From the NCBI GenBank assembly GCA_016929255.1, contig JAFGJH010000041.1:4313-68312 (forward strand): a stretch of DNA of 64,000 nucleotides, given 5' to 3'. This DNA comes from Candidatus Woesearchaeota archaeon. Its GTDB lineage: Archaea > Nanobdellota > Nanobdellia > Woesearchaeales > UBA11576. Both the position numbers and the translations under genes were made by a program. Below, piece after piece: positions 1 through 64,000 of the stretch. The notes beneath the pieces were generated by a model, which did not search any database, was not told the DNA's origin, and was given only the letters and a program-made list of their open reading frames with translations. Every line of letters begins with the position of its first letter. Within the stretch, counting starts at the first letter, position 1.

Positions 1-110
1 TTGATATCCATGAAGCGGAAGGAAAGAGAACGCCTTTAAAAAGATTGTTGTCAGCAGGGCTTAAGCCAGGTCGCGTTTAAAAACAAAAGAATAAGAGAAA
101 AATAATGAAA

Positions 111-932
111 TCACTTGCCTTTAACCATTTCCTTCGCAGGCTTCATGCTTTTCCAGGCGATATCGAAAAGGTTGTCCAATGCACTTGAGAAAAAAGGCGT
201 GTTGACCCAGACACCGACATCATAAGTGGGATGCACTTCAGCGTCATCCATGACCATGAAGATGACTTCTGACTTGTCAACTATGGTGAATCTCGCCTTT
301 GTATTGACATGCCTTATCTCTGCAATCTCACCAAGGTCCTTTATCGCACCAGCGCACTCCTTTGTCAAAGGAGCAGCAATCCTTATCTTGACACCGCGTT
401 TCTTGATCTTCTCAAATGTCGGCTTGAGGCCCTCAATCTTCCTAAGAAGACCCTGGGTCGTAGTCATTATCGAGACAGAATTCTCAGCGTTCCTTATCGT
501 CAGCTCAAGATGATTGTAAAGGTTGTGCCTTCCCTTGAGGCTGCCTGACAGGTCAGACGGCTCAATAAGATCGATACCCTGAGTGTGCAATGCAGATAGC
601 TCATCAATCACCTCTGTGCCCTTCAGTTCCTCGAGGCGCTTCACCTTATCATTCGCTTCATCTGCCATGTTCTTCTTGACCCTCTCAAGGACCTCCTCAG
701 GAGGTACAGCGATGTACTTGATGGGCTTGCCAAGCTTTGTCACTGCAAAGCCCTTCTTCTCAAGGCTTTCAAGAACATCATAGCTTCTCGACCTCGGGAC
801 ATTCGCAATGTCAGAAAGCTCACCAGCAGTGGAGACACCCCTTGAAAGAAGAGCAGTCCAGATTTTCACTTCGTAAAGATTCAGAGAGAAATAACGTCGC
901 AACTTGCTCAGGAATTCTTCTTTTACAATCAT
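111..932 (-). CDS. TrmB-family transcriptional regulator
   Basis: 273-aa ORF. The N-terminal winged-helix segment (YEVKIWTALLSRGVSTAGELSDIANVPRSRSYDVLESLEKKGF) is typical of archaeal TrmB regulators, followed by a longer C-terminal effector-type domain. The N-terminus is paralogous to ORF 44382-45101. Confidence 0.75.
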   Translation of the reverse strand: MIVKEEFLSKLRRYFSLNLYEVKIWTALLSRGVSTAGELSDIANVPRSRSYDVLESLEKKGFAVTKLGKPIKYIAVPPEEVLERVKKNMADEANDKVKRLEELKGTEVIDELSALHTQGIDLIEPSDLSGSLKGRHNLYNHLELTIRNAENSVSIMTTTQGLLRKIEGLKPTFEKIKKRGVKIRIAAPLTKECAGAIKDLGEIAEIRHVNTKARFTIVDKSEVIFMVMDDAEVHPTYDVGVWVNTPFFSSALDNLFDIAWKSMKPAKEMVKGK

Positions 933-1142
933 GTTTAAACCCTCCCCCTTTTTTCTTTTTTTAACAGATTTTTGTTACTGAGATGAATTAACTAACTACT
1001 ACTACTTAATATATGTTACGATTTTTCACTCCCCCATTATAAGCACAAAATCAGCTTAAAAAGATGATTAACCACGCGCCAGTGAAATGTTTAAGGTATA
1101 TTTAATAAATAGTGTATGACGCGAGGGTGACACCAGAAATAA

Positions 1143-3152
1143 TCACGCCGCGGCTTTCTCTTTTCGCTCGAACTTCTTGGCCTTTGCAAGCTGGGCCTGC
1201 GCTGCTTCTGACGCACTCTTCAGCTGGGTGAACTGCTTTCTCCTTATCTTGGTCAACTCTGTCATCGCAGTGTTGAGAGCATCAATAGTCTCTTTCTCTG
1301 CGGCTTCTGTTGATGACAGCTCTTTTTCCAGAAACGAGATCTGGGTCCGCACCGACTTGACAGCTTCGCCCAAATCCCAGTACGACTTCTTCACCTCCGC
1401 CTTGATCTTGTTGGTCTTCCTGTCAGCATACCTTGATATCTGTTCCTGCATCTCGTCAATCTCTATCAGTTTCTTCGCCTGCTTAACCTCCTTCTGGTTA
1501 CCTATCGCAGCAGCCATCTTCGCAAGCTGTTCCAGAGCGCCTGCGACAAACCTCGAAACCTTATTGCCGAAGTCAGCAGCCTTCTCAATGTGCCAGGTCC
1601 TCTGAACAAGCTCGCCATTCTTTATGATGAAAGGGAGTATCTCGTTCTTGTTGAAATCAATGGTGCTGGTGATGAATGTCTTGTCCTGCTCAAAGATGTT
1701 GGCAGCATGCTTGGTCGCCTCAACAACAACCTGTTCAGGCAGATCAGTCTCAAGCTTTTCCATCGCTTTCCTGAACTCTTCGCATGCGAGATGTATCTTT
1801 TCGACATTCTCCCCGAGGTGCCCCTCAAGCTTCTCCATGTTCTCGGCAAAACCCGCGACTTCCTTCTCAGCTGCAATCATCTTTTTCGCTTCTCCCCGCA
1901 TCGCCTTCAGCACACGGCGGCCTTTAGCAAGGACCGTGTTTATCTTGTTCCTAATGTCCTCAACCTCAGAAACAGACTTCTTCAGCATGTCCCTCTGCTC
2001 CTCTATCTGACCCAACTGCTTATCGAGCTGCTTTCTTGCTTCGCCTCTTGCAGAGTTCCTCTGAGCAAAAAGCGCATCGATATTCTTCTCTTTGTCCGCA
2101 ACTTTCTTACGGAGGCAATCTATCTCTTTATTAGCCCTGGAGCGAACAGCTTTCTCGACGCGTATCTCAGAATTTATTATCACACCGGCGTGTTTCGCAG
2201 CCTCGGTCATGACTTCTGTTGTGTGCTCGATCGCCTTGAATGAATGCTCCTTGGCCTTGTGCACGAACTCAGCGTCAGTAGCTATGTTCATGAGGATATC
2301 AACGAGCTTCTTGGCATAAGCAGTCAGCTCGGCGGCCTTCTGCGAGTCCTCAACGTCATCCATCGCGTGCTGCTTGATGTGCCTGTCAACCGCAGATGCC
2401 ATTTCAAGCACCTTCATGTCTCTCTGTTCTGCGCTTATCTCTGCATTGTCAAGCTCGGTCATTGTCCTGCTTATCTTCTCAACCCCTGCAGCAAGCGCAG
2501 CAGCGTGCCCTTCAAGCTCAACATTGCGCTCCTCAACCTCTGCCTCAGCTTCAGTGACCTCGCCGAGCATACCTTCCTTGTCGGCAAGACGCTCTGCCTT
2601 AAGCTCGCGCCTGCGGATCTTCCTTTCGATGGAAGGGTCAAAACCCGCTTCTTTCTCGAGGCGCTTCTCTTCGCCGCTGCCAAGCTCTGTCTTCTTAATC
2701 GCTGCTTTTATACCCCATAATGCCAAGGCACCAATACCGCCGAAAATAGGCAGCGCAAGGATGTTCCCGAACAGCAGGAAAGAGATACCTGCAATGAGAG
2801 CAATCATGCCCAAGTAGCCGCCCTGCGAAAGGCTCTTACCACGCCAGAATATGAATACACAAAGTATCACAACAGAAAAGTAAGTGAGGAACATTGAAAA
2901 CGGAGAATTGAAGATAAAATTGAGCGTGAACAGTATGAGTCCTACAGGAAGGCCGACACCCTTGAAGCCCTCTTCCCTGACATCCCTGACCAGCAGGTAG
3001 ACGCCAAAAATGAATCCGAGCCAGATTATCTGGTTGAGGGGAGAGTACTCTTTCAGGAAGGTCATAATCCTGCCGTCACCACCAAGGTAATTACCGTAAT
3101 TGCTGAAGAAATCCGCGGCGATAACCCTTCCTGAAATGTCCAATAGCGCCAT
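1143..3152 (-). CDS. membrane-anchored long coiled-coil protein, function unknown
   Basis: ORF 1143-3170. The N-terminal ~160 aa are strongly hydrophobic (several TM helices). The remaining ~500 aa are heptad-like and K/E/A-rich. The ATG at 3152 lies ~29 nt from TTTAAATATA (3177-3186), so I prefer it over the TTG at 3170. Confidence 0.7.
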   Translation of the reverse strand: MALLDISGRVIAADFFSNYGNYLGGDGRIMTFLKEYSPLNQIIWLGFIFGVYLLVRDVREEGFKGVGLPVGLILFTLNFIFNSPFSMFLTYFSVVILCVFIFWRGKSLSQGGYLGMIALIAGISFLLFGNILALPIFGGIGALALWGIKAAIKKTELGSGEEKRLEKEAGFDPSIERKIRRRELKAERLADKEGMLGEVTEAEAEVEERNVELEGHAAALAAGVEKISRTMTELDNAEISAEQRDMKVLEMASAVDRHIKQHAMDDVEDSQKAAELTAYAKKLVDILMNIATDAEFVHKAKEHSFKAIEHTTEVMTEAAKHAGVIINSEIRVEKAVRSRANKEIDCLRKKVADKEKNIDALFAQRNSARGEARKQLDKQLGQIEEQRDMLKKSVSEVEDIRNKINTVLAKGRRVLKAMRGEAKKMIAAEKEVAGFAENMEKLEGHLGENVEKIHLACEEFRKAMEKLETDLPEQVVVEATKHAANIFEQDKTFITSTIDFNKNEILPFIIKNGELVQRTWHIEKAADFGNKVSRFVAGALEQLAKMAAAIGNQKEVKQAKKLIEIDEMQEQISRYADRKTNKIKAEVKKSYWDLGEAVKSVRTQISFLEKELSSTEAAEKETIDALNTAMTELTKIRRKQFTQLKSASEAAQAQLAKAKKFERKEKAAA

Positions 3153-3176
3153 GGCCACATCTAAAAACAACAGGAT

Positions 3177-3186
3177 TTAAATATAT
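3177..3186. promoter_or_regulatory. TATA-like box in divergent intergenic region
   Basis: TTTAAATATA is centred ~29 nt upstream of ATG 3152 (minus strand) and ~47 nt upstream of pta ATG 3228. The pta start is preceded by a GAAGGTGA Shine-Dalgarno-like element. Confidence 0.4.
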
Positions 3187-3227
3187 TACGTCTTTTATTC
3201 CGCATATCCTGAAAAGAAGGTGAACTG

Positions 3228-4247
3228 ATGAAAGACTTTATCGCCAAGATAAAAAAACAGGCAAGGAAAGACCCCAAGCGCATCGTCTTCCCAGAATCGA
3301 CAGAGGAAAGGACACTCAAGGCGATACAGCAGATAATCAAAGAAAAGACAGCCATACCATTACTTCTAGGAAACGAAAAAGATATCCGCAAGAGGATGAC
3401 CCAGCTCAAGCTCAGCCTAAAGAAAGTCACCATAATAGACCATCTTTCAGACAAGAACAAGAATAAGTTCGAGAGGTTCTCACAGAAACTGTTCGAGCTT
3501 CGCAAGGAAAAAGGCATGACCGTCGAGCAGGCCAGAGAAAAGATGAAAGAAGAGATATACTACGGTATAATGATGGTCCATCTCGGAGAGGCAGACGGGC
3601 TCATATCAGGCGCGGTACACTCAACAGGCCACACGGTCCTCCCTGCCTTGCAGATAATAAAGTCGCGGGAGAAATTCCACAAGGTATCGGGAGTGTTTTT
3701 CCTGAATTTCAAAGACGAAGTGATGGTATTCGCAGATGCTGCAGTAACTATAGAGCCGGATGCCAAAGACCTCGCAGGCATAGCGATCGACTCAGCAAGG
3801 ACAGCGATAAGGTTCGGCATAGAACCGCGAGTCGCGCTGCTGTCATTCTCGACAAAGGGCAGCGCAGACCACCCGCTCGTCAAGAAGATGCAGGAAGCGA
3901 CAGCCATCGCAAAGGAAAAGGCCAAGAAGATGCTTCCAGAAGCAATCATAGACGGAGAGATGCAGCTAGATGCAGCAGTAGAGCCGTGGGTGGCAAAGAT
4001 AAAATGCCCTGATGCAACAATAAAAGGAGACGCGAACGTGCTCATATTCCCTGATCTGCAGGCAGCGAACATCGGCTACAAGCTTGCGACATTCTTCGGC
4101 CATGCAGAGGCCATCGGACCCATACTCCAGGGACTCAGGAAGCCAGTAAACGACCTCTCAAGAGGGTGCACTGTCCAGGACATAGTGGACATAACAGCGA
4201 TGACTGTCATAGAGGCCCACCACATAGAGAAAGGGGCAAAGGAATAA
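3228..4247 (+). CDS. pta: phosphate acetyltransferase (short Pta type)
   Basis: 339-aa ORF with RIVFPESTEERTLKA near the N-terminus and the Pta signature DGLISGAVHSTGHTVLPALQIIK. The length fits stand-alone PTA_PTB enzymes. Confidence 0.9.
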   Translation: MKDFIAKIKKQARKDPKRIVFPESTEERTLKAIQQIIKEKTAIPLLLGNEKDIRKRMTQLKLSLKKVTIIDHLSDKNKNKFERFSQKLFELRKEKGMTVEQAREKMKEEIYYGIMMVHLGEADGLISGAVHSTGHTVLPALQIIKSREKFHKVSGVFFLNFKDEVMVFADAAVTIEPDAKDLAGIAIDSARTAIRFGIEPRVALLSFSTKGSADHPLVKKMQEATAIAKEKAKKMLPEAIIDGEMQLDAAVEPWVAKIKCPDATIKGDANVLIFPDLQAANIGYKLATFFGHAEAIGPILQGLRKPVNDLSRGCTVQDIVDITAMTVIEAHHIEKGAKE

Positions 4248-4277
4248 TATCAAAGAAAAGAATTTTTTTTCAAACCT

Positions 4278-6017
4278 TCAATCTTCCATCGTTGACAAGT
4301 CTCCTATAGGCAGACCAAGTTCCTGCGCCTTGAGCACGCGCCTCATGATCTTGCCAGAGCGGGTCTTGGGAAGCGTGTCACGGAACTCAATCTCTTTCGG
4401 GTATGCGTGGCCTGCAAGCTTTGTCTTGATAAAATTCTTGATATCTGCCTTCAGATCATCAGACGGCTTATGCCCTTTCTTCAATGAGATGAACGCCTTG
4501 ATTATCTCGCCATACATATCGTCAGGCTTGCCGATGACACCCGCCTCTGCCACAGCAGGATGCTCTACCAAGGCAGACTCAACCTCGAAAGGGCCGACCC
4601 TGTGGCCTGCAGTCTTTATCACGTCATCAGCCCTGCCGACAAACCAGAAATAACCGTCCTCATCCATCCAGGCACGGTCACCGCTGATGTACCAGCCGCC
4701 CTTGAAATAGGAATCATACTTCTCCTTGTTGTTCCAGATCTCCACCATCATGCTCGGCCAGCCGGGTCTTATAGCAAGATTACCTTCTGTCTTGACGGGA
4801 ACTTCATTTCCTCTGTCATCAACGATGCCCGCGGTGATGCCCGGGAAAGGCTTGCCCATGCTGCCAACCTTCACATCCATGCAGGGATAGTTCGCGATAA
4901 GTATGCCTCCTGTCTCTGTCTGCCACCAGTTGTCATGGAACGCAAGACCGATATGCTCAAGTCCCCACCAGATGGCCTCGGGGTTCAGAGGCTCGCCGAC
5001 AGAGGCAAGATGGCGCAGGCTCGAAAGGTCATATTTCCTAGCGATGTCTGCACCCTCCTTCATCATCATGCGGATAGCAGTCGGAGCAGTGTACCACACA
5101 GTCACCTTGTAGTCATTGATGACCTTGTACCATTTCTCAGCGCTGAACCTCCTGGCATCGACAATGCTCGTGATTCCGTTCGAGAAAGGCCCGAGTATGC
5201 CATAAGCGATGCCGGTCACCCAGCCCGGGTCAGCAGTGCACCAGTAAATATCGTCAGGCTGCAGGTCAAGGATCCACTTGGTCGTAAGATGCTGATGGAT
5301 TATGTCATAATGCGTATGGACAACACCTTTAGGCCTGCCCGTGGTGCCTGAGGTGTAGAGCATGTAGGCGCGGTCCTCAGGTTCCATGTGAACAATTTCA
5401 AAATCCTTGGATGCTGACCACATCTCCTGGTTGTAGCTCAGCTCACCTTCTTCAGGCACGTAATCCCCTGTGACGATGACTTTCTGAAGCTCAGGAAGCC
5501 TGCCGCGTACCTTGTCGACACGCTCCTTCAGAGTAAGATCAGTCACGACAATCTTCGCCCCGCTGTCATTCAGCCGGTCGAACAGGGCATCAGGACCAAA
5601 AGCGGCAAACAGCGTAGAGGCGATGGCACCTGTCTTCAGGATGCCGAGGAAACTCACGTAAAGCTCCTCGATCCTCGGAAGGAAAATGAACACGCGATCG
5701 CCTTTCTTGACACCTTGTTTTGCCAGTACGTTGGCAAACCTGTTCGAAAGCATCGCGATATCCTCAAATGTGGGGTGCTTTGTGCTGCCCTCATCGATGA
5801 TGTGCAGAGCCACCCTTTTCTTCAGCGGAGTCTTGAGGTGGCGGTCGACAGCGACATAAGCAGCATTCATCTTTCCATCAACAAAGAACTCAATCTCATC
5901 CTTGTGAACATCATAAGAGAATTCCTTCCGCGCGAACTTGTAATCCTTAAGGTTAGGCATCTTCTTGAGCCTGCCAACCTCTTTCTTTATGACCTTAGGA
6001 TGCTGTTCCGCCATCAT
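4278..6017 (-). CDS. acs: AMP-forming acetyl-CoA synthetase (bacterial AcsA-like, ~570-aa class)
   Basis: 579-aa ORF with the AMP-binding motif YTSGTTGRPKGVVHTH, plus WWQTETGG and the C-terminal LPKTRSGKIMRRVLKA...GDLSTMED. From memory, the overall pattern closely resembles Bacillus-type AcsA. Confidence 0.88.
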   Translation of the reverse strand: MMAEQHPKVIKKEVGRLKKMPNLKDYKFARKEFSYDVHKDEIEFFVDGKMNAAYVAVDRHLKTPLKKRVALHIIDEGSTKHPTFEDIAMLSNRFANVLAKQGVKKGDRVFIFLPRIEELYVSFLGILKTGAIASTLFAAFGPDALFDRLNDSGAKIVVTDLTLKERVDKVRGRLPELQKVIVTGDYVPEEGELSYNQEMWSASKDFEIVHMEPEDRAYMLYTSGTTGRPKGVVHTHYDIIHQHLTTKWILDLQPDDIYWCTADPGWVTGIAYGILGPFSNGITSIVDARRFSAEKWYKVINDYKVTVWYTAPTAIRMMMKEGADIARKYDLSSLRHLASVGEPLNPEAIWWGLEHIGLAFHDNWWQTETGGILIANYPCMDVKVGSMGKPFPGITAGIVDDRGNEVPVKTEGNLAIRPGWPSMMVEIWNNKEKYDSYFKGGWYISGDRAWMDEDGYFWFVGRADDVIKTAGHRVGPFEVESALVEHPAVAEAGVIGKPDDMYGEIIKAFISLKKGHKPSDDLKADIKNFIKTKLAGHAYPKEIEFRDTLPKTRSGKIMRRVLKAQELGLPIGDLSTMED

Positions 6018-6099
6018 AACACCTCTTTAAGCCCCAAAAGGGGGAAATTATTTAAATAGTTTTCCTGTATCACCCATCCTATCAAAAAAGAGGCTGATA

Positions 6100-7191
6100 A
6101 TGGAGCACATACTGATACTGAACATCGGATCTTCTTCAATAAAGTATAACCTGTTCAAAGGAGAGCAGACAGCGCTCAAAGGATACCTCGAAAGGGTCAC
6201 TGATTACGGAAAAGGAATAAAGCAGATCATTGCCGAGATAAACAAGAAAGGGCTCAGCGTGGATGCAATAGGCCACAGGGTAGTGCACGGAGGGACACAC
6301 CAGGAATCTGCGCCGCTTGACACAAAAAAGGTCAAGGAGCTGGAGAACATATCAGAGCTCGCTCCGCTGCACAACATACCAGAGGTAAAAGGGATAAAAA
6401 TCTGCATGAAGCTGTTCAAAGTCCCCCAGGTGGCCGTGTTCGACACAGCTTTCCACCAGACAATGCCTGAGAAGGCATACACTTACGCAATACCTGCAGC
6501 ACTCGCCGCTAAGTACAAGATAAAACGTTATGGCTTCCATGGCACGAGCCACAACTATGTGGCGCATGAGGCCGCAAGGCTTACGGGCAAGCCGCTGGAA
6601 AAAGCGAAGATAATAACCTGTCACCTAGGAAACGGCTGCAGCATAACGGCAATAAATCACGGCCATTCAATAGACACCTCGATGGGATTCACGCCGCTTG
6701 AAGGGCTCGTTATGGGCACGCGAAGCGGCGACATAGACCCCGCAATCATACCGTTCATCCAGCAGAAAGAAAAGCTCAGCCACAAACAGGCAGAGGAAAT
6801 GCTCAACAAGAAGTCAGGGTTGCTCGGGCTGTGCGGAAAGAAAGACATGCGGGACATACATGCCGCGAGAGCGACAGATAGCAAGGCAAAACTCGCGCAC
6901 GACGTGTTCTGTTACAGGCTCACTAAGTACATAGGAGCATACATCGCAGCGATGAACGGAGTCGACGCGATAGTGTTCACAGGAGGCATCGGAGAGAACG
7001 CCTGGTGGGTCCGCGAGGACGTGCTCGAGAACTTCAGCCACATCGGGCTGAGGCTCAACAAGAAAGCGAACAGGAACAACGAGACAAAAATATCCTCATT
7101 TGCGTCAAGGGTGCGGCTCTTCGTGATACCTACGAACGAGGAGCTGATGATGGCGAGGGAAGTGAGGAAGACTCTCAGAGACAGGGTATGA
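6100..7191 (+). CDS. ackA: acetate kinase
   Basis: 363-aa ORF with ILILNIGSSSIKYNLF, HRVVHGG, YGFHGTSHNYV, CHLGNGCSI, GTRSGDIDP and FTGGIGENA, which are the acetate/propionate kinase signatures. Confidence 0.9.
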   Translation: MEHILILNIGSSSIKYNLFKGEQTALKGYLERVTDYGKGIKQIIAEINKKGLSVDAIGHRVVHGGTHQESAPLDTKKVKELENISELAPLHNIPEVKGIKICMKLFKVPQVAVFDTAFHQTMPEKAYTYAIPAALAAKYKIKRYGFHGTSHNYVAHEAARLTGKPLEKAKIITCHLGNGCSITAINHGHSIDTSMGFTPLEGLVMGTRSGDIDPAIIPFIQQKEKLSHKQAEEMLNKKSGLLGLCGKKDMRDIHAARATDSKAKLAHDVFCYRLTKYIGAYIAAMNGVDAIVFTGGIGENAWWVREDVLENFSHIGLRLNKKANRNNETKISSFASRVRLFVIPTNEELMMAREVRKTLRDRV

Positions 7192-7198
7192 ACCGCAA

Positions 7199-7513
7199 TC
7201 AGGTGACTCTCTCATATACCCTTGCGACAGGTTCTGTCCCTCTGGTATATATCGCATCAGCCTTGCTTTTAGGGGCGTTGTGAAAGAATATCTTCTTGCC
7301 TCTCGAATTCCTGATTTCACCCTCAGAAGGGCATTTCTGTTCAATCAGCCCGACTTCGGGCTTGTCCCCCACATTCGTTATCAAACCAATAGGCCTCCCA
7401 GCCTCATCAGAAATTTCAGCGACATTCTTTCCGAAAAAATGGTGCTTCTTGAAATCTACAAAGTAAATCTTTCCGCCGACATCCTGCAACATCAACTTCT
7501 TTTCAACACCCAT
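7199..7513 (-). CDS. hypothetical protein, tightly linked downstream of pelota
   Basis: ORF 7199-7522 (GTG); the first ATG is at 7513. It begins 1-10 nt after the pelota stop (7524). I recognise no motif. Confidence 0.5.
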   Translation of the reverse strand: MGVEKKLMLQDVGGKIYFVDFKKHHFFGKNVAEISDEAGRPIGLITNVGDKPEVGLIEQKCPSEGEIRNSRGKKIFFHNAPKSKADAIYTRGTEPVARVYERVT

Positions 7514-7523
7514 AATTACCACC

Positions 7524-8582
7524 TCAAAATACCATCTTGTACCTCAATACGGCAGCGATTCCGCCTAGTCCATCAAGCTTTCTGCCTCCATCGTGCTCAG
7601 AAGAGACTATGCAGATATCAGCGCCGCTGCGGTCAGCAGACCTCATGATATCATTTATCCTATTAAACTTTTCCTCCTGACGCATCTTCTGGATGATTCC
7701 ATCCGTGATCAGAAGAGTCCTGACTGCACCGGCATTCGCCGCATTCTCAGTCTCATCGACACCGTAAGCAGCAGCACCCCGCTTCGATATCTCTGAAAGC
7801 AGCTCTTCGACCAGGTTTATCTCAGATGCTATGCGATCCTGCTGGAGGACAGACTGCACCTCAGGCCTCTTCAGAACCTCATTGATAGCCCCCTTGTCGC
7901 AGGACGAGCAAGTGGCGAGCACAACCATCCTTTTCAGCTCCTGGTTCTTGAGGCTCTTCAGCAGATCCTCTTTCCAGAAAGCAGGGCTTGCAATAATCAC
8001 GTGCTTTATGCCGTGACGCTTCACATACTCCTGCAAAGAGCTGATTATCTCATCATAGAAATTTCCTGCAGACTGCCTGACATCCGCCTTTTTCGCCACC
8101 TCACCCTTGAGCTCAGCGACAACCTCAAAACCATATTTCTTCATCAAGGCTATGTATGCCTCCTCTCGGTCAAAGACGCAGATCATTGTGTCGGGCCGCC
8201 TTTCCTTCGCAGCCTCTTCCAGGCGCTGGCGCTGGTACTTCAGCCACTCTGGCTTGGTTATCGTGAGGGCCGTTCCCTCCTCGACATTGAAGGTGTGGTA
8301 GGAGCCCTTTGGGATGTCTTCCTTGCCCTCTGCGACCTTTCCGGATATGCGCAGTACATCAGAGTAACGGTGGAATTCCACCTTCTCAACATCAAGCTTC
8401 AGGAAAACGGGCTTCTTAATGATCTTCTGCGAGCGCTCATCCTCCCCGCCCATCTTGATCTTGCGGAAAGTCCTGCCCTCAACAGCATCACCTACATCAA
8501 TCATGTTGGACAGGTACCAGAGGTCGTCCAGGTTCTCAACGAGCAGTTTTGCCTCGTTCTTATGAAAGTGCAAAATTTTCAT
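7524..8582 (-). CDS. pelA: mRNA surveillance protein Pelota
   Basis: ORF 7524-8651. The conserved N-terminus MKILHFHKNEAKLLVENLDDLWYLSNMI starts at ATG 8582. It has the eRF1-like three-domain length (352 aa). Confidence 0.9.
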   Translation of the reverse strand: MKILHFHKNEAKLLVENLDDLWYLSNMIDVGDAVEGRTFRKIKMGGEDERSQKIIKKPVFLKLDVEKVEFHRYSDVLRISGKVAEGKEDIPKGSYHTFNVEEGTALTITKPEWLKYQRQRLEEAAKERRPDTMICVFDREEAYIALMKKYGFEVVAELKGEVAKKADVRQSAGNFYDEIISSLQEYVKRHGIKHVIIASPAFWKEDLLKSLKNQELKRMVVLATCSSCDKGAINEVLKRPEVQSVLQQDRIASEINLVEELLSEISKRGAAAYGVDETENAANAGAVRTLLITDGIIQKMRQEEKFNRINDIMRSADRSGADICIVSSEHDGGRKLDGLGGIAAVLRYKMVF

Positions 8583-8697
8583 CTTGTAAGCCCTAAAACC
8601 GGCTTTTTCGCCTGCGCAAATAGAAAAACATAAATATATAAAGATATTCATTTTGGGTTATAACCACCATAAGCGCTTATAAAAAGGTGAATACCTG

Positions 8698-9909
8698 ATG
8701 TATGGCCAAAACCCCCCCAAAAGAATAGTCATTTCTAGGAAGGCGCAGGATGCCGGTAACGCGGCAACCCTGATAGCTGTCATCGCATTGCTCATCATCT
8801 TCTACCTGCTATTCATCCCGCCAAGCTTTAGGGACCAGATACTGGAAGGCAACGAATCCACAACATCAACAACAGGCACAACAGGGACGGTCAACGAGAC
8901 GATCCTCAAGGCAAGTCCGGGAACGCTCTCACGCATATCATCAGAAGAGATAGAGCACAGCATACCATCCATAGTCCTCTATTCAAAGAAGGAGTCAAAA
9001 GTCATCAGCTCGGTAGCTTCATTATCAGTCAAATCATCAGTTTTCAGCTCAAAGACAGCGGCAATGCAGTTCACGATAGAAGACCTCGAGAACACAGACA
9101 ACCTGCTCCTGACCTTCATCGACAAAAAGTACAAGGGAGCGCTTATAGTGACGGTCAACGGCAACGAGGTATTCAACGGCGAGGTCACGCAGGAGAATCC
9201 GGCTCCGGTCACGCTGAACAAGCAGTTTCTGGTCAGAGGGAGCAACAAGATAGACTTCACAGCAGAGAGCGCCGGATGGAGATTCTGGAAAGTAAACAGG
9301 CATGACCTGCAGAACATCCAGGTGACAGGCGAGATAAAGGACATCTCGCGGCAGATGAGCAGGAACATATTCATAGTCTCAGCGACAGAGAAGTCCAATG
9401 TCAAGCGGGACATACTCAGGTTCACTCCGGACTGCATGACAGGCAAGACAGGCAAGCTAAATGTCATGATAAACCAGCACTCAGTATACTACTCAGTGCC
9501 CGACTGCGGCGGAAGGATAGCGATTGAGTTCACGCCAGACGTGCTCAGGGAAGGGGAGAACACAATAGTGTTCGACAGCGAGGAAGGAAGCTACCTAATA
9601 GACCTGATAAGGATAACGTCAGAGCTCAAGGAAGTGCTGCAGCCCGCGTACTACTTCGAGATCACGAAAGAGACAATGGAAGACGTGAGGGACGGAGACT
9701 ACGATGTCACGCTGAAGATAACATTCACAGAGGACAACGACCAGAAGGCAGGAGTCCTCAACATAAACGGAAGGGAGACAAGCATATTCCAGCGTGAGAG
9801 GACATACACCAAGAACATCAACGACTACATCATCGAAGGCAACAATGCAATCAAGATAGTGCCTGAGACCATGCTTGAGATAGTTTCCCTAGAAGTCATC
9901 AAAGAATAA
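8698..9909 (+). CDS. secreted/membrane-anchored protein with three internal beta-rich repeats, function unknown
   Basis: 403-aa ORF. Basic N-terminus then one hydrophobic helix (ATLIAVIALLIIFYLLF), a Thr-rich linker, and three similar segments (..VTVNGNEVFNG..GSNKIDF.. / ..VMINQHSVYY..GENTIVF.. / ..LNINGRETSI..GNNAIKI..). AAGGTGA Shine-Dalgarno-like element 7 nt upstream. Confidence 0.75.
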   Translation: MYGQNPPKRIVISRKAQDAGNAATLIAVIALLIIFYLLFIPPSFRDQILEGNESTTSTTGTTGTVNETILKASPGTLSRISSEEIEHSIPSIVLYSKKESKVISSVASLSVKSSVFSSKTAAMQFTIEDLENTDNLLLTFIDKKYKGALIVTVNGNEVFNGEVTQENPAPVTLNKQFLVRGSNKIDFTAESAGWRFWKVNRHDLQNIQVTGEIKDISRQMSRNIFIVSATEKSNVKRDILRFTPDCMTGKTGKLNVMINQHSVYYSVPDCGGRIAIEFTPDVLREGENTIVFDSEEGSYLIDLIRITSELKEVLQPAYYFEITKETMEDVRDGDYDVTLKITFTEDNDQKAGVLNINGRETSIFQRERTYTKNINDYIIEGNNAIKIVPETMLEIVSLEVIKE

Positions 9910-9961
9910 TCTTGAGAATTAATCATTTCATCGTTTTTATACGCGCGCATGAAAAAAAGAG

Positions 9962-12394
9962 GTGACAGTAGTTCTTATGCCTTTGACAAACACAGTACGA
10001 ATTCTGCAAGAGATGATTAAAGGCAAGAGAGCGATGTCGCCGATGCCTATGCCGAAACCAATGCCGAAACCTGCAGGTGGTGGTGGCGTTGGCGCAGGAA
10101 ATCCTGCAGGCGGCGGCGGAGGTGGCGCTGGCGGAGGTGCTGGTGGCAGCGGCAACCCTCTAGAGTCGCTCATGGGCGGCGGAGGCATGCCAGGGATGCC
10201 GGGCGGAAATCCTCTAGACCAGATTAAGGGCATGGCAAGCACAGGGTCAGGCGGGCTCATCAAACAGCATGAGGAAAAGATATCACAGCTGAAGCAGGAG
10301 ATAGCACAGCAGAAGGAGAATCTGAAGCAGGTCGATGCACAGATAGGCGGACCAGGGGGAGTCAAATCAAAGATTGACGCAGATAATACCTCGATAAGCG
10401 ATGCAAAAAAACAAGGTGCGGGAGTAGCACAGATACAGCAGATTGAGGCACATAAGGCACAGCTCGAGCAGCAGCTTCAGAAGCTGAATGAGCAGAAGGC
10501 AGCGATACAGGAAGTCATAAGGAAAAAAGAGGCAGAGATAGCTGTCGAGGAAGAAGCAATATCCAAGCTGAAAGGTGACCGCTGGACAGAACTTAAACTC
10601 AAAGCAGTCGGCTTCATCCCGGGCTACGGAACCGCGGCGGAGATAGCTGGCGAACAGGCCATGCAAATGAAGCATGGGGTCACAGAAGGAATGGCTGCGA
10701 AAAAAGAAGGAAAGATAGAAAGCGGCGCAGGCGAAGCTGAGAAAAAAGCAGCAGCTGCAGGCGAAGCCGCAAAAAGCGCAGGCGCATCAGCAGGACCAGC
10801 ACCAACCCCCACCCCCGCACCGTCAGGAGGAACCTCAGGCGGTGGCGGCGGAGGCGGACACATAGGAGGAGGCCTCCCTAATCTCGGAGCTCTCGGAGGA
10901 GGTGGCGGCGGAAGCGGCGGAATTGGCGGCGGAGAAAAGCCGCCAATAGTAACAGGACTGCTTGTAGGACTCAGCGTGCTCGGAGGAGGCATGGTGGTGA
11001 AATCATCAGGAAGCTTGGACATAGCGACGCTCCTTCCAGTGGTGATCCCAATAGCACTATTTATCACAGCACTGATATGCATCAGGCTCAGGTCAAAACA
11101 CTGGCTATTCCTTGTAGTTGGAATAATACTCCTAACAGGTTCGCTATACGGCGTAGCAACAAGGACAGCACCGCACGCTATTGCAGCATACCAGGCAGGA
11201 GCGATAGGTGAGTCAGGAGAACAGACACAAATCGCAGCGAAGAAAGGAGTTTCAGGAGTGATAGAGGATTTTTCAGTATCCTGGCAGAGACAGATGGCCA
11301 TCGCCAAAGGAGAGAATATAGACGGAGATGTAGACCAGCAAGTGAAAGAGGATGTAGGGCTCGAGATACTGCCGCCATACCTGCCGAACCCGACAAAGCT
11401 TAATCTCGATGAGGCAGGCACGCTCGAGATAGGGGCAAGGGTGAAAGGCTTCGATCCCAAGACACCAATAACCGCCACGACAGTGTGCCACATGCAGACA
11501 AGGGACGAGGCTGTCAGCTGGACAGGAAGCACAAGGACAGTCAAGCTCAACCCAGGCATCCAACAGAAGATCAGGCCGGTAACAGTCCAAGGCCACGCAT
11601 TCGACAGCGACATCATATGCTATCCAAGCATAACAAGATGCGGGCACTACGTGGTCACGATATCATCACAGGCAGACAACATAAGGACAGATGCGCAGAT
11701 GCAGAACTACATAATCGACAAGGAGATACTCAAGCAGAGGCTCAGGAGCTACGCAGAATCCAAAGACACGGAGTTGAGGTCAGAAAGCCAGGTCAACTCG
11801 GCGATAAACGAGATATACAAGGGGCAGGTCGGCAACTTCAAGTCAGTCTCGCAGAAAGGTGCGATAAAGGTGGTGATGGCAACGCAGCCTCTGGCACTGA
11901 TAGGCGTGGACCAGGAAACAGAACTCACGTTCAGGATGGGCATAGAGAACATGATGAACGGGTGGATAAGGACGCTCAACAGGGTGGAGGTAACCATACC
12001 CGGCTACTTCAGGCCATTGCCCGAGTACTGCACTAGCTGGCAGCTCGAAGGCAACAAGCTCATACTAAAACAGGAATACCTCAGGACAGTCAACCTTTAC
12101 GAAACAATAAGAGGAACACAGAAGATATTCCCCTCATGCCACCTCGTGCCGTCAGGAGATTACGCTCTGACAGAGCCCACAGAAGCCACGTTCCTTGCGC
12201 TCGTAGACTACAACTACATCGTCCAGTCAGAGTACAATGTAGAGATAAGGACAGCAGACGGCCAGATATGCAGAGAAGAAGCGAGCTCTGGCGGAAGCGG
12301 CGGAGGCGGTGCTGCCACCGGAGGATTACCGCATAACACAACAACAAATACCAGCAATAATCTAACAACATCTTTGAGCACGAACTCATCATAA
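9962..12394 (+). CDS. large membrane protein: Gly-rich/coiled-coil N-terminal part, TM segments, Cys-containing C-terminal ectodomain
   Basis: 810-aa ORF (GTG 9962; alternative ATGs at 9977 and 10013). It has poly-Gly tracts, a Q/K/E heptad region, hydrophobic helices (IVTGLLVGLSVLGGGMVV, LLPVVIPIALFITALICI, WLFLVVGIILLTGSLYGV) and a ~380-aa C-terminal domain ending in a G/N/T/S-rich tail. A TATA-like TTTTATAC lies ~25 nt upstream. Confidence 0.75.
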   Translation: MTVVLMPLTNTVRILQEMIKGKRAMSPMPMPKPMPKPAGGGGVGAGNPAGGGGGGAGGGAGGSGNPLESLMGGGGMPGMPGGNPLDQIKGMASTGSGGLIKQHEEKISQLKQEIAQQKENLKQVDAQIGGPGGVKSKIDADNTSISDAKKQGAGVAQIQQIEAHKAQLEQQLQKLNEQKAAIQEVIRKKEAEIAVEEEAISKLKGDRWTELKLKAVGFIPGYGTAAEIAGEQAMQMKHGVTEGMAAKKEGKIESGAGEAEKKAAAAGEAAKSAGASAGPAPTPTPAPSGGTSGGGGGGGHIGGGLPNLGALGGGGGGSGGIGGGEKPPIVTGLLVGLSVLGGGMVVKSSGSLDIATLLPVVIPIALFITALICIRLRSKHWLFLVVGIILLTGSLYGVATRTAPHAIAAYQAGAIGESGEQTQIAAKKGVSGVIEDFSVSWQRQMAIAKGENIDGDVDQQVKEDVGLEILPPYLPNPTKLNLDEAGTLEIGARVKGFDPKTPITATTVCHMQTRDEAVSWTGSTRTVKLNPGIQQKIRPVTVQGHAFDSDIICYPSITRCGHYVVTISSQADNIRTDAQMQNYIIDKEILKQRLRSYAESKDTELRSESQVNSAINEIYKGQVGNFKSVSQKGAIKVVMATQPLALIGVDQETELTFRMGIENMMNGWIRTLNRVEVTIPGYFRPLPEYCTSWQLEGNKLILKQEYLRTVNLYETIRGTQKIFPSCHLVPSGDYALTEPTEATFLALVDYNYIVQSEYNVEIRTADGQICREEASSGGSGGGGAATGGLPHNTTTNTSNNLTTSLSTNSS

Positions 12395-12411
12395 TCCGAA
12401 AAGGTGCAAAC

Positions 12412-13428
12412 ATGAACCGAAAACACACACCAACAACACAGTTTCTATCACGAATGCTGATTCTCTTAATCCTCCTAATGCTGTCCGGCTGCAGCGGTGC
12501 AGGCGGGTTCTTCAAGGGCAACACCAAAACAATAGAGACATACAACTTCAGGCAGGGAACTGACGCCCTCTCGATGCAGTTCATCGAGGGCATGCCCCCT
12601 AGCCAGGTATTCATCGGGACAGACTTCAGCACAGGGCTCAAAATCAAGAATATGGGAGCCTATGACATAGACGGCAACGCAGAGCTTTCCATAAGCGTCC
12701 CTGACGCTTCCGCATTCAGCTTCAAGCAGGGAAACAAGGAACAGTTCATCATGAAAGGCAAATCATTGTACATCAAAGAAGGAGAAGAGAACGTCATAAT
12801 ATTCCCGATGAAAGCGCTGTGCTTCCCGGGATATGCCGAACAGATAGTCAGGAACTACACAAGGAAGATAAAGGCCACAGCATGCTACTACTACGAGACC
12901 ACCGCCAATGCTGACCTCTGCATAGACACCAGGAAGTTCCTCAGGGCAGAGAAGGAGAAACCAGAATGCCAGATGCGAGACATGACTCTCTCAGGAGGAC
13001 AGGGAGGGCCTGTAGGAGTCTCGAGGATATCACCGACAGTGATACCCCAATCGACAGAAGAGGTCACAGTGCAGCTGGCAATATCAATAGACAAGCTAAA
13101 AGGAGCAGACCACAACATATTCCACCCGGACTCAGGATGCACTGACCCACAGCAGCTGAACAGGGTGCAGGTAAGCGTGGAGATGGGCGGAGAGCCGCTC
13201 CAGTGCAGGCCGTCAGAGATACAGCTCAAGGAAAGGCAGTCAGTAAGCATGATATGCGAGAAGAAAGTCAACCCTTCCCTCGGAGCGTTCCTGTCACCGG
13301 TCACAGTCAACATGAGATACTATGTCCAGCAGACACAGCTGAAGGACATAACAGTAGAGCCGCCTCCGCTGGAGTACGGCAATACAGTAAACTGCGCAGC
13401 CCTGAGCGGCGCTCAACCTGCCTCTTAG
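12412..13428 (+). CDS. predicted lipoprotein, paralog 1 of a three-member family
   Basis: 338-aa ORF with a signal peptide and lipobox (LLILLMLSGC). Shares GT[ED]xLxMxF, hxhxhxNxG beta-sandwich motifs, ACYYYETTANADLCID, GGPVGV and six aligned Cys with ORFs 13655 and 14638. Confidence 0.8.
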   Translation: MNRKHTPTTQFLSRMLILLILLMLSGCSGAGGFFKGNTKTIETYNFRQGTDALSMQFIEGMPPSQVFIGTDFSTGLKIKNMGAYDIDGNAELSISVPDASAFSFKQGNKEQFIMKGKSLYIKEGEENVIIFPMKALCFPGYAEQIVRNYTRKIKATACYYYETTANADLCIDTRKFLRAEKEKPECQMRDMTLSGGQGGPVGVSRISPTVIPQSTEEVTVQLAISIDKLKGADHNIFHPDSGCTDPQQLNRVQVSVEMGGEPLQCRPSEIQLKERQSVSMICEKKVNPSLGAFLSPVTVNMRYYVQQTQLKDITVEPPPLEYGNTVNCAALSGAQPAS

Positions 13429-13580
13429 AATCACCTGGAAGCAGCGGCATCAAGCAAACAAGGCTGAACAGCACCAGCTTAAAGACAGAACAGCAGAAGC
13501 AGGGTATACGTTAAATAATCAGGTATAAAGCCCGTATCACCGAAAAATATAAATACTCAAAAACCGCGATTTAGCACACA

Positions 13581-13600
13581 CAAAGCCCCTCTGGGCTTTG
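13581..13600 (+). other. perfect 8-bp stem / 4-nt loop hairpin between lipoprotein paralogs 1 and 2
   Basis: CAAAGCCC-CTCT-GGGCTTTG. It lies ~27 nt downstream of the TATA-like ATATAAAT (13547-13554) and 55 nt upstream of ATG 13655. Confidence 0.5.
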
Positions 13601-13654
13601 GTGTCCTAAAATTATTGGTTTTCAATAATTTTATGACAAAAGAGGCCTAAAAAG

Positions 13655-14596
13655 ATGGTAAACAAAAAAACAAGCATTACTTTCGGGTTGATTTTCGCAC
13701 TGCTGCTGATAACAGGCTGCAGCAGCTTCGGAGGAAGTAGGGACGGTCCGCCTGTGTCAGCAGAGTTCGTCGCCTCAGGCACAGAAGGCATAGTCATGAG
13801 CTTCATAGCAGACCAGCCTCCGCCCAAAGTATACACGCAGTCACCGCTGACATTCCTTGTAGAGATAAGGAACAGAGGGACATACACAGTCCCCAGCGCA
13901 GCATTCTACCTCACAGGGTTCGACCCAAACATCATAATTGGACTGCCGCCATCCTACATAATCACGCAGCCTCTGGAAGGCAAGAACCAGTTCAACCCTG
14001 ACGGAGGATACACGACAGCAGAGTTCTCAACATCAACAGTCACGCTGCCGACAAGCATGCCAAACTACAGGCCCACATTCATGCTCACGGCATGCTACCC
14101 ATACCACACAATCGCCACGCCTCTCATCTGCGTAGACCCCAACCCGCTCGACACGACATCAGACAAGGCCTGCAGGGTGCAGAAGGTCTATTCTACAGGA
14201 AGCCAGGGAGCCCCCGTATCTGTGCAGAGCATAGAGACAGAGGCAAGGCCGACAGGCATGTTCTTCAGGATACACATCGCAAACCTGGCAGGAGGCACAG
14301 AACAGGCAAGCGGAACAGTATTCGACCAGACAGCCATGCAGACCTGCCCGGGAGGGCTGCAGTACAAGGACCTTAACCAGATTGACTACATGGTATCAAT
14401 CGCAGGACAGCCGCTCGACTGCGAGCCCAAAGCAAAGATAAGGCTCGTCAACAACGTGGCGACAATATTCTGCAAGTACCTTAACCTGCCGCAGATACCC
14501 GCATACCAGACCCCCATAGAGGTGGAGCTCAGCTACGGATACAAAAGCTCGATATCCAAGATTGTAGAGATAGAGAACCTTAACTTCGCAAGATAA
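13655..14596 (+). CDS. predicted lipoprotein, paralog 2
   Basis: 313-aa ORF with lipobox LLLITGC. Family motifs: SGTEGIVMSF, LVEIRNRGTYTV, ACYPYHTIATPLICVD, GAPVSV. Confidence 0.8.
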   Translation: MVNKKTSITFGLIFALLLITGCSSFGGSRDGPPVSAEFVASGTEGIVMSFIADQPPPKVYTQSPLTFLVEIRNRGTYTVPSAAFYLTGFDPNIIIGLPPSYIITQPLEGKNQFNPDGGYTTAEFSTSTVTLPTSMPNYRPTFMLTACYPYHTIATPLICVDPNPLDTTSDKACRVQKVYSTGSQGAPVSVQSIETEARPTGMFFRIHIANLAGGTEQASGTVFDQTAMQTCPGGLQYKDLNQIDYMVSIAGQPLDCEPKAKIRLVNNVATIFCKYLNLPQIPAYQTPIEVELSYGYKSSISKIVEIENLNFAR

Positions 14597-14637
14597 ATCT
14601 TCATGAAACAACAGAGGTCAGACTAGGAGGTCAAAAA

Positions 14638-15606
14638 ATGAGGAAAGCAATCCTGATAACATTCGTCGCGTTCCTGCTGTTATTCGCAGCAGGATGCAAC
14701 AAGGAAGAGCAGCAGGGCCCAGTGGGCTCAAAGTTCGTAGGAGGCACAGAAGGCCTGTCCATAAGCTTTGCGCCGGGATCCATACCTGACAAGATACTCG
14801 ACAAAGACCAGCCGTTCGGCATAAGCGTGGTACTCACGAACAAAGGAGACCACACCATAGAGAACGGAGCAGATGCGACAGTCAAGATAACAGGGATAGA
14901 CCCGGCAGACTTCGGCGTTGGCGCAGGAGACCTGGTCCAGGACAGCCCAGGAACAATCAGGGGGGCACAGAAAGACGTCCAGGGAGCGGTCATACAGGGA
15001 GAGACAGTAAGCCTTGACTTCCCTGCAAGCGGAGCAAGCTTTGTCCACCAGAAAGAGATAGCAGGAGCAGTGACATACAATGTCAGGGCAGACGTGTGCT
15101 ACAAATACGGCACGGTAGCCAACACAAAGCTCTGCGTCCTTGAAGACATACTCGGCACCCACGGAGCATCAGGCAAGCTCTGCCAGATAAACGAGGACAA
15201 GGTCGTCGACAACTCAGGAGCCCCTGTCCAGATAGTATCATTCAGGGAATCGGTATCCTCGGCGAACAAAGTGGCATTTGTCTTCAAGATAAAGCATGTA
15301 GGCACAGGGACCGTCCATGAGATGGACAGCGAGTGCGCAAAGGAGTTCCAGCAGAAGGACAAAGTGCATGTAATGGTTGACACTGGCATATCAGACGGCC
15401 TGACGTGCTCAGGACTCCAGGACGGAGCAGCTTCAGGATCAGTTTATGAGGGCAATGCGCAGCTCCTCAACGGAGAGAGGGAGATAAGGTGCACACAGAA
15501 CATAAACAGCCCAACAGACCTCGAGAAACTGACCATAATAGAGCTCACATACGACTATGACCAGAACATAGAGAAAAGGCTCGAAGTCCAGCACGTGGGA
15601 GGATAA
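14638..15606 (+). CDS. predicted lipoprotein, paralog 3
   Basis: 322-aa ORF with lipobox LLFAAGC and a strong TAGGAGGT Shine-Dalgarno. Family motifs: GGTEGLSISF, VVLTNKGDHTI, VCYKYGTVANTKLCVLED, GAPVQI. Confidence 0.8.
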   Translation: MRKAILITFVAFLLLFAAGCNKEEQQGPVGSKFVGGTEGLSISFAPGSIPDKILDKDQPFGISVVLTNKGDHTIENGADATVKITGIDPADFGVGAGDLVQDSPGTIRGAQKDVQGAVIQGETVSLDFPASGASFVHQKEIAGAVTYNVRADVCYKYGTVANTKLCVLEDILGTHGASGKLCQINEDKVVDNSGAPVQIVSFRESVSSANKVAFVFKIKHVGTGTVHEMDSECAKEFQQKDKVHVMVDTGISDGLTCSGLQDGAASGSVYEGNAQLLNGEREIRCTQNINSPTDLEKLTIIELTYDYDQNIEKRLEVQHVGG

Positions 15607-15663
15607 GACTTAATATTTTATCATTAATTTTTTTCATATTTCTTTTTCTGCCCAACTACACAT

Positions 15664-15955
15664 TTAAAGCGGTGGCTGCAGCCACGCTGCTACCCTGCTG
15701 TCGGTTGCCATGTGAATTCTGTTTTGCTGGTTGCTGCGCAAACCCTGAAGAACAGACAAAAGCGCAACCATTCTGATTCTTTGGTCTGAGGACACGCAAA
15801 GAGCGGTGGCTGCAGCCACGCTGCTATCGGTCATGTTGGTTGCTATCTTTCTATCCTTTAGCCTGTTGCTGCGCAAACCCTGAAGAACAGACAAAAGTGC
15901 AACCATTCTGATTCTTTGGTCTGAGGACACGCAAAGAGCGGTGGCTGCAGCCACG
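15664..15955. repeat. tandem 134-135 bp repeat array (2 units) bounded by three copies of a palindromic hairpin motif
   Basis: GCGGTGGCTGCAGCCACG occurs at 15669, 15803 and 15938. The segment 15731-15820 matches 15866-15955 at 89 of 90 positions. The array lies between convergent gene ends. Confidence 0.9.
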
Positions 15956-16001
15956 AATTAATATTCATGGCCACTGCCGCTTTTCTGAAAATAATAAACA
16001 A

Positions 16002-17243
16002 TCACTTCCCGACGATGTTGAGGCTGGAAAAAGCATTCTCCACATCAGCCTTCGAGTAACCAGAACTCAAGAGGGAATGCCTTATCTTGTCAATGTCATC
16101 GCCATGGTCCATCGCCAGCTCAATCATAGGCAGTATCTCATCTATCTTAGACGGAAGGCTGCTGCCTCCATCATCAGTGCCGGAATCCATTCCAGTTTCT
16201 CCAGAAGGGGCATCATCATCAGACACACCCATCCTGCCTGCGTAACCTGAACTCTCAGGTTCATCAAAAGACCTGAGATCGTCAGGGCTTATGCTGACCG
16301 TCTCAGACGGCTCGAACCGGGTCATCATCAGCTCCTTCATGCGCTCCCCGAACTCGCTCATCAAGGCGTTCTCCTTGCGCGCCTTCTCCTCAATCACCTT
16401 CTGCTGCTTATCAAGCTTCACCTTCATCGAAGCAAGAGCAGCATTGAAGAGCGAGACCTTCTTCGCATGGTTCTTCATTATTATGAGCCTCTTCTCCTCC
16501 TCTTCCTTCCTCAACTGCTCAAGAGCGTCGGCATACTCAGCCTCCCTGGAGCCTATTACGCGCCCCTTTTCCGCAAGAGCGGCGTCGTTAGACTTAAGGC
16601 GCTCCTTCATCCTCATCATCTCATAAAGAAGCTTCTGGTTCTGTTCATCAGTGGAGAAGACGCGTTTCTCGACAGCGCCGACCTTGTTGTTGAGGGCAAA
16701 GACCTGCTTCCTGTAAGCGTCGATCTGCTGCTCAAGGTCACTGTTCCTGCTGTCCATCCCCTTCAACAGCGATGTCTTCTCGGCTAGCTTGTCCTTCAGC
16801 ACCCGGACCATACCATCCTTCTCAGCCACTTGCTTCCTGAGCTCTGTGTTGAGCCTGTCCAAATCCTGCAGCTGCCTCCTGCTGTCTAGGATGTCCTTTG
16901 AAAGCGACTCTATCCTGGCAGACTGGTCATCAATCTTCTGCTTCATCGAGTTGACGACATCCTCGCGCCTGGAAAGGTCAAGCTCAACAGGCTTAATGTC
17001 ATCAATCATCTCAGAAATCAGCCGGCGCTTATCCTCAAGCTCTCCCTTGAGCCTCTTGAGCTCAGCGCGCACAGCAGGATCAGAACCTGAACCTCCCATC
17101 TCCTGCCTCAGGCTCTCGAACTCCTCCGCGAACCTGGAGATGACCTCCTGATTCTTCCTCAGACGGTCGGCCAGCTCCTCATTGGAACGCATGATCTCCT
17201 GGCTCTTCTTCCCAATATCCTCAAGGATGCTATTTTCCACCAT
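16002..17243 (-). CDS. cytoplasmic coiled-coil protein, function unknown
   Basis: 413-aa ORF, almost entirely heptad-like E/K/R/L-rich, with an acidic Ser/Asp linker and a small C-terminal helical domain (IDEILPMIELAMDHGDDIDKIRHSLLSSGYSKADVENAF). Confidence 0.7.
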   Translation of the reverse strand: MVENSILEDIGKKSQEIMRSNEELADRLRKNQEVISRFAEEFESLRQEMGGSGSDPAVRAELKRLKGELEDKRRLISEMIDDIKPVELDLSRREDVVNSMKQKIDDQSARIESLSKDILDSRRQLQDLDRLNTELRKQVAEKDGMVRVLKDKLAEKTSLLKGMDSRNSDLEQQIDAYRKQVFALNNKVGAVEKRVFSTDEQNQKLLYEMMRMKERLKSNDAALAEKGRVIGSREAEYADALEQLRKEEEEKRLIIMKNHAKKVSLFNAALASMKVKLDKQQKVIEEKARKENALMSEFGERMKELMMTRFEPSETVSISPDDLRSFDEPESSGYAGRMGVSDDDAPSGETGMDSGTDDGGSSLPSKIDEILPMIELAMDHGDDIDKIRHSLLSSGYSKADVENAFSSLNIVGK

Positions 17244-17314
17244 CTTTTTTTTTCAGCTCCCGCCATGGCAGGCAACCAACGACATGCGAATGACCATCGA
17301 AAGTGCACCAATAC

Positions 17315-18277
17315 TCATTTCTCAGAGCCGACCAACGCAACGTGCGCAAGGAAAGCCTCAAGCTGGACGAACTCGTCGCTGCCCTCAGTCATCCTGAACT
17401 CGGCCTCGCCGCATTTCTCGACCAGAGACATCTTCTTCCTGCCGTCGAGCTCAAGGTTGTATATCTCCTTCTGGACCTGCTTTATGACATCAAGGCCCGA
17501 AAGCCCGTAATTGAGCATGACATCGAGCAGCCTTTCCCGCGAATCGATGAACCCGCCCTTCAACGCAATCTCAAGGACATCCTTGACTTCCTTCGGCCTC
17601 GCGACCGACGCCAGAGAGTAGACTATATCATCTGTTATATTCTTGCTGATCGCGGCAGCGCTCTGGAGGATGTTCTCGACCCTCCTACAGTCCCCCTCTG
17701 ATATGTTGAACAGCGCCTCCTCAGCCTTGTCGTCCAGCCTCAGCCCCTCAATCTTGGCAATCTTCTTGACCAGCCTGAACACATCAACTTTCGGAAGCGG
17801 CTTGAAGCGGAATATCGCGCATCTCGACTGGATAGGATCTATTATCTTGCTGCTGTAATTGGCCGCCAGGATGAACCTTGTGGTCTGGGTGTAGTTCTCC
17901 ATGGTCCTTCTCAGGGCCTGCTGCGCCTCTCTCGTGAGAGCATCGCACTCGTCAAGATAGATTATCTTGAAAGGCACGTCCCCTATAGCCCGCGTCCTGG
18001 CAAAATCCTTGACCTTGTTCCTTATCACATCTATACCTCGCTCATCAGAAGCGTTAAGCTCAAGGAAGTTGCTGTGCCAAGACTCGCCGAAAAGCTGCCT
18101 TGCGACGACCAGCGCAAGAGAGGTCTTCCCGACTCCCGCGGGTCCTGAAAACAGAAGATGAGGCATGTTCTTCTCCTTCACAAAAGCCTCCACTCTCTTC
18201 ACAACAGCTTCCTGCCCAAGGACCTCGCTGAAGTCCTTAGGCCTGAATTTCTCTGTCCAGATGGCGTGCTCTGTCAT
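17315..18277 (-). CDS. rfcS: replication factor C small subunit
   Basis: WTEKFRPKDF, Walker A GPAGVGKTS, DECD, the SRC motif QSRCAIFRF. The conserved N-terminus starts at ATG 18277, inside ORF 17315-18346. Confidence 0.92.
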   Translation of the reverse strand: MTEHAIWTEKFRPKDFSEVLGQEAVVKRVEAFVKEKNMPHLLFSGPAGVGKTSLALVVARQLFGESWHSNFLELNASDERGIDVIRNKVKDFARTRAIGDVPFKIIYLDECDALTREAQQALRRTMENYTQTTRFILAANYSSKIIDPIQSRCAIFRFKPLPKVDVFRLVKKIAKIEGLRLDDKAEEALFNISEGDCRRVENILQSAAAISKNITDDIVYSLASVARPKEVKDVLEIALKGGFIDSRERLLDVMLNYGLSGLDVIKQVQKEIYNLELDGRKKMSLVEKCGEAEFRMTEGSDEFVQLEAFLAHVALVGSEK

Positions 18278-18387
18278 GCCTCTGAATAAAGTCCGAGAAA
18301 ATATAAATGTTTCCCTTTTAAAACCACGACAAAAAATCAAAAACAAAGAGAAAACAGCAAAAAATAAACAGAAAAATCAGAAGAGCA

Positions 18388-18651
18388 TCAGATGATGTCT
18401 TCCTCGGCAATGACCATGAAGTCACCGATAGCCATCAGCGCGCTGAAGGGTATAAGGATGTTATTTTCCTTGTCCTTCTCAAGCTCAAGCCTCTCGCTGT
18501 ACGGTGTAGGATTGATCAGGACCATGTGGATGAGTTCACCAGACTTGACCTCAAATATCATGTCACCGACTTCTCCGAACTTCTTGCCCGTCTTGGAGAC
18601 CACTGTCTTGCCAATCAGTTCCCTTGCAAATCGTTTTTCTTCCTCAGCCAT
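18388..18651 (-). CDS. PRC-barrel domain protein
   Basis: The ORF is trimmed to ATG 18651 (MAEEEKRFARELIGKTVVSKTGKKFGEVGDMIF...). The pattern is typical of small archaeal PRC-barrel proteins, and there is a paralog at 45226-45498. Confidence 0.6.
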   Translation of the reverse strand: MAEEEKRFARELIGKTVVSKTGKKFGEVGDMIFEVKSGELIHMVLINPTPYSERLELEKDKENNILIPFSALMAIGDFMVIAEEDII

Positions 18652-18856
18652 GTTAGCACCTCTCTTGGCATTCCTCAAGCATAACAATGAGTAATATAAC
18701 TTACTCTACAGTAAAAATAACATATTCATGGCATATATAAATCTTTTTGTTTTAAAACTCCCGTAATATCCTCCACATTCTTTAAAAACACACCTTACCA
18801 TGTCTTGCTGCCGGGTCCTGCCAGCAAAAAGCTTTAAATATGACGCTTCCAAAGGA

Positions 18857-19942
18857 ATGACCATCATGGATGTCGAAGAAAGACTCAACCTCATCCGCCA
18901 GGTCGGTGAGGAGATAATAGGCGAAGACGAGCTGCTGGAGATGCTCGCATCAGGCAGGAAGCTCATAGCCTATGACGGCTTCGAGCCATCAGGGAAGATA
19001 CACATAGCACAGGGCATACTCAGGGCAATAAATGTCAACAAGATGACCAAGGCAGGCGTGCATTTCAAGTTCTGGGTCGCAGACTGGTTCGCGCTGATGA
19101 ACAACAAGATGGGCGGGGACCTGGACAGGATAAAGACGGTCGGCAAGTACTTCATAGAGGTGTGGAAAGCCTCAGGCATGGACATGAAGGAAGTGGAGTT
19201 CCTCTGGGCAAGCGACGTCATGAACGACACCCAATACTGGCTCAAGGTCATCAACATCGGCCGCATCAACACCGTGACGCGCATAACAAGGTGCGCACAG
19301 ATAATGGGAAGGAGCGAGAAAGACACGCTGTCTGCAGCGCAGATATTCTACCCGTGCATGCAATGCGCAGACATATTCCATCTCGAGGCAGACATCACCC
19401 AGTTAGGCATGGACCAGCGCAAGGTCAACGTGCTCGCACGAGAGGTCGCGCCCAAACTCGGCTTCAAGAAGCCAGTAGTTGTCTCACACCACATGCTCAT
19501 GGGCCTCGGAGAGCCGCCAAAGACAGAGCTGACAGGAGCTGACGCGGCGATAGCAAAGAAGATGTCCAAGTCAAACCCTGACTCAGCCATATTCATGACA
19601 GACACGACAGATGAGATAAACAGGAAGATAAAGAAGGCATACTGCCCTGAGAAGATAACAGAGGACAATCCAATCATGGAATACTGCAGATACATCATAT
19701 TCGAGAGGTTCCCGATAATCGAGATAAAGAGGCCTGAGAAGTTCGGCGGAAACCTTGAGATACACGGCTACGACGAGCTGGTAAAGCTCTACACGTCAGG
19801 GAAACTGCACCCCCTTGACCTCAAGCAGGCGGTCGCGCACTACATCGACGAGATGCTGAATCCTGTGAGAGAACACTTCGCAAAGGACAAGAAGGCCAAA
19901 GAGCTATTCGAGAAGGTGCAGAGCTTCGAAGTGACAAGATAA
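18857..19942 (+). CDS. tyrS: tyrosyl-tRNA synthetase (archaeal/eukaryotic type)
   Basis: YDGFEPSGKIHIAQG (HIGH-like), KMSKS, and YPCMQCADIFHL... resembling M. jannaschii TyrRS. ATG at 18857 or 18866, inside ORF 18800-19942. Confidence 0.85.
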   Translation: MTIMDVEERLNLIRQVGEEIIGEDELLEMLASGRKLIAYDGFEPSGKIHIAQGILRAINVNKMTKAGVHFKFWVADWFALMNNKMGGDLDRIKTVGKYFIEVWKASGMDMKEVEFLWASDVMNDTQYWLKVINIGRINTVTRITRCAQIMGRSEKDTLSAAQIFYPCMQCADIFHLEADITQLGMDQRKVNVLAREVAPKLGFKKPVVVSHHMLMGLGEPPKTELTGADAAIAKKMSKSNPDSAIFMTDTTDEINRKIKKAYCPEKITEDNPIMEYCRYIIFERFPIIEIKRPEKFGGNLEIHGYDELVKLYTSGKLHPLDLKQAVAHYIDEMLNPVREHFAKDKKAKELFEKVQSFEVTR

Positions 19943-19956
19943 CAAGAGTCTATTCT

Positions 19957-21159
19957 TCACTTCCCTATAATCACCATAGTGTAGTTCCTGTGGAGGAACC
20001 TGTCCCTGACCCTCAGGATGTCATCCTTCGTCACTTCCCTTATGTTCTTGATGTACTGGTCAGCAAGCTTAGCATCCCTGATGAACTCCCAGAAAGCCAG
20101 TTCGTTAGCCCTCCTCTGAGAATCCTCATTGTCCACAAGAATCTTCCCGATGATATGCTCCCTTGCCTCGTTCAGCTCCTTCTTTTCTATGTTGTCGAGC
20201 TTCCTGATCTCGTCAAGGATCAGGCTCTTGCACAGCTCCACGTTCTTCTTGTCGCAGTTGAAGTAAGTCGCGAAGAAACCATATGTCTTCTTGCACTCAT
20301 GCGTCGTGCCAACGGAATAAGCCAGGCCGCGCTTAACCCTGACCTCCTCACTGACCCTGCCTGAAAGACCCTTTGAGAATATGGCCGATATGACATCCAG
20401 GACAAAACTGTCCTTGTGCGTTCGGGGGACCGTCTTGTATCCGATGACAGTATAATCCTGCTTGACCTTCCTCCTTTCCTTCCTGATCCTCTGCCGTGTC
20501 TCCTTGGGCTCATCCACCCTCTTGGAAAGAGGAATCTTCCCTGGCTCAAGATCACCGAAAACCGCCTCCACCTTCCTCGACAGCCAGTTCACGTTACCCA
20601 CGACAGACACTATCATGTTGTTAGGGATGTACCACTTCCTGTAATAGTCCACCATCTGCTTATGGGTGATGGACCTCACAGAATCTACACGGCCATACAC
20701 AGGATTCCTTGTCGGGTGCCTCCTAAAGATGCTCTTCTCGAAAAGTATCCACTGATAGAACATCGGCTGGTCATTAACCATCTTGATCTCCTCAAGGATG
20801 ACTTTCCTCTCCTTCTCCATGCTCTGATGGTCGAACTTGGGGTTCTTCATGATGTCCGCAAGTATCTTGAGGCCGAGATCAAACTTCCCACGCGGGACTT
20901 TCACATAGAAGTATGTCCTTTCATTGGATGTGGCTGCGTTTATCTCACCGCCCACATTCTCAATCGTCTCGCTGATCTCCTTGGCGGAACGGGTCTTCGT
21001 CCCCTCAAACACCATGTGCTCAAGAAAATGGGAAATGCCGGCGATGTTCCTCGGCTCATTGTTAGAGCCGGTCCCGACACACACCTCGATGGCGACAGAT
21101 TCGGACCTTCTCGGCTCCCACAGCACAGTCAACCCGTTTTTCAGCTTGAATTTCCGCAT
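19957..21159 (-). CDS. M16-family (pitrilysin/insulinase-like) zinc peptidase
   Basis: 400-aa ORF with the inverted zinc motif HFLEHMVFEGT (HxxEH) near the N-terminus. Confidence 0.85.
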   Translation of the reverse strand: MRKFKLKNGLTVLWEPRRSESVAIEVCVGTGSNNEPRNIAGISHFLEHMVFEGTKTRSAKEISETIENVGGEINAATSNERTYFYVKVPRGKFDLGLKILADIMKNPKFDHQSMEKERKVILEEIKMVNDQPMFYQWILFEKSIFRRHPTRNPVYGRVDSVRSITHKQMVDYYRKWYIPNNMIVSVVGNVNWLSRKVEAVFGDLEPGKIPLSKRVDEPKETRQRIRKERRKVKQDYTVIGYKTVPRTHKDSFVLDVISAIFSKGLSGRVSEEVRVKRGLAYSVGTTHECKKTYGFFATYFNCDKKNVELCKSLILDEIRKLDNIEKKELNEAREHIIGKILVDNEDSQRRANELAFWEFIRDAKLADQYIKNIREVTKDDILRVRDRFLHRNYTMVIIGK

Positions 21160-21171
21160 GGTGAGGGAAAT

Positions 21172-21183
21172 AATTATAAATAG
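21172..21183 (+). promoter_or_regulatory. TATA-like box for the M24 peptidase gene
   Basis: AATTATAAATAG lies ~25-30 nt upstream of the in-frame GTG at 21206, which suggests a leaderless transcript. Confidence 0.45.
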
Positions 21184-21205
21184 TATTAAAACTTATCTAA
21201 AACCA

Positions 21206-22279
21206 GTGAGACTCAAAGAATTCCAAAGACTGCTGGCCAAGAACAAGATAGGCCTTGCGCTGTTCTTCAGCCTCGACGGAGACAACGCAGACCCAAACCT
21301 TGTCTATTTCACCCAGTACACTGGCTTCGGAGCTCTTGCAATCACTCCGAAGAATGCCTTCCTTCTGGTCCCTGCCCTCGAAGCGGCCCGGGCAAGGAAG
21401 TCCCGCATGGTCCGCGTAGTGGTCGCCAAAGGCAGGCTGATAAAATCACTCAAAAAAGAGCTAAAGTCCAGGCCGAAAAAGACAGGCATAGACAAGAACA
21501 GGCTGAGCATCAACTTCTACAAGGCGCTCCACAAAGAGATAAAGTCCAGCTATGTCGACATCTCAGGCATGTGCCTCAGGCTTAGGGCCACAAAGACGCC
21601 CAAAGAGATAAGCATAATCCGCAAAGCATGCCATACAGCAGACGAGATAATGCACAAGACCTTCTGGAAATTCAAGAGCTTCAGGACAGAGACAGACATC
21701 TCAGCATTCATGATCAACGAGGTCAACAAGAGAGGCATCAGGCTCGCGTTCAACCCTATCGTGGCATCGGGCAGGAACGCCTGCGAAGCACACCACGAAC
21801 CCCTGAACAAGAAACTCAACAAGGGATTCTGCGTCATAGACTTCGGGGTCAGGAACCAAGGATACTGCTCAGACATGACGAGGACAGTCTACATCGGGAC
21901 GCCGACAAAGAAAGAGGTCGAGCTGTACTATAAAGTTCTCGATGTCCAGACAAGGCTCATAGACGAGTGCGCGCCAGGCAAAAGCTTCATCGCGATAGAC
22001 AGGAAGGCGCACAAGCTGTTCGGGAAGCACGAAAAGAACTTCACGCACCTAATAGGCCATGGCGTCGGTCTCGAGATACATGAGAACCCGAACCCAAAGG
22101 CCACCAAAAGAAGGCCTGTAACAAAGCTCACAGAGAACAGCGTGATAACCATAGAACCAGGGCTCTACTACCGCAATAAGCTGGGAATAAGGATAGAGGA
22201 TGACATACTCGTGACATCAAAAGGGCCTGAAATCCTGACAAAGACAGGAAAAAACCTTCTGATAATAAGGAAAAAATAA
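21206..22279 (+). CDS. M24-family Xaa-Pro peptidase
   Basis: ORF 20924-22279 overlaps the M16 gene upstream, so it is trimmed to GTG 21206. Motifs DFGVRNQGYCSDMTRT, HGVGLEIHE, EPGLY, IRIEDDILV. Confidence 0.85.
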   Translation: MRLKEFQRLLAKNKIGLALFFSLDGDNADPNLVYFTQYTGFGALAITPKNAFLLVPALEAARARKSRMVRVVVAKGRLIKSLKKELKSRPKKTGIDKNRLSINFYKALHKEIKSSYVDISGMCLRLRATKTPKEISIIRKACHTADEIMHKTFWKFKSFRTETDISAFMINEVNKRGIRLAFNPIVASGRNACEAHHEPLNKKLNKGFCVIDFGVRNQGYCSDMTRTVYIGTPTKKEVELYYKVLDVQTRLIDECAPGKSFIAIDRKAHKLFGKHEKNFTHLIGHGVGLEIHENPNPKATKRRPVTKLTENSVITIEPGLYYRNKLGIRIEDDILVTSKGPEILTKTGKNLLIIRKK

Positions 22280-22304
22280 GGCAGAAATCTATTTGTCCAG
22301 CCCA

Positions 22305-22545
22305 ATCAGGGCAGCACAGCCAGGCTGCCAGTGGCGGCTGCTACGCTGCTATAGGCCATGTTGGTCGCTATCTTAGCAGCTTTCCTTCTGTTGCTGCGCA
22401 GACACCAAATAATAATAAAAAGTGCAAACCATTCCGATTCTTTGGTCTGATGACACGCAAAGAGCGGTAGTTCAGGCTTTGCATGAACATTGCAACCGTA
22501 GGTTGCTTTGGCAGCCACCATACAAGAAGAGGCGGCAGTGCTGCC
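22305..22545. repeat. single diverged copy of the 15664-15955 repeat unit plus extra hairpin motifs
   Basis: 22337-22468 aligns with unit 2 of the array (..ACGCTGCTAT.GG.CATGTTGGT.GCTATCTT.. and ..AAAAGTGCAA.CCATT.CGATTCTTTGGTCTGA.GACACGCAAAGAGCGGT). Inverted repeats GGCAGC..GCTGCC (22310-22329) and GGCAGTGCTGCC (22534-22545). It lies between convergent gene ends. Confidence 0.8.
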
Positions 22546-22580
22546 AATAACGGCCCAACAAGCACGAAAAAATCAAGAAA

Positions 22581-23669
22581 TCATATCAAGAACTTGCCAT
22601 CCTTCTGGATGACCTTGCCGTCCACGATTATCTTCCCGCCGCCTGCCTTCGGCCTGAGGTCCTTGACTATATCCCAATGCAAAGCAGACTTATTGCCCTG
22701 AGAAGGGTTCTTCCTGTAGCATTCAGGGTAGGCCATGCCAAGAGCAAGGTGGATGGTTCCACCTATCTTCTCATCGAAAAGCAGGTTCTTTGTGTACTTT
22801 GTTATGTTATAGTTGACGCCTATTCCAAGCTCCCCCAGGTATGATGCTCCAGGGTCAGTCTTCAGCATTGTCTTCAGGAACTTCTCATTCTTCGTGGCGG
22901 TGGCCTTAACGACCTTTCCCTTCCTGAACTCAAGCCTGATCCCGTCAACCTCATTGCTCCCCCTTATCGCAGGGTAAGAGAACTCGATATGACCGTTGAC
23001 ATTGTATTTTTCAGGAGCTGTGAAGACCTCGCCATCAGGGATATTCTTATCCCCCTGCCGGTCGATAGCGTTCATACCCCTGACACTCAATGTGATGTCC
23101 GTGTTCCTGCCTACAATCCGCACCTCACTGGCCCTGTCTATTATATCCTTTATCTTCGCATACTTCCTCTGAAGCGCATTGTAGTCTATGTTGCAGGCAT
23201 TGAAGAACCAGTCAGTATACTCCTCCAAAGACATCTCAGCCTCCATCGCCAAGGCATTCGTCGGGTAGTCACAGCCGACCCACCTCTTCTTCATCCTGAC
23301 CTTTGAGATGGGATCGACAGTCTTGCTGCGGATGGACATCCTCTTTGGGTCTATGCCGCTCAGCTCCCTTGTGTTGGTCGTCCCCCAGATACCGATGAAG
23401 ACATCAGCGTTCTTCGACTCGAACATCGCGACATCAGGGAACTTCTTCAGCTGCTCAAGAGACGCATTCTTGTAATAGATGTGAGTCAGCCCCGGAAGGC
23501 TCGCGTGAACAGCAGGATATGCTCCCTTCTTCAGGCAAAGCCGGTATACCTCTATGATGAGGGGCTCGGCAACAACATCGCCGCTGATGACGACCTTATC
23601 ACCCTTCTTCACCCTTGTGGAATGCTCCACCAGAATCTTCGCCAGCTTATTTATCCTTTCGTCAACCAT
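22581..23669 (-). CDS. M29-family (PepS/AmpS-like) aminopeptidase
   Basis: The ORF is trimmed to ATG 23669 (MVDERINKLAKILVEHSTRVKKGDKVVI...). The length (~362 aa) and C-terminal GGTIHLALGMAY pattern fit thermophilic metalloprotease M29. Confidence 0.7.
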   Translation of the reverse strand: MVDERINKLAKILVEHSTRVKKGDKVVISGDVVAEPLIIEVYRLCLKKGAYPAVHASLPGLTHIYYKNASLEQLKKFPDVAMFESKNADVFIGIWGTTNTRELSGIDPKRMSIRSKTVDPISKVRMKKRWVGCDYPTNALAMEAEMSLEEYTDWFFNACNIDYNALQRKYAKIKDIIDRASEVRIVGRNTDITLSVRGMNAIDRQGDKNIPDGEVFTAPEKYNVNGHIEFSYPAIRGSNEVDGIRLEFRKGKVVKATATKNEKFLKTMLKTDPGASYLGELGIGVNYNITKYTKNLLFDEKIGGTIHLALGMAYPECYRKNPSQGNKSALHWDIVKDLRPKAGGGKIIVDGKVIQKDGKFLI

Positions 23670-23786
23670 GGCGAAAAAACCATTGAGTCGGAAATATATA
23701 AATGTTGCCATCCGCCAGGCACCGGTGAAGAGCCAATCAGGGAAAGAATCAGAGACAAGACTCCAGCGACAATAAAAAGCAAAATG

Positions 23787-23794
23787 TTTAAATA
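23787..23794 (+). promoter_or_regulatory. TATA-like box for pan
   Basis: TTTAAATA lies 26-33 nt upstream of ATG 23820. Confidence 0.45.
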
Positions 23795-23819
23795 CACCAG
23801 AGGATTTTTTGGAGTCACT

Positions 23820-24998
23820 ATGGCGCCCAAATCCACACCAGGATCAACACAGGTAGAGCAGAGGGAAAAGGAGATACTCAGCAGCATAGTGGCAGGATAC
23901 GCGACAGACATACAGACACTTGAAGACGAGAACAGGCTCCTTAAAGAGACAGTCAACCACCTCAAGAGGGAGATGGAGAAATTCCAGCAGCCGCCGCTAC
24001 TGGTGGCTGAGATCAAGGACCTCATCGATGGGATGGTCCTGCTGAGGCTCAACAACGGAAACGAGTTCTATGTCGGAGTGTCGGATAAAATCAATGATAT
24101 CGCTCCCGGAGACTCGGTCCTTGTGGAGCAGAAGAACCTCACAGTGCTTAGGAAGATACCCCTATCCAAATCCTTCAATGTCGAGAAGTTTGTCATAGTG
24201 GAGAAGCCGCAGATATCCTGGGAACAGGTCGGAGGGCTTGCCAAGCAGGCAGAAGAGATAAAAGAAGTCATAGAGCTGCCTCTCAAGAAGCCGGAGCTAT
24301 TCAAGAGGGTGGGCATACAGCCGCCGAAAGGAATACTCCTGTACGGGCCTCCCGGAACAGGCAAGACACTCCTTGCAAAAGCAGTTGCCTCCGCCACAGA
24401 CAGCTGCTTCATAGAAGTGGTGGGCTCAGAGCTCGTCCAGAAATTCATAGGAGAGGGCGCAAAGCTCATCAAGGAGATATTCCAGCTGGCAAGGGAGAAG
24501 GCGCCGACAATCATATTCATAGACGAGCTTGACGCTCTAGCAGCAAAGAGGATAGACATAGGCACTTCAGGCGAAAGAGAGGTCCAGAGGACATTCATGC
24601 AGCTCCTCGCAGAGATAGACGGGTTCAAGCCCCTCGGCAACGTGAAGATAGTGGGCTGCACAAACAGGAAAGACATACTAGACCCTGCAGTTCTGAGGCC
24701 CGGAAGGCTGGACAGGCTGATAAACATACCGACGCCAGACACCGACGGCATAAAGGAGATATTCAGTATACACACCAAGAGCATGCAGCTGGAAAAGAAG
24801 ACCAACATCGACAGGATATGCAAGGCAATGAACGGGTTCTCAGGAGCGGAGATAAAGGCAGTCTGCACAGAAGCAGGATACTTCGCGATAAGAAAGAACC
24901 GCTACAAGGTCAACGAGAAAGACTTCATGCAGGCTGTCCTGAAGGTCAAGCAGGAAGAGAAGTCAGAGGGAGAAGACTTCATGCGAATGTTCGGCTGA
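23820..24998 (+). CDS. pan: proteasome-activating nucleotidase (AAA+ ATPase)
   Basis: N-terminal coiled coil (LEDENRLLKETVNHLKREMEKF), Walker A GPPGTGKTLLAKAVA, Walker B IIFIDELDA. ATG 23820 lies inside ORF 23481-24998, whose 5' part is antisense to the M29 gene. Confidence 0.9.
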   Translation: MAPKSTPGSTQVEQREKEILSSIVAGYATDIQTLEDENRLLKETVNHLKREMEKFQQPPLLVAEIKDLIDGMVLLRLNNGNEFYVGVSDKINDIAPGDSVLVEQKNLTVLRKIPLSKSFNVEKFVIVEKPQISWEQVGGLAKQAEEIKEVIELPLKKPELFKRVGIQPPKGILLYGPPGTGKTLLAKAVASATDSCFIEVVGSELVQKFIGEGAKLIKEIFQLAREKAPTIIFIDELDALAAKRIDIGTSGEREVQRTFMQLLAEIDGFKPLGNVKIVGCTNRKDILDPAVLRPGRLDRLINIPTPDTDGIKEIFSIHTKSMQLEKKTNIDRICKAMNGFSGAEIKAVCTEAGYFAIRKNRYKVNEKDFMQAVLKVKQEEKSEGEDFMRMFG

Positions 24999-25013
24999 TT
25001 CTGCCGATAATCA

Positions 25014-25190
25014 TCATTCTTTTTTCTGCAGTTCCTTGTTCTTCTTGACAAACTCCTTCATGTGGTTCTCGATGCTCTTCGAGCGTATTATGCCAAGATC
25101 ATCGCATAGCTGGGAGAACTCAGAGTAGACAGACTCTTCTATAAGGAAATTATACCTGCCCTTCTTTCTCTTCTTCCTGCTGTTGTTCAT
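25014..25190 (-). CDS. 58-aa ribbon-helix-helix (CopG/Arc-like) DNA-binding protein, absent from the supplied ORF track
   Basis: My own translation: MNNSRKKRKKGRYNFLIEESVYSEFSQLCDDLGIIRSKSIENHMKEFVKKNKELQKKE. It reads as a basic arm, a beta-strand (YNFLIEESVY) and two helices. Its ATG (25188-25190) overlaps the TGA (25187-25189) of the upstream 625-aa gene in an ATGA arrangement. Confidence 0.7.
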   Translation of the reverse strand: MNNSRKKRKKGRYNFLIEESVYSEFSQLCDDLGIIRSKSIENHMKEFVKKNKELQKKE

Positions 25191-27049
25191 CTCTTAATTC
25201 CCTTGATTTTCTTAACTTTCCTGACTCTTTTGGCTCTCTCGACTTTCCTTACTTTTTTGACATTCCCTGTTTTCTTGACTCTCTTAACTTTCTTCATGCT
25301 CTTGACAGGCACTTCGTGCTCTGCGGGCTTTTCTGGCAACGTCTCCACTGTCCGCAGTTCCTCCGGGTGATATCTGCGATATCTGGATGCAAGCATGGCT
25401 ATTGACGCGAGCACGGCAAGCAAGACCAGGACAACCACCAAGACCTTCAGCCAGCCAGGCTGAGCAGGCCTTTCCGCAACCGGACCGAGCGCCTTCTCCA
25501 TTTCCTCTGCACTGGCATCGGTCTTCCTGCGCAGCTGCTCTTCCATGTCCGCAGCAGTCTCATCACCAACAATGACAGTCACCTTCCTGAAATGCGTGAT
25601 GTCCGGTTTCCGCGTAGGGACCGGCTCTGTGACATTCTCGGGCTCTATCGGAGACCTGACCCTGACAGCGAAGACAGAGAAGCCCGGCGACTCTGCCTCA
25701 TAGAAGAAACTCTCCCTATCCTCACCGGCCAGCTTCGTGTCCAGGTCAGACCAGACACCATCATGGTATCTTGTCACCACAATATCACCTGGAGACGCAT
25801 TCTTGAGATCCATCCATTCCTTGCTGACAGCAACCTCAATGACTGCACGGTCCACAGACAAATCATACAGGTTTGATGTGCTCACCTCAAAATACCAGTA
25901 TACATCGGGCAGATCCTTTCTTATGCTGACAGGCCTCTCTGAAAGAGGCGTAATGCGCACTTCCGCCCCATCAACAAAAGAGTTCAGCATGAGCCTAATT
26001 CCCTTGACGATGCTTTCTGCCATTGTCGGGCGCAGAACATATTCCTTGTGCGGCTCGAAGCTGCTTATAATGAAAGTCACCACGTTGTCGATAGTCCTGG
26101 CGAAGTAAGGCAGACCGCCCCCGCCCCCACCACCCGGAGGGCTGGGAGGGACGACCTTCACCAATCCAGGAAGCATCACGATGATCCTGGCCACTGACCC
26201 CTGACTCGGATTGTAGTCACTGTCAACACCAGCAATCTCGGTGACAGTGATCTTCTCCACAGTATTGTTGTAAGTGTAATCAGGAGGGATGACAAAATCA
26301 AGATAAATCTCTTTCATCTTCGTGCTGCTGCCGAGCTCAATGACATTCCTGAGCCAGCCATTGGTCGACCATCCCGTCGTGCTGGACTGGACATCATCAA
26401 AGAATCCTATCTCAGGAATAGATATGTCATCGACAAGCCATCCGTGCTCGGCATAATAATCATCACTGACATACCAGAACCTAAGCAGGATGACATCACC
26501 TGCGTAATGAGTGAGGTCCATGGTCTCAGGTGTCCAGTCAGAGACAGAGCCAGTGTAAGCAGGCGCGCCGGGCACACCGATGTATGCTCCAGGATCCCTG
26601 TAAGCGGTGGTGGTCGTGCCTGCCAGCTGAGACCAGGTGCTGCCATTGTCCGTCGAGACCTCCACGTACCCGAAATCCCAGCCGTACTCCACACTGTACT
26701 TGGTGTTGAATTTAAGCGTCGCAGAGGAGACACCGGTCAGGTTGAACTCCCGCTGAAGATAGACATCGCTCTTGTCCAACCTTGTCGAGTACCAGTAATT
26801 GTCAAGCCTGAACGCTGCGTAAGGCGCGAGCGTACCGTCGACAGCGAGCGCAACAGAAAGGTCCTCATTCGCCCCGTTGACCAGGAAATACTTGATGCTG
26901 GAAAGCTGACCAGGAGTGTACCTAACCTCCTTCTCAAAAGTGCCCAGGCCAATGGCCGCGACGCAGCTCGCGCCGGCAAAAAGGAGCAACAGCGCTAATG
27001 CGATGCCTCCGAACAGCCTATGGTCCATCTGCTTAATAGTATGTCTCAT
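25187..27049 (-). CDS. surface protein: signal peptide, InhA-like MAM/jelly-roll domain, PGF-pre-PGF-like domain, C-terminal TM anchor and Lys/Arg-rich tail
   Basis: ORF 25187-27064 (TTG); ATGs at 27049 and 27028. ATLKFNTKYSVEYGWDFGYVEVSTDNGSTWSQL...VILLRFWYVSDDYYAEHGWLVDDISI resembles the accessory domain of M6/InhA peptidases. aa ~320-468 resemble archaeal PGF-pre-PGF domains. TM segment WLKVLVVVLVLLAVLASIAMLA. The tail is KKVKRVKKTGNVKKVRKVERAKRVRKVKKIKGIKR. Confidence 0.8.
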   Translation of the reverse strand: MRHTIKQMDHRLFGGIALALLLLFAGASCVAAIGLGTFEKEVRYTPGQLSSIKYFLVNGANEDLSVALAVDGTLAPYAAFRLDNYWYSTRLDKSDVYLQREFNLTGVSSATLKFNTKYSVEYGWDFGYVEVSTDNGSTWSQLAGTTTTAYRDPGAYIGVPGAPAYTGSVSDWTPETMDLTHYAGDVILLRFWYVSDDYYAEHGWLVDDISIPEIGFFDDVQSSTTGWSTNGWLRNVIELGSSTKMKEIYLDFVIPPDYTYNNTVEKITVTEIAGVDSDYNPSQGSVARIIVMLPGLVKVVPPSPPGGGGGGGLPYFARTIDNVVTFIISSFEPHKEYVLRPTMAESIVKGIRLMLNSFVDGAEVRITPLSERPVSIRKDLPDVYWYFEVSTSNLYDLSVDRAVIEVAVSKEWMDLKNASPGDIVVTRYHDGVWSDLDTKLAGEDRESFFYEAESPGFSVFAVRVRSPIEPENVTEPVPTRKPDITHFRKVTVIVGDETAADMEEQLRRKTDASAEEMEKALGPVAERPAQPGWLKVLVVVLVLLAVLASIAMLASRYRRYHPEELRTVETLPEKPAEHEVPVKSMKKVKRVKKTGNVKKVRKVERAKRVRKVKKIKGIKR

Positions 27050-30000
27050 TCTGCTCACACTCAATATATGTTGTAGAGTATTTTATGCCTGGAGTCTCAT
27101 CAGTCGGAGACTCCAGCAGGACATGCAGGTTCGCTGCGTCAGAATCGTTCTGCCACTTGAAGCCATAGAAAGCCTCGAGCGCAGACGGGCTTGTTTTTGT
27201 CATGTAAATCCACGAGGAATCAAGCGCCCAGTCATAAGCCCCCGACTCGTTCACGCCCATCATGTACTGGTAGTACTTGTGCGGCATGGACAGGATGGAT
27301 GAGCTCTCCCAGAGATTTGTCGAGTAGACCCTCCCCTTTGCCTTCAGGTTGCCGTCATTCTCGAACGAGTAGGGCGGCGGATGGTTGTCAAGGGTGTCGT
27401 TTATGTGAGAGCCCCAGCCCTTCTGGTCGCAGATGGTCTGGTTGGGGTTGACGCACATGTTGCCGAAGTCCATCTCATCGCTTGGCTGGGTGCACGACGT
27501 TGTCGGCAGTATGCTAAAATTATAGACAACGCTCCACTCGCTGAGATTATAAGTGTCATCGGCCCTGACACGCCAATAATAAGTCGTGCTGAACTGCAGC
27601 CATGACAAGTCCCAGTAGTAAGTGAACGTGCTGCCTTCAGGGATGTCCATCTCCGCAACCTCAGGAGAGCCGAAATCAGAGTTGTCATCAACCTGAATCT
27701 CGTAAGTCACGCTGTCAGACAAGGTATGCTCAGGATTAAGCCAGCCATACACAGGGTTCCTCGAATCAGTGATTATGTCCTCCGCAGGTGGCTGCAAGAG
27801 TGTCGGCGGCTGTATCCTGTAATCTGTCCTGCTCGTTATCGGGCCCCAGTCAATGACATTTGCGCTGACATCACCTCCATTGACCGCGTTGTACGGGTAC
27901 TGCAGGCCGGCATCGCCGAAGCCGTTGTCCTGGGTGTCGTATATCTTGAGCAACTCAACACCGCCCCAGTAGTTACCGTGGGCGACGCTGCCCGATGTCG
28001 TGTTGAACTGGTTTCCCGCGGTGTCAGCGAAGGCATGGTAATCCGAGCTGTTCCTGAAACTGTTGTAATAAATCACATTGCCTGAAGATCCGCCTGTCAG
28101 ATAGGCACCATAAGTGCTGTTGAAGACCGAGTTGTTCCTTACTGTGGAGCCAGCAGTGCCGTCCAGATAAATGCCGTAAGTGTAATTAGAGGCATTGCAT
28201 GACTTCAATGTTATGTTTGTGAGGCTCCCTGCAGAGAAAGCCCTGCCTGTATCATTTCCAACCAGCAGGGTCCTGTCGCAGGTAAGCGTTATGTCGTTCG
28301 CCTTGAAGTTCACCAGGCCGTTGCCTGCAGCATCATCGACATAGTAAATGCCGCTGCAGAGCCAGGTGTCAGAGGTTAAGTTAAGGTCATCCCTCGGCGG
28401 GAATATGCTCGCGTTTGTGTCATCGCAGTCGTGATACAGATTATAGGTACAGCTGGTGATGTCGCTACCCTCAGCGCCATAGCCGTCGCCGTCCTCATCA
28501 GCGCAGTTCTTTATCGTGATCGGGCCCCAATCTGTCACGTTCACGCTGACCTTTCCGCTGAAAGTGGAGTTGTAGGGATACTCAGAGCCGAAATCACCAT
28601 AGCCGTCAAGATTCGTGTCATATATCTTCAGGCCAGAAACGTCATCCCAGAAGTTGCCCTGCGCAGCATCTCCGACAGTGGTGTTGAAATGGTTCTCGCT
28701 CCTGTCAGAGCAGGCATGATATACTCCGCTGCCCGTGAAGTTGTTATGGTGCAGGACATTGCCTGTCGAGTTGAGCAAGTAAACACCATATGTGCTGTTG
28801 AACAGCGAGTTGTTCAGGAATGTCGAGTCTGAAGTGCTGTTGAGGAAGATTCCTCTTGTGTAATTCTTGACCACGCAGCCTTCGACAGTAATGTTGTCCT
28901 TGCCGTTTGAGTAGAAGCCAAATCCCGAGATGTTCCCTATTATGGTAGTGTCATTGCACGTGGCAGTCACGCTGCCAGCGCCGAACTTTATCAGGCCGTC
29001 ACCAGCAGAGTCATTGAGGTAATATGTCCCGCTGCAGAATGTCACGTCCTGCGTGACCGTATAATCATCGTAAGGCGTCACGCAAGCGCTCTCAACCTCT
29101 GTATCGCAGCAGATCTTGGTCGCGTATGATCCCGCGCCAGTGCAGTTCCCGACCATGAGGTTGGTGTTGAGCCCTGTATCTGCCGACGATATCGAGGCAA
29201 CACATGTATCATAGGCCGAGCAGTCGGTGTTGTATGCGCATGTGATGTTGTAATTTTCAGTGCCGCTGAGGCAGATATCGTGAGGGTATGCGGCTTCGGA
29301 CACCTTCTCGACATGAGAGTTGGTCTCCGACTCCAGACGGAGTATGGGCTCTGCATCGGGGGCCGCGCAGTCCGTGCCGACTTTCTCTCCGTAGACCTCC
29401 CTGCAGCAAGCGATGTAGGGGTAGTTTGACTGCGTGTTCAACTCGGCATGAGCATTGAAAATGCTCGAGAGGCGGAACACTTCAGTGTATGAGCAATCAG
29501 GGGTGATTTCACAGTAGAGCTGGCTCACATAGTTCTCAGCCATAGCGTGCTGGTCGCCGAAAATGAAGAGAAGGTGGTGATGCCCTCCAGAGAGCTCAGT
29601 ATTGGTGAGGAACCCTGTCCCGTCACAGCTGTAGTCCTCGATGAACAGCGAGCTTATCACAATCGAGTCGTTCCCCGCGAGGTCAGAGTAGGTGTATGAA
29701 GCGCCATCATCCCCGATAAGCTTCATGCGGTAATGCGTGTACTCGCTGCCGCACCTGATCTCGATGAACAGCAGGTCATCCTCGGTGCTGTTGTCGTCTC
29801 TGAGGAATTCAGAGAACGTGGTGTTCATGACAGGGGTTATAGTCAGGTTAGCGGTCCCTTTGGTGGTGAAAAGCACAGTCCAATTGGCGCCCAAAGAAGG
29901 ATAGCTGTGCGTGTTTAAGATGCTTATAGCCTCACCGCCGCCAGTGCCTGTTATGCCTTCCACCCTGTACATCCTCACTCCTGCGATATCCACCTCTTCC

Positions 30001-32714
30001 ATCGTCACTGTCAGGGTCTCGGTCACCGTGGAATTACCTTCATCAGCCCTCGTCACATTGACCCTATTGACGCCAGGATATACATAGAACATCCCCCTGC
30101 AGCTTTCATTGACATCCATGATGGACTTTGCGTAAGGGCAGATGTAGGCGAGGCCTTCACCTGTCGACGGGATGTAAAGGGTCTTGGACGCGCTGACGAG
30201 CTCGCTCTGCTCCCTGACATCAACAGCTGATTTCCTCTCTGATGAAGATGACTCGACATTGATGCCGCTCAGGTCAATGTCAGACTCCGCATTGCCGAAA
30301 TATACCTCAAAAGAAGAGACATGGTTGCCTGACGCATCTTTCAGAAGGACAGCTTCAGTGCCGAACTGCCGCACCTCTGTCAGGTCGACAGCCTCATCAC
30401 CCTCAATTACTGCGGATGCATTGGCTTGGAGGGTGCGAACCCGCTTAGGGATGATGAGCATCTTGTCATACGCTGTAGCATAATCATACATCACGACACC
30501 ATCAGACCCGACTACAAAAGCTCCGGCAGAGGAATCTAAGCCCGCAATGGTGAGGTTATACCAGGACCACTCCCCTTCCTTAAGGGTGAGCGTGCTCAGG
30601 ATCCTGCCGGTGTTCTCCTCCATAAGGCGGATGGGCGCTGAATGCTCTGACCATGCATAAACGGATACGGTATCATTGTCTGACAGGCCAGAGCCGAATG
30701 CAAGCCTTAGCCTGTCGCCGCTTATCGTCGTTAAGTTCCCATCCTTTCCGGTCAGCATGGCGGTGACATCCTCCCCTGAAGAGAAGTTCTCTCCCAACAG
30801 CACTGCTGAAGCGAGGTCCACCTGAGGGATATCATAACTCAGGTCAAGCTCGTACTCCCGGCTCGAGAGGTGAGGCACAAGCCACTCTACGCGGTCAACC
30901 AAATAATCATTGTTCGAGTCGATGAACGTCAGGTTATCCACAGCCTCAACAGACGAGTCATTGTGCCTCCACTTCAGCTTCACAAGCCACTCCGGGACCC
31001 AGGCGACATCTGTATATGCGGTGACATTTGAGTAACCTATATCGCCGTAAATCACGACACTCTTGAGGTACTGGCTGTGCTCTGTCTCAGACTTCCAGGG
31101 ACCTGGCGTCTGGTATGATATTTCATATACCCTTGGAGCCGTCATGTTCTCTGTCAGGTTCATCTCGATATAGCTGCCTGAAATTTCAGGCAATGAATAG
31201 AGCACATCCTCTGAGATCAGGTCTAATGTCTCATTCACCACCCCTGTCGCGTTCCGGACAAGCTCCTCGATGGTCTCCGCACTGAAGAAGCTCCACTGCT
31301 GAGAGTACATGATTTCGTGGTTTAGCTCGCAGACAACATTCCAGGTGTGGGTACCGGGATCAAGACCAGTCACCTGGAAGAAGTTCAAGCCTTCAAGAAC
31401 GAGAATGTCGGTCTGGTTGACATTGCCGTCCAGGTGAAGGAGGCACTGGTCAAACTCCCTGTCAGTCTCGTAAAGCAGGTTGAAATTCCTTCCTCCTGTC
31501 TCATTGTCAGAGGGACTCAGAAGCCTGACAGGATGAGAATCAAGGGTGGCAGAGCCACTGACGCCGAAAAGCGAAGACAGCCAGCCAAAGAACTGCTGCA
31601 TAAGCCCTTTGTCTGTCTTGGCAGGGAATGCCGAGTACACACTCATAGGTGTGGGGCTCTCTATCCTTTGGACAGTCACCCTGGAACCCTCGAGGGTGAG
31701 GAAAACCGCTCTGCCGAATGCAATCCTGTCTTCACAGACCTTTTCACGGGAGGGAACCGCCGCCGCAGCCATTGCCTGCCCTTCCTGCCCCCCGCTGACA
31801 AGAGGAGTCTTGTAGACCTCGATGTATGAGGCCTGGTACGGGACAAAAGCCCTGATGACAACCTCTCCTGTCCTGTTAATGAATATCCGCCTTGTCCAAT
31901 TGACAGGGTTTCCCACCCTTGCGGAGCCCTGGACAAGCTCGCTCTGCAGCTCAGTGAAATCGGAAAAGTTGACGCTTATGTTGGTCAAGTTGAGCTCCAC
32001 GCTCATGTTGGCTGTAAAGTTGGAGATGTTGGCGACCGCAGTGAAGCTCTGCACATCGCTGGACCAATCGCCGAAAGCGCCGGAACAGTGTATCTTCCAG
32101 AGATACTCGCCGGGCTGGAGGTCCAGTGCCTCGAAATGGTTGAACCCTATCGGCGGGGTGTGCTTCTCAGCGGCAAGCCAGAACTCCTCCTGCAGGTACC
32201 TGTACAGGAAATAGAGGCCGCAAGTGTCTATTGAGGCGTTGCCACCGAGCTCGTATGAAAGGTTCACGCGCTCAGGGACGACCGATGAATCTTCAGGAGA
32301 GAGAATGGTTATGGTCAGCTCCTGAGAGATTTCCTGCAGCACCTCCGTAGTCATGTTGGTAATGTTGGTCTCGTTGGTTATGTCCGTAATCTCTGTCATG
32401 TTGGTGATGTTCGAAGTCAGGTTCAACGTAAGGTTGAGTGTCTCGTTGACAGCAGCATTCGTGAGATTTGTTTCATTGGTAATGGCTGTGTCGGTAATGT
32501 TGGTCAAGTTTTCAGTCTCATTAATCACTGAAAAACCGGTCATGCCCGCATTGCCTAAGAAATGCAGGAGTGAGAAAACGACCATTATGCTGAACAGAAT
32601 GATCAATATGTCTTTGGATGCCGAGTAACCAGGGGAATCGCCGAGCACATCATCCGCAGAGTTTTCCCTATGACCAGCAATCCCTTCTGATACCGCTTCA
32701 CCAGAGTTTTTCAT
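27033..32714 (-). CDS. giant (1893 aa) N-glycosylation-rich surface protein with two parallel beta-helix (PbH1/NosD-like) modules and Ig/FN3-like domains
   Basis: N-terminal TM/signal anchor (ILIILFSIMVVFSLLHFL). There are 13 N-x-T sequons in 57 aa. Duplicated modules CSGTYYLNDSAGDGLIKF...NNSLFNSTYGVYL...DWGPIT and CSGIYYVDDAAGNGLVNF...NNSVFNSTYGAYL...DWGPIT. The 3' end overlaps or abuts the next gene. Confidence 0.85.
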   Translation of the reverse strand: MKNSGEAVSEGIAGHRENSADDVLGDSPGYSASKDILIILFSIMVVFSLLHFLGNAGMTGFSVINETENLTNITDTAITNETNLTNAAVNETLNLTLNLTSNITNMTEITDITNETNITNMTTEVLQEISQELTITILSPEDSSVVPERVNLSYELGGNASIDTCGLYFLYRYLQEEFWLAAEKHTPPIGFNHFEALDLQPGEYLWKIHCSGAFGDWSSDVQSFTAVANISNFTANMSVELNLTNISVNFSDFTELQSELVQGSARVGNPVNWTRRIFINRTGEVVIRAFVPYQASYIEVYKTPLVSGGQEGQAMAAAAVPSREKVCEDRIAFGRAVFLTLEGSRVTVQRIESPTPMSVYSAFPAKTDKGLMQQFFGWLSSLFGVSGSATLDSHPVRLLSPSDNETGGRNFNLLYETDREFDQCLLHLDGNVNQTDILVLEGLNFFQVTGLDPGTHTWNVVCELNHEIMYSQQWSFFSAETIEELVRNATGVVNETLDLISEDVLYSLPEISGSYIEMNLTENMTAPRVYEISYQTPGPWKSETEHSQYLKSVVIYGDIGYSNVTAYTDVAWVPEWLVKLKWRHNDSSVEAVDNLTFIDSNNDYLVDRVEWLVPHLSSREYELDLSYDIPQVDLASAVLLGENFSSGEDVTAMLTGKDGNLTTISGDRLRLAFGSGLSDNDTVSVYAWSEHSAPIRLMEENTGRILSTLTLKEGEWSWYNLTIAGLDSSAGAFVVGSDGVVMYDYATAYDKMLIIPKRVRTLQANASAVIEGDEAVDLTEVRQFGTEAVLLKDASGNHVSSFEVYFGNAESDIDLSGINVESSSSERKSAVDVREQSELVSASKTLYIPSTGEGLAYICPYAKSIMDVNESCRGMFYVYPGVNRVNVTRADEGNSTVTETLTVTMEEVDIAGVRMYRVEGITGTGGGEAISILNTHSYPSLGANWTVLFTTKGTANLTITPVMNTTFSEFLRDDNSTEDDLLFIEIRCGSEYTHYRMKLIGDDGASYTYSDLAGNDSIVISSLFIEDYSCDGTGFLTNTELSGGHHHLLFIFGDQHAMAENYVSQLYCEITPDCSYTEVFRLSSIFNAHAELNTQSNYPYIACCREVYGEKVGTDCAAPDAEPILRLESETNSHVEKVSEAAYPHDICLSGTENYNITCAYNTDCSAYDTCVASISSADTGLNTNLMVGNCTGAGSYATKICCDTEVESACVTPYDDYTVTQDVTFCSGTYYLNDSAGDGLIKFGAGSVTATCNDTTIIGNISGFGFYSNGKDNITVEGCVVKNYTRGIFLNSTSDSTFLNNSLFNSTYGVYLLNSTGNVLHHNNFTGSGVYHACSDRSENHFNTTVGDAAQGNFWDDVSGLKIYDTNLDGYGDFGSEYPYNSTFSGKVSVNVTDWGPITIKNCADEDGDGYGAEGSDITSCTYNLYHDCDDTNASIFPPRDDLNLTSDTWLCSGIYYVDDAAGNGLVNFKANDITLTCDRTLLVGNDTGRAFSAGSLTNITLKSCNASNYTYGIYLDGTAGSTVRNNSVFNSTYGAYLTGGSSGNVIYYNSFRNSSDYHAFADTAGNQFNTTSGSVAHGNYWGGVELLKIYDTQDNGFGDAGLQYPYNAVNGGDVSANVIDWGPITSRTDYRIQPPTLLQPPAEDIITDSRNPVYGWLNPEHTLSDSVTYEIQVDDNSDFGSPEVAEMDIPEGSTFTYYWDLSWLQFSTTYYWRVRADDTYNLSEWSVVYNFSILPTTSCTQPSDEMDFGNMCVNPNQTICDQKGWGSHINDTLDNHPPPYSFENDGNLKAKGRVYSTNLWESSSILSMPHKYYQYMMGVNESGAYDWALDSSWIYMTKTSPSALEAFYGFKWQNDSDAANLHVLLESPTDETPGIKYSTTYIECEQNETYY

Positions 32715-32717
32715 TTT

Positions 32718-32756
32718 GTGTGTATTAATACATATTTAATATACATTTATACACAC
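32718..32756. promoter_or_regulatory. inverted repeat overlapping the predicted TATA box of the giant surface-protein gene
   Basis: GTGTGTAT (32718-32725) and ATACACAC (32749-32756) are perfect 8-bp inverted arms 23 nt apart. The minus-strand TATAAATG (32744-32751) lies ~33 nt upstream of ATG 32714. Confidence 0.45.
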
Positions 32757-32907
32757 AAGTATTTAAATGCTTTTATGCGCTTAAAACAGCCAGGAAGGCA
32801 GATCAGACCTGCTGCAAAATCCTTTAAAAGCAGGCAGAGCAGGCTCTACCATAACAAATAAATACAAGTAGCAGTTCAATAATAGCATAAAAACAGGGGG
32901 TATAGCA

Positions 32908-33651
32908 ATGAAACTTACTCTAGCAGAACCGAACTACCTAAAAGACAGCGTCTCAATCATCTCAGAGCTCGTAAATGAGGCCTCTTTCAAGATCAAAACC
33001 AATTCCATGGAACTTGTGGCCATGGACCCTGCGAACGTGGCGATGGTCATATTCAAACTCCTGTCCAGCGCATTCACTGAATATAAGGTAGAGAAGGAGA
33101 CAGACCTTGCGATAAACCTCACCAACCTCAAGCAGATACTCAAGAGGGCCAAATCCTCAGATTCACTCACCATGGAGATAGAGGAGGACAAGCTCAAGAT
33201 AACCCTCCAGGGCAACTCAACAAGGACATTCTACCTGCCGATAATAGACATAGAGGAAAAGGAGCAGAGGATACCAGACCTCCACTTCCCTGTCACGATA
33301 AAGACAAAGACAGATGTCCTGAACGACGCGATAGATGACGTGGACGTGGTCGCAGAGTCAGTAAGCTTCATCATAGAGCCAAAGAAGATGACAATACTGG
33401 CCGAAGGGGACCTCAGCAAGGCAAAGATAGAGATACCATCCAAAGGCGATACCATAATAGTCTCAGACACGCCCGACAAGATAAGGGCAAAGTACTCGAT
33501 AGAATACCTCAAGAAGATGATAACAGCATCAAAGCTGGCGAACGAGGTCACGATACAGTTCAACAAGGACTATCCTCTCAAGCTCGAGTACAAGTCAGTT
33601 GACAAGCTCTTCATGAGCTTCATACTCGCGCCGAGAGTGGAGAACGACTGA
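32908..33651 (+). CDS. pcn: DNA polymerase sliding clamp (PCNA)
   Basis: 247-aa ORF with an archaeal PCNA-like N-terminus (LKDSVSIISELVNEASFKIKTNSMELVAMDPANVAMV) and the expected length. Confidence 0.88.
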   Translation: MKLTLAEPNYLKDSVSIISELVNEASFKIKTNSMELVAMDPANVAMVIFKLLSSAFTEYKVEKETDLAINLTNLKQILKRAKSSDSLTMEIEEDKLKITLQGNSTRTFYLPIIDIEEKEQRIPDLHFPVTIKTKTDVLNDAIDDVDVVAESVSFIIEPKKMTILAEGDLSKAKIEIPSKGDTIIVSDTPDKIRAKYSIEYLKKMITASKLANEVTIQFNKDYPLKLEYKSVDKLFMSFILAPRVEND

Positions 33652-33687
33652 AGAGGCGGTCGCCGACTTCAACGGAGTTGTCGTGTG

Positions 33688-34170
33688 ATGAGGCCTGTCA
33701 CGCTCGTATATTGTCTGCGCGAAGATTCTGTTCTATTAGGCCTGAAAAAGCGCGGTTTCGGCGCAGCAAAGCTGAACGGCTACGGCGGAAAGGTCCATGA
33801 GGGAGAGACTGTCGAACAGGCAGCAGTCAGAGAACTGAAAGAGGAAGCAAAAATAGATGCATACCCTTCTGACCTGGAAAAAGTCGCTGAGATAGACTTC
33901 TTTTTTGCCGATGTCCCGAAGGAAAAAGGCTGGGACCAGACAGTGCACGTGTATTTCCTCAGCAGATGGATAGGCGAACCTAAAGAGACAGAGGAGATGA
34001 AACCCGTATGGCATTCCCAGAAAGCACTTCCCACAGACAGGATGTGGGCGGATGACCCTTACTGGCTGCCGGAGGTGTTTGGCGGACGAAAACTACGCGC
34101 CTCTTTCACATTCAGCAAGCAAGGGGAATCTGTCAAGGATTATTCTATCGATTTTGTATATTCCCTGTGA
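33688..34170 (+). CDS. NUDIX hydrolase (MTH1/MutT-like)
   Basis: Nudix box GGKVHEGETVEQAAVRELKEEAKI. The context NGYGGKV resembles 8-oxo-dGTPase-type enzymes. Confidence 0.8.
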   Translation: MRPVTLVYCLREDSVLLGLKKRGFGAAKLNGYGGKVHEGETVEQAAVRELKEEAKIDAYPSDLEKVAEIDFFFADVPKEKGWDQTVHVYFLSRWIGEPKETEEMKPVWHSQKALPTDRMWADDPYWLPEVFGGRKLRASFTFSKQGESVKDYSIDFVYSL

Positions 34171-34176
34171 ATTTTC

Positions 34177-35346
34177 CTATGAACGCAGATTCAGCTCAGC
34201 CACCGCCTCAACATGATTCGTCTGCGGGAACAGGTCGAAGAGCGCGAGGGATTTCAGTTCGTATTCTATGGCAAGGACCTTCAGCTCTTTGGCCATCTGC
34301 TGGGGATTGCATGAGACATAAACGATGACCTCGGGCCTGAGCTGCAGAAGCCTCTTGAGCGTCTTTGGGTGCATGCCGCTCCTCGGAGGATCAGTCACCA
34401 CGAACAGCCGCCTCCCCTTATACCTGTCCGCCAATGACTTCTTGCTTATGCCTGAAGCATCAAGACAGACCGCTTCCGTGTTCTTCAGCCTGTTTCTCTC
34501 GATGTTCATCTTCGCGCACACGATGCTCTCAGGAACAGACTCCCCAATCAGACAGTCCCTGAACATGCCTGCAAGAGAGACTCCGAAAGTGCCCACGCCG
34601 CCATAAAGGTCAAGGAGAGAGGCATCATTGGTGCAGTGCTTCTCCAGAAGAGACCGCAAATACTCCACCATCCTCTGCGCCATCGCAGAGTTGTTCTGGA
34701 AAAAACCCTGGCTATGGAAACAAAGGACTGTGCCTGAAAACTCCTCCTCGAGGAACACATCACCCTTGACTGCAAAGAAATCATCAGAGACGCTGACATC
34801 AGTCCTGCTGTGCACCCTTGCTATGACAACATTCTCTGCAGAAGTGCTCTCTGCAAAGGACTTAATCAGATCGATATGCGCAGACTGCCTCTGCGAGTCA
34901 GAATTCAGCACGAATGAGACTGCCGAGGAGGACGCAAACTCAGAAGCCCTGATGAGCGCATAGCGCAAAGTGCCCTTCTTTGTCCGGATATCAAACGGGT
35001 CAATCGCTTCCCTGTTCCTCCCAAACCAGTCCCAGACCTCGGCAAGAAGAGAATTAAGTTTATTGTTGGATATCTCGCAACGCTTCACGGCGACGATGCG
35101 GTCGAACTGGCCCTTTTTCCTGAAACCAACACCGTCCTGGAAGAAGATGAAATCCATCCTGTTCCTGTAATGATAAGGCTCACCGTGGAATACTTCAGTT
35201 TCGCCGGGCAAAGCTATGCCGCTCTTCCTGAGTGCAGAGAGGACAAGCTCTTTCTTGTTCTTCAGCTGTAGCTCATAAGGCACGTGCTGAGAGACGCAGC
35301 CGCCGCACTCCCCGAAGTAAGGGCATGGAGGTTTTATGGGTTCCAT
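34177..35346 (-). CDS. RumA/TrmA-family RNA (uracil-5-)-methyltransferase
   Basis: N-terminal Cys cluster CPYFGECGGC, SAM-binding region, DPPRSG, and the catalytic VSCNP motif. There is no N-terminal TRAM domain. Confidence 0.8.
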   Translation of the reverse strand: MEPIKPPCPYFGECGGCVSQHVPYELQLKNKKELVLSALRKSGIALPGETEVFHGEPYHYRNRMDFIFFQDGVGFRKKGQFDRIVAVKRCEISNNKLNSLLAEVWDWFGRNREAIDPFDIRTKKGTLRYALIRASEFASSSAVSFVLNSDSQRQSAHIDLIKSFAESTSAENVVIARVHSRTDVSVSDDFFAVKGDVFLEEEFSGTVLCFHSQGFFQNNSAMAQRMVEYLRSLLEKHCTNDASLLDLYGGVGTFGVSLAGMFRDCLIGESVPESIVCAKMNIERNRLKNTEAVCLDASGISKKSLADRYKGRRLFVVTDPPRSGMHPKTLKRLLQLRPEVIVYVSCNPQQMAKELKVLAIEYELKSLALFDLFPQTNHVEAVAELNLRS

Positions 35347-35382
35347 AAACCCAGGATATCTGGAGTGCTTTTTATTGTTTTC

Positions 35383-35832
35383 CTAAACCTTGTCCTTCAC
35401 AGTCTCCCATGTCCGCTGCATCACTCCGATCCAGCCCCTCAAAAAAGAATTCCTGTGGAACGGATGCCTGAACCTCTTCTCAAGAGAACAGCGTTCTATG
35501 TGATCCTCAATCTCCTCAGGAAGGACAAACCTTTTCCTCTCAGAAAACACCATCGAGCCCCAATACCTCAACTGGTCGTAGCTGGACCTTGAAAGAAAAT
35601 CCTGCGCAAGCCTTACACCCAGATTGAAGCTCTCCATGCGCTGGCCCTGGACATCCGACCTAAGGCGCTCGATGAGCTTCCTGGTCTGCTCGACCATCGG
35701 CGGGACATCCGCGATCAGCTCAACCTCCTTCAGCAGTGCGTTCGAGCATACCTTAGATATGTTCAGCCGGTCCTTGTGCTCCCTGACCTTAGCCAGGACC
35801 TCATCAGGGATGTGGATGGAGATCTTTGCCAT
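35383..35832 (-). CDS. protein with N-terminal ribbon-helix-helix-like segment and uncharacterised C-terminal domain
   Basis: 149-aa ORF. AKISIHIPDEVLAKVREHKDRLNISKVCSNALLKEV looks RHH/CopG-like. A GAGGAG Shine-Dalgarno lies ~8 nt upstream, so the mRNA leader must run through repeat 35860-36055. Confidence 0.6.
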   Translation of the reverse strand: MAKISIHIPDEVLAKVREHKDRLNISKVCSNALLKEVELIADVPPMVEQTRKLIERLRSDVQGQRMESFNLGVRLAQDFLSRSSYDQLRYWGSMVFSERKRFVLPEEIEDHIERCSLEKRFRHPFHRNSFLRGWIGVMQRTWETVKDKV

Positions 35833-35859
35833 GTTTAGCTCCTCTATGAAAAACCAATC

Positions 35860-36055
35860 TGCCGCGAGCAGTGCTGCAGCACAGCGACGCTTGTTTTACC
35901 TGCGCCGCCACCAGAGCGCCCGCTCTGCATGATCTGCTGAGTGTATTTCCGAGAGTTTGGTCTGTCGCATATTGTTCCACCAGCTCGCAAGGCGCTGGTG
36001 GCGGCGTTAGTTTAATCTCTCGCAGGCTGGCGTTGCCTGCCTTGCCTGTGGCGAT
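35860..36055. repeat. GC-rich hairpin-bounded intergenic element (subfamily shared with 46350-46467 and 53919-54026)
   Basis: GCAGTGCTGCAGCACAGCGACGCT (35868-) matches 46355- at 23 of 24 positions. CCAGCTCGCAAGG is shared with 53999-. There is an extra inverted repeat GCAGGC..GCCTGC at 36022-36040. Confidence 0.75.
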
Positions 36056-36388
36056 GTTCTTAAAGGTATTACCAGTATATACAAGTAATAATATAAAACC
36101 ACGCCAAATGATTTTTTATCAGAAAGAGAAATGCCATGGGTGTTACCGGTGTGCAGAGCAAAAAAATACTGTGAGGTAATACTTTCCATACAAGTAATAC
36201 TTTGCCGCAAAGACAATCTTCCGCCGAAACATTCATACGGAATTTCAGGAAAGATTTATATCCTCAAAAATCTATATAGCAGAATATAATTACAAAAATT
36301 TCATAAAAGGAGAGATGACGTAAAAAATTCGGTTCCGACGACAGGGGATGGGAGACGACACAGACACCATCGACTTTCACTCCTGATC

Positions 36389-39382
36389 ATGAGGTCCTTA
36401 AAGGGATTTACAAATCAAAGGGAATTCAAAGGGCCTTCACCCCGCCCAAAGGCACCCCCTGAAGATGTTTCTCATATCTTAAGCGCCGGATACTTTCCAT
36501 TCCTCAAGAGATACAGCACAAAAGAGAGCTTCGGTGAGAAGAACCGCTACCAGAAGATAAAGATAACCTCGGTGGACCGCTTCGAGGAGTGCATAACAGG
36601 CATACGCGAAAGAATCACGGCTTCGCGCACCGGAACAGGAAGCAGCACAAAAGGCCTGCTCTTCTGCGGCCCTGTCGACGGAGTGGACGAGGTCCTAAGC
36701 GCATATGCCAGCATATGCTCAAATGAAGACACTGCATACGCCATATTCTTTGACATAAACCCATATAAGATAGACTACTTCACCTTCAGGCTCTTCCTGA
36801 CACGCATATCAGAGACAAGGGAAGAGTACTTCAGGAACCTATTTTTCTACCTGCAGGGGGACAAGGCAATGCCTGCCATGCAAATACTCGAAAAAGCCGC
36901 AAGAAACACGGTGACAAAGGAGCTGCACGCGGACTACCTCATACACCTGACAAAACAAAGGCTACAGGACAGGGCGCAGCTTCTTAGGCCATACATAAAG
37001 AAGGGCATAGAGCTCCTGAACATCGTCAGAGAAGGGAGAACGCACTACAAAAGCCTCGCAAAGAGGCTTGCCCAGAACATCAATCTCAATCCTTCCACGC
37101 ACTGGCTCTCCGACGAGAGACACTACCAGGCAGTGCGCGAGGCAAGCGTGAGCGAGAGGATAAAGGCAGTACAGGCAGATCTTAACAGGGGAGGCAAGAA
37201 AGAGATACTCAGGATAATAAAAGAGACGGGTCTCAGGCCAGCGCTGCTGTACATACCCAAGGGCAAGAAGAAGTTCTCAGGAAGCGGGGAGCTCGTCGAG
37301 ACATTCGAGACATGCGTAGACACTTTACCCCCGCAGAGCAAGAAAGAGAAGCACAGGGTATGGAACATCATGGAGCCAGAACGCTTCTTCTCGACTCCTC
37401 AGTTCCAGCACCAGGGCGAGCTCTCAGGCAAGCAGCTCATGCTCCTCACAGAGGACTACAAGCAGAGGACCAGCATAACAAGGAAATTTGACGAGAGATG
37501 CAGCATAATGCTCCTCGGAGACGTGCCTTTCGGAAGGCTCTACCTTGATGACAGGTCAAGGAAGTTCATCGACAAGATACAGGAATACGCCAACAGGTAC
37601 GATGTGAAGCACATAGCGCTCTGCGGCGACATCATCGACGGCGAGCACACCCGGGAGAAGAGGAAGCTCGCACTGCTCCAGTACCTGTCAGACGAGCCCC
37701 AGCCCTCAATAGAGCAGCAGTGCAGGCTCGCGGCAGATTTCATATCAGGGTTCAAAGGCAATGTCTACTCAGTCACTTCCGACGGCGACTGGGACATAAT
37801 AGAGGAGAAGCAGAGAGAGCTCATAAACCAGAAGGAATTCCAGTACAAGATAGAGAAGAACACAGGCCACATACCTGACGACGTCAGGAAAAGCCTCAGG
37901 GTCGAGGCGATATTCGAGGCGGCAAAGGAATACTATGACTATGTCGAGCGTCAGATAAAGCTGTCCGAGAAGATAGGAGACTCGCTGCACCTGAACTTTG
38001 ACACGGCCAGCGTCAGGCTTTCGCACATGAGCATAGGCCAGTATTTCAGGAGGAGCCTCTCAAAGTCCGTCGGGGTGAAGGAGCAGCAGATAATAAACCA
38101 GCTTCTGGCCCTGCACGACAGCGAAGAGCAGAAAGACATTGAGGTCAAGGTCAGCTCGCACGACAACGTGCTCCAGGCCAGCATGGAGACTGAAAACACG
38201 CTAAACATCAGGGTGCCGTCGCTCGAGTCACCGACACAGTACGATTCCATACCTGTACAGATAAGGAGCGCGGTCCAGGACACTATGCACAAAGCACTTT
38301 CTGTCAGGGGAAAGATGCCCTTCCTATCATCGTGCAAAGTAGAGGTCACGGACGACGCACGAATACTCATAACAGTCATAAACGAGAAGCTGCTCAACAT
38401 GCTGGAGCAGCACAAGAGCCTGCCTGCAGAGGAATATATCATATTCAGCCTCACAGACACGCACGTAGGGTCAATAGCGAACAGGCATGACTACCTCATA
38501 AAATACATGGACTATGCCAAGAGCCTGGCGCAGAAGCTCCAGGAGAAGCAAGGCATAAGGAAGGTTGGCAGGATAGCCATTCTCAACGGCGACCTCGTCG
38601 AAGGAATAAACTACCCTACAGCGATGATGAGGAACGCTCCCACAAGGCTGGTCATACCGCAGACCCAGGTAAGCTGCGCACTGGAGCTCATGAAGCCGTT
38701 CTTCTTCACAGAAAAAGAAGGCCAGCTCAAGATAGACAAAGACATAGAACACATCTTGCTGACGCACGGAAACCACGAGTACAACTCAGGGTTCATACAC
38801 AGCGGCATGATGGCAACCCAGACAGTACTCCAGTACTTCAAGGCGCACATGGAACGCGAGTATGGCCCTGAAGAGGTCAAAAGAAGGCTGATGTACAGCC
38901 TCTACGTCAGCGTAGACCGCAACAAAACACTTTTCACTTCGATAGGCGCGTTCTCAAAGCTCGGCCTGAACGTCCACATGATGCACTCATACGGCGGAAG
39001 GCCGAACATGGCAAACGCCACGCCGCCCCAGGAAAGGTGGGTAACGAAGATGGGAAGCCTCGCAAAGCCATGGGACATACTCATCCAGGGCCACTACCAC
39101 CAGTTCTCGCTCGGCGAAGTGGCAGGAAAGGTCCTTCTTACATTCCCATCTTTCACAGAGGTCTCGGACTTCGAGTATGAACGGGGGCTGGACTCGCCGA
39201 TGTGCGGGGTCCTGCTCCACCTGTCATCGAAATACGGCCTTGTCATAGAGATACTGACAAGGAGATTCCTGGACAGCTACAAGTGCCAGCACCCGATGTT
39301 CAGAAACATAAGCGTCAAGAGATTCTACGAGCAATGCGTCGAGAAGGCGCTCGAGCCGGCGGACCTGACAGGGTTCAGGTAG
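36389..39382 (+). CDS. 997-aa orphan protein: unknown N-terminal region + degenerate metallophosphoesterase-like module + intact calcineurin/Mre11-type metallophosphoesterase module
   Basis: Intact motifs: DTH (aa 690-692), GDLVEG (733-738), GNHE (794-797), HMMH (863-866), GHYH (901-904). The upstream module keeps GDIIDGEH (413-420) but has DVP and DGDWD where DxH and GNHD/E are expected. Confidence 0.75.
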   Translation: MRSLKGFTNQREFKGPSPRPKAPPEDVSHILSAGYFPFLKRYSTKESFGEKNRYQKIKITSVDRFEECITGIRERITASRTGTGSSTKGLLFCGPVDGVDEVLSAYASICSNEDTAYAIFFDINPYKIDYFTFRLFLTRISETREEYFRNLFFYLQGDKAMPAMQILEKAARNTVTKELHADYLIHLTKQRLQDRAQLLRPYIKKGIELLNIVREGRTHYKSLAKRLAQNINLNPSTHWLSDERHYQAVREASVSERIKAVQADLNRGGKKEILRIIKETGLRPALLYIPKGKKKFSGSGELVETFETCVDTLPPQSKKEKHRVWNIMEPERFFSTPQFQHQGELSGKQLMLLTEDYKQRTSITRKFDERCSIMLLGDVPFGRLYLDDRSRKFIDKIQEYANRYDVKHIALCGDIIDGEHTREKRKLALLQYLSDEPQPSIEQQCRLAADFISGFKGNVYSVTSDGDWDIIEEKQRELINQKEFQYKIEKNTGHIPDDVRKSLRVEAIFEAAKEYYDYVERQIKLSEKIGDSLHLNFDTASVRLSHMSIGQYFRRSLSKSVGVKEQQIINQLLALHDSEEQKDIEVKVSSHDNVLQASMETENTLNIRVPSLESPTQYDSIPVQIRSAVQDTMHKALSVRGKMPFLSSCKVEVTDDARILITVINEKLLNMLEQHKSLPAEEYIIFSLTDTHVGSIANRHDYLIKYMDYAKSLAQKLQEKQGIRKVGRIAILNGDLVEGINYPTAMMRNAPTRLVIPQTQVSCALELMKPFFFTEKEGQLKIDKDIEHILLTHGNHEYNSGFIHSGMMATQTVLQYFKAHMEREYGPEEVKRRLMYSLYVSVDRNKTLFTSIGAFSKLGLNVHMMHSYGGRPNMANATPPQERWVTKMGSLAKPWDILIQGHYHQFSLGEVAGKVLLTFPSFTEVSDFEYERGLDSPMCGVLLHLSSKYGLVIEILTRRFLDSYKCQHPMFRNISVKRFYEQCVEKALEPADLTGFR

Positions 39383-39408
39383 GGAACTGTCCGGAATAAA
39401 ATACAAAA

Positions 39409-40269
39409 TCATTCATTGTAGACCGTTATGAAAGTCTCGGCAACAGGAGACTCGCCGACAAAATCATAGGTGTCTGGAGGCACATACCTTGCAGTGACCT
39501 TGTGTGCATAGGACCCTTTCGGCAGGTTGCCCGGAAGATTCATTGTAATAGGTATTATCTTCTCAGGCACGTCTGGAGTCATGTGGACGAGAGAGCCCTG
39601 CCAGCTGAAACTGCTGCTCAGAGGCCCATCCAGGTAGAGAAGGACAGTATAGTCAGCATGCTGCCTGTTGGTCAGCTTCAGCTCGATGACCCTCGCAGGC
39701 TCAGAACTGTAGTCTATAGGCACGACGAGCGGCTCGAGTTCAAAGTCAATGATCCTGCCGTACACGTACTTGATGCCGCTTATGTTGATCCAAGTGTTGT
39801 CAAGCTCAAAGATGAGGGTGTTATCGCCGCCAAGGCCCCCGACATGGCAGGTATCATAGCACATGTCACTGAAAGCAATGCCTTCTGATGCATCACCCTC
39901 AAAATAATATGCAAGATACTTCCTGTCTTTACCTTTGAGGAAGACAGCAGCCTTGCCATCGCCATAGACTGTTCCTGAAAGCATCAACGAATTTATGCTG
40001 TCAAGGTCTGTCTTTATCCTGACCTCTCCGGGCTCAAAGACCGCGAAGCTGCCTGGCTCTGCGCTGACTACAGACTCGCTGAACGTCACAAAACCGGTGG
40101 CGTCCGGCCCAAGATAGAAAAGCGCAGCAACACAAGCCACTGCCATGGCAAAAACAAGGAAATAGCCTGCGAAAGTAGAAACTCCACTGCCGCCCGCAGA
40201 GCCCGAAATAGAATCAATCTTCCTGTTTATCCTCTTCAACTCTTCCAAAGCGGCTTTCTCTTGCTTCAT
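39409..40269 (-). CDS. type-II membrane protein with beta-rich ectodomain, function unknown
   Basis: 286-aa ORF with a short N-terminal helix, one TM segment (FAGYFLVFAMAVACVAALFYL), then a ~220-aa non-hydrophobic domain. Confidence 0.65.
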   Translation of the reverse strand: MKQEKAALEELKRINRKIDSISGSAGGSGVSTFAGYFLVFAMAVACVAALFYLGPDATGFVTFSESVVSAEPGSFAVFEPGEVRIKTDLDSINSLMLSGTVYGDGKAAVFLKGKDRKYLAYYFEGDASEGIAFSDMCYDTCHVGGLGGDNTLIFELDNTWINISGIKYVYGRIIDFELEPLVVPIDYSSEPARVIELKLTNRQHADYTVLLYLDGPLSSSFSWQGSLVHMTPDVPEKIIPITMNLPGNLPKGSYAHKVTARYVPPDTYDFVGESPVAETFITVYNE

Positions 40270-40333
40270 ATTCCCTCTTTTAAGGAGTGGCTATGGTCTC
40301 AAAAGTATATAAAGTTTGTTGTTGGTTGTGTCA

Positions 40334-40482
40334 GCAAAAAGTGTCGCCTGCGGTGGGTGCCGCCAGTTCGCTCTTAATGATATTTGGTGAAACCCTGCCT
40401 CCCCCTGCAAGGGACATCCCCCTTGCCTGTGCGCATCATCACCTAAATGAGCCCGCAGATTGGCGGCACCACCGCTTTTTGC
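40334..40482. repeat. 149-bp element with long terminal inverted repeats (rod-like hairpin)
   Basis: All 22 nt of the right arm TGGCGGCACCACCGCTTTTTGC (40461-40482) pair with the left arm 40334-40365 if bulges of 9 nt and 1 nt are allowed. Inner stem ATTTGGTGA / TCACCTAAAT. TATATAAA (40306-40313) lies ~26 nt upstream of the element start. Confidence 0.8.
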
Positions 40483-40551
40483 CAAGCCTGTTTGTGCAAT
40501 AGACAAAAATTTAAATATGCAGTAAGCAACATGAGTGTAAAGAGGTGCAAC

Positions 40552-41013
40552 ATGGGCCTTCCGAAAACAACAGCATATCTTGTCGAGTGGTTCGTAAGAT
40601 ACACCAAGAACCGCGACCTGCTGTTCAGGAAGATATCAGAGATCAAGGAAGAGGACGACAAGGTCCTTGTCAAGCAGAAGGACGGCAAGACACTTCTTTA
40701 CTATATCCAACCATTCCCCTGCGAGTTCGCAAAGCTGGCAGAGTCAATCCAGCAAGACCAGAAAGGCCTGGTGGTCTACAACTCAAGGGAAAACTTCGAA
40801 AACATGATGAAGGAATGGAAAAGCCTGACAGAAATAAGAGGCCTGACAATATACTTCGTGAACCCGTTCTCAAAGCTCGAAAAGAGATGGATAATAAGCC
40901 CCAACATACACAGCAAGATATCAGACGCACAGTCCCTGAAGGAGGGGCTGAATTCCATGTACCTGATGGTCGACCCGATATCAAAGGAAGAGGTCGAAGA
41001 ACTCACCAAATGA
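40552..41013 (+). CDS. hypothetical cytoplasmic protein
   Basis: ORF 40447-41013 starts inside repeat D. TTTAAATA at 40510-40517 predicts a transcription start near 40540, so the first usable ATG is 40552 (MGLPKTTAYLVEWF...); the alternative is 40531. I recognise no motif. Confidence 0.55.
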   Translation: MGLPKTTAYLVEWFVRYTKNRDLLFRKISEIKEEDDKVLVKQKDGKTLLYYIQPFPCEFAKLAESIQQDQKGLVVYNSRENFENMMKEWKSLTEIRGLTIYFVNPFSKLEKRWIISPNIHSKISDAQSLKEGLNSMYLMVDPISKEEVEELTK

Positions 41014-41026
41014 ATTCTTGATAAGA

Positions 41027-41262
41027 GCGCCCCGCACCAGGTTTAGAGAGGCAGCTGCCACGTTGCTAGTGATGCTTTGCCGGCAAGCAGAAGACTTGCG
41101 CACCACTAGAGGCTACGCCTTTCGCATACTGCTGGACAAGTACCTGTCTCCGCCCAGTCATCCAACCGACGTGTCAGAAACCCAAATGTTTCTGAGCATG
41201 CTCAGAAATGCTGAGCATTTCTGACACAAAGAGCGGCGGCAGCCGCCACGCACGCGCGGCGG
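41027..41262. repeat. GC-rich mosaic element sharing a ~120-bp module with 48543-48663, plus a cluster of alternating TCAGAAA/TTTCTGA inverted repeats
   Basis: Shared strings with element G: GCCACG.TGCTA, TTTGCCGGCAAG, AGAGGCT, GCATAC, ATCCAACCG. Perfect 20-bp palindrome TTTCTGAGCATGCTCAGAAA (41189-41208). Terminal motif AAAGAGCGGCGGCAGCCGCCACGC (41228-41251). Confidence 0.8.
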
Positions 41263-41268
41263 AGCTAA

Positions 41269-41820
41269 TCACCACTTCGACTTGTTAATGCCCAGATAGA
41301 ATCCTATATGGTTGGTCAGGATGTGCAGTATCGGCACGACAACCAGCAGGAAAAGCATGACTTTCCAGGAAGGGATGTACACTAACGCCAGGAACAACAG
41401 CGCACCCACAACAAAATCAAGCTGGTCAAAAGGTATCCAAGGCTTTCCAGGCTTCACACCGACCCTGCGCTTGAAGAAACTCTTGACCAGGTCACCGAAC
41501 AGGGCGCCGAAGCCCAAAAGCATGCCAAGAATCACGAAATTGTGCGCAGAATAGTCGATAAGGCTCGCCTGCCTAAGCCACCCAGATGAAGAGAAAAGCA
41601 CGGACTGCACGTATGCGATGATGATTGCGGCAGTTATTCCGAAGAAAAGTCCCCTGTAAGTCTTGTGAGAACCAAACAGCGGCTTCCCTTTCCACCTGGC
41701 ACCCAAGTCCACAGGATAGCCGAGAAAATTGACCTTCCTGAAGAGCGGCGGGACAAGGTTAGCCAGAAGCGCGGGCAAAAGCATGTACAAAGACTGAAAA
41801 GCTAAAAAAAGGAAGCCCAC
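41269..41820 (-). CDS. carS: CDP-archaeol synthase
   Basis: 183-aa polytopic membrane ORF (GTG 41820; ATG 41784) with LLPALLANL, KTYRG, and GDLVKSFFKRRVGVKPGKPWIPFDQLDF, which fits the CarS (DUF46) signature. Confidence 0.8.
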   Translation of the reverse strand: MGFLFLAFQSLYMLLPALLANLVPPLFRKVNFLGYPVDLGARWKGKPLFGSHKTYRGLFFGITAAIIIAYVQSVLFSSSGWLRQASLIDYSAHNFVILGMLLGFGALFGDLVKSFFKRRVGVKPGKPWIPFDQLDFVVGALLFLALVYIPSWKVMLFLLVVVPILHILTNHIGFYLGINKSKW

Positions 41821-41828
41821 TTTGCCAC

Positions 41829-42356
41829 CTATATGAACTTCTTTATGCGGAACGCGCTTATCATGAGTATGGCTGCGACAAGGAATATGAACGGGTACCA
41901 GCTGGTCAGGCCGAAAAAGTAGAACAGCGGAACAACCACACCATTCAGGGTTATGGGCATGCCCTCAAAATAATGCAGCTCCTTGACATTGAACCTCGCA
42001 AGCCTCAGCGCGCCAGCAGCGAGGAACACCATGTAGATAATGGCCGCGAATATCCAGCCCTCACCGATGTCCTTGGTGGTCTGGAAGGCGAACACCACAG
42101 GCGCGACGCCGAAAGACACGATGTCGCACAACGAGTCCAGCTCCTTTCCGATGACCGTGACCTTATCCATATAGCGGGCAATCCTGCCGTCTATGAAATC
42201 AAAGAAAACAGCCGCCAGCATAAACACCGCGGCAAGCTTCAGTTCGCCGGATATCGCGAACAGCACGCTGATCATGCCACAAAGAATATTCATCAATGTC
42301 AATACATGAGGAAACTCAATCAGACGGAACATGCTAAAATTCTCTTTGATGTTCAT
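41829..42356 (-). CDS. pssA: CDP-alcohol phosphatidyltransferase, archaetidylserine synthase-like
   Basis: Exact CDP-OH_P_transf motif DFIDGRIARYMDKVTVIGKELDSLCDIVSFGVAP. ATG 42356 (TTG 42362 in the ORF track) lies within 3 nt of the psd stop. Confidence 0.8.
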   Translation of the reverse strand: MNIKENFSMFRLIEFPHVLTLMNILCGMISVLFAISGELKLAAVFMLAAVFFDFIDGRIARYMDKVTVIGKELDSLCDIVSFGVAPVVFAFQTTKDIGEGWIFAAIIYMVFLAAGALRLARFNVKELHYFEGMPITLNGVVVPLFYFFGLTSWYPFIFLVAAILMISAFRIKKFI

Positions 42357-42358
42357 AT

Positions 42359-43006
42359 TCAAAACCTCGCAACCGCAGTTTCACCATCAACCACCTTCTG
42401 GCCCTCACTGACCAGCACCTTGACGTCCGGAATCACAAGTATCACCTGAGACCCAAGGCATATGAGACCAAGCTCGCCCCCTTTATGTATTTTTTGCTTG
42501 GGCCTGACAAAACACCTTATCCTGCGGGCCATGAAGCCGGCCACCTGCACCACCTTGAGCTTGCCAACCCTCCTGTGGCGAAGCAATATCTCATTACGCT
42601 CGTTAACCAAAGCCCTCAAAGATGCTGCATCCTTGACCGCGTTCAGGAACCTGCCCCTTGTATAAGAGACCTTTTCAACGACACAGTCGGCAGGAGCTCG
42701 CTGGAAATGGACATCGAAAGGAGTCATCATGATGACAATCACATAACCTCTCTTGATGGTATCCCTGACAAGCAGATCAATCTTCCCCAACAGACCTTTG
42801 CTAATCCCCGCTGATGCTACACCATCACCAATACTTATTATCCTGACCACCTTTCCGGAGGCAGGGGATACAAGCACATCACCTGCAGGGACATCGCGTC
42901 GAGGCTTACGCAGGAAATAGAACCTGTAGAAGACAGAAAGCAGGGCTATCGCTGCCAACACCACGACAAGAGCAATCAAAACCACAACTGATATTTCCGA
43001 AGCCAT
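42359..43006 (-). CDS. psd: phosphatidyl-/archaetidylserine decarboxylase proenzyme-like
   Basis: 215-aa ORF with an N-terminal TM anchor and a C-terminal CLGSQV resembling the LGST self-cleavage site of short Psd/Asd proteins. Confidence 0.7.
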   Translation of the reverse strand: MASEISVVVLIALVVVLAAIALLSVFYRFYFLRKPRRDVPAGDVLVSPASGKVVRIISIGDGVASAGISKGLLGKIDLLVRDTIKRGYVIVIMMTPFDVHFQRAPADCVVEKVSYTRGRFLNAVKDAASLRALVNERNEILLRHRRVGKLKVVQVAGFMARRIRCFVRPKQKIHKGGELGLICLGSQVILVIPDVKVLVSEGQKVVDGETAVARF

Positions 43007-43007
43007 T

Positions 43008-43451
43008 TTAAGGATAGTAAAAAGCGAAGTGCAAAATCACCGTAACGGCGATCCCCACAATGACACCGACAACAGCCTGCACAGGAGTATGTCCTGTTAT
43101 CTTGAGCAGTTCAGCGACCCCCAGCCTCTTTGAGCGGATTATCTCATTCACGCTGCGCGCCAAGGTGTCAACAGCATGCCTGACACCAAACGCATCCCTG
43201 ACGACCACCACAGCAAAACCTGCCGCAAGGAAGAATATGGTCGACAGGAAACCCTCAACAAGACCGACGCTGACCGCAAGGGAGCACACGAAAGTCGAGT
43301 GCGAAGAAGGCATGCCGCCTGTAGCGACCAGCGCATACCAGTCCAGCTTCATCTTCCTGAACGACTTGTCGATGAACTTCCATATCTGGCAGATGACGCT
43401 CGCCACTATCACAGACACAACAATCTGGTTGGTCACAATATCCATAAACAT
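43008..43451 (-). CDS. divergent PAP2-family membrane protein (DUF212-type acid phosphatase-related)
   Basis: 147-aa ORF with GGMPSSHS and the four-TM layout typical of the divergent PAP2 family. Confidence 0.7.
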   Translation of the reverse strand: MFMDIVTNQIVVSVIVASVICQIWKFIDKSFRKMKLDWYALVATGGMPSSHSTFVCSLAVSVGLVEGFLSTIFFLAAGFAVVVVRDAFGVRHAVDTLARSVNEIIRSKRLGVAELLKITGHTPVQAVVGVIVGIAVTVILHFAFYYP

Positions 43452-43497
43452 ACCATCACCTCAAATGCAAACCAATAACATCTAAGCCCTGTGCGCC

Positions 43498-44370
43498 TCA
43501 GCATATTATCCTTATCGCCTTAGGGAAAACATTCACTGTCAAGGGAGTCCTGCCGATAGGCTCGGCATCAGTGTGCGCCAGCACGGGTTTCTTTGACTTT
43601 ATCCTTATACGTTTCACCTTGAAATACTCGATGTTCGCGAACTCAGTTAGGGGGATAAATCCCTTTGAGGCGGCACTCACAAAATACTGAAACATGTTTA
43701 TGAGGTCTGTCCGCTTGAATATGCAAACGTCGAGGTAGCCATCGTCAGGCTCTGCGAACTGAGCTATCTGCAGGTTGTTGCCGTAATACTTGACATTGCC
43801 GATGACAACGAAATAGCCCCAGCGCGGAAGCACCTGGTCATCAAGCCAGACCTCCATCTTGCTGGGAACATGAGTAAGCAGTGTCTGCAGAGCGGTCAGA
43901 GGGTACACTCCCCTGCCGAGAAGCTTCTTCAGCACAGGCTTGATGCTCGCAACAGCCTTGGCGTCCATCCCCACGCCTGCAGTCAGTATGAAAAACCTCT
44001 TCTTGGCCTTGCCAAGGTCGAGTGTCCTGCACTTGCCGCGCACTATCACTCTCGCGGCAGCCAGGTAATCCAGAGGAATGCCGAGGCCCTGCGCAAGGCA
44101 GTTCTCAGTGCCTAACGGTATGATGCCCAGCCTTGTCTTGGATCCCGCAAGGCCATTGATGGTCTCGTTGATGGTACCGTCACCGCCGGCGGCAATCACT
44201 GCCGAGTACTTCCTGACAGCAGCCCTTGCCAGGCGCTTAGCGTCAAGAGGCCTTTGCGTCTTCTTAACATCGAGCCTTATGCCCTGCCCCTCAAAGAATC
44301 CTTTGAGTTCATCCTCTATCCTCCTGGCACGCCCCGCGCGCGGGTTCATGATCAAAAGATATCTCCTCAT
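43498..44370 (-). CDS. diacylglycerol-kinase-family lipid kinase (YegS/BmrU-like)
   Basis: RYLLIMNPRAGRAR at the N-terminus (ATG 44370 inside ORF 43498-44403) and the AAGGDGTINETINGL catalytic motif. Confidence 0.8.
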   Translation of the reverse strand: MRRYLLIMNPRAGRARRIEDELKGFFEGQGIRLDVKKTQRPLDAKRLARAAVRKYSAVIAAGGDGTINETINGLAGSKTRLGIIPLGTENCLAQGLGIPLDYLAAARVIVRGKCRTLDLGKAKKRFFILTAGVGMDAKAVASIKPVLKKLLGRGVYPLTALQTLLTHVPSKMEVWLDDQVLPRWGYFVVIGNVKYYGNNLQIAQFAEPDDGYLDVCIFKRTDLINMFQYFVSAASKGFIPLTEFANIEYFKVKRIRIKSKKPVLAHTDAEPIGRTPLTVNVFPKAIRIIC

Positions 44371-44381
44371 CTCCAGCACAC

Positions 44382-45101
44382 CTACTTCTTGGCGAAGCGC
44401 CACATGAACTCAAAATAGTTCCTGAAACCGTCGGCGATGTTGTCCTCCCTTATGAGTATGCCGACAGGGTCAGGCCTCCAGGCGACGATGCATATGTTCC
44501 GGTCGTAGATGTTGACCGCGGTATTTGAGGTTATACTGTCAGGGACGAACCTCACCTCTGCCAGAGGTATCTTGGAGATGTAAGGGTGGATCCTCTCAGA
44601 CTCGTTGAAGATTATCCTGACCTTAATCCTCTTCTTGACACGCTGCCTATCGAAGTGGGGGAAGTAGAAATCAAGAATCTCAACAGCCTTTGTAGTCGCG
44701 CCCCAGATGCACACCTCCCTGGCCTTGTCGAGCTGGTCATCGAAAGCGCTCTTCAACGCGGCCTTACCCCTGAAGAACAGGGTCTCGTTCTTGCCCTCTG
44801 TCATCTGCTGCAGAGCCTTCAGCTCAGGCAGTATTGCTTTTACATCCTCTTCCCTCTTGCGCAGAATCTCTATGAGCCTCTCAGGGCTGACTGCCTCGAA
44901 ATACTTCCGGTTGTTTGACTTTATGTAAGAAACAAGGCCCTTCTGTATGAGCCTCTCGATGGAATCATAGACAGAACGGCGGTGGATGCCTGTGTTGCGT
45001 GAGATGCTGCCCGCAAGGCTTGCTCCCTGCTCAAGAAGGACAAGATAAATCTTCGCCTCTGATGAGGTCAGGCCCATCTCCTCAAGCACTTCCTGTTTCA
45101 T
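44382..45101 (-). CDS. TrmB-family transcriptional regulator
   Basis: N-terminal LGLTSSEAKIYLVLLEQGASLAGSISRNTGIHRRSVYDSIERLIQKGLV winged helix. Immediately upstream of, and co-directional with, the lipid operon. Confidence 0.75.
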   Translation of the reverse strand: MKQEVLEEMGLTSSEAKIYLVLLEQGASLAGSISRNTGIHRRSVYDSIERLIQKGLVSYIKSNNRKYFEAVSPERLIEILRKREEDVKAILPELKALQQMTEGKNETLFFRGKAALKSAFDDQLDKAREVCIWGATTKAVEILDFYFPHFDRQRVKKRIKVRIIFNESERIHPYISKIPLAEVRFVPDSITSNTAVNIYDRNICIVAWRPDPVGILIREDNIADGFRNYFEFMWRFAKK

Positions 45102-45225
45102 GACAGAACAGACAGCAGAGCAGTATATAAAATTTGTGGGAAACTAACCACCACAATCAGCAGCAGGTAAAATCAGAAGAGACCAAATGCAAAAGAAAAG
45201 GGGAAAAATTCGAAGGATCACGCAA

Positions 45226-45498
45226 TCAAGCGCTCTCTTCTTCCTGAGAGGCGGTCGGGACAGCGGCCTTGCTGATTATCATCACGTCGCCGATGGATTT
45301 GACCAGCTGATGAGGGACTATCACACCCCTCGCAGAGCCGAGGACCTTTGAAAGATAAGAATTCTTGGTGGCCTTCACGCGCCATCCATGGATCTTTGTC
45401 TTTGTGATGATTGCCTCTTCGACATCACCGAAGTACTCACCGTTGTCAGTGAAGACCTTCATATCGTATGTTTCTGAAACGCGCTCAAGTTTCAACAT
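45226..45498 (-). CDS. PRC-barrel domain protein
   Basis: 90-aa ORF (VFTDNGEYFGDVEEAIITKTKIHGWRV...) with a GGAGG Shine-Dalgarno upstream. Paralog-like to 18388-18651. Confidence 0.55.
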   Translation of the reverse strand: MLKLERVSETYDMKVFTDNGEYFGDVEEAIITKTKIHGWRVKATKNSYLSKVLGSARGVIVPHQLVKSIGDVMIISKAAVPTASQEEESA

Positions 45499-45631
45499 GC
45501 TAATCCCTCCTTTATGACAGTAAAGTCTAACCTTGCCATTCCCTATTCCCTCTTGATTTATAAACTTTACTATTGAATAATGGTCTTTTAAATGCTAAAA
45601 TATTTATACGCAGCGCCTCTTGTGCAAATCC

Positions 45632-46345
45632 ATGCAGTACAAGAAACTGACCATAATAGGGACATCCCACATAGCCAAGCAGAGCCTCAAGGAGATAGAG
45701 GAAGCGTTCGGGAGGCACAAGCCAGAGATAGTCGCGGTAGAGCTGGACCGAAGAAGGCTGCACTCGCTCCTGACAGATGAAAAAGCGCACGCAGGCATAG
45801 GTCAGATACCTAAAGTGGGTCTCAAAGGATACCTCTTCGCGCTGATAGGAGGATGGCTGCAGAGAAAGCTGGGCACAGCAGTGGGAGTCATGCCAGGATC
45901 AGAAATGAAGCTTGCTGTGGAGTTCGCACGGAAGACCAAGGCAAAGATAGCGCTCATAGACCAGGACATAGAAGTGACACTCAGGAAGTTCTCTCAGAGG
46001 CTCACCTGGAAAGAGAAATTCAGGTTCGTGGGAGACCTCCTCAAGTCGGTCTTCTTCAAGAAAAGATCGCTGCGCGAGATAGGGATAGACCCTAATAGCT
46101 TTGACCTCTCCAAAGTTCCTGAGAAAGAGCTGGTCAGGAAACTGATACTCCAGCTCAAGGACCGCTACCCAAATGTCTATGACGTGCTGGTCAGGGAAAG
46201 GAATGTGATAATGGCAAACAACCTCGCAAAGCTCATGCACAAATACCCTGACGAGACAGTGCTTGCAGTGGTGGGAGCGGGACACGAAGAAGAGATGATA
46301 GAGATGGTCAGGAAAAGGCTGGAAGGAAAGGCGGATGTGGTGTGA
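45632..46345 (+). CDS. TraB/PrgY-family protein
   Basis: LTIIGTSHIAKQS, IVAVELD and VVGAGHEEEM motifs. ATG 45632 lies ~25-30 nt downstream of the TATA-like ATTTATAC (45602-45609). Confidence 0.7.
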   Translation: MQYKKLTIIGTSHIAKQSLKEIEEAFGRHKPEIVAVELDRRRLHSLLTDEKAHAGIGQIPKVGLKGYLFALIGGWLQRKLGTAVGVMPGSEMKLAVEFARKTKAKIALIDQDIEVTLRKFSQRLTWKEKFRFVGDLLKSVFFKKRSLREIGIDPNSFDLSKVPEKELVRKLILQLKDRYPNVYDVLVRERNVIMANNLAKLMHKYPDETVLAVVGAGHEEEMIEMVRKRLEGKADVV

Positions 46346-46349
46346 GCAC

Positions 46350-46467
46350 TAGCGGCACTGCTGCAGCACAGCGACGCTCGCAGCACTTATTGTAACTATG
46401 ATTCTTCCGCGAGTTGGCCAACAAATTATTGGCCGCCTGGCTCGCAGGTCGTCAGTGCTGCAGCAGC
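46350..46467. repeat. GC-rich hairpin-bounded intergenic element (subfamily with 35860 and 53919)
   Basis: Terminal near-palindromes GCACTGCTGCAGCAC (46355-46369) and CAGTGCTGCAGCAGC (46453-46467). Internal TTCCGCGAGTTGG...CTGGCTCGCAGG. Confidence 0.75.
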
Positions 46468-46521
46468 TTTATGCAAATTCTGAGAAATGTTTATAAACGC
46501 AAAATGCTTCAGTCTTCTATA

Positions 46522-47523
46522 ATGGACCCTTCAAGCAAACATCACATGGGCATAGGCATATGGACAGTTCTCTGTATTGTCCTAATAGTTGGTGTGGTTC
46601 TGTCGGGAAGCATAAACATCAAGATTCTCTTTGCAATACCTGTTGTAGTAGTCATCGCCCTTTTCTTCTCATTCGCGCGCAAGTGGGGCAAAGGAAAATA
46701 CAAAGCAGACGTCAATAAAGCGCAAGGCAGCCTCATGCACCTCCTGCATAAAGATGAAAAGCTGTTCAGGAGACTGGCGATAGAATCCAGAAAAAAATCA
46801 CTGAACGAAAAGACTTTCCACGAATACATGCAGAAAGAACTTGCAGAGCTTGACAGCGCAATAAGCCAGAAATTCGATACTCTTGCCCACAAGAAACTAG
46901 CCATATGCTCAACACTCATACAGATATTCGAGAACATCGATGAGAACTGGCAGACACACTCGCTCAAGGACCACCATATGGGCTGGAGCAAAGCAAAACC
47001 AGACAAAGAACCAGACAACAAGCACGGTGCAACAAGAAGAGAGCAAGTAGAGCAGGCGTTCGGCGCGCTGGAATACCTGAGCTCACTCGAGATACTGAAA
47101 AAATACCTGAAAGTCCTTGATGTCCAGGTAGGATCCATAGCCGAACTGATAAGAGACGAATCAACAAAAGAATCTCTGAAGATCGTAGGAAGCGACCTGC
47201 AGAAATCACCTGATGAGATAAGAGCAGATTTCCACAAAGCACAGCAACTCACAGAGAGCGAAAAAAAGATGGTCGAAGGGCTGGTAAAGCTCCACAAGGA
47301 GCAGGCAGACCTTCTCGCAGAAGCAAACCACAGCTATGTGCGGTTCCATAAGACCAACCATATACTCACATCACCACTCCATGACGCACACGTGTTGGGA
47401 GTGAGAAATACACTCAAAGGATTCTATGCAAAAGCAGTGGACGAGCTGAAGATAACACACGAGCTCTTCTTGAATGAAGACATCAAGAGAAAACTTCTTG
47501 CCAACGCAAAGAAAGTACAGTGA
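46522..47523 (+). CDS. membrane protein with two N-terminal TM helices and a helical cytoplasmic domain, function unknown
   Basis: ORF 46414-47523 begins inside repeat F. TTTATAAA at 46490-46497 predicts a transcription start near 46520, so ATG 46522 (MDPSSKHHMGIGIWTVLCIV...) is preferred. Confidence 0.6.
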   Translation: MDPSSKHHMGIGIWTVLCIVLIVGVVLSGSINIKILFAIPVVVVIALFFSFARKWGKGKYKADVNKAQGSLMHLLHKDEKLFRRLAIESRKKSLNEKTFHEYMQKELAELDSAISQKFDTLAHKKLAICSTLIQIFENIDENWQTHSLKDHHMGWSKAKPDKEPDNKHGATRREQVEQAFGALEYLSSLEILKKYLKVLDVQVGSIAELIRDESTKESLKIVGSDLQKSPDEIRADFHKAQQLTESEKKMVEGLVKLHKEQADLLAEANHSYVRFHKTNHILTSPLHDAHVLGVRNTLKGFYAKAVDELKITHELFLNEDIKRKLLANAKKVQ

Positions 47524-47595
47524 ATGCAGGAATATGTCTCTAGTAACGCAATCCCTAAGAAACCTTTATAAACTAAAATCCTATATAAATGGAAT

Positions 47596-48336
47596 ATGCA
47601 CAGCTGGAGCAACTTTACCGACAAGGTCAGGCGGTACTACCCGCTCGAAAGCTTCGAAAAAAGAGGGCTTGTGATAGCGCTGTTAGTGCTGAGCTTCATA
47701 TTCTCATTCAGGGACTGGGGAGTTGAGAGGTTCGATGTAACGTTGGGCATCAGGAACCTCCTGATAACACTCATCATTGTCGCGATAGCGATGGCAGTGA
47801 GAGAGCTTGCCCACAGGACAATAGCGATCTGGCTCGGATACAAATCACAGTACAAGCTTTGGCTGCTGGGACTCGTCATCGGACTCGTGGTCGCTTTTGT
47901 GTCTAACGGCTATCTTCTCTTCATCGCTCCAGGAGTCATGATAATAACGCACCTAGAGGTGCACAGGCTCGGCAAGGCATACTACGAGCTCAGTTACAAG
48001 CACCTCGGCTGGATAGCGATGGCAGGACCGATAGCAAACATGCTCCTTGCAGTCGTGTTCAAGACACTCTCGGTCGCGACAGCGATGCCTGTCTTCGAGA
48101 AGGCGATGATAATCAGCATCTGGATAGCGCTGTTCGACATGGTGCCCATACCGCCGTTCAACGGCAGCAGGACATTCTTCGGCTCAAGGTACGTGTATGT
48201 TTTCGTCCTCGGCGCGCTCATCGGCTGCGCAGCAATGCTCTTCTACATGGGAGGGATACTCCCGATAATAGGCGCACTGGTATTAGGGGCGCTCGTGCTG
48301 CTCGTGTTCTTCGCATTCGTGGACAAGAAGTGGTGA
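47596..48336 (+). CDS. polytopic membrane protein, degenerate site-2-protease (M50)-like
   Basis: 246-aa ORF with AVRELAHRT where M50 enzymes have HExxH, and a later PIPPFNGSR resembling the M50 PxxPLDGG motif. TTTATAAA (47565-47572) is centred 27 nt upstream of the ATG. Confidence 0.45.
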   Translation: MHSWSNFTDKVRRYYPLESFEKRGLVIALLVLSFIFSFRDWGVERFDVTLGIRNLLITLIIVAIAMAVRELAHRTIAIWLGYKSQYKLWLLGLVIGLVVAFVSNGYLLFIAPGVMIITHLEVHRLGKAYYELSYKHLGWIAMAGPIANMLLAVVFKTLSVATAMPVFEKAMIISIWIALFDMVPIPPFNGSRTFFGSRYVYVFVLGALIGCAAMLFYMGGILPIIGALVLGALVLLVFFAFVDKKW

Positions 48337-48355
48337 ATCTCTTTGATGTGCCTGA

Positions 48356-48678
48356 GGCGCACAAGCGGTGGCACCGTGAATGCGCGAGGCTTAGCAAGTG
48401 AACGGTCGCGGCCGTTGTGGGGGACGCCTCCGAGCGGAAGCGATCGAGGCACCAAAGCGCCTGCCGCTTTGAGCACCCCCTACGGGGAAACAGGCCCTGC
48501 AGAGGATCAATCACTGGCCGAGTTTCACGTGCCACTGCATCAGCAGTGCCACGCTGCTAACGCGTTTTGCCGGCAAGAACCTGCTGGTTTCAGCACAAGA
48601 GGCTGGCGCCTTCCGCATACCGCCGGTGCTTAAGCCGGTTTCTAACAATCTATCCAACCGGCGCACAAGCGGTGGCAC
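48356..48678. repeat. 323-bp GC-rich structured element flanked by perfect 19-bp direct repeats
   Basis: GGCGCACAAGCGGTGGCAC occurs at 48356-48374 and 48660-48678. There is an internal hairpin CACTGC-ATCA-GCAGTG followed by CCACGCTGCTA (the same head as the 15664 array). It contains many local stems and lies between convergent gene ends. Confidence 0.85.
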
Positions 48679-48701
48679 TGCCGAAGATACCGCTCTGCTG
48701 A

Positions 48702-48971
48702 TCAAGCAAGAGAGAAGACAGCCTTCTGGAAAAGGTATACAGCAACCACCCAGCTGACTATCGTCGTGAATCCGAAGAGCATCACGAACATGTAGATGCC
48801 GCAGAGGATGTCCATTATGCTGGTTATGTCCTCCCTGAATAGCCAGCCCTTTATGATAAGATAAACGACAAATATGAGTCCGATGCGCCAGCCTATCAGA
48901 GCATCATAGTGCATCAGGACCACAGCCACAGAAGCAAGAAGATCCCCGACTCCCAACAGTTTCACGACCAT
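48702..48971 (-). CDS. small three-TM membrane protein, function unknown
   Basis: ORF 48702-49007 (GTG). ATG 48971 lies 21-28 nt from the shared TATA element at 48992-48999. Confidence 0.55.
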   Translation of the reverse strand: MVVKLLGVGDLLASVAVVLMHYDALIGWRIGLIFVVYLIIKGWLFREDITSIMDILCGIYMFVMLFGFTTIVSWVVAVYLFQKAVFSLA

Positions 48972-48991
48972 GACAACAGACAGAAAGGAAT

Positions 48992-48999
48992 AATATTTA
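48992..48999. promoter_or_regulatory. single shared TATA-like element for two divergent, apparently leaderless genes
   Basis: TTTAAATA lies between ATG 48971 (minus strand) and ATG 49024 (plus strand), which are only 53 nt apart. It is ~25 nt from each. Confidence 0.45.
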
Positions 49000-49023
49000 A
49001 AGTTCACGTATTTTCAGCATTCC

Positions 49024-49608
49024 ATGGAAAAAGTGTTCGGCAAGGTAGGGGAAAGCATCTGGAAGTTCACAGGACCGTCAGACAAGAGCAATGTCTACTT
49101 CATCGACGGCAAGAGCAAGATAATAATCGACACAGGCAACAGGACTGACCGTGCGCACCTGACAAACTTCATGGGAAAAGCAGCGGATTTTGACAAAGTG
49201 GATGCGGTAATATTCACACACCTGCACCTCGACCACTGCGGAAACTTCGACATGTTCCCCAACGCAAAGTTCTACGCATCATCAGATGAGATACAGGCTT
49301 TCCGAGAGAACCCTGAAGGGACCGTGCTGGATTCAGTGGTCGCTGAAAAGCTTTCACACATACAGATACTGCCCCTGCCAGCAGAGCTTTTCGGGCTCAA
49401 AGTGATAGAGACACCAGGCCATACAATAGGCAGCATATGCCTATGGTACGAGAAAGAGAAAGCGCTATTCACAGGAGACACATTATTCAGGAGCAAGATG
49501 CAGGGAAGGGCAGACCTGCCGACATCAGCGCCGCACCAGATGAAGAGCAGCATAATGAAACTCATAGACGTGCCTTACAAGATACTGTGCCCTGGGCATG
49601 ATTACTGA
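49024..49608 (+). CDS. MBL-fold metallo-hydrolase
   Basis: 194-aa ORF with THLHLDHCGN (HxHxDH) and later TPGHT and PGHD motifs. Confidence 0.8.
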   Translation: MEKVFGKVGESIWKFTGPSDKSNVYFIDGKSKIIIDTGNRTDRAHLTNFMGKAADFDKVDAVIFTHLHLDHCGNFDMFPNAKFYASSDEIQAFRENPEGTVLDSVVAEKLSHIQILPLPAELFGLKVIETPGHTIGSICLWYEKEKALFTGDTLFRSKMQGRADLPTSAPHQMKSSIMKLIDVPYKILCPGHDY

Positions 49609-49732
49609 GGCCCGTCCTGACTCGCTTTTACACCGCCACAAACCGCGCTCGCATCGCTTCTTATAACCATTATTCTTGCCCATTTCAAACCTTTGGTTTG
49701 TAATGTCCCAAGCAGGGCTTGTGCCAACTGCG

Positions 49733-49741
49733 ATTTTTTTT
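49733..49741 (+). terminator. oligo-T tract, candidate archaeal terminator
   Basis: A run of nine T (49733-49741) lies ~125 nt downstream of the MBL hydrolase stop. Confidence 0.35.
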
Positions 49742-49858
49742 GCGTATTCTTCCACTACTCGTTAGGCGGTTGTGGCTGTGTTAACTCTACTTGGGACAGG
49801 GCAACCACCAAGCAAAGCTTTATAAACAGATGATTTCTCAAGCAGGTATTCACTTTTA

Positions 49859-49987
49859 ATGGTGGACAACTTGAAAAAAAGAGAGTACATAACAAAACTG
49901 ATGCTGTTTGCCATCTTCGGACTGGTATTCGGCAATTTCGTGACAAACGCCATACTCATTCTGAACACACTGAACTATAATGTTTAA
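49859..49987 (+). CDS. possible 42-aa hydrophobic micro-protein (below ORF-track cutoff)
   Basis: My own translation: MVDNLKKREYITKLMLFAIFGLVFGNFVTNAILILNTLNYNV. TTTATAAA at 49819-49826 places a transcription start ~10 nt upstream of the ATG. Confidence 0.3.
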   Translation: MVDNLKKREYITKLMLFAIFGLVFGNFVTNAILILNTLNYNV

Positions 49988-50009
49988 GCTCTCTTGCAGA
50001 GCACTTGTT

Positions 50010-50094
50010 CACTCCCCACTGGACATGCTTTCCCCGTAGGCGCTGGCCCGGTGTGTCGTTCGGCGCTTTGCTCCTCACTTCCCACTGGACACGC
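50010..50094. repeat. 19-bp direct repeat pair flanking a GC-rich segment related (inverted) to part of element 48356-48678
   Basis: CACTCCCCACTGGACATGC (50010-50028) and CACTTCCCACTGGACACGC (50076-50094) match at 17 of 19 positions. The reverse complement of the spacer contains CAAAGCGCC and CCTACGGGGAAA, also present at 48454-48490. Confidence 0.65.
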
Positions 50095-50172
50095 CCGGAT
50101 GAGCTATTTAAAGGCAGAACTGCTTATTCTTAGCATTGGCAATAAAAATTAATAATAAAGAGAGGATACGTA

Positions 50173-52488
50173 ATGATAGAATCAACAACAAGGACACTCA
50201 GTGACTGGAGCAATGCAGAAACAAGGCAAAAACCGCGTTCCGAGGTGCCAAGATACAAGATGATGCTCAAGAACATCACGCCAAGGCTGTACCAGGAGAC
50301 AATACTGGGCATGTGCGTAGACAAGAACTGCCTGGTCGTCCTGCCGACAGGCATGGGAAAGACAGTCATAGCGCTCATGCTCGCCTCACAGAGGCTGAAG
50401 TGCTTCCCGAACAGCAAAGTGCTCTTCCTCGCCCCGACAAGGCCTCTTGTAGAGCAGCACCTCCAGACATTCTCAAACCACTTCGACCTTGAGGAAAGCG
50501 AGCTCGCAGTCTTCACAGGATTCGTCAAGCCAGAGAAGAGGGCGCTGCTGTGGAAACAGGCCAAGGTCATCTTCAGCACTCCGCAAGGCCTCGAGAACGA
50601 CATCATAACCAACAAGATAGACCTCTCAGAGGTCAGCCTGATAATATTCGACGAGGCGCACCGCGCCACAGGAGACTACGCATACACATTCGTAGCGAAA
50701 CAGTACAACAAGAAAGCACGCTACCCGAGGATACTGGCGCTGACCGCCTCCCCTGGAAGCGAGGTCGAGAAGATAAACGACGTCTGCAAGAACCTGTACA
50801 TCGAAGGCGTGGAGCTGAGGACAGACGAAGACCCTGACGTAAGACCATACATACAGGAGACAAAAGTCGAATGGGTGCAGGTAGAGCTGCCAAAAGAGTT
50901 CGACAAGATAAAGCAATACCTGAAGGCCTGCTACAACAGCAAGCTGGACGAGATCAAGAGGCACGGCTATGCAGACACATCAAGGATGCTCACCAAGGTG
51001 GACCTCCTGAAGCTGCAGGGGCACCTGCACTCAGAGATAGCCAAGGGCGACAAGTCATTCGAGATAATGAGATCAGTCTCGCTCATAGCAGAGGCCATGA
51101 AGACAGAGCACGCGATAGAGCTGATAGAGACGCAGGGCGTCGCTCCGCTCCACCACTATTTCGAGAGGATATACGAAGAGTCGCGGTCATCGAAGGTGAA
51201 GGCTGTGCAGAACCTCGCCAGCGACCTCAACTTCAAATCAGCGGCCATACTGGCAAGGAACCTGATGCAGGAGGGCGTCGAGCACCCCAAGCTTGCGACA
51301 CTCAAGTCACTCGTCGAGAAAGAGGCAGAGGCCAACAGCAAGGTCAAGATAATCATATTCAACCAGTACAGGGAGAGCGCAAAGAAGATAGAGGAGACTC
51401 TCAACACCATACCAGGAGCAGAGTCGAGGGTGTTCGTAGGCCAGGCAAAGAAGAACGGCACAGGACTCTCGCAGAAGGAGCAGAAGCAGATGCTCGAGGA
51501 CTTCAAGAACGGGAAGTTCAACTGCCTTGTCGCGACATCAGTCGCAGAGGAAGGGATAGACATACCCTGCGTGGACCTTGTCATATTCTACGAGCCCATA
51601 CCGTCAGGCATAAGGACAATCCAGCGGAGGGGAAGGACCGGAAGGCAGGACAGCGGAAGGGTAACGGTGCTGATGACGCGCGGGACGAGGGATGAAGGGT
51701 ACAAATGGAGCGCACACCACAAGGAGAAACGCATGTACCGCGAGCTGGACAGCCTCAAGACAAAGTTCAAAGGCCTTGACCGCAGGGCAGAAGAGAAGCT
51801 CGAGAAGTACATAGCTCCGGAGATCGAGCTCAAAGTGTTCGCAGACTTCAGGGAGAAGGCATCCGGCGTCATAAAAGAACTCATAGACATAGGAATATCC
51901 GTCAACATGCAGACGCTGAATGTCGGGGACTACCTGCTTTCCCAGAGGGTTGGCGTAGAGTACAAGAAAGTCCCTGACTTCGTGGACTCAATCATCGACG
52001 GAAGGCTGCTCGACCAGATAAAGAGCCTCAAGCAGAACTTCGAAAGGCCCATGATAATCATCGAGGGGCAGGAAGACATCTACGCGATGAGGAAGATAGC
52101 TGCAAACGCCATACGCGGCATGCTCGCGACCATAATGGTCAGCTACGGAATACCTGTCATACAGACAAAGACGGTGAAAGAGACAGCATCGCTCATGGCA
52201 GTCATAGCCAAAAGGGAGCAGGACCCTGATTTCAGGGAGTTCAACCCGCACGGAAGCAGGAAACCGATGACCACAAAAGAACTGCAGGAATACATAGTCT
52301 CAGCGCTGCCCGGAATAGGACCTACACTCGCAAAGCCATTGCTTGAGAGGTTCGGTACGGTAAGGGCTGTAGTGAACGCCTCGGAGGCGGAGCTGCAGGA
52401 GATAGAAAAGATAGGCGAGAAAAGGGCGAAAGAGATACAGAGGCTACTGACAGAGAGATACGAGAATGAAAACAACAACAGACATTAA
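50173..52488 (+). CDS. hef: Hef-type helicase-nuclease (SF2 helicase + ERCC4/XPF nuclease + tandem HhH)
   Basis: LYQETI...LPTGMGKT, IFDEAHRATG, helicase C motifs (VATSVAEEGIDIP, QRRGRTGR), ERCC4-like VFADFRE...LNVGDYLL...VEYK, and C-terminal LPGIGPTLAKPLLERFG. An alternative start is at 50260. Confidence 0.88.
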   Translation: MIESTTRTLSDWSNAETRQKPRSEVPRYKMMLKNITPRLYQETILGMCVDKNCLVVLPTGMGKTVIALMLASQRLKCFPNSKVLFLAPTRPLVEQHLQTFSNHFDLEESELAVFTGFVKPEKRALLWKQAKVIFSTPQGLENDIITNKIDLSEVSLIIFDEAHRATGDYAYTFVAKQYNKKARYPRILALTASPGSEVEKINDVCKNLYIEGVELRTDEDPDVRPYIQETKVEWVQVELPKEFDKIKQYLKACYNSKLDEIKRHGYADTSRMLTKVDLLKLQGHLHSEIAKGDKSFEIMRSVSLIAEAMKTEHAIELIETQGVAPLHHYFERIYEESRSSKVKAVQNLASDLNFKSAAILARNLMQEGVEHPKLATLKSLVEKEAEANSKVKIIIFNQYRESAKKIEETLNTIPGAESRVFVGQAKKNGTGLSQKEQKQMLEDFKNGKFNCLVATSVAEEGIDIPCVDLVIFYEPIPSGIRTIQRRGRTGRQDSGRVTVLMTRGTRDEGYKWSAHHKEKRMYRELDSLKTKFKGLDRRAEEKLEKYIAPEIELKVFADFREKASGVIKELIDIGISVNMQTLNVGDYLLSQRVGVEYKKVPDFVDSIIDGRLLDQIKSLKQNFERPMIIIEGQEDIYAMRKIAANAIRGMLATIMVSYGIPVIQTKTVKETASLMAVIAKREQDPDFREFNPHGSRKPMTTKELQEYIVSALPGIGPTLAKPLLERFGTVRAVVNASEAELQEIEKIGEKRAKEIQRLLTERYENENNNRH

Positions 52489-52490
52489 GA

Positions 52491-53351
52491 CTAAGCCCTC
52501 ATCTTCCTGAGCCGCTTGATCCTCTCATCCATGGGTGGGTGAGTGCTGAAAAGGGAAGTCAGACCCTTTGCAGAGAACGGGTTGGTTATGAACAGCGACG
52601 ATGTGGTCGGGTTCCCGAACCTCAACGGGTTGCTGCGCACGCCCCTCTCCAACTTCTCAAGCGCACTGGCCAATGCAAGCGGGTCATGTGTGGTCTTGGC
52701 ACCGGTCTCATCAGCAAGATATTCCCTTGAGCGGGAGATAGCAAGCTGGATTATGAGCGCGATTATCGGAGCGAGTATTGCAAGCACGAGCCAGCCTAGT
52801 ATTCCTCCGCTGTCACTGTCCCTGTTTCCGCCGAAACCGCCGAAGATGGCAGCCCAGCGTGCCATCATAGCGACGTAAGAGATGACACCAGCGATTGTTG
52901 CGGCAATGGTCTGTATGAGGATGTCACGGTTCTTGATGTGCGCCACCTCGTGAGCTATTACGCCCTTCAGCTCATCCTTGTCAAGCAGGCGCATGATCCC
53001 CTCTGTGCAGGCGACAACAGCATTCTTGGGATTCCGCCCTGTAGCAAAAGCGTTCGGGCTGTCGCTGGGGATGATGTAAACCTTAGGCACGGGAATGTTG
53101 GCGAGCTTCGCCACCTCCCGCACGGTCCTGAAAAGATCAGGGTGCTGGGACTCCTTGGCTTCCTTGGCCCGGTACATGAAAAGCACCAGCTTATGAGAGA
53201 AGAAATAGCTCAAGCCATTCATGAGGAGCACTATGATGAAAGCGATGGTAAGCCCCTGCATTCCGCCGACAAGCTGGCCGACCAGCAGCAGCACGACTGT
53301 CAAAGCAAGCAAAAGCACCAAGGTCTTGAACTGGTTTGCAGCAGCAGACAT
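52491..53351 (-). CDS. htpX: HtpX-like M48 membrane zinc protease
   Basis: 286-aa ORF with TM helices and AHEVAHIKNRD (HExxH). A GGAGG Shine-Dalgarno lies ~6 nt upstream. Confidence 0.88.
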   Translation of the reverse strand: MSAAANQFKTLVLLLALTVVLLLVGQLVGGMQGLTIAFIIVLLMNGLSYFFSHKLVLFMYRAKEAKESQHPDLFRTVREVAKLANIPVPKVYIIPSDSPNAFATGRNPKNAVVACTEGIMRLLDKDELKGVIAHEVAHIKNRDILIQTIAATIAGVISYVAMMARWAAIFGGFGGNRDSDSGGILGWLVLAILAPIIALIIQLAISRSREYLADETGAKTTHDPLALASALEKLERGVRSNPLRFGNPTTSSLFITNPFSAKGLTSLFSTHPPMDERIKRLRKMRA

Positions 53352-53393
53352 GATATCCTCCCCAAAATATGTTTCTTATGTTGTACCAGTTTC

Positions 53394-53439
53394 TTTATAA
53401 GCTTTATGAAACACTTTTTATAAGCTTTGTTAAACACTT
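53394..53439. repeat. tandem 23-bp direct repeat, each copy carrying a TATA-like TTTATAAG
   Basis: TTTATAAGCTTTATGAAACACTT (53394-53416) and TTTATAAGCTTTGTTAAACACTT (53417-53439) match at 21 of 23 positions. They lie 43-88 nt upstream of htpX ATG 53351. Confidence 0.8.
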
Positions 53440-53546
53440 ACACCCTTATCGATAAATAAAGAACGCCTGCGGCGAAATAAACGATACGCAAGGGTTGTCA
53501 GCGGCCTGGTTTGCGTCATTAGAGCCTGACATCGTGGTGTTGCTGT

Positions 53547-53906
53547 CTACAGGTGGCTGAAATATGTCGCAATGCCCTCGATATGGCTGAGGTCAGAGTT
53601 CCTGAAAAGAAATTCGCGGAAGAAACTGTCAACCTTGACGCCGTTCCGTGTGAGATTGGTCTTCAGGCTCGCGTATAACTTCTTGCCCTCCTTGTCAAGG
53701 TCAGTAAGGATGATGGTTTCCCTGACACCTTCCTTCGCAAGATCCTCAGCGACAGCAAAAGCAGCCTTATTCAGGCGGCGTATGCGGCTGCGAGGGAGAC
53801 CAAGCCTGACCAACGCATCGATGTCCTTGATGCCTTCTACTATGATGATCTTATCAGAATCCTTCAGCTTCTGAAGCCAGTCGAGCATTTCCTGTCGGTT
53901 GTCCAT
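53547..53906 (-). CDS. small stand-alone TOPRIM-domain protein
   Basis: KIIIVEGIKDIDAL (conserved Glu) and IILTDLDKEGKKL (DxD). ATG 53906 is preferred because the GTG 53933 extension runs into repeat I. Confidence 0.75.
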   Translation of the reverse strand: MDNRQEMLDWLQKLKDSDKIIIVEGIKDIDALVRLGLPRSRIRRLNKAAFAVAEDLAKEGVRETIILTDLDKEGKKLYASLKTNLTRNGVKVDSFFREFLFRNSDLSHIEGIATYFSHL

Positions 53907-53918
53907 TTTTTGAAACTT

Positions 53919-54026
53919 CCGCACCACTGCCACAGCGCTCGCTCCAATCCATCATCCTCTCCGCCATTCCGCGAGTTGGTCAAGCGCGTATATTTCCGCC
54001 AGCTCGCAAGGCGGTGGCAGCGGCGC
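53919..54026. repeat. GC-rich hairpin-bounded intergenic element (subfamily with 35860 and 46350)
   Basis: The left arm ..CCACTGCCAC.. is complementary to the right arm ..GTGGCAG... Internal 9-bp stem GCGAGTTGG (53971-53979) / CCAGCTCGC (53999-54007). TTCCGCGAGTTGG is shared with 46405-. Confidence 0.75.
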
Positions 54027-54081
54027 TTGAGCAAGTGTATTTTAAAGCAGGCTAAATCTTTTAAACACCAAAGCGATATGT

Positions 54082-54089
54082 TTTAAATA
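54082..54089 (+). promoter_or_regulatory. TATA-like box for the primase gene
   Basis: TTTAAATA lies 24-31 nt upstream of ATG 54113. Confidence 0.45.
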
Positions 54090-54112
54090 GGTTTCTCAAT
54101 TATCCCACAGGC

Positions 54113-55789
54113 ATGGCAGAAAGGATGGATCCAATAACGCTGAGCAGGGTGCTCAGGCACTACAAGCGCATAGAAGTGCAGAACGAGATAGTCAAGGCTG
54201 CGCAGAACAAAGAGGCAGTCGGAAGCTTCGGCGGCAAAGGATACGCCAAAAGGCCTGACGTCCTCATCTATCCGAACGATGTGATGGAACAGGTCAAGAA
54301 CGGCGTCACATCATTCCATGTCTCAGAAGAGCTCTGGTCCAACCCGCAGAGGATAAGCACAGAGATGAAGAAACAGGAGTACGAGGACCTCAGGACAGGA
54401 TGGGACCTTGTCCTGGACATCGACTGCCCGCAATGGGAATTTGCGCGAATAGTCAGCTGGCTGTTCATCAAGGCGCTCAGGGAGCATGACATCGACGCGA
54501 TAACAGCAAAGTTCTCAGGAAACAAGGGTTTCCACATAGCAGTGCCATTCGAGGCATTCCCTGAAAGAGTCCATGACGCGCAGACAAAAGACCTGTTTCC
54601 CGACGGGCCGCGGAAGATAGCAGCATACCTCCTCGACTACATAGGCAAGAAACACGTCAAGGTCAAGGAAGACACGGTTGTCTTCGGCGACAGGTTCAGC
54701 TACACACTCAAGGACCTTAAGGATAAGACGGGCAAGACAACAGAGGAGCTGGTGCAGACGTACTGCACGAACTGCGGAAAGAAGAAAAGCGCAGCAGGAG
54801 GCCGACAGGTGCAGTTCATCTGCCCTCAATGCAACATGACAATCGCAGGCAGAGAGGACGAGCAGTACAAGACCTGCCCAAAGTGCAGGATAATAATGGA
54901 GAAGGAAGTGATAGACACATCAAAGAAATGCTGCCTAAAGCCGAGGATGACGAAAGTCTTCAACCCGTTGTCCATCGTCGAGGTGGACACAGTGCTCATA
55001 GCACCAAGACACCTCTACAGGGCGCCTTATTCTTACCACGAGAAGTCAGGACTAGTATCAGTGCCGATACACCCTGACAGGATACTCGGGTTCGAGAAGA
55101 AAGAGGCAGAGCCGGACAGCATAAAGACCGGAAGACACGCTTTCCTCGAAAGGGAAGGCATCGTCGCCGGCCAGGCAAAGAAACTGCTTGTAGAGGCGTT
55201 CGACCTTGCAGCGCGCAAAGAGCAGAAGATGCGGGAGATAGAGGAAGGGACAAAGATAGAGAGGCACTTGCTCAACAAGGAATTCGAGGAAGTGCAGACA
55301 GCGATACCTGAAAAGTTCTTCCCACCATGCATACAGCAGATATCAAAAGGGCTGACAGACGGAAAGAAACGCGCAGTATTCATACTGACCAACTTCCTGA
55401 CAAGCTGCGGCTGGGACTATGGTGCTGCTGAAGAATGGATGAAGGAGTGGAACCAGCGCAACTCAGAGCCATTGCGGGACCAGTACTACCTCGGCCAGAT
55501 AAGGTACGCAAAGCAGCAGAAGAAAAAGGTCCTTCCTCCGAACTGCGACAATTCAGCATACTACAAGAGCTTCGGCGTGTGCAAGCCAGACAACTTCTGC
55601 AAATACATCAAGAACCCAGCAAACTACGCCATCAAGAGGGCAAGGTATGCCCAGAGAGAGGAAGGGAAGGGGAAGAGGAAGGGAAATAAAGTGGAAGAGA
55701 GATCCGGAAAGCAGGCAAAAGAGCAGGTCATCCAACCTGTTCCTGAACCACCCAAATCTGTCCCCAACAAGCAAAGCCAAAGTTTATAA
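54113..55789 (+). CDS. single-chain archaeo-eukaryotic primase: PriS-like catalytic domain with Zn-ribbon insert fused to a PriL C-terminal (Fe-S) -like domain
   Basis: AEP motifs WDLVLDIDC, SGNKGFHIAVP, RAPYSYHEKSG. Cys pairs C218/C221 and C237/C240, plus C255/C258. C-terminal FFPPCIQQI...C478...C490...C496, resembling the PriL-CTD Cys pattern. Lys-rich tail. Confidence 0.8.
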   Translation: MAERMDPITLSRVLRHYKRIEVQNEIVKAAQNKEAVGSFGGKGYAKRPDVLIYPNDVMEQVKNGVTSFHVSEELWSNPQRISTEMKKQEYEDLRTGWDLVLDIDCPQWEFARIVSWLFIKALREHDIDAITAKFSGNKGFHIAVPFEAFPERVHDAQTKDLFPDGPRKIAAYLLDYIGKKHVKVKEDTVVFGDRFSYTLKDLKDKTGKTTEELVQTYCTNCGKKKSAAGGRQVQFICPQCNMTIAGREDEQYKTCPKCRIIMEKEVIDTSKKCCLKPRMTKVFNPLSIVEVDTVLIAPRHLYRAPYSYHEKSGLVSVPIHPDRILGFEKKEAEPDSIKTGRHAFLEREGIVAGQAKKLLVEAFDLAARKEQKMREIEEGTKIERHLLNKEFEEVQTAIPEKFFPPCIQQISKGLTDGKKRAVFILTNFLTSCGWDYGAAEEWMKEWNQRNSEPLRDQYYLGQIRYAKQQKKKVLPPNCDNSAYYKSFGVCKPDNFCKYIKNPANYAIKRARYAQREEGKGKRKGNKVEERSGKQAKEQVIQPVPEPPKSVPNKQSQSL

Positions 55790-56035
55790 GCAAGCGAAAT
55801 TTCGGTGTGATAGTTCGGAATAAGCGTTTAAACGACTTATTTGATGTTTAAATGCGATATAGGAATAAATGAGCCTGAAAAGATGCTTTTTCAGTACGAG
55901 TTTATTACAATTAAGCTCTAATTCTTGAAAAAGCTTCAAAAATAGGCTTTTACTGCCAAAAAAGCCCTGAAAAGGTCTGGATAGGCCTATTCAACTCAAT
56001 CAGGCTAGTCTATCCTATGCTGTTCAAGGTAAAAA

Positions 56036-57022
56036 ATGCCAAAAGCACACAAATCAAGACACGGAAGCATGCAGGTATGGCCTAGAGTGCGGGCTAAACG
56101 CATCTATCCAAGGATAAAGCACTTCCCGGAAGCGAAAGATGCCAAGCTGCAGGGCTTTGCAGGATACAAGGCAGGCATGACACACATTATAATAACAGAC
56201 GGCAGGAAGAACTCCATGACAAAGGGAGAAGACGTAACAATCCCTGTCACGGTCGTCGAATGCCCTCCGATCAGGATTGCGGGAGTCAGGCTGTACAAAA
56301 GAGGGTACAAGACAATGCAGCCGACACTTGACATCCTCGCAAAGGCGGACAAGGAGATAGCGAGGAAGATAACCGCACCCAAAAAAGAGAGCAAGAAGCT
56401 AGATTCTATCAGACCAGAGGATTACGATGAGCTGAGGATCCTCATCCAGACACAGCCGAAGATGACAGGCATAGGCAACAAGAAGCCAGAGCTCTTCGAG
56501 GTCAACCTCGGCGGCAAGAAAGAGGACAAGATCGCATTCGCAAGAGATAACCTCGGGAAAGAGCTGAGCGTCAAGGACGTGTTCAAGGACGGCCAGTTCA
56601 TCGACATACACGCGATAACAAAAGGAAAAGGATTCCAGGGACCTGTCAAGAGGTTCGGAATAAAAGTAAGGCACCACAAGTCAGAGAAGACCAAGAGAGG
56701 GCCGGGCTCGCTCGGCGGATGGTCAAAGCAGGGCCACGTCATGTACAGGGTCGCTCATGCAGGACAGATGGGATTCCATTCAAGGGTGGACTACAACAAG
56801 CAGATAATGATGATAGGCGACGACCCTGAGCAGGTAAACGTCTCAGGAGGATTCGTCAGGTACGGACAGGTCAAGAGCACATACCTGCTCGTCAAGGGAA
56901 GCATACCCGGACCGTCCAAGAGGGTGCTCAGGCTCCAGAACCCAATAAGGCCGAACAAGAAGGTGGAGCAGGTACCGCAGACAATACAATATGTCAGCAC
57001 AAGGTCCAAACAGGGGAAATAA
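56036..57022 (+). CDS. rpl3: 50S ribosomal protein uL3
   Basis: MPKAHKSRHGSMQVWPRVRAKR..., the FAGYKAGMTH motif, and first position in the conserved archaeal operon. Confidence 0.95.
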   Translation: MPKAHKSRHGSMQVWPRVRAKRIYPRIKHFPEAKDAKLQGFAGYKAGMTHIIITDGRKNSMTKGEDVTIPVTVVECPPIRIAGVRLYKRGYKTMQPTLDILAKADKEIARKITAPKKESKKLDSIRPEDYDELRILIQTQPKMTGIGNKKPELFEVNLGGKKEDKIAFARDNLGKELSVKDVFKDGQFIDIHAITKGKGFQGPVKRFGIKVRHHKSEKTKRGPGSLGGWSKQGHVMYRVAHAGQMGFHSRVDYNKQIMMIGDDPEQVNVSGGFVRYGQVKSTYLLVKGSIPGPSKRVLRLQNPIRPNKKVEQVPQTIQYVSTRSKQGK

Positions 57023-57064
57023 AACACAGCACAACAGACCGCACAATAGACCATACTCATAAAA

Positions 57065-58006
57065 ATGAAACTGAAAATACTCGACGCAAACAACACCGAG
57101 AAAGGAAGCAGGGAGCTTCCGCAGGTCTTCAGCGAACCTGTAAGACCAGATGTCATAAAGAGGGCAGTGGAATCGCTGCAGTCACGCGCAAGGCAGAGAT
57201 ACGGATCAGACCTGATGGCGGGAAAAAAGTCCAGCGCAAAGGTCTCAAGAAGGAGAAGGGACTACAGGGGAAGCTACGGCCACGGAATATCGAGAGTGCC
57301 GAGGAAAGTCATGTCCAGGAATGGAGTCAGGTTCAACTGGGTGGGAGCGTTCGCTCCAGGCACAGTCGGCGGAAGAAGGGCACACCACCCGAAAGCAAGC
57401 AAGATATGGGAGAGGAAGATAAACATAAAGGAAAGGAGAAAGGCAATACGGAGCGCAATAGCCGCGACAGCAGCCAAAGAGCTCGTCACAGGAAGAGGCC
57501 ACATCCCGCCGGACAGATACCCCTTCATAATCAACAGCGAGTTCGAATCACTGTCAAAGACAAAGCAGGTCCTTGAGGCCCTGAAAAAGCTCGGCTTCGG
57601 CAAAGAGCTCGAGAGGGCATCAGAAAGGACATACAAGGCAGGCAAGGCAAGGCTCAGGGGAAGGAAATACAGGAAGAGGAAAGGGCCCCTCTTTGTCGTA
57701 GCAAAGGACTGCCCGCTGCTCAAGGCAGCATCGAACATCAGCGGCGTCGACGCAGTGAGCGTGGAATCGCTCAACGCAGAGCTGCTCGCACCAGGAGCAG
57801 TCCCCGGAAGGCTCACGCTATTCACAGAATCAGCGATAGAAAGGCTGGAGAAAGAGAAGCTCTTCTACGACGTGCCGGCGACAGCGGCACCAAAGAAGGC
57901 AGAGAAGAAAGAAGCGACGAAAGAGGCAAAGAAGGAAGACAAGAAGGAAAGCAACAAGGAAATACCAGCCAGAGCGCCTAAGGCAGCAAAGGCGGCCAAT
58001 AACTGA
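57065..58006 (+). CDS. rpl4: 50S ribosomal protein uL4 with Lys/Glu/Ala-rich C-terminal extension
   Basis: Operon position; [18 protein letters not shown] and GGRRAHHPK motifs. Tail [25 protein letters not shown]... Confidence 0.9.
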
Positions 58007-58008
58007 AA

Positions 58009-58269
58009 ATGGAAATAGAGAAAGTCATCAAATACCCGCTGTCGACGGAGAAGTCGATCAGGCTGATGGAGGCCGAGAACAAGCTAGTGTTCGTCGTAGA
58101 CCTCCAGGCAAGGAAGCCTGAGATAAAGAAGGCGATAGAAAAGACATTCAAGGTCAAGGTCCTCAAGGTCACCACGCACATAATGCCATCAGGTCAGAAA
58201 AGGGCGTATGTCAGGCTCTCACCGGAGACGCCGGCCCTTGACGTGGCAACAGACCTCGGACTGATGTAA
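58009..58269 (+). CDS. rpl23: 50S ribosomal protein uL23
   Basis: 86-aa ORF ([25 protein letters not shown]...) at the expected operon position. Confidence 0.9.
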
Positions 58270-58282
58270 CAGGATAACCAAA

Positions 58283-58999
58283 ATGGGAAAGAATCTCATA
58301 CAGCAGGCAAGGGGAAAAGGCGGCCCGACATACAGGGCGCCGAGCTTTAGGTACAAGGGATCAGCCAAGCACAACAGGCTCACTGCGGAAGCGGTCCAGG
58401 GAGAGGTGCTTGACCTCATCCACTGCCAAGGCCACTCAGCGCCCCTCGCACAGGTACGCTACACCAACGGCGAGACCTGTCTGGTACTCGCGCCGGAAGG
58501 CATGAAGGTAGGCCAGGCAGTCCGGAGCGGACCGGAGACAGAGATCACCCCTGGAAACACCGCCGAGCTGGTCAACATACCTGAAGGGACGGTCGTGTTC
58601 AACATAGAAGCGATACCCGGAGACGGCGGAAAGTTCGTCAGGGCATCAGGCACATTCGCAAAGGTCATAGGGAGGTTCAAGGACAGCGTCATAGTCCAGC
58701 TTCCGTCAAAGAAAAGGAAATCATTCAACCCGAGATGCAGGGCATCCATAGGCGTCGTCGCAGGCGGCGGAAGGACAGAGAAACCTTTCCTTAGGGCAGG
58801 CACCAAGCACTTCAAGATGAAGGCAAAGAACAAGCTCTGGCCAAAAATAAGCGGATCAGCGCAGAACGCAGTCGACCACCCGTTCGGAAACAAGAGGACG
58901 CTGAGGAAGTCAAAGGCCAGGCCGATAGCAAGGAACGCACCTCCTGGAAGGAAGGTAGGAATGATCGCAGCCAGAAGGACCGGCAGAAGGAAGAGGTAA
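58283..58999 (+). CDS. rpl2: 50S ribosomal protein uL2
   Basis: MGKNLIQQARGKGGPTYRAPS...NAVDHPFGN... and operon position. Confidence 0.95.
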   Translation: MGKNLIQQARGKGGPTYRAPSFRYKGSAKHNRLTAEAVQGEVLDLIHCQGHSAPLAQVRYTNGETCLVLAPEGMKVGQAVRSGPETEITPGNTAELVNIPEGTVVFNIEAIPGDGGKFVRASGTFAKVIGRFKDSVIVQLPSKKRKSFNPRCRASIGVVAGGGRTEKPFLRAGTKHFKMKAKNKLWPKISGSAQNAVDHPFGNKRTLRKSKARPIARNAPPGRKVGMIAARRTGRRKR

Positions 59000-59030
59000 A
59001 AGACAGGCAAAAACAGGATAAGGAGAAAAA

Positions 59031-59414
59031 ATGGCCAAGAAGGAATTCATCTACATGGGAAAAACTCTTGAAGAGCTCCAGACGATGGGCATCAAAGAGC
59101 TGGCCCAGCTACTGCCCTCAAGGATCAGAAGGAAGCTCAACAGAGGGCTGACAGACGCAGAAAAGACATTCCTGAAGAACCTCAAGACAAGCAAGAAGCC
59201 CGTCAAGACCCACTGCAGGTCCATGATAATACTTCCTGAAATGGTAAACAAGACAATAAAGGTCCACTCAGGCAAATCATTCGACGATGTGCTCATACAG
59301 CCAGAGATGATCGGGCACTACCTCGGCGAATTCGCGCTCACAAGGAAGAAGGTCTCCCACTCAGCACCGGGAGTCGGAGCGACCAAGTCATCATCAAACG
59401 TATCAGTCAAATAA
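59031..59414 (+). CDS. rps19: 30S ribosomal protein uS19
   Basis: VHSGKSFDDVLIQPEMIGHYLGEFALTRK motif and operon position. Confidence 0.92.
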   Translation: MAKKEFIYMGKTLEELQTMGIKELAQLLPSRIRRKLNRGLTDAEKTFLKNLKTSKKPVKTHCRSMIILPEMVNKTIKVHSGKSFDDVLIQPEMIGHYLGEFALTRKKVSHSAPGVGATKSSSNVSVK

Positions 59415-59453
59415 AAAACAACTGAATGAATGCAATAAATATGAAAGGATAAA

Positions 59454-60011
59454 ATGGCAGGCTACAACTACGCATTCCAGAACTTCAACAAGGAACTCAT
59501 GGCAAGAGCTGTAGGCAGAGACCTGGGCATAAGCACAAAACAGTCCATAGAGATATGCAACTACCTGCGCCACAGGAAGCTCGACCAGGCCAAGAGGCTG
59601 CTCGAGGAAGTGATAGTCAAGAAGCGCGCAATACCTTTCAAGAGGTTCACGAACGGGCTTGGCCACAGGTCAGGAAAGATTGCCTCAGGAAGATACCCGA
59701 TAAAATCATGCGCCGCAATCCTTAAGCTGCTAGAGTCCGCAGAGGCAAACGCGCAGACAAAAGGGCTCAACACAGGAGAGCTAGAGATAGTCCACATATG
59801 CTCGCACAGGGCGAGCCAACCCGTGCATTACGGAAGGAACTACGGAAGGGAGTTCAAAAAGACCCACGTAGAGGTCGTCGTGCAGGAGACAGTCGCCAAG
59901 AAGAAAGGCGAGAAGCAAGGCAAAGAAGCAGCGCCGCAGAAGGAGCACGCGCCGAAGGAGAAGCCTGCACAAAAAGCCCAAATCAATGAAGGCAAAGAGG
60001 ACAAAAAATGA
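59454..60011 (+). CDS. rpl22: 50S ribosomal protein uL22 with Lys-rich C-terminal extension
   Basis: Operon position; ISTKQSIEICNYLRHRKLDQAKRLLEEV. Its stop overlaps the uS3 start (ATGA at 60008-60011). Confidence 0.9.
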   Translation: MAGYNYAFQNFNKELMARAVGRDLGISTKQSIEICNYLRHRKLDQAKRLLEEVIVKKRAIPFKRFTNGLGHRSGKIASGRYPIKSCAAILKLLESAEANAQTKGLNTGELEIVHICSHRASQPVHYGRNYGREFKKTHVEVVVQETVAKKKGEKQGKEAAPQKEHAPKEKPAQKAQINEGKEDKK

Positions 60012-60976
60012 TCGAAAGACAGATTGTCGCAGCAAACGTCAAGGAGCTTGAGATACAGGAATACGTGACAACAGTCCTCAAGAACCTCGGCCAGAGCCAC
60101 ATAAAGCTGCAGAAGACCCCTCTCGGGGAGAAGATAATAATCCATGCATCAAGGCCAGGACTTATAGTGGGGAGGAAAGGCCAGAACATCAAGAGGCTCA
60201 CCGAAGACCTGAAGGAGAAATTCAAGCTCGAGAACCCGCAGATAGAGATAAACGAAGTGGAATCACCAGACCTTGACGCGCAGATAGTTGCCGAGAGGGT
60301 GGCCAGCTCACTCGAGAAGTTTGGCACGCAGAGGTTCAAGGGCATAGGCCACAAGATAATGGCAGATGTCATGAACGCAGGCGCGATGGGAGTCGAGATA
60401 CTGATATCAGGGAAGATCCCCAGCTCCAGGGCAAAGAGATGGAGGTTCTACCAGGGATACCTCAAGAAGTGCGGCGACATCGCCATAATAGGCGTAAGGA
60501 AAGCATACTCAGCGGCACAGCTCAAGACAGGGACTGTCGGCATACAGGTCAGGATAATGCCGCCCGACCTCAAACTGCCGGACGATGTAGTGCTGTACCA
60601 AGAAGAGCAGCAAGTGACCAAAGAGATGAAGAGCGAGATCAGGAAGAAGGCAGGCAAGGACGATAAGAAAGAGGCAAGCAAAGGGAAGGATGAAGGGAAG
60701 CCTGAGGCAGAGAGGGCAGCAGGCGCCGAAGGAGAAAAGAAGAAACGCACAAGGAAGACCGCCAAGAAGCAAGAGCCCAAGGCCAAGCCCGCTGAAGAGA
60801 AGAAAAGCGCAGAGAACGAGAAAGCTGCGCCCGCCGCATCCCCCGCAGCAGTACCTGCTGAATCACCTGCCGTATCACCTGCCCTGCAGGCCGCGAAAGA
60901 AGAGCCTGAAGAACCGCAGTCCAGCGAGCCGGAAACCGAAGCGCCAAATGGTGAGGGTGCAGGGAGCACGGAGTGA
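60008..60976 (+). CDS. rps3: 30S ribosomal protein uS3 with ~105-aa low-complexity K/E/A/P C-terminal extension
   Basis: KH-domain GRKGQNIKRLTEDL and operon position. The tail starts near aa 215 (KKAGKDDKKEASKGKDEGKPEAE...). Confidence 0.9.
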   Translation: MIERQIVAANVKELEIQEYVTTVLKNLGQSHIKLQKTPLGEKIIIHASRPGLIVGRKGQNIKRLTEDLKEKFKLENPQIEINEVESPDLDAQIVAERVASSLEKFGTQRFKGIGHKIMADVMNAGAMGVEILISGKIPSSRAKRWRFYQGYLKKCGDIAIIGVRKAYSAAQLKTGTVGIQVRIMPPDLKLPDDVVLYQEEQQVTKEMKSEIRKKAGKDDKKEASKGKDEGKPEAERAAGAEGEKKKRTRKTAKKQEPKAKPAEEKKSAENEKAAPAASPAAVPAESPAVSPALQAAKEEPEEPQSSEPETEAPNGEGAGSTE

Positions 60977-60978
60977 AG

Positions 60979-61167
60979 ATGAAGGACCTAGACCCCACCA
61001 AGATGAGCAAAGAGGAGCTCCGGGCCAAGATACTCGAGCTCAGGAAAGAGCTAATCAAGCTTAACGCTCAAACAGCCACGGGTACAGCACCGAAGAACCC
61101 GCGGCAGATCAGAACAACAAAGAAAAACATAGCCAGGCTGATGACAGCCTTGAAAGCAAAGGAGTAA
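60979..61167 (+). CDS. rpl29: 50S ribosomal protein uL29
   Basis: MKDLDPTKMSKEELRAKILELRKELIKLNAQ. ATG 60979 (GTG 60973 in the ORF track overlaps the uS3 stop). Confidence 0.88.
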   Translation: MKDLDPTKMSKEELRAKILELRKELIKLNAQTATGTAPKNPRQIRTTKKNIARLMTALKAKE

Positions 61168-61172
61168 AACAA

Positions 61173-61481
61173 ATGAGTGAGATTTGCTCCACGTGCGGAC
61201 TACCAAAAGAGCTTTGCGTTTGCGAGACAATCGCAAAGGAGAACCAGCTGATCGAAGTGTATGTCGAAAAAAGGAAGTTCGGCAAGCAATACACCGTCGT
61301 GACAGGCATTGACACCAAGGAGATAGACATCGAAAAGCTCGTCAAGAAGCTGAAGAACAAGCTCGCATGCGGCGGGACGGCCAAGGACGGGAAGATCGAG
61401 CTCCAGGGCAGCCACAAGCAGAAGGTCAGGGAAGCTCTCTTGGAAGTGGGGTTCGCACCTGAAACCATAATCGTAAAATAA
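61173..61481 (+). CDS. translation initiation factor aSUI1 (eIF1 homolog)
   Basis: N-terminal CxxC...CxC knuckle (CSTCGLPKELCVC) and SUI1 core (KRKFGKQYTVVTGI...LKNKLACGGT...IELQGSH). Confidence 0.88.
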   Translation: MSEICSTCGLPKELCVCETIAKENQLIEVYVEKRKFGKQYTVVTGIDTKEIDIEKLVKKLKNKLACGGTAKDGKIELQGSHKQKVREALLEVGFAPETIIVK

Positions 61482-61482
61482 C

Positions 61483-61731
61483 ATGCCAAAACAAAGGAAG
61501 CCCGCGAGAATCGCGCTCATAGGCACGACGCTCGAAGTCGTGAGCGCCAGAAACGCGACGCTCACAGGGCTCAGAGGCAGGGTAACAGACGAGACAAAGA
61601 GCACAATCAAGATACAGACGCAGAACGGAACCAAGACAATAGTCAAGGAACAGGTGACGGTCAAGGTCGGAGACAAGACAATCGACGGCAAAGACCTCCA
61701 AGGGAGAATTGAGGCGAGGATAAAGCAATAA
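61483..61731 (+). CDS. rnp1: RNase P protein component 1 (Rpp29/Pop4-like), short form
   Basis: LIGTTLEVVSARNATLTGLRGRVTDETKSTIKIQT Sm-like barrel pattern, plus the canonical position between uL29/SUI1 and uS17. Confidence 0.7.
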   Translation: MPKQRKPARIALIGTTLEVVSARNATLTGLRGRVTDETKSTIKIQTQNGTKTIVKEQVTVKVGDKTIDGKDLQGRIEARIKQ

Positions 61732-61804
61732 CAGGGAAAACGAACAACAAAATATCATAACAGGATTTCGACAGGATTTCAACAACACAATAATGGTGAA
61801 CTAA

Positions 61805-62227
61805 ATGGCCAGAACAAGGAAAGCGGGTTTTGACATCGAACCGCCAAAGGAGAGCTGCAAAGACAAGAACTGCCCTTTCCACGGGACGCTCAAGGTGAGG
61901 GGCAAGCAGTTCACAGGAAAGGTCGTGTCGGACAGGATGCAGCATTCCGTCATAGTCGAATGGCTGGGCTGGAGATACATCCCGAAATACGAGAGGTACA
62001 GGAAGACCAGGACCCGCATCATAGCGCACAGCCCGCCATGCATAAACCCTGCAGAAGGAGACATAGTCAAGATAGGGGAGTGCAGGCCTCTCAGCAAGAC
62101 AAAGAACTTCGTCGTGCTCAAGATAATCGGAAAGGTAGAGAAGTACAAGCTCGAGAAGGAAGCGCTCGAGGAAGGCAAGCGCAAGGAGAAGCCGAAGGAA
62201 ACATCCAGGGATGGGGTAGATAAGTAA
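61805..62227 (+). CDS. rps17: 30S ribosomal protein uS17
   Basis: CPFHGTLKVRGKQFTGKVVSDRMQHSVIVEW pattern and operon position. Confidence 0.9.
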   Translation: MARTRKAGFDIEPPKESCKDKNCPFHGTLKVRGKQFTGKVVSDRMQHSVIVEWLGWRYIPKYERYRKTRTRIIAHSPPCINPAEGDIVKIGECRPLSKTKNFVVLKIIGKVEKYKLEKEALEEGKRKEKPKETSRDGVDK

Positions 62228-62228
62228 A

Positions 62229-62630
62229 ATGCAGGCAAGAAAAGCAAGAGTGACAAGAGGACTGCTGGCAGGATCAGAGATACAGACCTGCGACAACTCA
62301 GGAGCCACCCTCATCAAGATAGTCTCGATCAAGAACATGAAGACAGCGAAGAAACGGGGCCCGGCATGCGGAGTGGGCGACCTCGTGCTCGCGGCAGTCA
62401 AGAAAGGCAAGCCCGAGATGAGGAAACAGGTGGTCTTCGCGGTCATAGTCAGGCAGAAGAGGGAATACAGGAGGCCTGACGGAATGAGGATATGCTTCGA
62501 GGACAACGCCGCAGTCGTGCTGAAGGACGACAAGGGGAACCCGAAAGGTACTATATTCAAGGGGCCCATAGCAAAGGAAGCGGCAGGCAGGTGGCCTGGC
62601 GTGGCGAAGGTAGCGAGCATAATAATATAA
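62229..62630 (+). CDS. rpl14: 50S ribosomal protein uL14
   Basis: IQTCDNSGA... and KGTIFKGPIAKE patterns, with operon position. Confidence 0.95.
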   Translation: MQARKARVTRGLLAGSEIQTCDNSGATLIKIVSIKNMKTAKKRGPACGVGDLVLAAVKKGKPEMRKQVVFAVIVRQKREYRRPDGMRICFEDNAAVVLKDDKGNPKGTIFKGPIAKEAAGRWPGVAKVASIII

Positions 62631-62676
62631 TCACGACCAATGACAGACCTGGAAAAAAGACCATAAAGGACGCAAA

Positions 62677-63102
62677 ATGAAAAACACGTTTTCAACAAGC
62701 TGGAAATCAAGCAAGAGGCCTGCAAAGCAGCGGAAGTACAGGCACAACGCTCCGCTGCACATCAAGCAGAAGTTACTCTCAGCCCACCTGTCAAAGGATC
62801 TGAGGAAGAGATACGGCAGGAGAAGCCTCCCGGTCGTGAAGGGCGACAAGGTGAAGGTGGCCCGAGGCCAGTTCAAGGGCAGGGAGAACAAGGTGGAGAG
62901 GACGGACCACAAGAAACTCCGCGTCTACATAACAGGCATAGAGAGGGCCAAGAAGGAAGGCTCAAAGTCAATGCAGCCCATAAACCCTTCAAATCTCATA
63001 ATCACCGAGCTCAACCTCGACGACAAGAAGAGGAAGGCATCATTGGAGAAGAGCAAGCCCTCGGCAAAGCCGAAGGCGCAGAAGCCCGAAGAGGGAAAAT
63101 AA
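62677..63102 (+). CDS. rpl24: 50S ribosomal protein uL24
   Basis: KOW motif VVKGDKVKVARGQFKGRENKV and operon position. Confidence 0.88.
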   Translation: MKNTFSTSWKSSKRPAKQRKYRHNAPLHIKQKLLSAHLSKDLRKRYGRRSLPVVKGDKVKVARGQFKGRENKVERTDHKKLRVYITGIERAKKEGSKSMQPINPSNLIITELNLDDKKRKASLEKSKPSAKPKAQKPEEGK

Positions 63103-63103
63103 A

Positions 63104-63817
63104 ATGGTCAAGAACCACATGAAAAGGATAGCAGCACCGCGCACATGGCGCATCAACAGGAAGGAGTCCAAGTACATAACCCGACCAAAGCCAGGCCCGC
63201 ACAAGCTGCAGCACGGCATGCCGCTCTCAGTGGTCATAAGGGAGCTCATCAAGTTCGCAAAGACAGCCAAGGACGCCAAACAGATACTGAACAGGAAGGA
63301 CGTCTTCGTCGACAAGAGGAAAAGGAGCGACGAGAGGTACCCTGTCGGCCTTATGGACATCATAGAGTTCCCGCAGCTCGAGGATTACTACAGGATCCTG
63401 CTAGACAGGAAAGGGAAGATAACTGCGGTCAAGGCCACCGCCAAGGAAGCAGCAACCAAGCTGTCAAGGATAGAGTCAAAGACCAAGGTCAGGGGCGGCA
63501 AGATGCAGCTAAACCTGTTCGACGGAAGGAACATAACCGTAGACAAGGACGACTACAAGGTCGGAGACACTGTCCAGCTGTCGCTGCCGGAACAGAAGAT
63601 ACAGGACCATCTCAAGTTTGAGAAAGGTGCCATGCTCCTGCTCATAGGAGGGAAGCACTCAGGAACCATGGCCAAGATGGAAGACATCAGCAAGGACAGG
63701 ATCACCATCAGGTCATCGAAGAACCAGAAGTTAGAGACGATGAAGAGGCACGCATTCGTCATAGGGAAAGACAAGCCAGCGCTTGACAGCATAAAACAGC
63801 TGACCGCAACAAAATGA
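63104..63817 (+). CDS. rps4e: 30S ribosomal protein eS4
   Basis: MKRIAAPRTWRINRKESKYITRPKPGPH N-terminus and operon position. Confidence 0.92.
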   Translation: MVKNHMKRIAAPRTWRINRKESKYITRPKPGPHKLQHGMPLSVVIRELIKFAKTAKDAKQILNRKDVFVDKRKRSDERYPVGLMDIIEFPQLEDYYRILLDRKGKITAVKATAKEAATKLSRIESKTKVRGGKMQLNLFDGRNITVDKDDYKVGDTVQLSLPEQKIQDHLKFEKGAMLLLIGGKHSGTMAKMEDISKDRITIRSSKNQKLETMKRHAFVIGKDKPALDSIKQLTATK

Positions 63818-63862
63818 TGAAATGATGGAACTATAAAAGGATGAAACAGGACAAATGCTAAT

Positions 63863-64000
63863 ATGAACAGTTCAACAGAGGTAAGGATTGCGAAGGTCAC
63901 CCTGAACATAGGCGCGGGGAAGAACACGGACAGGCTAGACAAAGGAGTGAAGCTGCTCGAGATGCTCACAGGCAAGAAGCCGGTCAAGACGATCACGAAC
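63863..64000 (+). CDS. rpl5: 50S ribosomal protein uL5 (5' partial, runs off window)
   Basis: My own translation from ATG 63863: MNSSTEVRIAKVTLNIGAGKNTDRLDKGVKLLEMLTGKKPVKTIT, with the expected operon position. Confidence 0.8.
   Translation, partial: MNSSTEVRIAKVTLNIGAGKNTDRLDKGVKLLEMLTGKKPVKTITN

What the first reader, a model, noticed from the sequence alone, without database searches (positions are those of the whole stretch)
8698..15606. Five-gene same-strand cluster encoding only secreted or membrane proteins of unknown function (candidate cell-surface apparatus)
There are five consecutive plus-strand genes, with gaps of 52, 17, 226 and 41 nt:
- A 403-aa N-terminally anchored protein with three internal beta-rich repeats.
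- An 810-aa protein that links a cytoplasmic Gly-rich/coiled-coil region, through three TM helices, to a Cys-containing ectodomain.
- Three paralogous lipobox proteins.

I recognise no enzyme, ATPase or known pilus/archaellum component.

In a probably host-dependent small archaeon, a dedicated trans-membrane plus lipoprotein module is a plausible envelope, S-layer-like or host-contact structure. That interpretation is inference only.
Basis: inference. Interest (0 to 1): 0.72.

Follow-up and report, generated by a model that had tools for sequence, protein, structure and literature searches.

The report
Conserved Woesearchaeal surface-complex operon
Five neighbouring genes of a tiny DPANN archaeon encode only membrane-tethered surface proteins; about a hundred related genomes keep them in the same order, and some add enzymes that cut bacterial cell walls, so this is a concrete candidate for the structure these uncultured archaea use to touch other cells.

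Summary
In detail: all five plus-strand ORFs, their gaps, anchors and paralogy are as described. The window comes from a Candidatus Woesearchaeota MAG. No Pfam, NCBIfam or PDB sequence match exists for any of the five proteins.

New findings:
- The order pelota(-) | g1 g2 g3 g4 g5 (+) | RFC-small(-) recurs in nearly all of the 101 fetched loci, with g1 identity down to 33%.
- The lipoprotein family has 3,422 clusters at 50% identity.
- g1 carries three homologous jelly-roll, carbohydrate-binding-like domains. They follow a conserved [KR][GA]Q-plus-hydrophobic N-terminus that resembles a prepilin signal.
- g3-g5 are two-domain Ig-like lipoproteins. The g2 ectodomain is a fourth paralog of them (hhalign P 5.6e-6).
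- g2 evolves fastest. In 5 of 48 orthologs from mutually distant lineages its outer C-terminus carries a peptidoglycan module: SLT three times, a degenerate LytM once, and a weak M15 match once.
- N-glycosylation sequons are scarce, which argues against an S-layer.

Best reading: a lineage-wide, five-subunit membrane-anchored surface platform that binds glycans or mediates adhesion. In some lineages it is armed against bacterial walls. The existence of a complex and its function are inferred.

The parts
8698..9909 (+). g1: 403-aa N-terminally anchored protein with three tandem jelly-roll (galactose-binding-domain-like) modules.
   Evidence: ORF. TM helix at residues 22-40. AF2 model pLDDT 83.4, with a helix at 19-49, a disordered Ser/Thr-rich linker at 51-64 and three beta domains. 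Foldseek hits at probability 1.0: GH35 beta-galactosidase C-terminal domains, BcsB and PNGase F. The three repeats are homologous. 70 homologs found, all from Woesearchaeota/Nanoarchaeota and all named hypothetical.
8737..8817 (+). g1 residues 14-40: RKAQ motif followed by a hydrophobic helix. Possible class III (prepilin-like) signal peptide or signal anchor.
   Evidence: [KR][GA]Q lies just upstream of the hydrophobic core in 41 of 47 distinct orthologs, and [KR][GA] in 46 of 47. Q17, A22 and A23 are conserved in at least 90% of sequences across alignment A2. There is no Pfam Class_IIIsignal hit.
9962..10942 (+). g2 residues 1-327: cytoplasmic Gly-rich / coiled-coil / Ala-Pro-Gly-rich region. 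It is clade-specific.
   Evidence: Only weak coiled-coil-type family matches over residues 93-214. This region is absent or replaced by extra TM helices in distant orthologs.
10943..11161 (+). g2 residues 328-400: three TM helices, N-in/C-out.
   Evidence: Hydropathy. The positively charged TM2-TM3 loop is read directly from the sequence. The number of TM helices varies among orthologs.
11162..12277 (+). g2 residues 401-772: conserved Cys-containing ectodomain core. It is a two-domain paralog of g3-g5 with an inserted helical linker.
   Evidence: C509, C553 and G667 are invariant across 48 orthologs. hhalign against the lipoprotein family: probability 85.6%, P 5.6e-6, 257 columns; reversed control P 0.15. 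This is the fastest-evolving part of the cluster.
12278..12394 (+). g2 residues 773-810: Gly/Ser/Thr/Asn-rich C-terminal tail. In other lineages SLT, LytM, M15 or Cys-rich modules are attached at this position.
   Evidence: Sequence. Ortholog fusions all lie C-terminal to the core.
12412..13428 (+). g3: lipobox lipoprotein, position 1 of three. It is the most divergent of the three paralogs.
   Evidence: At position 1 the best blastp match is split between g3 (28) and g4 (27).
13429..13654 (+). 226-nt g3-g4 spacer containing an A/T-rich TATA-like stretch. Possible internal promoter.
   Evidence: Sequence. In distant relatives this gap is only 2-97 nt, so a single operon is the ancestral state. 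Promoter function is untested.
13655..14596 (+). g4: lipobox lipoprotein with two Ig-like beta-sandwich domains and six conserved Cys besides the lipobox Cys.
   Evidence: AF2 pLDDT 83.5, pTM 0.76. Foldseek finds only generic tandem Ig-like matches (integrin alphaV, TG2, WxLIP, RbmA) at TM-score about 0.2. The conserved Cys and the Q-G-x-P core of the QGAP motif (Q184 and A186 in at least 90% of sequences) are seen. Position 2 is g4-type in 55 of 55 loci.
14638..15606 (+). g5: lipobox lipoprotein. It is the most conserved subunit.
   Evidence: Identity is 69-93% (L017-L019: 55-67%; distant L001-L005: 23-41%) in relatives where g2 is 34-71% and RFC is 79-83%. Position 3 is g5-type in 51 of 55 loci.
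7524..8651 (-). Pelota gene. Conserved divergent upstream neighbour, listed as a synteny marker and not as part of the complex.
   Evidence: Pfam Pelota_N/eRF1_2/eRF1_3 in the orthologous loci. Present upstream of g1 in the loci summarised.
16002..18346 (-). Downstream neighbours: a 413-aa coiled-coil protein (16002-17243) and RFC small subunit (17315-18346). Both are synteny markers. The coiled-coil gene is found in the clade whose g2 has the cytoplasmic coiled-coil region.
   Evidence: Coiled-coil/SMC-like weak hits. RFC domains. Distribution.

Best explanation
The five genes are an ancient operon that is near-universal in Woesearchaeota-type DPANN archaea. It encodes the subunits of one membrane-anchored, non-enzymatic cell-surface complex.

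**Proposed subunits**
- g1 is held in the membrane by a prepilin-like N-terminal helix. A flexible Ser/Thr-rich linker presents three carbohydrate-binding-type jelly-roll modules.
- g2 is the integral-membrane subunit. Its ectodomain and the three lipid-anchored proteins g3, g4 and g5 are four paralogs of one two-domain Ig-like module.
- The four paralogs probably assemble, with g1, into a hetero-oligomeric platform close to the membrane.

**Proposed function**
The platform most likely binds glycan or cell-wall material of other cells. The slowly evolving g1, g4 and g5 would form the base. The fast-evolving g2 would be the exposed, exchangeable arm. In several lineages that arm has picked up peptidoglycan-cleaving (SLT) or peptidoglycan-binding (degenerate LytM) modules and Cys-rich modules. 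In those lineages the complex would contact bacterial walls.

In the window organism g2 has no hydrolase. Instead it has a long cytoplasmic Gly-rich/coiled-coil region that could couple the platform to cytoplasmic partners.

**Shown**: gene content, anchors, paralogy, folds, synteny, and the fusions in orthologs.

**Inferred**: physical complex formation, glycan binding, processing of the g1 signal, lipidation, and the cell-contact role.
For: 1. **Synteny.** pelota | g1 g2 g3 g4 g5 | RFC occurs in 32 complete loci, and most of the others are compatible fragments cut by contig ends, among 101 loci. g1 identity falls to 33%. Paralog order is fixed: position 2 is g4-type in 55 of 55 loci and position 3 is g5-type in 51 of 55.
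2. **Family size.** The lipoprotein profile hits 3,422 clusters at 50% identity, 1,709 of them at E<=1e-30.
3. **Export and anchoring.** All five products are exported or anchored. The lipobox is present in 201 of 221 family members and [KR][GA]Q in 41 of 47 g1 orthologs. AliA, the archaeal lipoprotein lipidation enzyme, is reported in DPANN (PMC12462473). Archaellins, which need a class III signal peptidase, are among the top expressed Woesearchaeota genes (PMC11606122).
4. **Folds.** g1 has three jelly-roll, galactose-binding-like domains. g4 has two Ig-like domains. No enzyme family is hit.
5. **Fourth paralog.** The g2 ectodomain is a paralog of g3-g5: hhalign probability 85.6%, P 5.6e-6, over both domains; reversed control P 0.15.
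6. **Rate hierarchy.** Conservation runs g5 > g1 ~ g4 > g3 >> g2. g5 is about as conserved as RFC and TyrRS.
7. **Fusions at the g2 C-terminus.** These occur in lineages that share only 34-43% identity in g1. SLT is above the gathering score in L021, L034 and L075, with the E-S motif kept in all three; L021 also keeps LMQ and YNxG, L075 LMQ, and L034 an IFQ variant plus AYNG. Peptidase_M23 scores 60 bits in AR3. M15_4 is a weak match in L020. All lie distal to the conserved core.
Against: - No experiment or multimer model shows that the five proteins interact.
- Only about 10% (5 of 48) of sampled g2 orthologs carry a peptidoglycan module. The window's g2 has none.
- The AR3 M23 domain lacks the HxxxD zinc ligands and is closest to the inactive regulator DipM, so it is not an enzyme.
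- g1, g4 and g5 evolve as slowly as housekeeping genes. That is unusual for host-specific adhesins and fits a housekeeping envelope role equally well.
- The Foldseek matches are generic folds with low TM-scores of about 0.2, so glycan binding is not demonstrated.
- The prepilin-like motif gets no Pfam support, and none of the window ORFs scanned against Pfam belongs to a type IV filament machinery family; smaller ORFs were not scanned.
- Four loci (L044, L069, L083, L094) have only one or two lipoproteins beside RFC, without g1 or g2 nearby.
Confidence: 0.5

Rival explanations
1. The five proteins are the S-layer, or the membrane anchor/spacer that holds an S-layer, of Woesearchaeota. On this reading they have a purely structural envelope role with no part in cell contact.
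For: - Near-universal presence, single copy and core-genome position.
- g1, g4 and g5 are as conserved as housekeeping genes.
- Ig-like beta-sandwich domains are the usual building blocks of archaeal S-layer proteins (own knowledge).
- All five products are anchored outside the membrane.
Against: - No S-layer Pfam or NCBIfam family is hit.
- No solved S-layer protein is among the 50 best Foldseek PDB matches listed.
- Five separately anchored subunits of only 300-400 aa are unlike the one- or two-protein lattices known.
- Sequon density is 0-0.6 per 100 aa, against 4.07 per 100 aa in the 1893-aa sequon-rich surface protein at 27033-32714.
- S-layer protein genes are separately annotated and highly expressed in Woesearchaeota (PMC11606122).
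- This reading does not explain the hydrolase fusions on g2.
Confidence: 0.2
2. The cluster is a nutrient-capture complex, resembling a bindosome or a Sus system. g1 and the lipoproteins would bind polysaccharide or peptidoglycan fragments near the membrane, for uptake by transporters encoded elsewhere. The SLT and LytM add-ons would serve to harvest bacterial necromass.
For: - g1 has CBM-like jelly rolls.
- g1 has a prepilin-like N-terminus plus a Ser/Thr linker. [quoted passage not shown]
- Scavenging of peptidoglycan-derived compounds has been proposed for Pacearchaeota (PMC11537232).
- The SLT domains keep the catalytic E-S motif.
Against: - No transporter, ABC component or glycoside hydrolase lies in or beside the cluster in any locus.
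- No solute-binding-protein fold or family is matched.
- The position is fixed between pelota and RFC rather than next to catabolic genes.
- A strictly fixed five-subunit stoichiometric layout is unlike substrate-specific binding proteins, which vary in number.
Confidence: 0.15
3. The cluster is an envelope-remodelling or cell-division module. g2 would couple a cytoplasmic coiled-coil region to extracellular regulators, in the manner of bacterial FtsEX-EnvC or DipM, which control wall hydrolases.
For: - The AR3 g2 carries a degenerate LytM domain whose closest solved relative is DipM.
- The window-clade g2 has a cytoplasmic coiled coil.
- A conserved coiled-coil gene lies downstream in the same clade.
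- The neighbouring genes are housekeeping or replication genes.
Against: - No peptidoglycan or pseudomurein synthesis genes are known to me for these archaea (own knowledge), and the literature read here treats the transglycosylases as anti-bacterial.
- The coiled-coil region and the downstream coiled-coil gene are clade-specific, not ancestral.
- No FtsZ, SepF or Cdv gene is linked.
- The LytM fusion is seen in one lineage only.
Confidence: 0.07
4. The genes are functionally unrelated secreted proteins that merely lie next to each other.
For: No direct interaction data exist. The 226-nt g3-g4 gap in the window could separate two transcription units.
Against: - Order and orientation are conserved across about 100 loci, down to 33% identity in g1.
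- Four of the five proteins share one ancestral ectodomain.
- Intergenic gaps in distant relatives are 2-97 nt, or the genes overlap.
Confidence: 0.02

Closest known systems
[quoted passage not shown]
   Same: - Same organisms.
- Membrane-anchored, extracellular, with an SLT domain.
- Proposed to bind or degrade bacterial walls.
- Three g2 orthologs (L021, L034, L075) are such proteins: SLT scores above the gathering threshold and the E-S motif is kept.
   Different: - The window g2 and about 90% of its orthologs have no SLT domain.
- The papers read here do not mention that such proteins sit in a fixed five-gene operon, nor that their core ectodomain is a paralog of three lipoproteins.
- Whether the g2-SLT forms belong to fam00969 itself could not be tested.
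Class III signal peptide (prepilin-like) surface proteins: the Sulfolobales bindosome sugar-binding proteins and the wider set in bioRxiv 10.64898/2026.04.22.720090
   Same: - A short positively charged leader, a [KR][GA] site, a hydrophobic helix and then a globular binding domain.
- These proteins are encoded away from the type IV filament machinery.
- g1 shows this layout in 41-46 of 47 orthologs.
   Different: - g1 is not a solute-binding-protein fold; it is three jelly rolls.
- No Pfam Class_IIIsignal match.
- Polar residues follow the Q.
- Cleavage is untested.
- No ABC transporter is nearby.
BcsB, the periplasmic subunit of bacterial cellulose synthase
   Same: - Membrane-anchored.
- Built of galactose-binding-like jelly-roll (carbohydrate-binding) domains that contact a glycan at the membrane surface.
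- Foldseek probability 1.0 to several BcsB structures.
   Different: - TM-scores are only about 0.2.
- There is no sequence similarity.
- BcsB is anchored at its C-terminus, has flavodoxin-like domains and works with a BcsA synthase.
- No glycosyltransferase is present here.
Csc / WxL 'cell-surface complex' gene clusters of lactic acid bacteria and enterococci (own knowledge; WxLIP structures 9i25, 9i1y)
   Same: - Conserved clusters that encode only secreted or anchored non-enzymatic proteins.
- These are thought to assemble into a surface complex for binding polysaccharide or host material.
- WxLIP is among the Ig-like Foldseek matches of g4.
   Different: - Different domain of life and different anchoring chemistry (LPXTG/WxL against lipobox and TM helix).
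- No sequence homology.
- The fold match is generic (TM-score 0.22-0.27).
Archaeal S-layer proteins
   Same: - Exported and membrane-tethered.
- Made of beta-sandwich domains.
- Universal within a lineage.
   Different: - No family or fold match to S-layer proteins.
- Five small, separately anchored subunits.
- Very few N-glycosylation sequons.
Degenerate LytM factors (DipM, EnvC, NlpD)
   Same: The C-terminal domain of the AR3 g2 ortholog is an M23/LytM domain whose closest solved relative is DipM. It lacks the HxxxD zinc-binding motif.
   Different: - Seen in one lineage only and absent from the window.
- The bacterial factors regulate the cell's own wall hydrolases. Here the likely target would be foreign peptidoglycan.

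Membership tests
Prokaryotic/archaeal lipoproteins (g3, g4, g5) | Signal peptide ending in a lipobox [LVI][ASTVI][GAS]C. | tested here: met
   LSGC27, ITGC22 and AAGC20, each after a hydrophobic stretch. The Cys is invariant in alignment A1. A lipobox-like motif is present in 201 of 221 family members.
Prokaryotic/archaeal lipoproteins (g3, g4, g5) | Thioether-linked lipid on the Cys, and a lipidation enzyme (AliA) in the genome. | not testable with these tools
   Only 64 kb of the genome is available. AliA is reported as present in DPANN (PMC12462473).
Class III signal peptide / type IV pilin-like proteins (g1) | A short charged leader, a [KR][GA] cleavage site, then a hydrophobic helix. | tested here: inconclusive
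   [KR][GA]Q in 41 of 47 and [KR][GA] in 46 of 47 distinct orthologs. In the window the site is RKA|QDAGNAATLIAV..., with polar residues after the Q.
Class III signal peptide / type IV pilin-like proteins (g1) | Match to the curated model (Pfam Class_IIIsignal). | tested here: not met
   No such hit at E<=10 for eight N-termini, nor at E<=1 for full-length g1.
Class III signal peptide / type IV pilin-like proteins (g1) | An associated ATPase, platform protein and prepilin peptidase. | tested here: not met
   None in the cluster or in the flanks of any locus. None among the window ORFs scanned. The rest of the genome was not available.
Galactose-binding-domain-like / CBM jelly-roll modules (g1) | Jelly-roll beta-sandwich fold. 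| tested here: met
   AF2 pLDDT 83. Foldseek probability 1.0 to GH35 C-terminal domains, BcsB and PNGase F.
Galactose-binding-domain-like / CBM jelly-roll modules (g1) | Sequence membership of a curated CBM or GBD family, and demonstrated sugar binding. | tested here: not met
   No Pfam, NCBIfam or PDB sequence hit. Sugar binding is not testable here.
Archaeal S-layer proteins | Match to an S-layer family or a solved S-layer fold. | tested here: not met
   No such Pfam or NCBIfam hit. No S-layer chain is among the 50 best Foldseek PDB matches listed for g4 or g1.
Archaeal S-layer proteins | Heavy N-glycosylation potential. | tested here: not met
   0-0.62 sequons per 100 aa in g1-g5, against 4.07 in the 1893-aa neighbour.
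Archaeal S-layer proteins | Forms a 2-D lattice and is highly abundant. | not testable with these tools
   Needs cryo-ET or proteomics. The codon-adaptation proxy was confounded by strand bias.
Peptidoglycan hydrolases (SLT / GH23, Peptidase_M23, M15) - window g2 | Presence of the catalytic domain. | tested here: not met
   No hit in the window g2. Present only in orthologs: L021, L034 and L075 (SLT), AR3 (M23, degenerate) and L020 (M15_4, below the cut-off).
BcsB (cellulose synthase subunit B) | BcsB sequence family plus a partner BcsA glycosyltransferase. | tested here: not met
   No Pfam BcsB hit. No glycosyltransferase in any locus.

The most novel reading that the evidence does not exclude
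The operon encodes a previously unrecognised, lineage-defining 'contact organelle' of Woesearchaeota/Pacearchaeota-type DPANN archaea. It would be a five-subunit trans-membrane platform with these parts:
- one prepilin-like triple-lectin subunit;
- four paralogous Ig-like subunits, one of them integral to the membrane;
- a g2 arm that is modular, swapping lytic transglycosylase, LytM, M15 or Cys-rich heads according to the partner.

The platform would dock the archaeon onto bacterial cell walls. The cytoplasmic coiled-coil extension of g2 would link the contact site to the cell interior. If so, bacteria rather than archaea would be the usual partners of the most widespread DPANN lineages, and the molecular handle for that interaction would be identified.
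Probability: 0.25. Interest if true: 0.85.

Novelty: new variant of a known kind. Interest (0 to 1): 0.62.

Why it matters
Woesearchaeota and Pacearchaeota are among the most widespread uncultured archaea. How they attach to partners, and whether those partners are bacteria, is an open question.

The literature read here knows only that many lineage-specific families are 'hypothetical' and that some genomes carry large murein transglycosylases (PMC8204110, PMC9723730).

This analysis ties those observations to one concrete, near-universal five-gene operon:
- It defines the subunit architecture: four paralogous Ig-like ectodomains plus a triple jelly-roll protein.
- It identifies g2 as the variable arm onto which peptidoglycan modules are grafted.

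That gives testable targets for antibodies, metaproteomics, cryo-ET, glycan and peptidoglycan binding assays, and AlphaFold-Multimer. It also gives a marker gene set for surveying these lineages.

If the role turns out to be plain envelope scaffolding, it would still be the first defined envelope complex for this group.

Tried and rejected
- **Family and sequence searches.** Pfam and NCBIfam scans of all five proteins gave nothing beyond coiled-coil noise. PDB sequence searches with single proteins and with profiles gave no meaningful hits. The TM-region match of the g2 profile to a teichoic-acid flippase (21.6 bits) is treated as hydrophobic bias.
- **g2 versus lipoproteins, first attempt.** hhalign with small alignments was only suggestive (P 0.003-0.007). 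It became convincing only with 55 and 187 sequences.
- **g1 versus the lipoprotein family.** No relationship was found.
- **Class III signal Pfam model.** No hit.
- **Codon adaptation as an expression proxy.** Rejected. All + strand genes score 0.60-0.76 and all - strand genes 0.27-0.55 (all but two of them 0.40-0.49), so the index reflects strand bias and not expression.
- **Sigma-70 promoter and intrinsic terminator scan.** Counts were at the shuffle expectation, and the scan is not suited to archaea.
- **tRNA and Rfam scans of the window.** Empty.
- **The search for related loci with diverse alignments.** Failed twice for lack of a conserved stretch. Narrower alignments worked.
- **Replication initiator near the cumulative GC-skew minimum (about 46 kb).** None was found.
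- **Not possible within the caps.** A structure model of the g2 ectodomain, a multimer model, and a view of the weak tail of the 3,422-cluster family to fix its taxonomic limits.

Full report
**Observation**

- g1: 8698-9909, 403 aa
- g2: 9962-12394, 810 aa, GTG start
- g3: 12412-13428, 338 aa
- g4: 13655-14596, 313 aa
- g5: 14638-15606, 322 aa

The gaps are 52, 17, 226 and 41 nt.

A hydropathy scan finds one N-terminal TM helix in g1 (residues 22-40). It finds three in g2 (328-346, 356-374, 382-400) and a hydrophobic stretch ending in a lipobox-type Cys in each of g3 (LSGC), g4 (ITGC) and g5 (AAGC). The TM2-TM3 loop of g2 (RLRSKH) is basic. This places the 330-residue Gly-rich/coiled-coil N-terminus in the cytoplasm and the Cys-containing C-terminal 410 residues outside.

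g3, g4 and g5 are paralogs, with blastp E-values of 1e-21 to 5e-10 at about 25% identity. The three repeats in g1 are homologous to each other: profile-profile P-values are 1.3e-12, 1.2e-4 and 7e-5, against 0.07-0.5 for reversed controls.

Pfam, NCBIfam and PDB sequence searches give no family for any of the five proteins.

g4 and g1 are 100% identical to hypothetical proteins JW898_03775 and JW898_03760 of a Candidatus Woesearchaeota archaeon. The 'small DPANN archaeon' guess is therefore right.

**Conservation**

I fetched 101 loci:
- five through the gene index;
- 15 from GTDB species genomes;
- 80 from JGI metagenomes.

I annotated them with HMMs of g1, the g2 ectodomain and the lipoprotein family, plus the flanking housekeeping proteins.

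The commonest layout is pelota(-), g1, g2, lipoprotein x3 (+), RFC small subunit(-). It occurs in 32 complete copies. Most other loci are fragments of the same order cut by contig ends. A PRC-barrel gene and TyrRS usually follow.

The layout holds down to 33-36% identity in g1, for example in archaeon GW2011_AR3 and in contigs of 0.28-1.84 Mb.

The paralog order is fixed: position 2 is g4-type in 55 of 55 loci and position 3 is g5-type in 51 of 55. The triplication therefore predates the radiation of the sampled lineages.

Exceptions are few:
- four loci have only one or two lipoproteins beside RFC and no g1 or g2 nearby (L044, L069, L083, L094);
- one locus has four lipoproteins (L096).

An exhaustive profile search finds 3,422 clusters at 50% identity for the lipoprotein family, 1,709 of them at E<=1e-30. 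Every name recovered is 'hypothetical protein' from Woesearchaeota, Nanoarchaeota or Nanoarchaeia.

**Structures**

The AlphaFold2 model of g4 has pLDDT 83.5 and pTM 0.76. It shows a signal helix, a disordered linker and two beta-sandwich domains. Foldseek against the PDB returns only generic tandem Ig-like matches (integrin alphaV thigh/calf, transglutaminase C-terminal barrels, WxLIP, RbmA, complement MG domains) at TM-scores of about 0.2. No solved S-layer protein is among the 50 best matches listed.

The g1 model has pLDDT 83.4. It shows an N-terminal helix (19-49), a disordered Ser/Thr-rich linker (51-64) and three beta domains. Foldseek matches, at probability 1.0, the galactose-binding-like jelly rolls of GH35 beta-galactosidases, the carbohydrate-binding domains of cellulose synthase subunit BcsB, and PNGase F. 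The TM-scores are again low because the multi-domain arrangements differ.

These results establish fold classes. They do not establish function.

**The g2 ectodomain is a fourth paralog**

With small alignments the similarity between the g2 ectodomain and the lipoproteins was only suggestive (P 0.003-0.007). With 55 g2 ectodomains and 187 mature lipoproteins taken from the loci, hhalign gives:
- probability 85.6%;
- P 5.6e-6;
- 257 aligned columns spanning both domains;
- the lipoprotein xxNxG and YxY motifs in register.

The reversed control gives P 0.15.

The cluster therefore encodes four copies of one two-domain module, one anchored by TM helices and three by lipid, plus the unrelated triple jelly-roll protein g1. 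g1 shows no relationship to the lipoproteins.

**The g1 N-terminus**

Among 47 distinct orthologs, 41 have [KR][GA]Q and 46 have [KR][GA] immediately before the hydrophobic helix. Often this follows a very short leader, as in MKRGQ..., MDKRGQ... and MSKRRAQ....

This is the layout of archaeal class III (prepilin-like) signal peptides. Such signals also occur on non-pilin surface binding proteins encoded away from the filament machinery (bioRxiv 10.64898/2026.04.22.720090).

Against this reading:
- the Pfam model is not matched;
- the residues after Q are polar;
- none of the window ORFs scanned against Pfam belongs to a filament machinery family; smaller ORFs were not scanned.

I treat this as an open lead and not as family membership.

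**Rates and add-ons**

Relative to the window, g5 is as conserved as RFC or TyrRS. In L007, for example, g5 is 83% identical, RFC 79%, g1 74%, g4 76%, g3 65% and g2 44%.

The N-terminal half of g2 is not conserved at all. It is Gly-rich/coiled-coil in the window's clade and consists of extra TM helices elsewhere.

Scanning 48 g2 orthologs against Pfam gave:
- SLT lytic transglycosylase domains above the gathering score in three: L021 at 35.8 bits, L034 at 26.8 and L075 at 25.5;
- a Peptidase_M23 domain at 60 bits in AR3;
- a sub-threshold Peptidase_M15_4 match in L020.

All of these lie C-terminal to the conserved ectodomain core, at the membrane-distal end. The five host lineages share only 34-43% identity in g1, so the fusions are independent events.

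The SLT domains all keep the catalytic E-S motif; L021 also keeps LMQ and YNxG, L075 LMQ, and L034 an IFQ variant plus AYNG. The AR3 M23 domain is closest to the inactive regulator DipM. In that alignment it has REGVT where, from memory of the lysostaphin sequence, the HxxxD zinc ligands lie. It is therefore probably a peptidoglycan-binding module and not a cleaving one.

Other orthologs carry Cys-rich C-terminal modules with no family. The window g2 ends in a 38-residue Gly/Ser/Thr/Asn-rich tail and has no such domain.

**Literature**

- Castelle et al. 2021 (PMC8204110) describe a module of 51 mostly unknown families specific to Woesearchaeota and Pacearchaeota. [quoted passage not shown]
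- Vigneron et al. 2022 (PMC9723730) and the 2025 PLoS Biology paper (PMC12352652) make similar points.
- The passages I read do not describe this five-gene operon, the paralogy, or the fact that SLT-bearing proteins can be variants of a universal membrane subunit.
- AliA, the archaeal lipoprotein lipidation enzyme, is reported in DPANN (PMC12462473).
- Archaellins, which need a class III signal peptidase, are among the top expressed Woesearchaeota genes. S-layer protein genes are annotated separately in the same study (PMC11606122).

**Interpretation**

The best-supported reading is a lineage-wide, five-subunit, non-enzymatic, membrane-anchored surface complex. It would consist of a conserved base (g1, g4, g5, and g3) and a variable, exchangeable arm (g2).

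The CBM-like modules of g1, together with the repeated and independent grafting of peptidoglycan modules onto g2, point to binding of glycan or cell-wall material of other cells. In some lineages that material is clearly bacterial peptidoglycan.

I put about 0.5 on this overall model. Within it:
- that the five proteins form a dedicated surface module is well supported;
- that the module mediates cell contact or wall binding in the window organism is inference.

**Rivals**

- **S-layer or S-layer anchor (0.2).** Disfavoured by the lack of any S-layer match and by five small, separately anchored subunits. Sequon density is also only 0-0.6 per 100 aa, against 4.07 per 100 aa in the neighbouring 1893-aa beta-helix protein, whose N-terminal stalk is a run of NxT sequons.
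- **Bindosome- or Sus-like nutrient capture (0.15).** No transporter or catabolic gene is ever linked to the cluster.
- **DipM/EnvC-like envelope remodelling or division module (0.07).** The coiled-coil features are clade-specific and the LytM fusion is seen in a single lineage.
- **Chance adjacency (0.02).** Essentially excluded.

**Novelty and score**

The components are common folds, and the broad kind of system is known: operon-encoded surface complexes of anchored binding proteins. However, every membership test against a named family fails, and the operon itself appears undescribed.

I rate it a new variant of a known kind, with interest 0.62.

The most novel reading still allowed is a modular DPANN-bacteria contact organelle. 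I give it probability 0.25 and interest 0.85 if true.

**Limits**

- The weak tail of the family could not be inspected, so the taxonomic limits are not fixed.
- The genome outside the 64-kb window was not available.
- Complex formation, lipidation, signal cleavage and ligand binding are all untested.

Noticed in passing
window 15668-15955 (between the g5 stop and the coiled-coil gene): A 135-nt tandem repeat with 2.1 copies at 88% match. Each copy starts with the palindrome-containing 18-mer GCGGTGGCTGCAGCCACG. The 18-mer occurs three times in the window against 0 expected. It is absent from all 101 related loci, including relatives about 90% identical in g1, g4 and g5. There is no tRNA or Rfam match. 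The mechanical 96-aa ORF at 15664-15954(-) is just this repeat.
   Followed up: partly
window 27033-32714 (-) and 25187-27064 (-): A 1893-aa protein with an N-terminal anchor and a stalk made of consecutive NxT sequons. It has 4.07 sequons per 100 aa, 36 Cys, net charge -156, and NosD/right-handed beta-helix domains. It is a much better candidate for a heavily N-glycosylated outer-surface or S-layer-type protein than g1-g5. Next to it lies a 625-aa InhA-like MAM-domain protein with a C-terminal TM helix and a Lys/Arg-rich tail.
   Followed up: partly
window 16002-17243 (-): A 413-aa all-coiled-coil protein with SMC/crescentin-like weak hits. It is conserved between g5 and RFC in the clade whose g2 carries the cytoplasmic Gly-rich/coiled-coil extension. 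AR3 has an unrelated-looking 514-aa coiled-coil protein in the same position. A possible cytoplasmic partner of g2; untested.
   Followed up: partly
whole window: Codon usage differs by strand. All + strand genes score 0.60-0.76 on a ribosomal-protein-based adaptation index, and all - strand genes score 0.27-0.55 (all but two of them 0.40-0.49). Cumulative GC skew has its minimum near 44-46 kb. No Orc1/Cdc6-like gene was found among the ORFs scanned there.
   Followed up: partly
L007, L008, L012, L014 (GTDB species genomes): Several MAGs titled 'uncultured Methanosarcinales archaeon' carry this Woesearchaeota-type locus with 66-83% identity in g1 and g5 and the same flanks. The record titles look like taxonomic mislabels.
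   Followed up: no
L044, L069, L083, L094; L096: Variant layouts. Four lineages keep only one or two lipoproteins (g4/g5-type) beside RFC, with fibrillarin/Nop5-like genes (recognised by eye only) upstream in three of them (L044, L083, L094) instead of g1-g3. One lineage (L096) has four lipoproteins in a row.
   Followed up: partly
L002 8683-9903; L014, L015, L016 and L021 g2 C-termini: Cys-rich C-terminal extensions of about 60-100 aa, with many CxxC/CC motifs and no Pfam family. They occur on the AR3 g3 ortholog and on several g2 orthologs. They may be small disulfide-rich binding modules.
   Followed up: no
window 10624-11616 (-) and 9937-10365 (-): Long antisense ORFs of 330 and 142 aa inside g2. 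They are Pro-rich mirror images of the Gly-rich coding strand and are very probably not genes.
   Followed up: no
L021 (contig_49020, 1.84 Mb): The cluster lies on a single 1.84-Mb contig, which is large for this group. There g1 is 559 aa, g2 is 1112 aa with an SLT domain, and a 926-aa CBM9-containing protein lies between the PRC-barrel gene and TyrRS.
   Followed up: no

What the first reader, a model, noticed from the sequence alone, without database searches (positions are those of the whole stretch)
12412..15606. Three tandem paralogous lipoproteins with two CARDB-like beta-sandwich motifs and six conserved cysteines
All three proteins start with a signal peptide ending in a lipobox Cys (LSGC, ITGC, AAGC). 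They align over their whole length at these blocks:
- GT(E/D)xLxMxF
- hxhxhxNxGxxxh, present twice
- (A/V)CYxYxTxAxxxxC(I/V)
- a third Cys ~15-20 aa later
- G(A/G)PVxV
- three further aligned Cys

Sequence identity is low, which indicates an old duplication maintained in tandem. The six Cys fit three disulfides in an extracellular protein.
Basis: partly seen in the sequence, partly recalled or inferred. Interest (0 to 1): 0.6.

Follow-up and report, generated by a model that had tools for sequence, protein, structure and literature searches.

The report
Three lipid-anchored paralogues, conserved envelope module
Three neighbouring genes of a tiny symbiont-type archaeon (Woesearchaeota) encode ancient sister surface proteins that are very probably fastened to the membrane by a bacterial-style lipid anchor, and they belong to an undescribed five-gene cell-surface module kept by almost every member of this lineage.

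Summary
ORFs 12412-13428, 13655-14596 and 14638-15606 are true paralogues (BLASTP E 2e-22, 4e-11, 8e-16; 23-26% identity). Each has a lipobox signal peptide.

An AlphaFold2 model of the middle one (pLDDT 83, pTM 0.76) shows two Ig-like beta-sandwich domains. The six extra cysteines behave as three disulfides: across 64 relatives they are lost only in pairs.

The family has no Pfam or NCBIfam model, and CARDB/DUF11 membership is not met. It is nonetheless large: 3386 clusters at 50% identity.

Nearly every genome of the same order carries three copies or more. They form three orthogroups that keep their gene order, so the triplication predates the order.

The three genes sit in a conserved module: pelota | 403-aa anchored triple jelly-roll protein | 810-aa polytopic protein | Lp1-Lp2-Lp3 | RFC. 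The ectodomain of the 810-aa protein is probably a fourth paralogue. Some of its orthologues end in SLT or M23 peptidoglycan hydrolase domains.

The genome also encodes bacterial-type Lgt and LspA, both above the NCBIfam equivalog cut-offs, and the lineage shares them.

The function is inferred, not shown. My best guess is a non-enzymatic, hetero-oligomeric, membrane-proximal surface scaffold, possibly involved in glycan or host-wall contact.

The parts
12412..13428 (+). LpA (Lp1 orthogroup), 338 aa. Lipobox LSGC with Cys27 (codon 12490-12492), followed by two beta-sandwich domains.
   Evidence: ORF; BLASTP to LpB and LpC; falls in the p1 clade, support 98/97.
13655..14596 (+). LpB (Lp2 orthogroup), 313 aa. 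Lipobox ITGC with Cys22 (codon 13718-13720). Disordered tether at aa 23-34; domain 1 about aa 40-160 (13772-14134); Cys-stapled linker; domain 2 about aa 185-308 (14207-14578).
   Evidence: AF2 model, pLDDT 83.4 and pTM 0.76; Foldseek; 57 close homologues, all from Woesearchaeota/Nanoarchaeota.
14638..15606 (+). LpC (Lp3 orthogroup), 322 aa. Lipobox AAGC with Cys20 (codon 14695-14697).
   Evidence: ORF; BLASTP; falls in the p3 clade, support 100/100.
8698..9909 (+). g403: N-terminal [KR][GA]Q motif plus one TM helix plus the conserved stretch LFLPPxER, then three galactose-binding-like (CBM-type) jelly-roll domains with one conserved Cys pair. First gene of the module.
   Evidence: Alignment. 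AF2 model pLDDT 82.7. Foldseek hits to GH35 jelly-rolls and BcsB. Weak CBM-like/CBM_35 Pfam hits in single orthologues. Found in 277/301 genomes, with almost the same phyletic pattern as Lp.
9962..12394 (+). g810: Gly-rich and coiled-coil N-terminal region (inferred cytoplasmic), about 3 TM helices, then an ectodomain of about 345 aa that is probably a fourth, TM-anchored paralogue of the Lp family. It ends in a Gly/Asn/Thr-rich tail.
   Evidence: hhalign of the Lp profile against the ectodomain profile: probability 90%, E 1.4e-6 over domain 2; collinear over 264 columns at low mact. Positional orthologues carry SLT (2/16) or Peptidase_M23 (1/16) at the C-terminus.
13429..13654 (+). 226-bp AT-rich spacer between LpA and LpB. 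Candidate internal archaeal promoter (TATA-like AATAATTTTAT about 25-35 nt before the ATG). Inferred only.
   Evidence: Sequence read. The sigma-70 scan is not applicable to archaea.
15607..15660 (+). T-rich stretch after LpC. Likely end of the transcription unit (inferred).
   Evidence: Sequence read.

Best explanation
LpA, LpB and LpC are three anciently diverged paralogues of one undescribed protein family of the Woesearchaeota/Pacearchaeota-type DPANN archaea.

Maturation (inferred from the signal peptides and the machinery). Each is exported by Sec. A bacterial-type Lgt lipidates it on the lipobox cysteine and a bacterial-type LspA cleaves it. Both enzymes are encoded in this genome. The mature protein then hangs from the outer face of the membrane on a flexible tether of about 10-15 residues.

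Structure. Each mature protein is two Ig-like beta-sandwich domains locked by three disulfides: one between the domains (C147-C231, LpB numbering), one in the linker hairpin (C159-C173) and one inside domain 2 (C256-C273). No conserved catalytic-type residues are present, so the proteins are structural or binding modules, not enzymes.

Context. The three genes are the tail of a five-gene, lineage-wide module. It starts with a signal-anchored protein made of three carbohydrate-binding-type jelly-rolls (g403). Next comes a polytopic membrane protein (g810). Its ectodomain is probably a fourth paralogue of the same family. In some lineages g810 ends in a peptidoglycan hydrolase domain.

Most likely mechanism (inferred, not shown). 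The three lipoproteins, the g810 ectodomain and g403 assemble into one hetero-oligomeric, membrane-proximal surface scaffold. The basis is that each paralogue has been kept as a single copy, in fixed order, since before the order radiated. The scaffold would present glycan-binding, and in some lineages wall-cleaving, modules to the outside, for example towards a partner cell's wall.
For: Shown:
- Paralogy.
- Lipobox Cys kept in 64/64 relatives, and cysteines lost only in pairs.
- Two-domain AF2 model with pTM 0.76, consistent with a fixed inter-domain arrangement.
- Only Ig/FnIII/MG-like fold matches.
- Lgt: PF01790 at E 1.4e-59; TIGR00544 161 bits against a cut-off of 119.
- LspA: PF01252 at E 1.4e-31; TIGR00077 103 bits against a cut-off of 74. 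Both are in the window's own genome, and LspA lies beside aIF-1A on an archaeal contig.
- Lgt is found in 264/301 and LspA in 74/81 genomes of the phylum sample, including closed genomes.
- About 34 lipobox ORFs in this genome by a crude scan.

Evidence for the module:
- Exactly 3 copies in the own genome.
- 3 copies (sometimes 4-5) in nearly all genomes of the order and 1-3 in most other orders of the class.
- Three orthogroups that match gene position.
- Synteny pelota|g403|g810-like|Lp1|Lp2|Lp3|RFC in 15 of 22 order loci, and g403-g810like-Lp clusters in other orders.
- Co-occurrence of g403 and Lp: 267 genomes with both, 21 with neither, 13 discordant. The families that lack both also lack Lgt.
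- Families with 4 Lp copies often have 2-4 g403 copies.
- g810 ectodomain against the Lp profile: probability 89-90%, E about 2e-6.
- SLT and M23 domains at the C-termini of g810 orthologues.
- g403 jelly-rolls resemble GH35 CBM-type domains and BcsB.
Against:
- Physical interaction between the five proteins was not tested. No multimer prediction was available.
- Lipidation itself is inferred.
- The g810-Lp homology rests on a profile-profile match of moderate strength over one domain only.
- The peptidoglycan hydrolase domains occur in only 3 of 16 sampled g810 orthologues and not in this window's g810, so host-wall contact may be a lineage-specific add-on.
- Conserved neighbourhood with pelota and RFC shows that long-kept synteny here does not by itself imply shared function.
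- In one family (f12) Lp2-Lp3 lie apart from g403.
Confidence: 0.45

Rival explanations
1. The proteins are the building blocks, or the membrane anchor layer, of the cell's own S-layer-type envelope. In this reading a lattice or pedestal of Ig-like domains is built from three or four paralogous subunits, with no role in partner contact.
For: Archaeal S-layer proteins are typically arrays of Ig-like beta-sandwich domains, and some are lipid-anchored (general knowledge; Haloferax csg). The family is near-universal, with fixed copy number. It has no catalytic motifs.
Against: The window's Lp proteins have only 0-1 N-glycosylation sequons. At about 30 kDa they are small compared with typical S-layer proteins. 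No S-layer Pfam domain is matched. Abundance is unknown.
Confidence: 0.2
2. The three lipoproteins act independently, each as a separate ligand-binding or adhesin protein with its own specificity. They are kept in tandem only by history and do not form one complex with g403 and g810.
For: Tandem Ig-like lipoproteins are common stand-alone adhesins and binding proteins in bacteria (general knowledge). The paralogues are only 23-26% identical. In family f12 the cluster is split. The 226-bp spacer may hold a separate promoter for LpB-LpC.
Against: Independent adhesins usually vary in copy number and turn over. Here each orthogroup is kept once per genome, in fixed order, across an entire order. 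The phyletic pattern is almost identical to that of g403.
Confidence: 0.2
3. The module is part of an envelope-biogenesis or transport machine. One example would be handling of an exported glycan, by analogy with BcsB, with the Lp proteins as accessory periplasm-like subunits.
For: The g403 fold matches include BcsB, the anchored glycan-guiding subunit of cellulose synthase (a weak BcsB Pfam hit in one orthologue). g810 is polytopic.
Against: No glycosyltransferase, ABC transporter or other transporter gene lies in or next to the module in any of the roughly 34 loci examined. The TM region of g810 is poorly conserved and shrinks to 1-3 helices in other orders. The BcsB similarity is confined to generic jelly-roll domains (TM-scores about 0.2).
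Confidence: 0.1

Closest known systems
Bacterial Lgt/LspA-dependent lipoproteins (lipobox [LVI][ASTVI][GAS]C)
   Same: The signal peptide has the same layout, with a lipobox Cys at position 20-27. Genuine Lgt (TIGR00544) and LspA (TIGR00077) homologues are encoded in the same genome and across the lineage.
   Different: The host is an archaeon. The donor lipid is unknown, and the mature protein family has no bacterial counterpart detected. The archaeal lipoprotein literature states that no archaeal Lgt or Lsp homologues have been identified (PMC12462473).
CARDB (PF07705) / DUF11 (PF01345) type Ig-like beta-sandwich domains
   Same: Ig-like sandwich fold, and a strand motif hxhxhxNxG present once per domain. 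A Tupanvirus DUF11 protein is among the Foldseek hits.
   Different: No HMM match even at E <= 1. The family has its own signature: GTxG...F, CYxYxT...C, GAPV, a terminal YxY strand and three disulfides.
Vibrio cholerae RbmA and other tandem FnIII/Ig surface scaffold proteins (also Enterococcus WxLIP, integrin alpha calf/thigh domains)
   Same: Two consecutive beta-sandwich domains in an extracellular, non-enzymatic protein. Foldseek E about 1e-4, probability up to 0.97.
   Different: TM-scores are only about 0.2. There is no sequence similarity, the anchoring differs, and nothing indicates the same ligand or assembly.
Module 98 of Castelle et al. 2021 (PMC8204110): 51 protein families specific to Pacearchaeota and Woesearchaeota, mostly of unknown function
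   Same: Same phyletic range and the same 'hypothetical' status. That paper also notes extracellular lytic transglycosylase proteins in these lineages.
   Different: The paper does not describe these families, their paralogy, the lipobox, the fold or the five-gene module. Whether these families are in Module 98 was not checked; the supplementary table was not opened.
BcsB (periplasmic subunit of bacterial cellulose synthase) and GH35 C-terminal jelly-rolls. This comparison concerns the neighbouring g403 protein only.
   Same: Membrane-anchored protein built of galactose-binding-like jelly-roll domains.
   Different: The anchor is N-terminal rather than C-terminal. There is no partner synthase and the TM-scores are low. 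This is a fold-level resemblance only.

Membership tests
Lgt/LspA-type (bacterial-type) lipoproteins | Sec-type signal peptide ending in a lipobox with an invariant Cys at +1 | tested here: met
   LSGC, ITGC and AAGC in the window. The Cys column is kept in 64/64 relatives and lipobox-type signals are seen across loci.
Lgt/LspA-type (bacterial-type) lipoproteins | Prolipoprotein diacylglyceryl transferase (Lgt) present in the organism | tested here: met
   PF01790 at E 1.4e-59, full length. TIGR00544 161.1 bits against a cut-off of 118.9. Motifs HGG, GRIANFINGELPGR and HPQQLY are read in the ORF. Present in 264/301 genomes of the phylum sample.
Lgt/LspA-type (bacterial-type) lipoproteins | Signal peptidase II (LspA) present in the organism | tested here: met
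   PF01252 at E 1.4e-31. TIGR00077 102.7 bits against a cut-off of 73.95. Motifs GNLMDR and FNLSD are present, and the neighbouring gene is aIF-1A. Present in 74/81 genomes.
Lgt/LspA-type (bacterial-type) lipoproteins | Thioether-linked lipid on the N-terminal Cys of the mature protein | not testable with these tools
   Needs mass spectrometry, Triton X-114 partitioning, or globomycin or Cys-to-Ser experiments.
AliA/AliB-dependent archaeal lipoproteins (PMC12462473) | AliA (arCOG02177) or AliB (arCOG02178) encoded in the genome | not tested
   No model or reference sequence for these arCOGs was available in the libraries. The paper reports AliA in DPANN 'with some gaps'.
CARDB / DUF11 / APHP domain families | Match to the family HMM at or near the gathering threshold | tested here: not met
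   No Pfam family at E <= 1 other than LPAM_1 for the three proteins. None among the 33 family members scanned.
CARDB / DUF11 / APHP domain families | Ig-like seven-strand beta-sandwich fold | tested here: met
   AF2 model with two sandwich domains. Foldseek matches only tandem Ig/FnIII/MG-like proteins. This feature is generic and not sufficient for membership.
Archaeal S-layer (glyco)proteins | Known S-layer domain, large size, many N-glycosylation sequons, very high abundance | tested here: inconclusive
   No S-layer Pfam domain. The proteins are 313-338 aa with 0-1 sequons.

The most novel reading that the evidence does not exclude
The five-gene module (g403, g810, Lp1-3) is the conserved partner-contact apparatus of Woesearchaeota/Pacearchaeota. 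In this reading it is a lipid- and TM-anchored hetero-oligomeric pedestal that binds the glycan wall of a bacterial partner through the jelly-roll protein. In some lineages it also cuts that wall with SLT or M23 domains fused to the TM-anchored paralogue. Anchoring would depend on a bacterial-type Lgt/LspA pathway shared by the whole lineage. That would make it the first defined machinery for an archaeon-bacterium episymbiosis.
Probability: 0.15. Interest if true: 0.85.

Novelty: new variant of a known kind. Interest (0 to 1): 0.6.

Why it matters
Woesearchaeota and Pacearchaeota are among the most widespread uncultured archaea, and most of their lineage-specific proteins have no known role.

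This work defines one large unannotated family: 3386 clusters at 50% identity. It describes the family's fold, disulfide pattern and three fixed orthogroups. It also defines the five-gene surface module the family belongs to, which is kept in about 90% of sampled genomes of the phylum.

This gives experimenters a concrete, conserved target for asking how these cells build their surface and touch their partners.

It also supplies clear candidate substrates for the bacterial-type Lgt/LspA pathway found in these archaea. That pathway contradicts the published statement that archaea have no Lgt or Lsp homologues.

Tried and rejected
- Pfam and NCBIfam scans of the three proteins, of 33 relatives and of the two upstream proteins gave no family. 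The only results were coiled-coil noise for g810 and weak CBM hits for single g403 orthologues.
- Profile searches of PDB sequences gave only insignificant hits: DUF4352 8q30 at E 0.55 and CBM35 of GH26 at E 0.28.
- Foldseek against PDB and viral structures gave only generic Ig-like or jelly-roll matches with TM about 0.2, so no specific functional relative emerged.
- hhalign of g403 against the Lp and g810 profiles showed no relationship.
- The search for related loci with the family alignment failed because no conserved stretch was usable. Loci were fetched through the genome search instead.
- The sigma-70 promoter and terminator scan is uninformative for an archaeon and gave counts at the shuffle level.
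- Rfam found nothing in 8000-17500.
- A mobile-element or viral origin is rejected. The module is vertically inherited with conserved housekeeping neighbours across an order, and partly across the class.
- A solute-binding-protein role is rejected: no transporter genes are adjacent in any locus.
- Antisense ORFs such as 10624-11616 (-) are mirror images of Gly-rich coding sequence, not genes.
Full report
**Observation**

- LpA, 12412-13428, 338 aa
- LpB, 13655-14596, 313 aa
- LpC, 14638-15606, 322 aa

Each begins with a basic n-region and a hydrophobic stretch, followed by a lipobox: LSGC (Cys27), ITGC (Cys22) or AAGC (Cys20). Pairwise BLASTP gives E 2e-22 (A/B), 4e-11 (A/C) and 8e-16 (B/C), at 23-26% identity over almost the whole length. 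tblastn finds no other copy in the window, and a profile search finds exactly three in the 1.21-Mb, 93%-complete genome.

Two small corrections apply:
- The second hxhxhxNxG motif is real at family level but degenerate in this window's LpA and LpC.
- LpA has two extra cysteines.

**Organism and family**

The neighbouring genes are archaeal housekeeping genes: pelota, the RFC small subunit and an archaeal-type TyrRS. All 57 close homologues of LpB come from 'Candidatus Woesearchaeota' or 'Nanoarchaeota' assemblies, and all are named hypothetical.

No Pfam or NCBIfam model matches the three proteins or 33 relatives, even at E <= 1. The family is nonetheless large. A profile search of 1.84 billion cluster representatives finds 3386 clusters at E <= 1e-3 and 1698 at E <= 1e-30.

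**Fold and disulfides**

An AlphaFold2 model of LpB, built on 33 sequences, has mean pLDDT 83.4 and pTM 0.76. It shows:
- the signal helix
- a disordered tether (residues 23-34)
- a beta-sandwich at about 40-160
- a lower-confidence linker
- a second beta-sandwich at about 188-307

Foldseek against the PDB and against viral models returns only tandem Ig/FnIII/MG-like proteins. These include integrin alpha-V calf/thigh domains, RbmA, WxLIP, transglutaminase C-terminal barrels and a DUF11 protein. E-values reach down to 4e-5, but TM-scores are about 0.2. 'Two beta-sandwich domains' is therefore supported; 'CARDB' membership is not.

I aligned 64 family members taken from 23 genomes. The lipobox Cys, C159 and C173 (LpB numbering) are invariant. 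C147 and C231 are absent together in 13 sequences. C256 and C273 are absent together in one. This pairwise co-loss assigns three disulfides:
- C147-C231, between the two domains
- C159-C173, in the linker hairpin
- C256-C273, within domain 2

Other invariant or near-invariant residues are structural in character: G42, N73, G75, Y148, Y150, T152, G185, P187, Y294 and Y296. Nothing suggests a catalytic site.

**Age of the triplication**

In a sample of 301 genomes of the phylum, 270 have the family. Almost every genome of the same order has three copies (some four or five). Other orders of the class have one to three, and a few families have none.

A maximum-likelihood tree of the 64 proteins splits them into three groups that match gene position:

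| Group | Support |
|---|---|
| First gene | 98/97 |
| Third gene | 100/100 |
| Second gene | 92/74 |

The triplication therefore predates the radiation of the order, and both the order of the genes and the single-copy state of each paralogue have been maintained since.

**The module**

The three genes are the tail of a conserved cluster. In 15 of 22 loci from the order the arrangement is: pelota (opposite strand) | protein of about 400 aa | protein of 500-850 aa | Lp1 | Lp2 | Lp3 | RFC. In twelve loci from other orders of the class, 11 hold g403 next to one or two Lp genes and 7 also hold a g810-like gene of 414-507 aa between them; the twelfth (L037) shows only g810-like plus Lp. Three of the twelve lie beside pelota.

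*g403 (window 8698-9909).* It has a conserved N-terminus ([KR][GA]Q, one TM helix, LFLPPxER). An AF2 model (pLDDT 82.7) shows three jelly-roll domains. These match the galactose-binding-like domains of GH35 beta-galactosidases and BcsB. Single orthologues give weak CBM-like or CBM_35 Pfam hits. g403 occurs in 277/301 genomes, and its pattern is nearly that of Lp:

| Pattern | Genomes |
|---|---|
| g403 and Lp both present | 267 |
| Neither present | 21 |
| Discordant | 13 |

The absences are concentrated in a few families, so they represent few independent events. Families with four Lp copies often have two to four g403 copies.

*g810 (window 9962-12394).* It has a Gly-rich, coiled-coil N-terminal region, about three TM helices and an ectodomain of about 345 aa. 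A profile of 16-24 ectodomains matches the Lp profile with probability 89-90% and E about 2e-6 over domain 2. The alignment is collinear over 264 columns when the stringency is relaxed. The ectodomain is therefore probably a fourth paralogue, anchored by TM helices rather than by lipid. Among 16 positional orthologues, two end in an SLT lytic-transglycosylase domain (E 1e-11) and one in Peptidase_M23 (E 2.5e-16). This shows the C-terminus faces outward. It also connects the module to the 'extracellular murein transglycosylase proteins' noted in these lineages (PMC8204110, PMC9723730).

**Lipoprotein machinery**

The window's own genome encodes both enzymes of the bacterial pathway:
- A full-length bacterial-type Lgt: PF01790 at E 1.4e-59, and TIGR00544 at 161 bits against a cut-off of 119. 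The motifs HGG, GRIANFINGELPGR and HPQQLY are present.
- An LspA: PF01252 at E 1.4e-31, and TIGR00077 at 103 bits against a cut-off of 74. The motifs GNLMDR and FNLSD are present.

The lspA gene lies next to an aIF-1A gene, so its contig is archaeal. The lgt gene overlaps by 4 nt a gene for another lipobox protein.

Lgt is present in 264/301 genomes of the phylum sample and LspA in 74/81, including closed single-contig genomes. In the control set both models match only the ten bacteria and none of the four archaea. The families that lack Lp and g403 also lack Lgt and LspA.

A crude scan finds about 34 lipobox ORFs in this genome.

[quoted passage not shown] Earlier notes of this scan had already flagged Lgt in Woesearchaeota. 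I found it independently, before reading those notes. I add that LspA is present and lineage-wide as well.

**Interpretation**

Shown:
- real paralogues
- conserved lipobox
- a matching maturation machinery
- a tandem Ig-like fold
- paired cysteines
- an ancient, fixed triplication
- a conserved five-gene neighbourhood
- a shared phyletic pattern

Inferred:
- that the proteins are lipidated
- that the five products assemble into one hetero-oligomeric, membrane-proximal scaffold
- that this scaffold presents glycan-binding or wall-cleaving modules outward

The complex is inferred from three things: the single-copy retention of each paralogue in fixed order, the co-inheritance with g403, and the probable fourth paralogue carried on a TM protein. 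It has not been tested.

Rivals:
- an S-layer-type envelope layer or its anchor, weakened by small size and 0-1 glycosylation sequons
- three independent binding proteins
- a glycan-handling machine, for which no synthase or transporter gene was found

**Limits**
- No multimer prediction was available.
- AliA/AliB could not be searched.

**Verdict**

What is there is an undescribed, lineage-defining family of lipid-anchored tandem beta-sandwich proteins, embedded in an undescribed five-gene surface module of Woesearchaeota-type archaea. It is a new variant of a known kind (lipid-anchored Ig-like surface proteins), of moderate to high interest.

Noticed in passing
Own genome G000: C55:257-973 (L039, ORF 233-1021) and C20:4267-4668 (L040, ORF 1432-1950): Bacterial-type Lgt and LspA, both above the NCBIfam equivalog cut-offs, in an archaeal genome. 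Lgt is in 264/301 and LspA in 74/81 sampled genomes of the phylum, including closed genomes. The published literature (PMC12462473) says archaea have no Lgt or Lsp homologues. Some earlier notes of this scan treated Lsp as missing; here it is present.
   Followed up: yes
L039:1018-1500 (own genome, contig C55): The gene that overlaps the lgt stop codon by 4 nt encodes a 160-aa lipobox protein (LAAGC). It has weak cupredoxin-type hits (NosZ C-terminal, nitrosocyanin, CoxB) and is a likely dedicated neighbouring substrate.
   Followed up: partly
L012, L024 (SLT) and L002/L003 (Peptidase_M23): C-terminal ends of the g810 positional orthologues: Peptidoglycan hydrolase domains are fused to the outward-facing end of the TM-anchored paralogue in some Woesearchaeales. 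Part of the 'large extracellular murein transglycosylases' reported for these lineages may be this module's second gene.
   Followed up: partly
window 8698-8830 (g403 N-terminus) and own genome C2:9772-10101, C58:12615-12935: g403 orthologues share a [KR][GA]Q motif just before the TM helix. This is reminiscent of archaeal class III (prepilin-type) signal peptides, although it does not fit the FlaFind pattern exactly. The genome has two Peptidase_A24 (prepilin peptidase) hits.
   Followed up: partly
window 15664-15955: Two tandem units of about 134 bp lie just downstream of LpC, punctuated by the palindrome GCGGTGGCTGCAGCCACGC, which occurs three times. No Rfam family matches. Another first-stage note also flagged this.
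   Followed up: no
window 16002-17243 (-): A 413-aa coiled-coil protein (SMC-like hits only) lies between LpC and RFC. A counterpart sits in the same position in L016 (454 aa; BLASTP E 2e-10, 22% identity). L002/L003 carry an unannotated 514-aa gene there whose relationship to this protein was not tested. L001 has none.
   Followed up: no
window 10624-11616 (-): A 330-aa Pro-rich antisense ORF mirrors the Gly-rich tracts of g810. It is a codon-complement artefact, not a gene.
   Followed up: no
window 3228-7191: An acetate kinase (TIGR00016, E 3e-132) lies upstream of pelota. Another first-stage note describes a bacterial-style pta-acs-ackA module here.
   Followed up: no

Follow-up and report, generated by a model that had tools for sequence, protein, structure and literature searches.

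Eight of the nine GC-rich inserts in a 64,000-nucleotide stretch of Woesearchaeal DNA (the window) are non-coding fold-back repeat modules in the intergenic DNA of Woesearchaeota, which belong to the DPANN archaea. The reading favored here, to which we assign a probability of roughly 0.6, is that this Woesearchaeal lineage carries them as mobile DNA of the non-autonomous MITE or REP-REPIN kind. A preliminary description had presented nine loci, A through I, as a single family of hairpin-bounded mosaic repeats. All nine loci exist as the GC-rich parts of their gaps (Table 1); the highest GC content over 60 nt is 0.60-0.73 in gaps with a locus versus 0.32-0.57 in gaps without one. The description of the inserts as multi-copy, non-coding, strictly intergenic mosaics bounded by inverted repeats is borne out, as are the gene contexts: the flanking genes converge at A, B, E and G, diverge at C, D and I, and run in tandem at F and H. 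The statement that nearly every long intergenic gap carries an insert was too strong, since a locus is present in 9 of the 21 gaps of at least 80 nt, though in 7 of the 8 that reach at least 250 nt.

Families and anatomy of the modules

By sequence comparison, the eight loci sort into three related families rather than one. The T1/T2 family comprises A (two tandem units), B, E and G2; the T3 family comprises C, F and I; and the T4 family comprises D (inverted) and G1. T1, T2 and T3 are linked by a common junction motif. In about 330 kb of DNA from related Woesearchaeota, searches with nhmmer and covariance models, a check that had been proposed along with the original claim, found 22 copies of T1/T2, 9 of T3 and about 15 of T4, every one of them intergenic. 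E-values reach 1e-48, both between loci and between genomes, and two GTDB MAGs and two metagenomes contain true homologues. The modules have no coding potential, and their indels are not multiples of three.

Rfam gave no matches at gathering scores and only seven weak matches at E up to 10, none of them inside a locus, and phage and plasmid records contained nothing matching the modules. To our knowledge, MITE/REP-type elements have been little described in archaea. The earlier statement that no archaeal equivalent with this sequence had been described still holds for the sequence. Elements of this type, however, are known from archaea in the form of MITEs, and in a 2024 census a genome from the Woesearchaeota, with 105 MITEs per Mb, ranks with the densest archaeal ones (PMC11602168).

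Table 1. Modules and associated features in the window
Feature	Position	Strand	Details
Locus A, unit A1, T1 module	15668..15821	+	covariance-model match 145.8 bits; direct-repeat families D1, D4, D5; fold z-score -3.7; arm GTGGCTGCAGCCAC, head GCTGCTA, core, tail CGCAAAGAGCG, arm GTGGCTGCAGCCAC
Locus A, unit A2, T1 module in tandem with A1	15802..15956	+	88-89% identity to A1; shares a junction hairpin with A1; fold z-scores -4.3 and -5.6 (two strands)
Right flank of A, solo inverted tail-plus-arm signature (AAAAGCGGCAGTGGCC)	15957..15990	-	probably a remnant of another module
Locus B, whole	22305..22545	+	outer complementary arms GGCAGCAC (22310-22317) and GTGCTGCC (22538-22545), read from sequence, enclosing the T1 module and a second GC-rich piece (22472-22545)
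Locus B, T1 module	22327..22482	+	covariance-model match 121.8 bits; nhmmer matches; 3' arm interrupted after GTAG
Locus C, left piece, solo left end of F-type T3 unit (AGTGCTGCAGCACAGCGACGCT)	35860..35899	+	96% identity to F over 24 nt
Locus C, T3 module	35900..36008	+	arms CGCCGCCACCAG / CTGGTGGCGGCG, head AGCGCCCGC, tail GCTCGCAAGGCG
Locus D, T4 module, inverted	40340..40486	-	nhmmer cross-matches D/T4; alignment; arms GGTGCCGCCA / TGGCGGCACC, with CAAAAAGCGG preceding on the minus strand
Locus E, T2 module	41044..41251	+	covariance-model match 33.3 bits; nested 57-nt palindromic hairpin (41171-41227, GTGTCAGAAA…TTTCTGACAC) that is missing from its relative G2
Locus F, T3 module	46353..46469	+	arms CTGCTGCAGCAC / GTGCTGCAGCAG
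Locus G, part 1 (G1), T4 module	48356..48556	+	extra internal hairpin of ~50 nt, missing from the orthologous L048 copy
Locus G, part 2 (G2), T2 module adjoining G1	48535..48687	+	covariance-model match 34.6 bits
Locus H, outside the repeat families	50010..50094	+	two direct copies CACTyCCCACTGGACAyGC around a GC-rich spacer
Locus I, T3 module	53914..54033	+	between Toprim gene start codon and shared promoter region

A module is 105-210 nt long and is closed by a stem of 10-16 bp in which its two ends pair with each other, with one of several interchangeable cores (T1, T2, T3 or T4) as its interior. In being non-coding, multi-copy and smaller than about 500 bp, the units are like MITEs. The junction of T1 through T3 has the form arm-CGCU(C)GCU…CGCAA(A)G(A)GCGG-arm', in which CGCU(C)GCU is the 5' part and CGCAA(A)G(A)GCGG the 3' part, and it is this region just inside the arms that is conserved, whereas the terminal arms are the most variable part of the module. 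The hairpin cores singled out earlier are not what is conserved; the palindromes listed are indeed present (GTGGCTGCAGCCAC three times, GGCGGCAGCCGCC and GTGCTGCAGCAC). The layout of hairpin, unit and hairpin is a special case, and the long-range stem is the general feature. Local hairpins are confined to palindromic arms and to places where one unit adjoins another. The head and tail attributed to A, B, E and G are real, and occur also in C, F and I in variant form. The head GCCACGCTGCTA, allowing up to one mismatch, was observed 5 times versus 0.33 expected, the tail-hairpin pattern 3 times versus 0.02, and a looser tail signature at 8 sites versus 0.73; motif counts are 10-150 times the shuffle expectation.

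Locus A is not a CRISPR array, in which identical short repeats alternate with unrelated spacers of about 30-40 nt. Its 32-nt junction does recur, but the sequences between the junctions measure about 100 nt and show homology with one another (88-89%) as well as with copies elsewhere, and no cas genes are present. Locus H, the ninth member originally proposed, is matched by none of the family HMMs. Its direct repeats form a block just upstream of the TATA box of hef that is conserved at the orthologous place in five genomes (L034, L035, L039, L040 and, in part, L036).

Turnover at orthologous sites and maintenance of the fold

Modules are gained, lost and swapped between genes over the evolutionary distance between genomes that share 90-94% protein identity, the closest relatives compared. 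Site A, with two T1 units in the window, has a T3 module in L054 and is empty in L055. Site B is empty in both of these (36 nt in L054), and site E is empty in L048 (12 nt), L039, L040, L036 and L042. The T4+T2 pair at site G is also found in L048, while L040 has T1 and L043 an inverted T4 at this place, and L039, L042 and L044 have just 0-16 nt. The T3 module of site I is matched by T3 in L039, by a different module in L034 and L040, and by an empty site in L036 and L042. Conversely, three sites that are empty in the window are filled in relatives, namely DUF212/DAGK (T2 in L048), TrmB/PRC (T4 in L048) and RFC/PRC (a T1/T2-superfamily copy in L032). Such presence, absence and replacement, which had been suggested as a check, support mobility and amount to the insertion polymorphism known from MITEs, although most of the filled/empty differences fit deletion as well as insertion. 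Certain permissive positions, most of them between convergent genes, collect modules repeatedly. The modules also build tandem and nested mosaics (G is T4+T2, and L014 carries T4+T1+T2). Apart from the A1/A2 tandem, copies in the window are about 70-75% identical and as diverged from each other as from those of other genomes, and hence give no sign of a recent burst.

The base-paired fold of the modules is maintained: the arms vary between copies yet remain complementary. In T1, 93.0% of cells are paired versus 78.8% in shuffles, a value reached by none of 500 shuffles, and 48 cells have changed on both sides versus 15.6 in shuffles; sliding the partner columns reduces pairing to 22-57%. An internal helix, GGYUGC/GCARCC, switches from U-A to C-G, and compensated changes affect 10 pairs in T3 and 10 in T4. 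Fold z-scores against shuffles range from -2.4 to -5.6. The non-Watson-Crick positions in the stems comprise 13 of transition type versus 1 other, and the 6 G-U versus 7 A-C positions reveal no strand asymmetry, a count that fits RNA and single-stranded DNA alike.

Competing explanations

The T1/T2/T3 copies lie on the + strand (in the frame of the window) at 14 of 14 independent sites, whatever the direction of the genes and including sites flanked by minus-strand genes. This orientation and the maintained fold bear on several alternatives to mobile DNA. The modules might be structured non-coding RNA families useful to the host, whether they affect stability or termination, form leaders, act in trans as sRNAs or resemble ribozymes. 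They would then duplicate and disappear as other small RNA genes do, and the closing stem would be an RNA helix with a role in protecting or processing the transcript. The covariation in closing stems and internal helix, the folding energies that beat those of shuffles, the better conservation of cores and junction than of ends, and the old within-genome paralogues would all suit such RNAs. So would loci C and I, which lie between promoter and start codon and must therefore presumably be transcribed as leaders, and so would the occurrence of different structured modules next to one another, which is also known from some ribozyme classes. Yet the modules are dispensable, with B and E absent and A and I replaced at 90-94% protein identity, and unrelated modules occupy the same site in different genomes. 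No conserved promoter lies at a constant distance, G-U pairs in the stems favor neither strand, no Rfam family matches, and orientation relative to flanking genes is inconsistent, with some copies (for example L048 2907-3049) antisense to both neighbours. Terminal inverted repeats and target duplications on some copies likewise argue against an RNA family, and this explanation is judged unlikely.

Still less probable is that the modules are cis elements acting at the DNA level, either bidirectional terminators or insulators of convergent gene pairs or else oriented sequences that the replication or segregation machinery reads, spread by recombination and not by transposition. Most copies do lie between convergent genes, but relatives manage with only 0-36 nt between the same genes, so the modules are not needed there, and copies are found between divergent and tandem genes too. 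Archaeal termination relies on oligo-T tracts and does not require hairpins. Co-orientation at 14 sites regardless of transcription recalls polar chromosomal motifs; functional motifs of that type, however, are short and strictly conserved, rather than 100-200 nt long with interchangeable cores. The common arms and junctions could permit cassette exchange via homologous recombination, and two modules do bound an inversion in L036. Finally, it is very improbable that the loci form no true family and are just GC-rich palindromes arisen by chance, or local hairpins unrelated to one another. Single short GC-rich palindromes do occur inside genes, and matches to short patterns in GC-rich bacteria and viruses arise mostly by chance, but chance would produce neither the E-values between loci and genomes, nor the excess of motifs over shuffles, nor a conserved fold backed by covariation statistics. 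This explanation is refuted for eight of the nine loci and holds only in that H is unrelated to the others.

Relation to known mobile elements and a possible mechanism

RAYT, an IS200/IS605-like HUH tyrosine transposase, mobilises the bacterial REP/BIME and REPIN elements. The likeness to REP/BIME or MITEs seen at the outset extends to the mosaics, the inverted-repeat bounds and the probable mobility. The features that define REPs, a short palindrome tagged by GTAG or CGTC and a RAYT gene, did not turn up in the DNA covered. Like REP and REPIN elements, the modules are extragenic and mostly downstream of genes, form dense clusters and mosaics of different motifs, have alternative local-hairpin and long-hairpin folds, and mostly lack an adjoining transposase. 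Transposition of single-stranded DNA would also lead one to expect strand-specific biology. Bacterial REPINs show compensatory changes and ordered clusters, and their long fold-back with changes on its two sides is paralleled by the covarying closing stems described here (PMC3116915). REP elements, however, conserve a palindrome of 20-40 nt with its tag, while the modules conserve the junction and a core of about 100 nt and vary in their arms, so that what is conserved in REPINs is variable here and vice versa. The units, of 105-210 nt, also differ in their interchangeable structured cores; the junction palindromes of 10-14 nt are preceded by CAAAGAGCG instead of a GTAG tag, and GTAG is found in some arms only (GTAGCAGCCGCC). 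The host is an archaeon, whereas the REPIN/RAYT literature found covers bacterial systems.

The modules share with archaeal MITEs, and with the pneumococcal BOX and Neisseria Correia elements, a small size, non-coding and intergenic character, inverted-repeat bounds and modular build, as well as, presumably, co-transcription into stable RNA stems. Part of the resemblance comes from relatives, in which an outer 14-bp inverted repeat, GTATTTGTTYAGCT, is found on 5 copies and at both ends of 3 of these. In three copies from relatives the outer repeats are perfect or near-perfect and flanked by direct repeats of 8-9 bp (TTTTTTTTT/TTTTTTTTT, AAATAATA/AAATAATC and GAAATAGA/GAAATCCT, matching at 9/9, 7/8 and 5/8 nt). 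In the window itself, by contrast with such MITEs, no copy carries the outer repeat within two mismatches, and no clear target duplication was found at these copies or by comparing E and B with their empty sites. Every unit has complementary ends, but the end sequence differs from copy to copy, the opposite of ordinary transposase-bound inverted repeats. Moreover, MITEs are near-identical, so that the age of these copies and the missing burst are unusual, and uniform orientation is not expected for MITEs of the DDE type. With PATEs derived from IS200/IS605, the modules share structure-based ends, a lack of target duplication on most copies, and an orientation bias such as insertion into the lagging-strand template would be expected to give. 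The ends of a module pair with each other, in contrast to the two different subterminal hairpins of PATEs; there is no TnpA or TnpB gene nearby and no conserved target of 4-5 nt beside the left end, nor was any conserved target sequence found adjoining the module ends.

The absence of a transposase from the window, as first described, was confirmed: Pfam detected none of any kind there or beside copies elsewhere, for which 10 neighbours were sampled, and none appears in the precomputed Pfam lists for about 150 kb of syntenic DNA. The IS200/IS605-type TnpA or RAYT that had been suggested as a target for searching is missing from all of these, as is any Y1/HUH transposase domain, and no parent insertion sequence with the same ends occurs in the window or the ~330 kb of related loci. 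If the modules are mobile DNA, the mobilising enzyme would be encoded elsewhere in the genome and act in trans. The moving form may be a folded single strand, most likely single-stranded DNA exposed at the replication fork, in a transposition resembling the IS200/IS605-type or RAYT-type HUH process, and the conserved junction and stem could serve as the site of recognition and cleavage. A subset or fresh form would use the outer GTATTTGTTYAGCT repeat and make target duplications of 8-9 bp like a classical MITE. Once inserted, modules would be carried along passively in neighbouring transcripts, in 3' tails or in 5' leaders, and may incidentally act as stable RNA stems for which the host would have no need. 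Two short-read contigs, L001 and L054, both stop at locus A.

Families and anatomy of the modules

The nine GC-rich intergenic inserts of the window (loci A to I) were all found where the preliminary description had placed them, as the GC-rich portions of their intergenic gaps, with the quoted palindromes and in the gene contexts reported. The repeats are a real feature, although only partly in the form first described. Motif enrichment is well beyond chance, with five occurrences of the head motif (0.33 expected), three of the tail-hairpin pattern (0.02 expected) and eight sites with a looser tail signature (0.73 expected). The impression that nearly every long gap is filled holds for gaps of at least 250 nt (seven of eight), but not for those of at least 80 nt, of which nine of 21 carry a locus. 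Of the intergenic sequence in the 64-kb window, about one quarter consists of these modules.

Rather than the single family that had been proposed, pairwise and profile searches distinguish T1 (the tandem units A1 and A2 of locus A, and B), T2 (E and G2), T3 (C, F and I) and T4 (G1 and, inverted, D). On iteration the first two families fuse into one, since their ends are shared, and more families than the window's three probably exist. Locus H is matched by none of the families and has been dropped as a member. The proposed plan of hairpin, unit and hairpin is also not general; the general feature is instead a unit whose own ends, or arms, are complementary to each other over 10-16 nt. The arm of locus A, GTGGCTGCAGCCAC, is its own reverse complement, so that local hairpins can form at the unit borders too; homologues have arms that are non-palindromic yet mutually complementary (GTGGCGGCTGCTAC…GTAGCAGCCGCCAC, CTGCAGCACCAC…GTGGTGCTGCAG and GCAGCTCCAC…GTGGAGCTGC). 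Immediately inward of the arms lies a junction motif, CGCUGCUA and CGCAAAGAGCGG in T1/T2 and the variants GCGCUCGC and GCUCGCAAGGCGG in T3, while T4 has an AAAGCGG-like motif ahead of its 5' arm. With these parts in common, the families thus form a superfamily that combines one shared closing module with cores that can be interchanged.

Units may follow one another in tandem (A), adjoin units of other families (T4+T2 at G; T4+T1+T2 and T4+T1 in the related loci L014 and L031) or be nested. Locus E holds a 57-nt palindromic insert, and G1 an insert of about 50 nt that is absent from the orthologous copy in the relative L048. A further GC-rich, nearly perfectly palindromic module, "T5", has arms GCAAAATCGCG…CGCGATTTTGC and fills the I site in two relatives (see table).

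No locus matches a known ncRNA family in Rfam, either at gathering scores or at E values up to 10. ARAGORN detected no tRNA or tmRNA, blastn found no match in phage and plasmid records, and no T1 copy was found in viral contigs; two viral matches to the T3 pattern, in contigs of 61-68% GC, were rejected as chance. Pattern scans gave mostly chance matches as well: 10 of 12 loci from GTDB genomes, in GC-rich bacteria (the two in archaeal MAGs are genuine), and 11 of 20 from metagenomes. As previously noted, no transposase domain was seen among the window proteins tested. The module flanks contain no TATA-like box at a fixed upstream distance that would indicate a promoter of their own.

Constraint on the fold and turnover between relatives

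Fifteen T1 copies, representing at least four genomes, were analyzed for pairing in a structure that combines the closing stem and junction with a single internal helix. Standard pairs occupy 93.0% of cells versus 78.8% in shuffles (0 of 500 shuffles come this high), 48 cells carry changes on both sides versus 15.6 in shuffles, and pairing after sliding the partner columns is 22-57%. The internal helix, GGYUGC/GCARCC, undergoes a U-A to C-G switch, and the T3 and T4 alignments each contain 10 pairs with compensated changes. Covariation of the terminal arms alone could also arise from co-evolution with an end-binding protein, but that of the internal helix cannot. The non-Watson-Crick stem positions are transition-type in 13 cases and of another type in one. 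Because the 13 split almost evenly into 6 G-U and 7 A-C, neither strand can be named as the folding one; RNA and single-stranded DNA are equally possible as the folded form. A K-turn or bulge-helix-bulge at the junction was rejected, since the partner strand has no G·A pairs and the bulges are confined to one strand, as was a hammerhead-like CUGAnGA, which A and B contain but homologues do not conserve.

Syntenic loci of relatives, obtained via Hef, a 246-aa protein and the M29 peptidase, reveal insertion polymorphism, with sites filled, empty or swapped. In the closest relatives (L034, L048 and L054, with 90-94% protein identity), B and E are empty (36 and 12 nt, respectively), A carries T3 instead of the two T1 units of the window, I holds a different palindromic module, and G is occupied by an orthologous T4+T2 with internal indels. 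The gaps between DUF212 and DAGK and between TrmB and PRC, both short in the window, contain T2 and T4, respectively, in L048. Among more distant relatives, no module occupies A, B, D or E, and G contains T1 (L040), an inverted T4 (L043) or 0-16 nt (L039, L042 and L044); L032 has a copy of the T1/T2 superfamily where the window has 45 nt. Shared, permissive sites were thus taken repeatedly and independently, and they lie mostly between convergent genes.

Two independent short-read contigs that cover the genes beside A (L001, from Logan SRR13394437, and L054, Ga0180009_10010100) both stop inside the repeat, about 170 nt or less from the flanking gene, as expected of a repeat. Assemblies of this lineage are broken by these repeats. 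In the relative L036, a block consisting of a lactamase gene, an 88-aa gene and the 246-aa gene is inverted with respect to the window; the breakpoints coincide with modules, which may therefore be recombination substrates.

Outer repeats, orientation and the nature of the modules

Three copies in relatives, with either a T2 or a T4 core, lie within an outer 14-bp inverted repeat, GTATTTGTTYAGCT…AGCTAAACAAATAC, that is perfect or nearly so. On both sides of each of these complete copies are direct repeats of 8-9 bp (TTTTTTTTT/TTTTTTTTT, AAATAATA/AAATAATC and GAAATAGA/GAAATCCT, the pair in L048 being T9/T9). A target duplication of 8-9 bp is a hallmark of classical MITEs, and the outer repeat corresponds to a MITE shell whose cargo is exchangeable. 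With up to three mismatches allowed, no outer repeat was found beside the window loci, and the 37 matches overall are at background (33.6 expected). Either rapid decay following insertion removed the repeat from the window copies, or the repeat is the mark of a distinct vehicle.

All five T1/T2 copies and all three T3 copies of the window are on the + strand. When relatives are placed in the window frame, T1, T2 and T3 copies have this orientation at 14 of 14 independent sites, regardless of the direction of neighbouring genes (chance probability about 2^-13). The sites are A (counted twice, as the T1 of the window and the T3 of L054 are independent insertions), B, C, E, F, G2 and I; G in L040; a copy upstream of hef in L036; two T3 copies, in L036 and L042; the DUF212/DAGK gap in L048; and the RFC/PRC gap in L032. 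The orientation of T4 is mixed, with ambiguous calls in this nearly symmetric family. Uniform orientation would result from replication-coupled single-strand transposition (IS200/IS605, RAYT) and is unexpected for DDE-type MITEs; it could instead reflect an oriented chromosomal function.

The best reading, with a probability of about 0.6, is that the modules are non-autonomous mobile DNA. They are dispensable, turn over quickly, reoccupy sites, form mosaics, in some cases have TIRs and target duplications, and contain neither coding sequence nor a promoter of their own. Conservation of the fold, and of the junction next to a stem that varies, together with the uniform orientation, points to a folded single-strand intermediate and to a putative enzyme that would read structure plus a short motif. 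A simple MITE is a poor fit, because the copies are old (70-75% identity within and between genomes), their ends are the least conserved part, and most are without target duplications. The main rival, an unlikely one, is that the modules are structured RNAs useful to the host. This would account for the covariation and the conserved cores, but not for modules being dispensable and without promoters, for copies that are antisense to both neighbours, or for the swapping of unrelated modules.

The modules are nearest in behaviour to bacterial REP/BIME elements and REPINs, which lie outside genes in clusters, fold into long hairpins that show compensatory changes, and are mobilized in trans (PMC3116915, PMC3733652); the nearest formal class is MITEs, including the modular BOX and Correia elements. 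The modules do not, however, have the short GTAG- or CGTC-tagged palindrome that, together with a RAYT gene, defines REP/REPIN, and because these defining features are not established for them, no membership is claimed. In a 2024 census, a Woesearchaeal genome already ranks among the archaea with the highest MITE density, at 105 per Mb (PMC11602168), so repeats of this sort are not new to the lineage. We found no published account of how the families are structured, of the covarying closing module or cassette-like cores, or of the turnover and orientation bias.

A more specific and doubtful proposal is an archaeal counterpart of REPIN-RAYT. Structured cassettes would be moved as folded single strands by an HUH-like or other candidate enzyme, which would recognize the junction, made up of CGCAAAGAGCGG, the stem and GCUGCUA in that order. 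The cores would be swapped freely between cassettes, and insertion would be tied to the replication fork, which would account for the co-orientation. Alternatively, and within the same low expectation, the cores may be new self-processing or protein-binding RNA folds on such a vehicle.

DPANN archaea have small, compact genomes, for which, to our knowledge, descriptions of mobile elements are few. If mobile, the modules would be a major cause of genome change in Woesearchaeota, and one that has hardly been studied. They provide a handle for strain typing and may lead to a new archaeal transposition enzyme that acts on folded single strands; if their orientation is linked to replication, the replichores of uncultured archaea could be inferred. 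They would also give mRNA leaders and tails long stable stems, with possible effects on expression.

Locus H and other features of the region

Locus H consists of two direct copies of CACTyCCCACTGGACAyGC around a GC-rich spacer, just 5' of the hef TATA box (ATTTAAAGG), and the block is kept at the same position in five Woesearchaeal genomes. It is most likely a cis-regulatory block, and resembles a binding region for a transcription factor at the hef promoter.

Coordinates of features in the window and in loci from related genomes and metagenomes
Feature	Sequence	Position	Remark
H block	window	50010-50094	
H block	L034	335-425	
H block	L039	9773-9839	
H block	L040	9847-9926	
Outer repeat	L024	1306-1488	both ends
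Outer repeat	L043	1974-2138	both ends
Outer repeat	L048	2884-3067	both ends
Outer repeat	L026	1839	left end only
Outer repeat	L036	9690	left end only
Inverted block	L036	7883-9858	
Inversion breakpoint	L036	7883-7963	T3 copy
Inversion breakpoint	L036	9711-9858	T1 copy
T5 module	L034	4210-4411	I site
T5 module	L040	13722-13777	I site
9-nt periodic run	window	25193-25304	3' end of 625-aa gene, minus strand
9-nt periodic run	window	32345-32530	near 5' end of 1893-aa NosD/beta-helix gene
Primase promoter block	window	54030-54110	
Fused primase gene	window	54113-55789	
MCM gene	L044	15580-20784	

The window has a GC content of about 51% and carries archaeal housekeeping genes, including those for a fused PriS-PriL primase, Hef, PCNA, RFC and CDP-archaeol synthase and a ribosomal protein operon. 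The closest homologues of its Hef, M29 peptidase and 246-aa protein are annotated as Nanoarchaeota or Woesearchaeota, which places the host among the DPANN archaea. The primase is a single 558-aa protein in which the small and large subunits are fused (Pfam DNA_primase_S and DNA_primase_lrg), an arrangement known among Nanoarchaeota and elsewhere in DPANN archaea, in keeping with this taxonomic assignment. The strongly conserved promoter block 5' of this gene, found at the equivalent place in L034, L039, L040 and L043, contains three TTTTAAA boxes (TTTTAAAGCAG … TTTTAAACACC … GTTTTAAATAkGTTTCTCAATTAT) and is probably shared by the primase gene and the divergent Toprim gene. Each 9-nt periodic run translates into three-residue peptide repeats, within a large protein that is secreted or located at the surface.

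The MCM gene of the relative L044 encodes 1734 aa, with intein-splicing and LAGLIDADG domains each annotated twice by Pfam, which points to two inteins. Finally, the MAG GCA_964406185.1 (source of L013 and L040; contigs CAYOQS010000003 and CAYOQS010000001) is titled "uncultured Methanosarcinales archaeon", but its Hef, synteny and repeat modules match the Woesearchaeal relatives of the window; either the label is wrong or the bin is mixed, probably.
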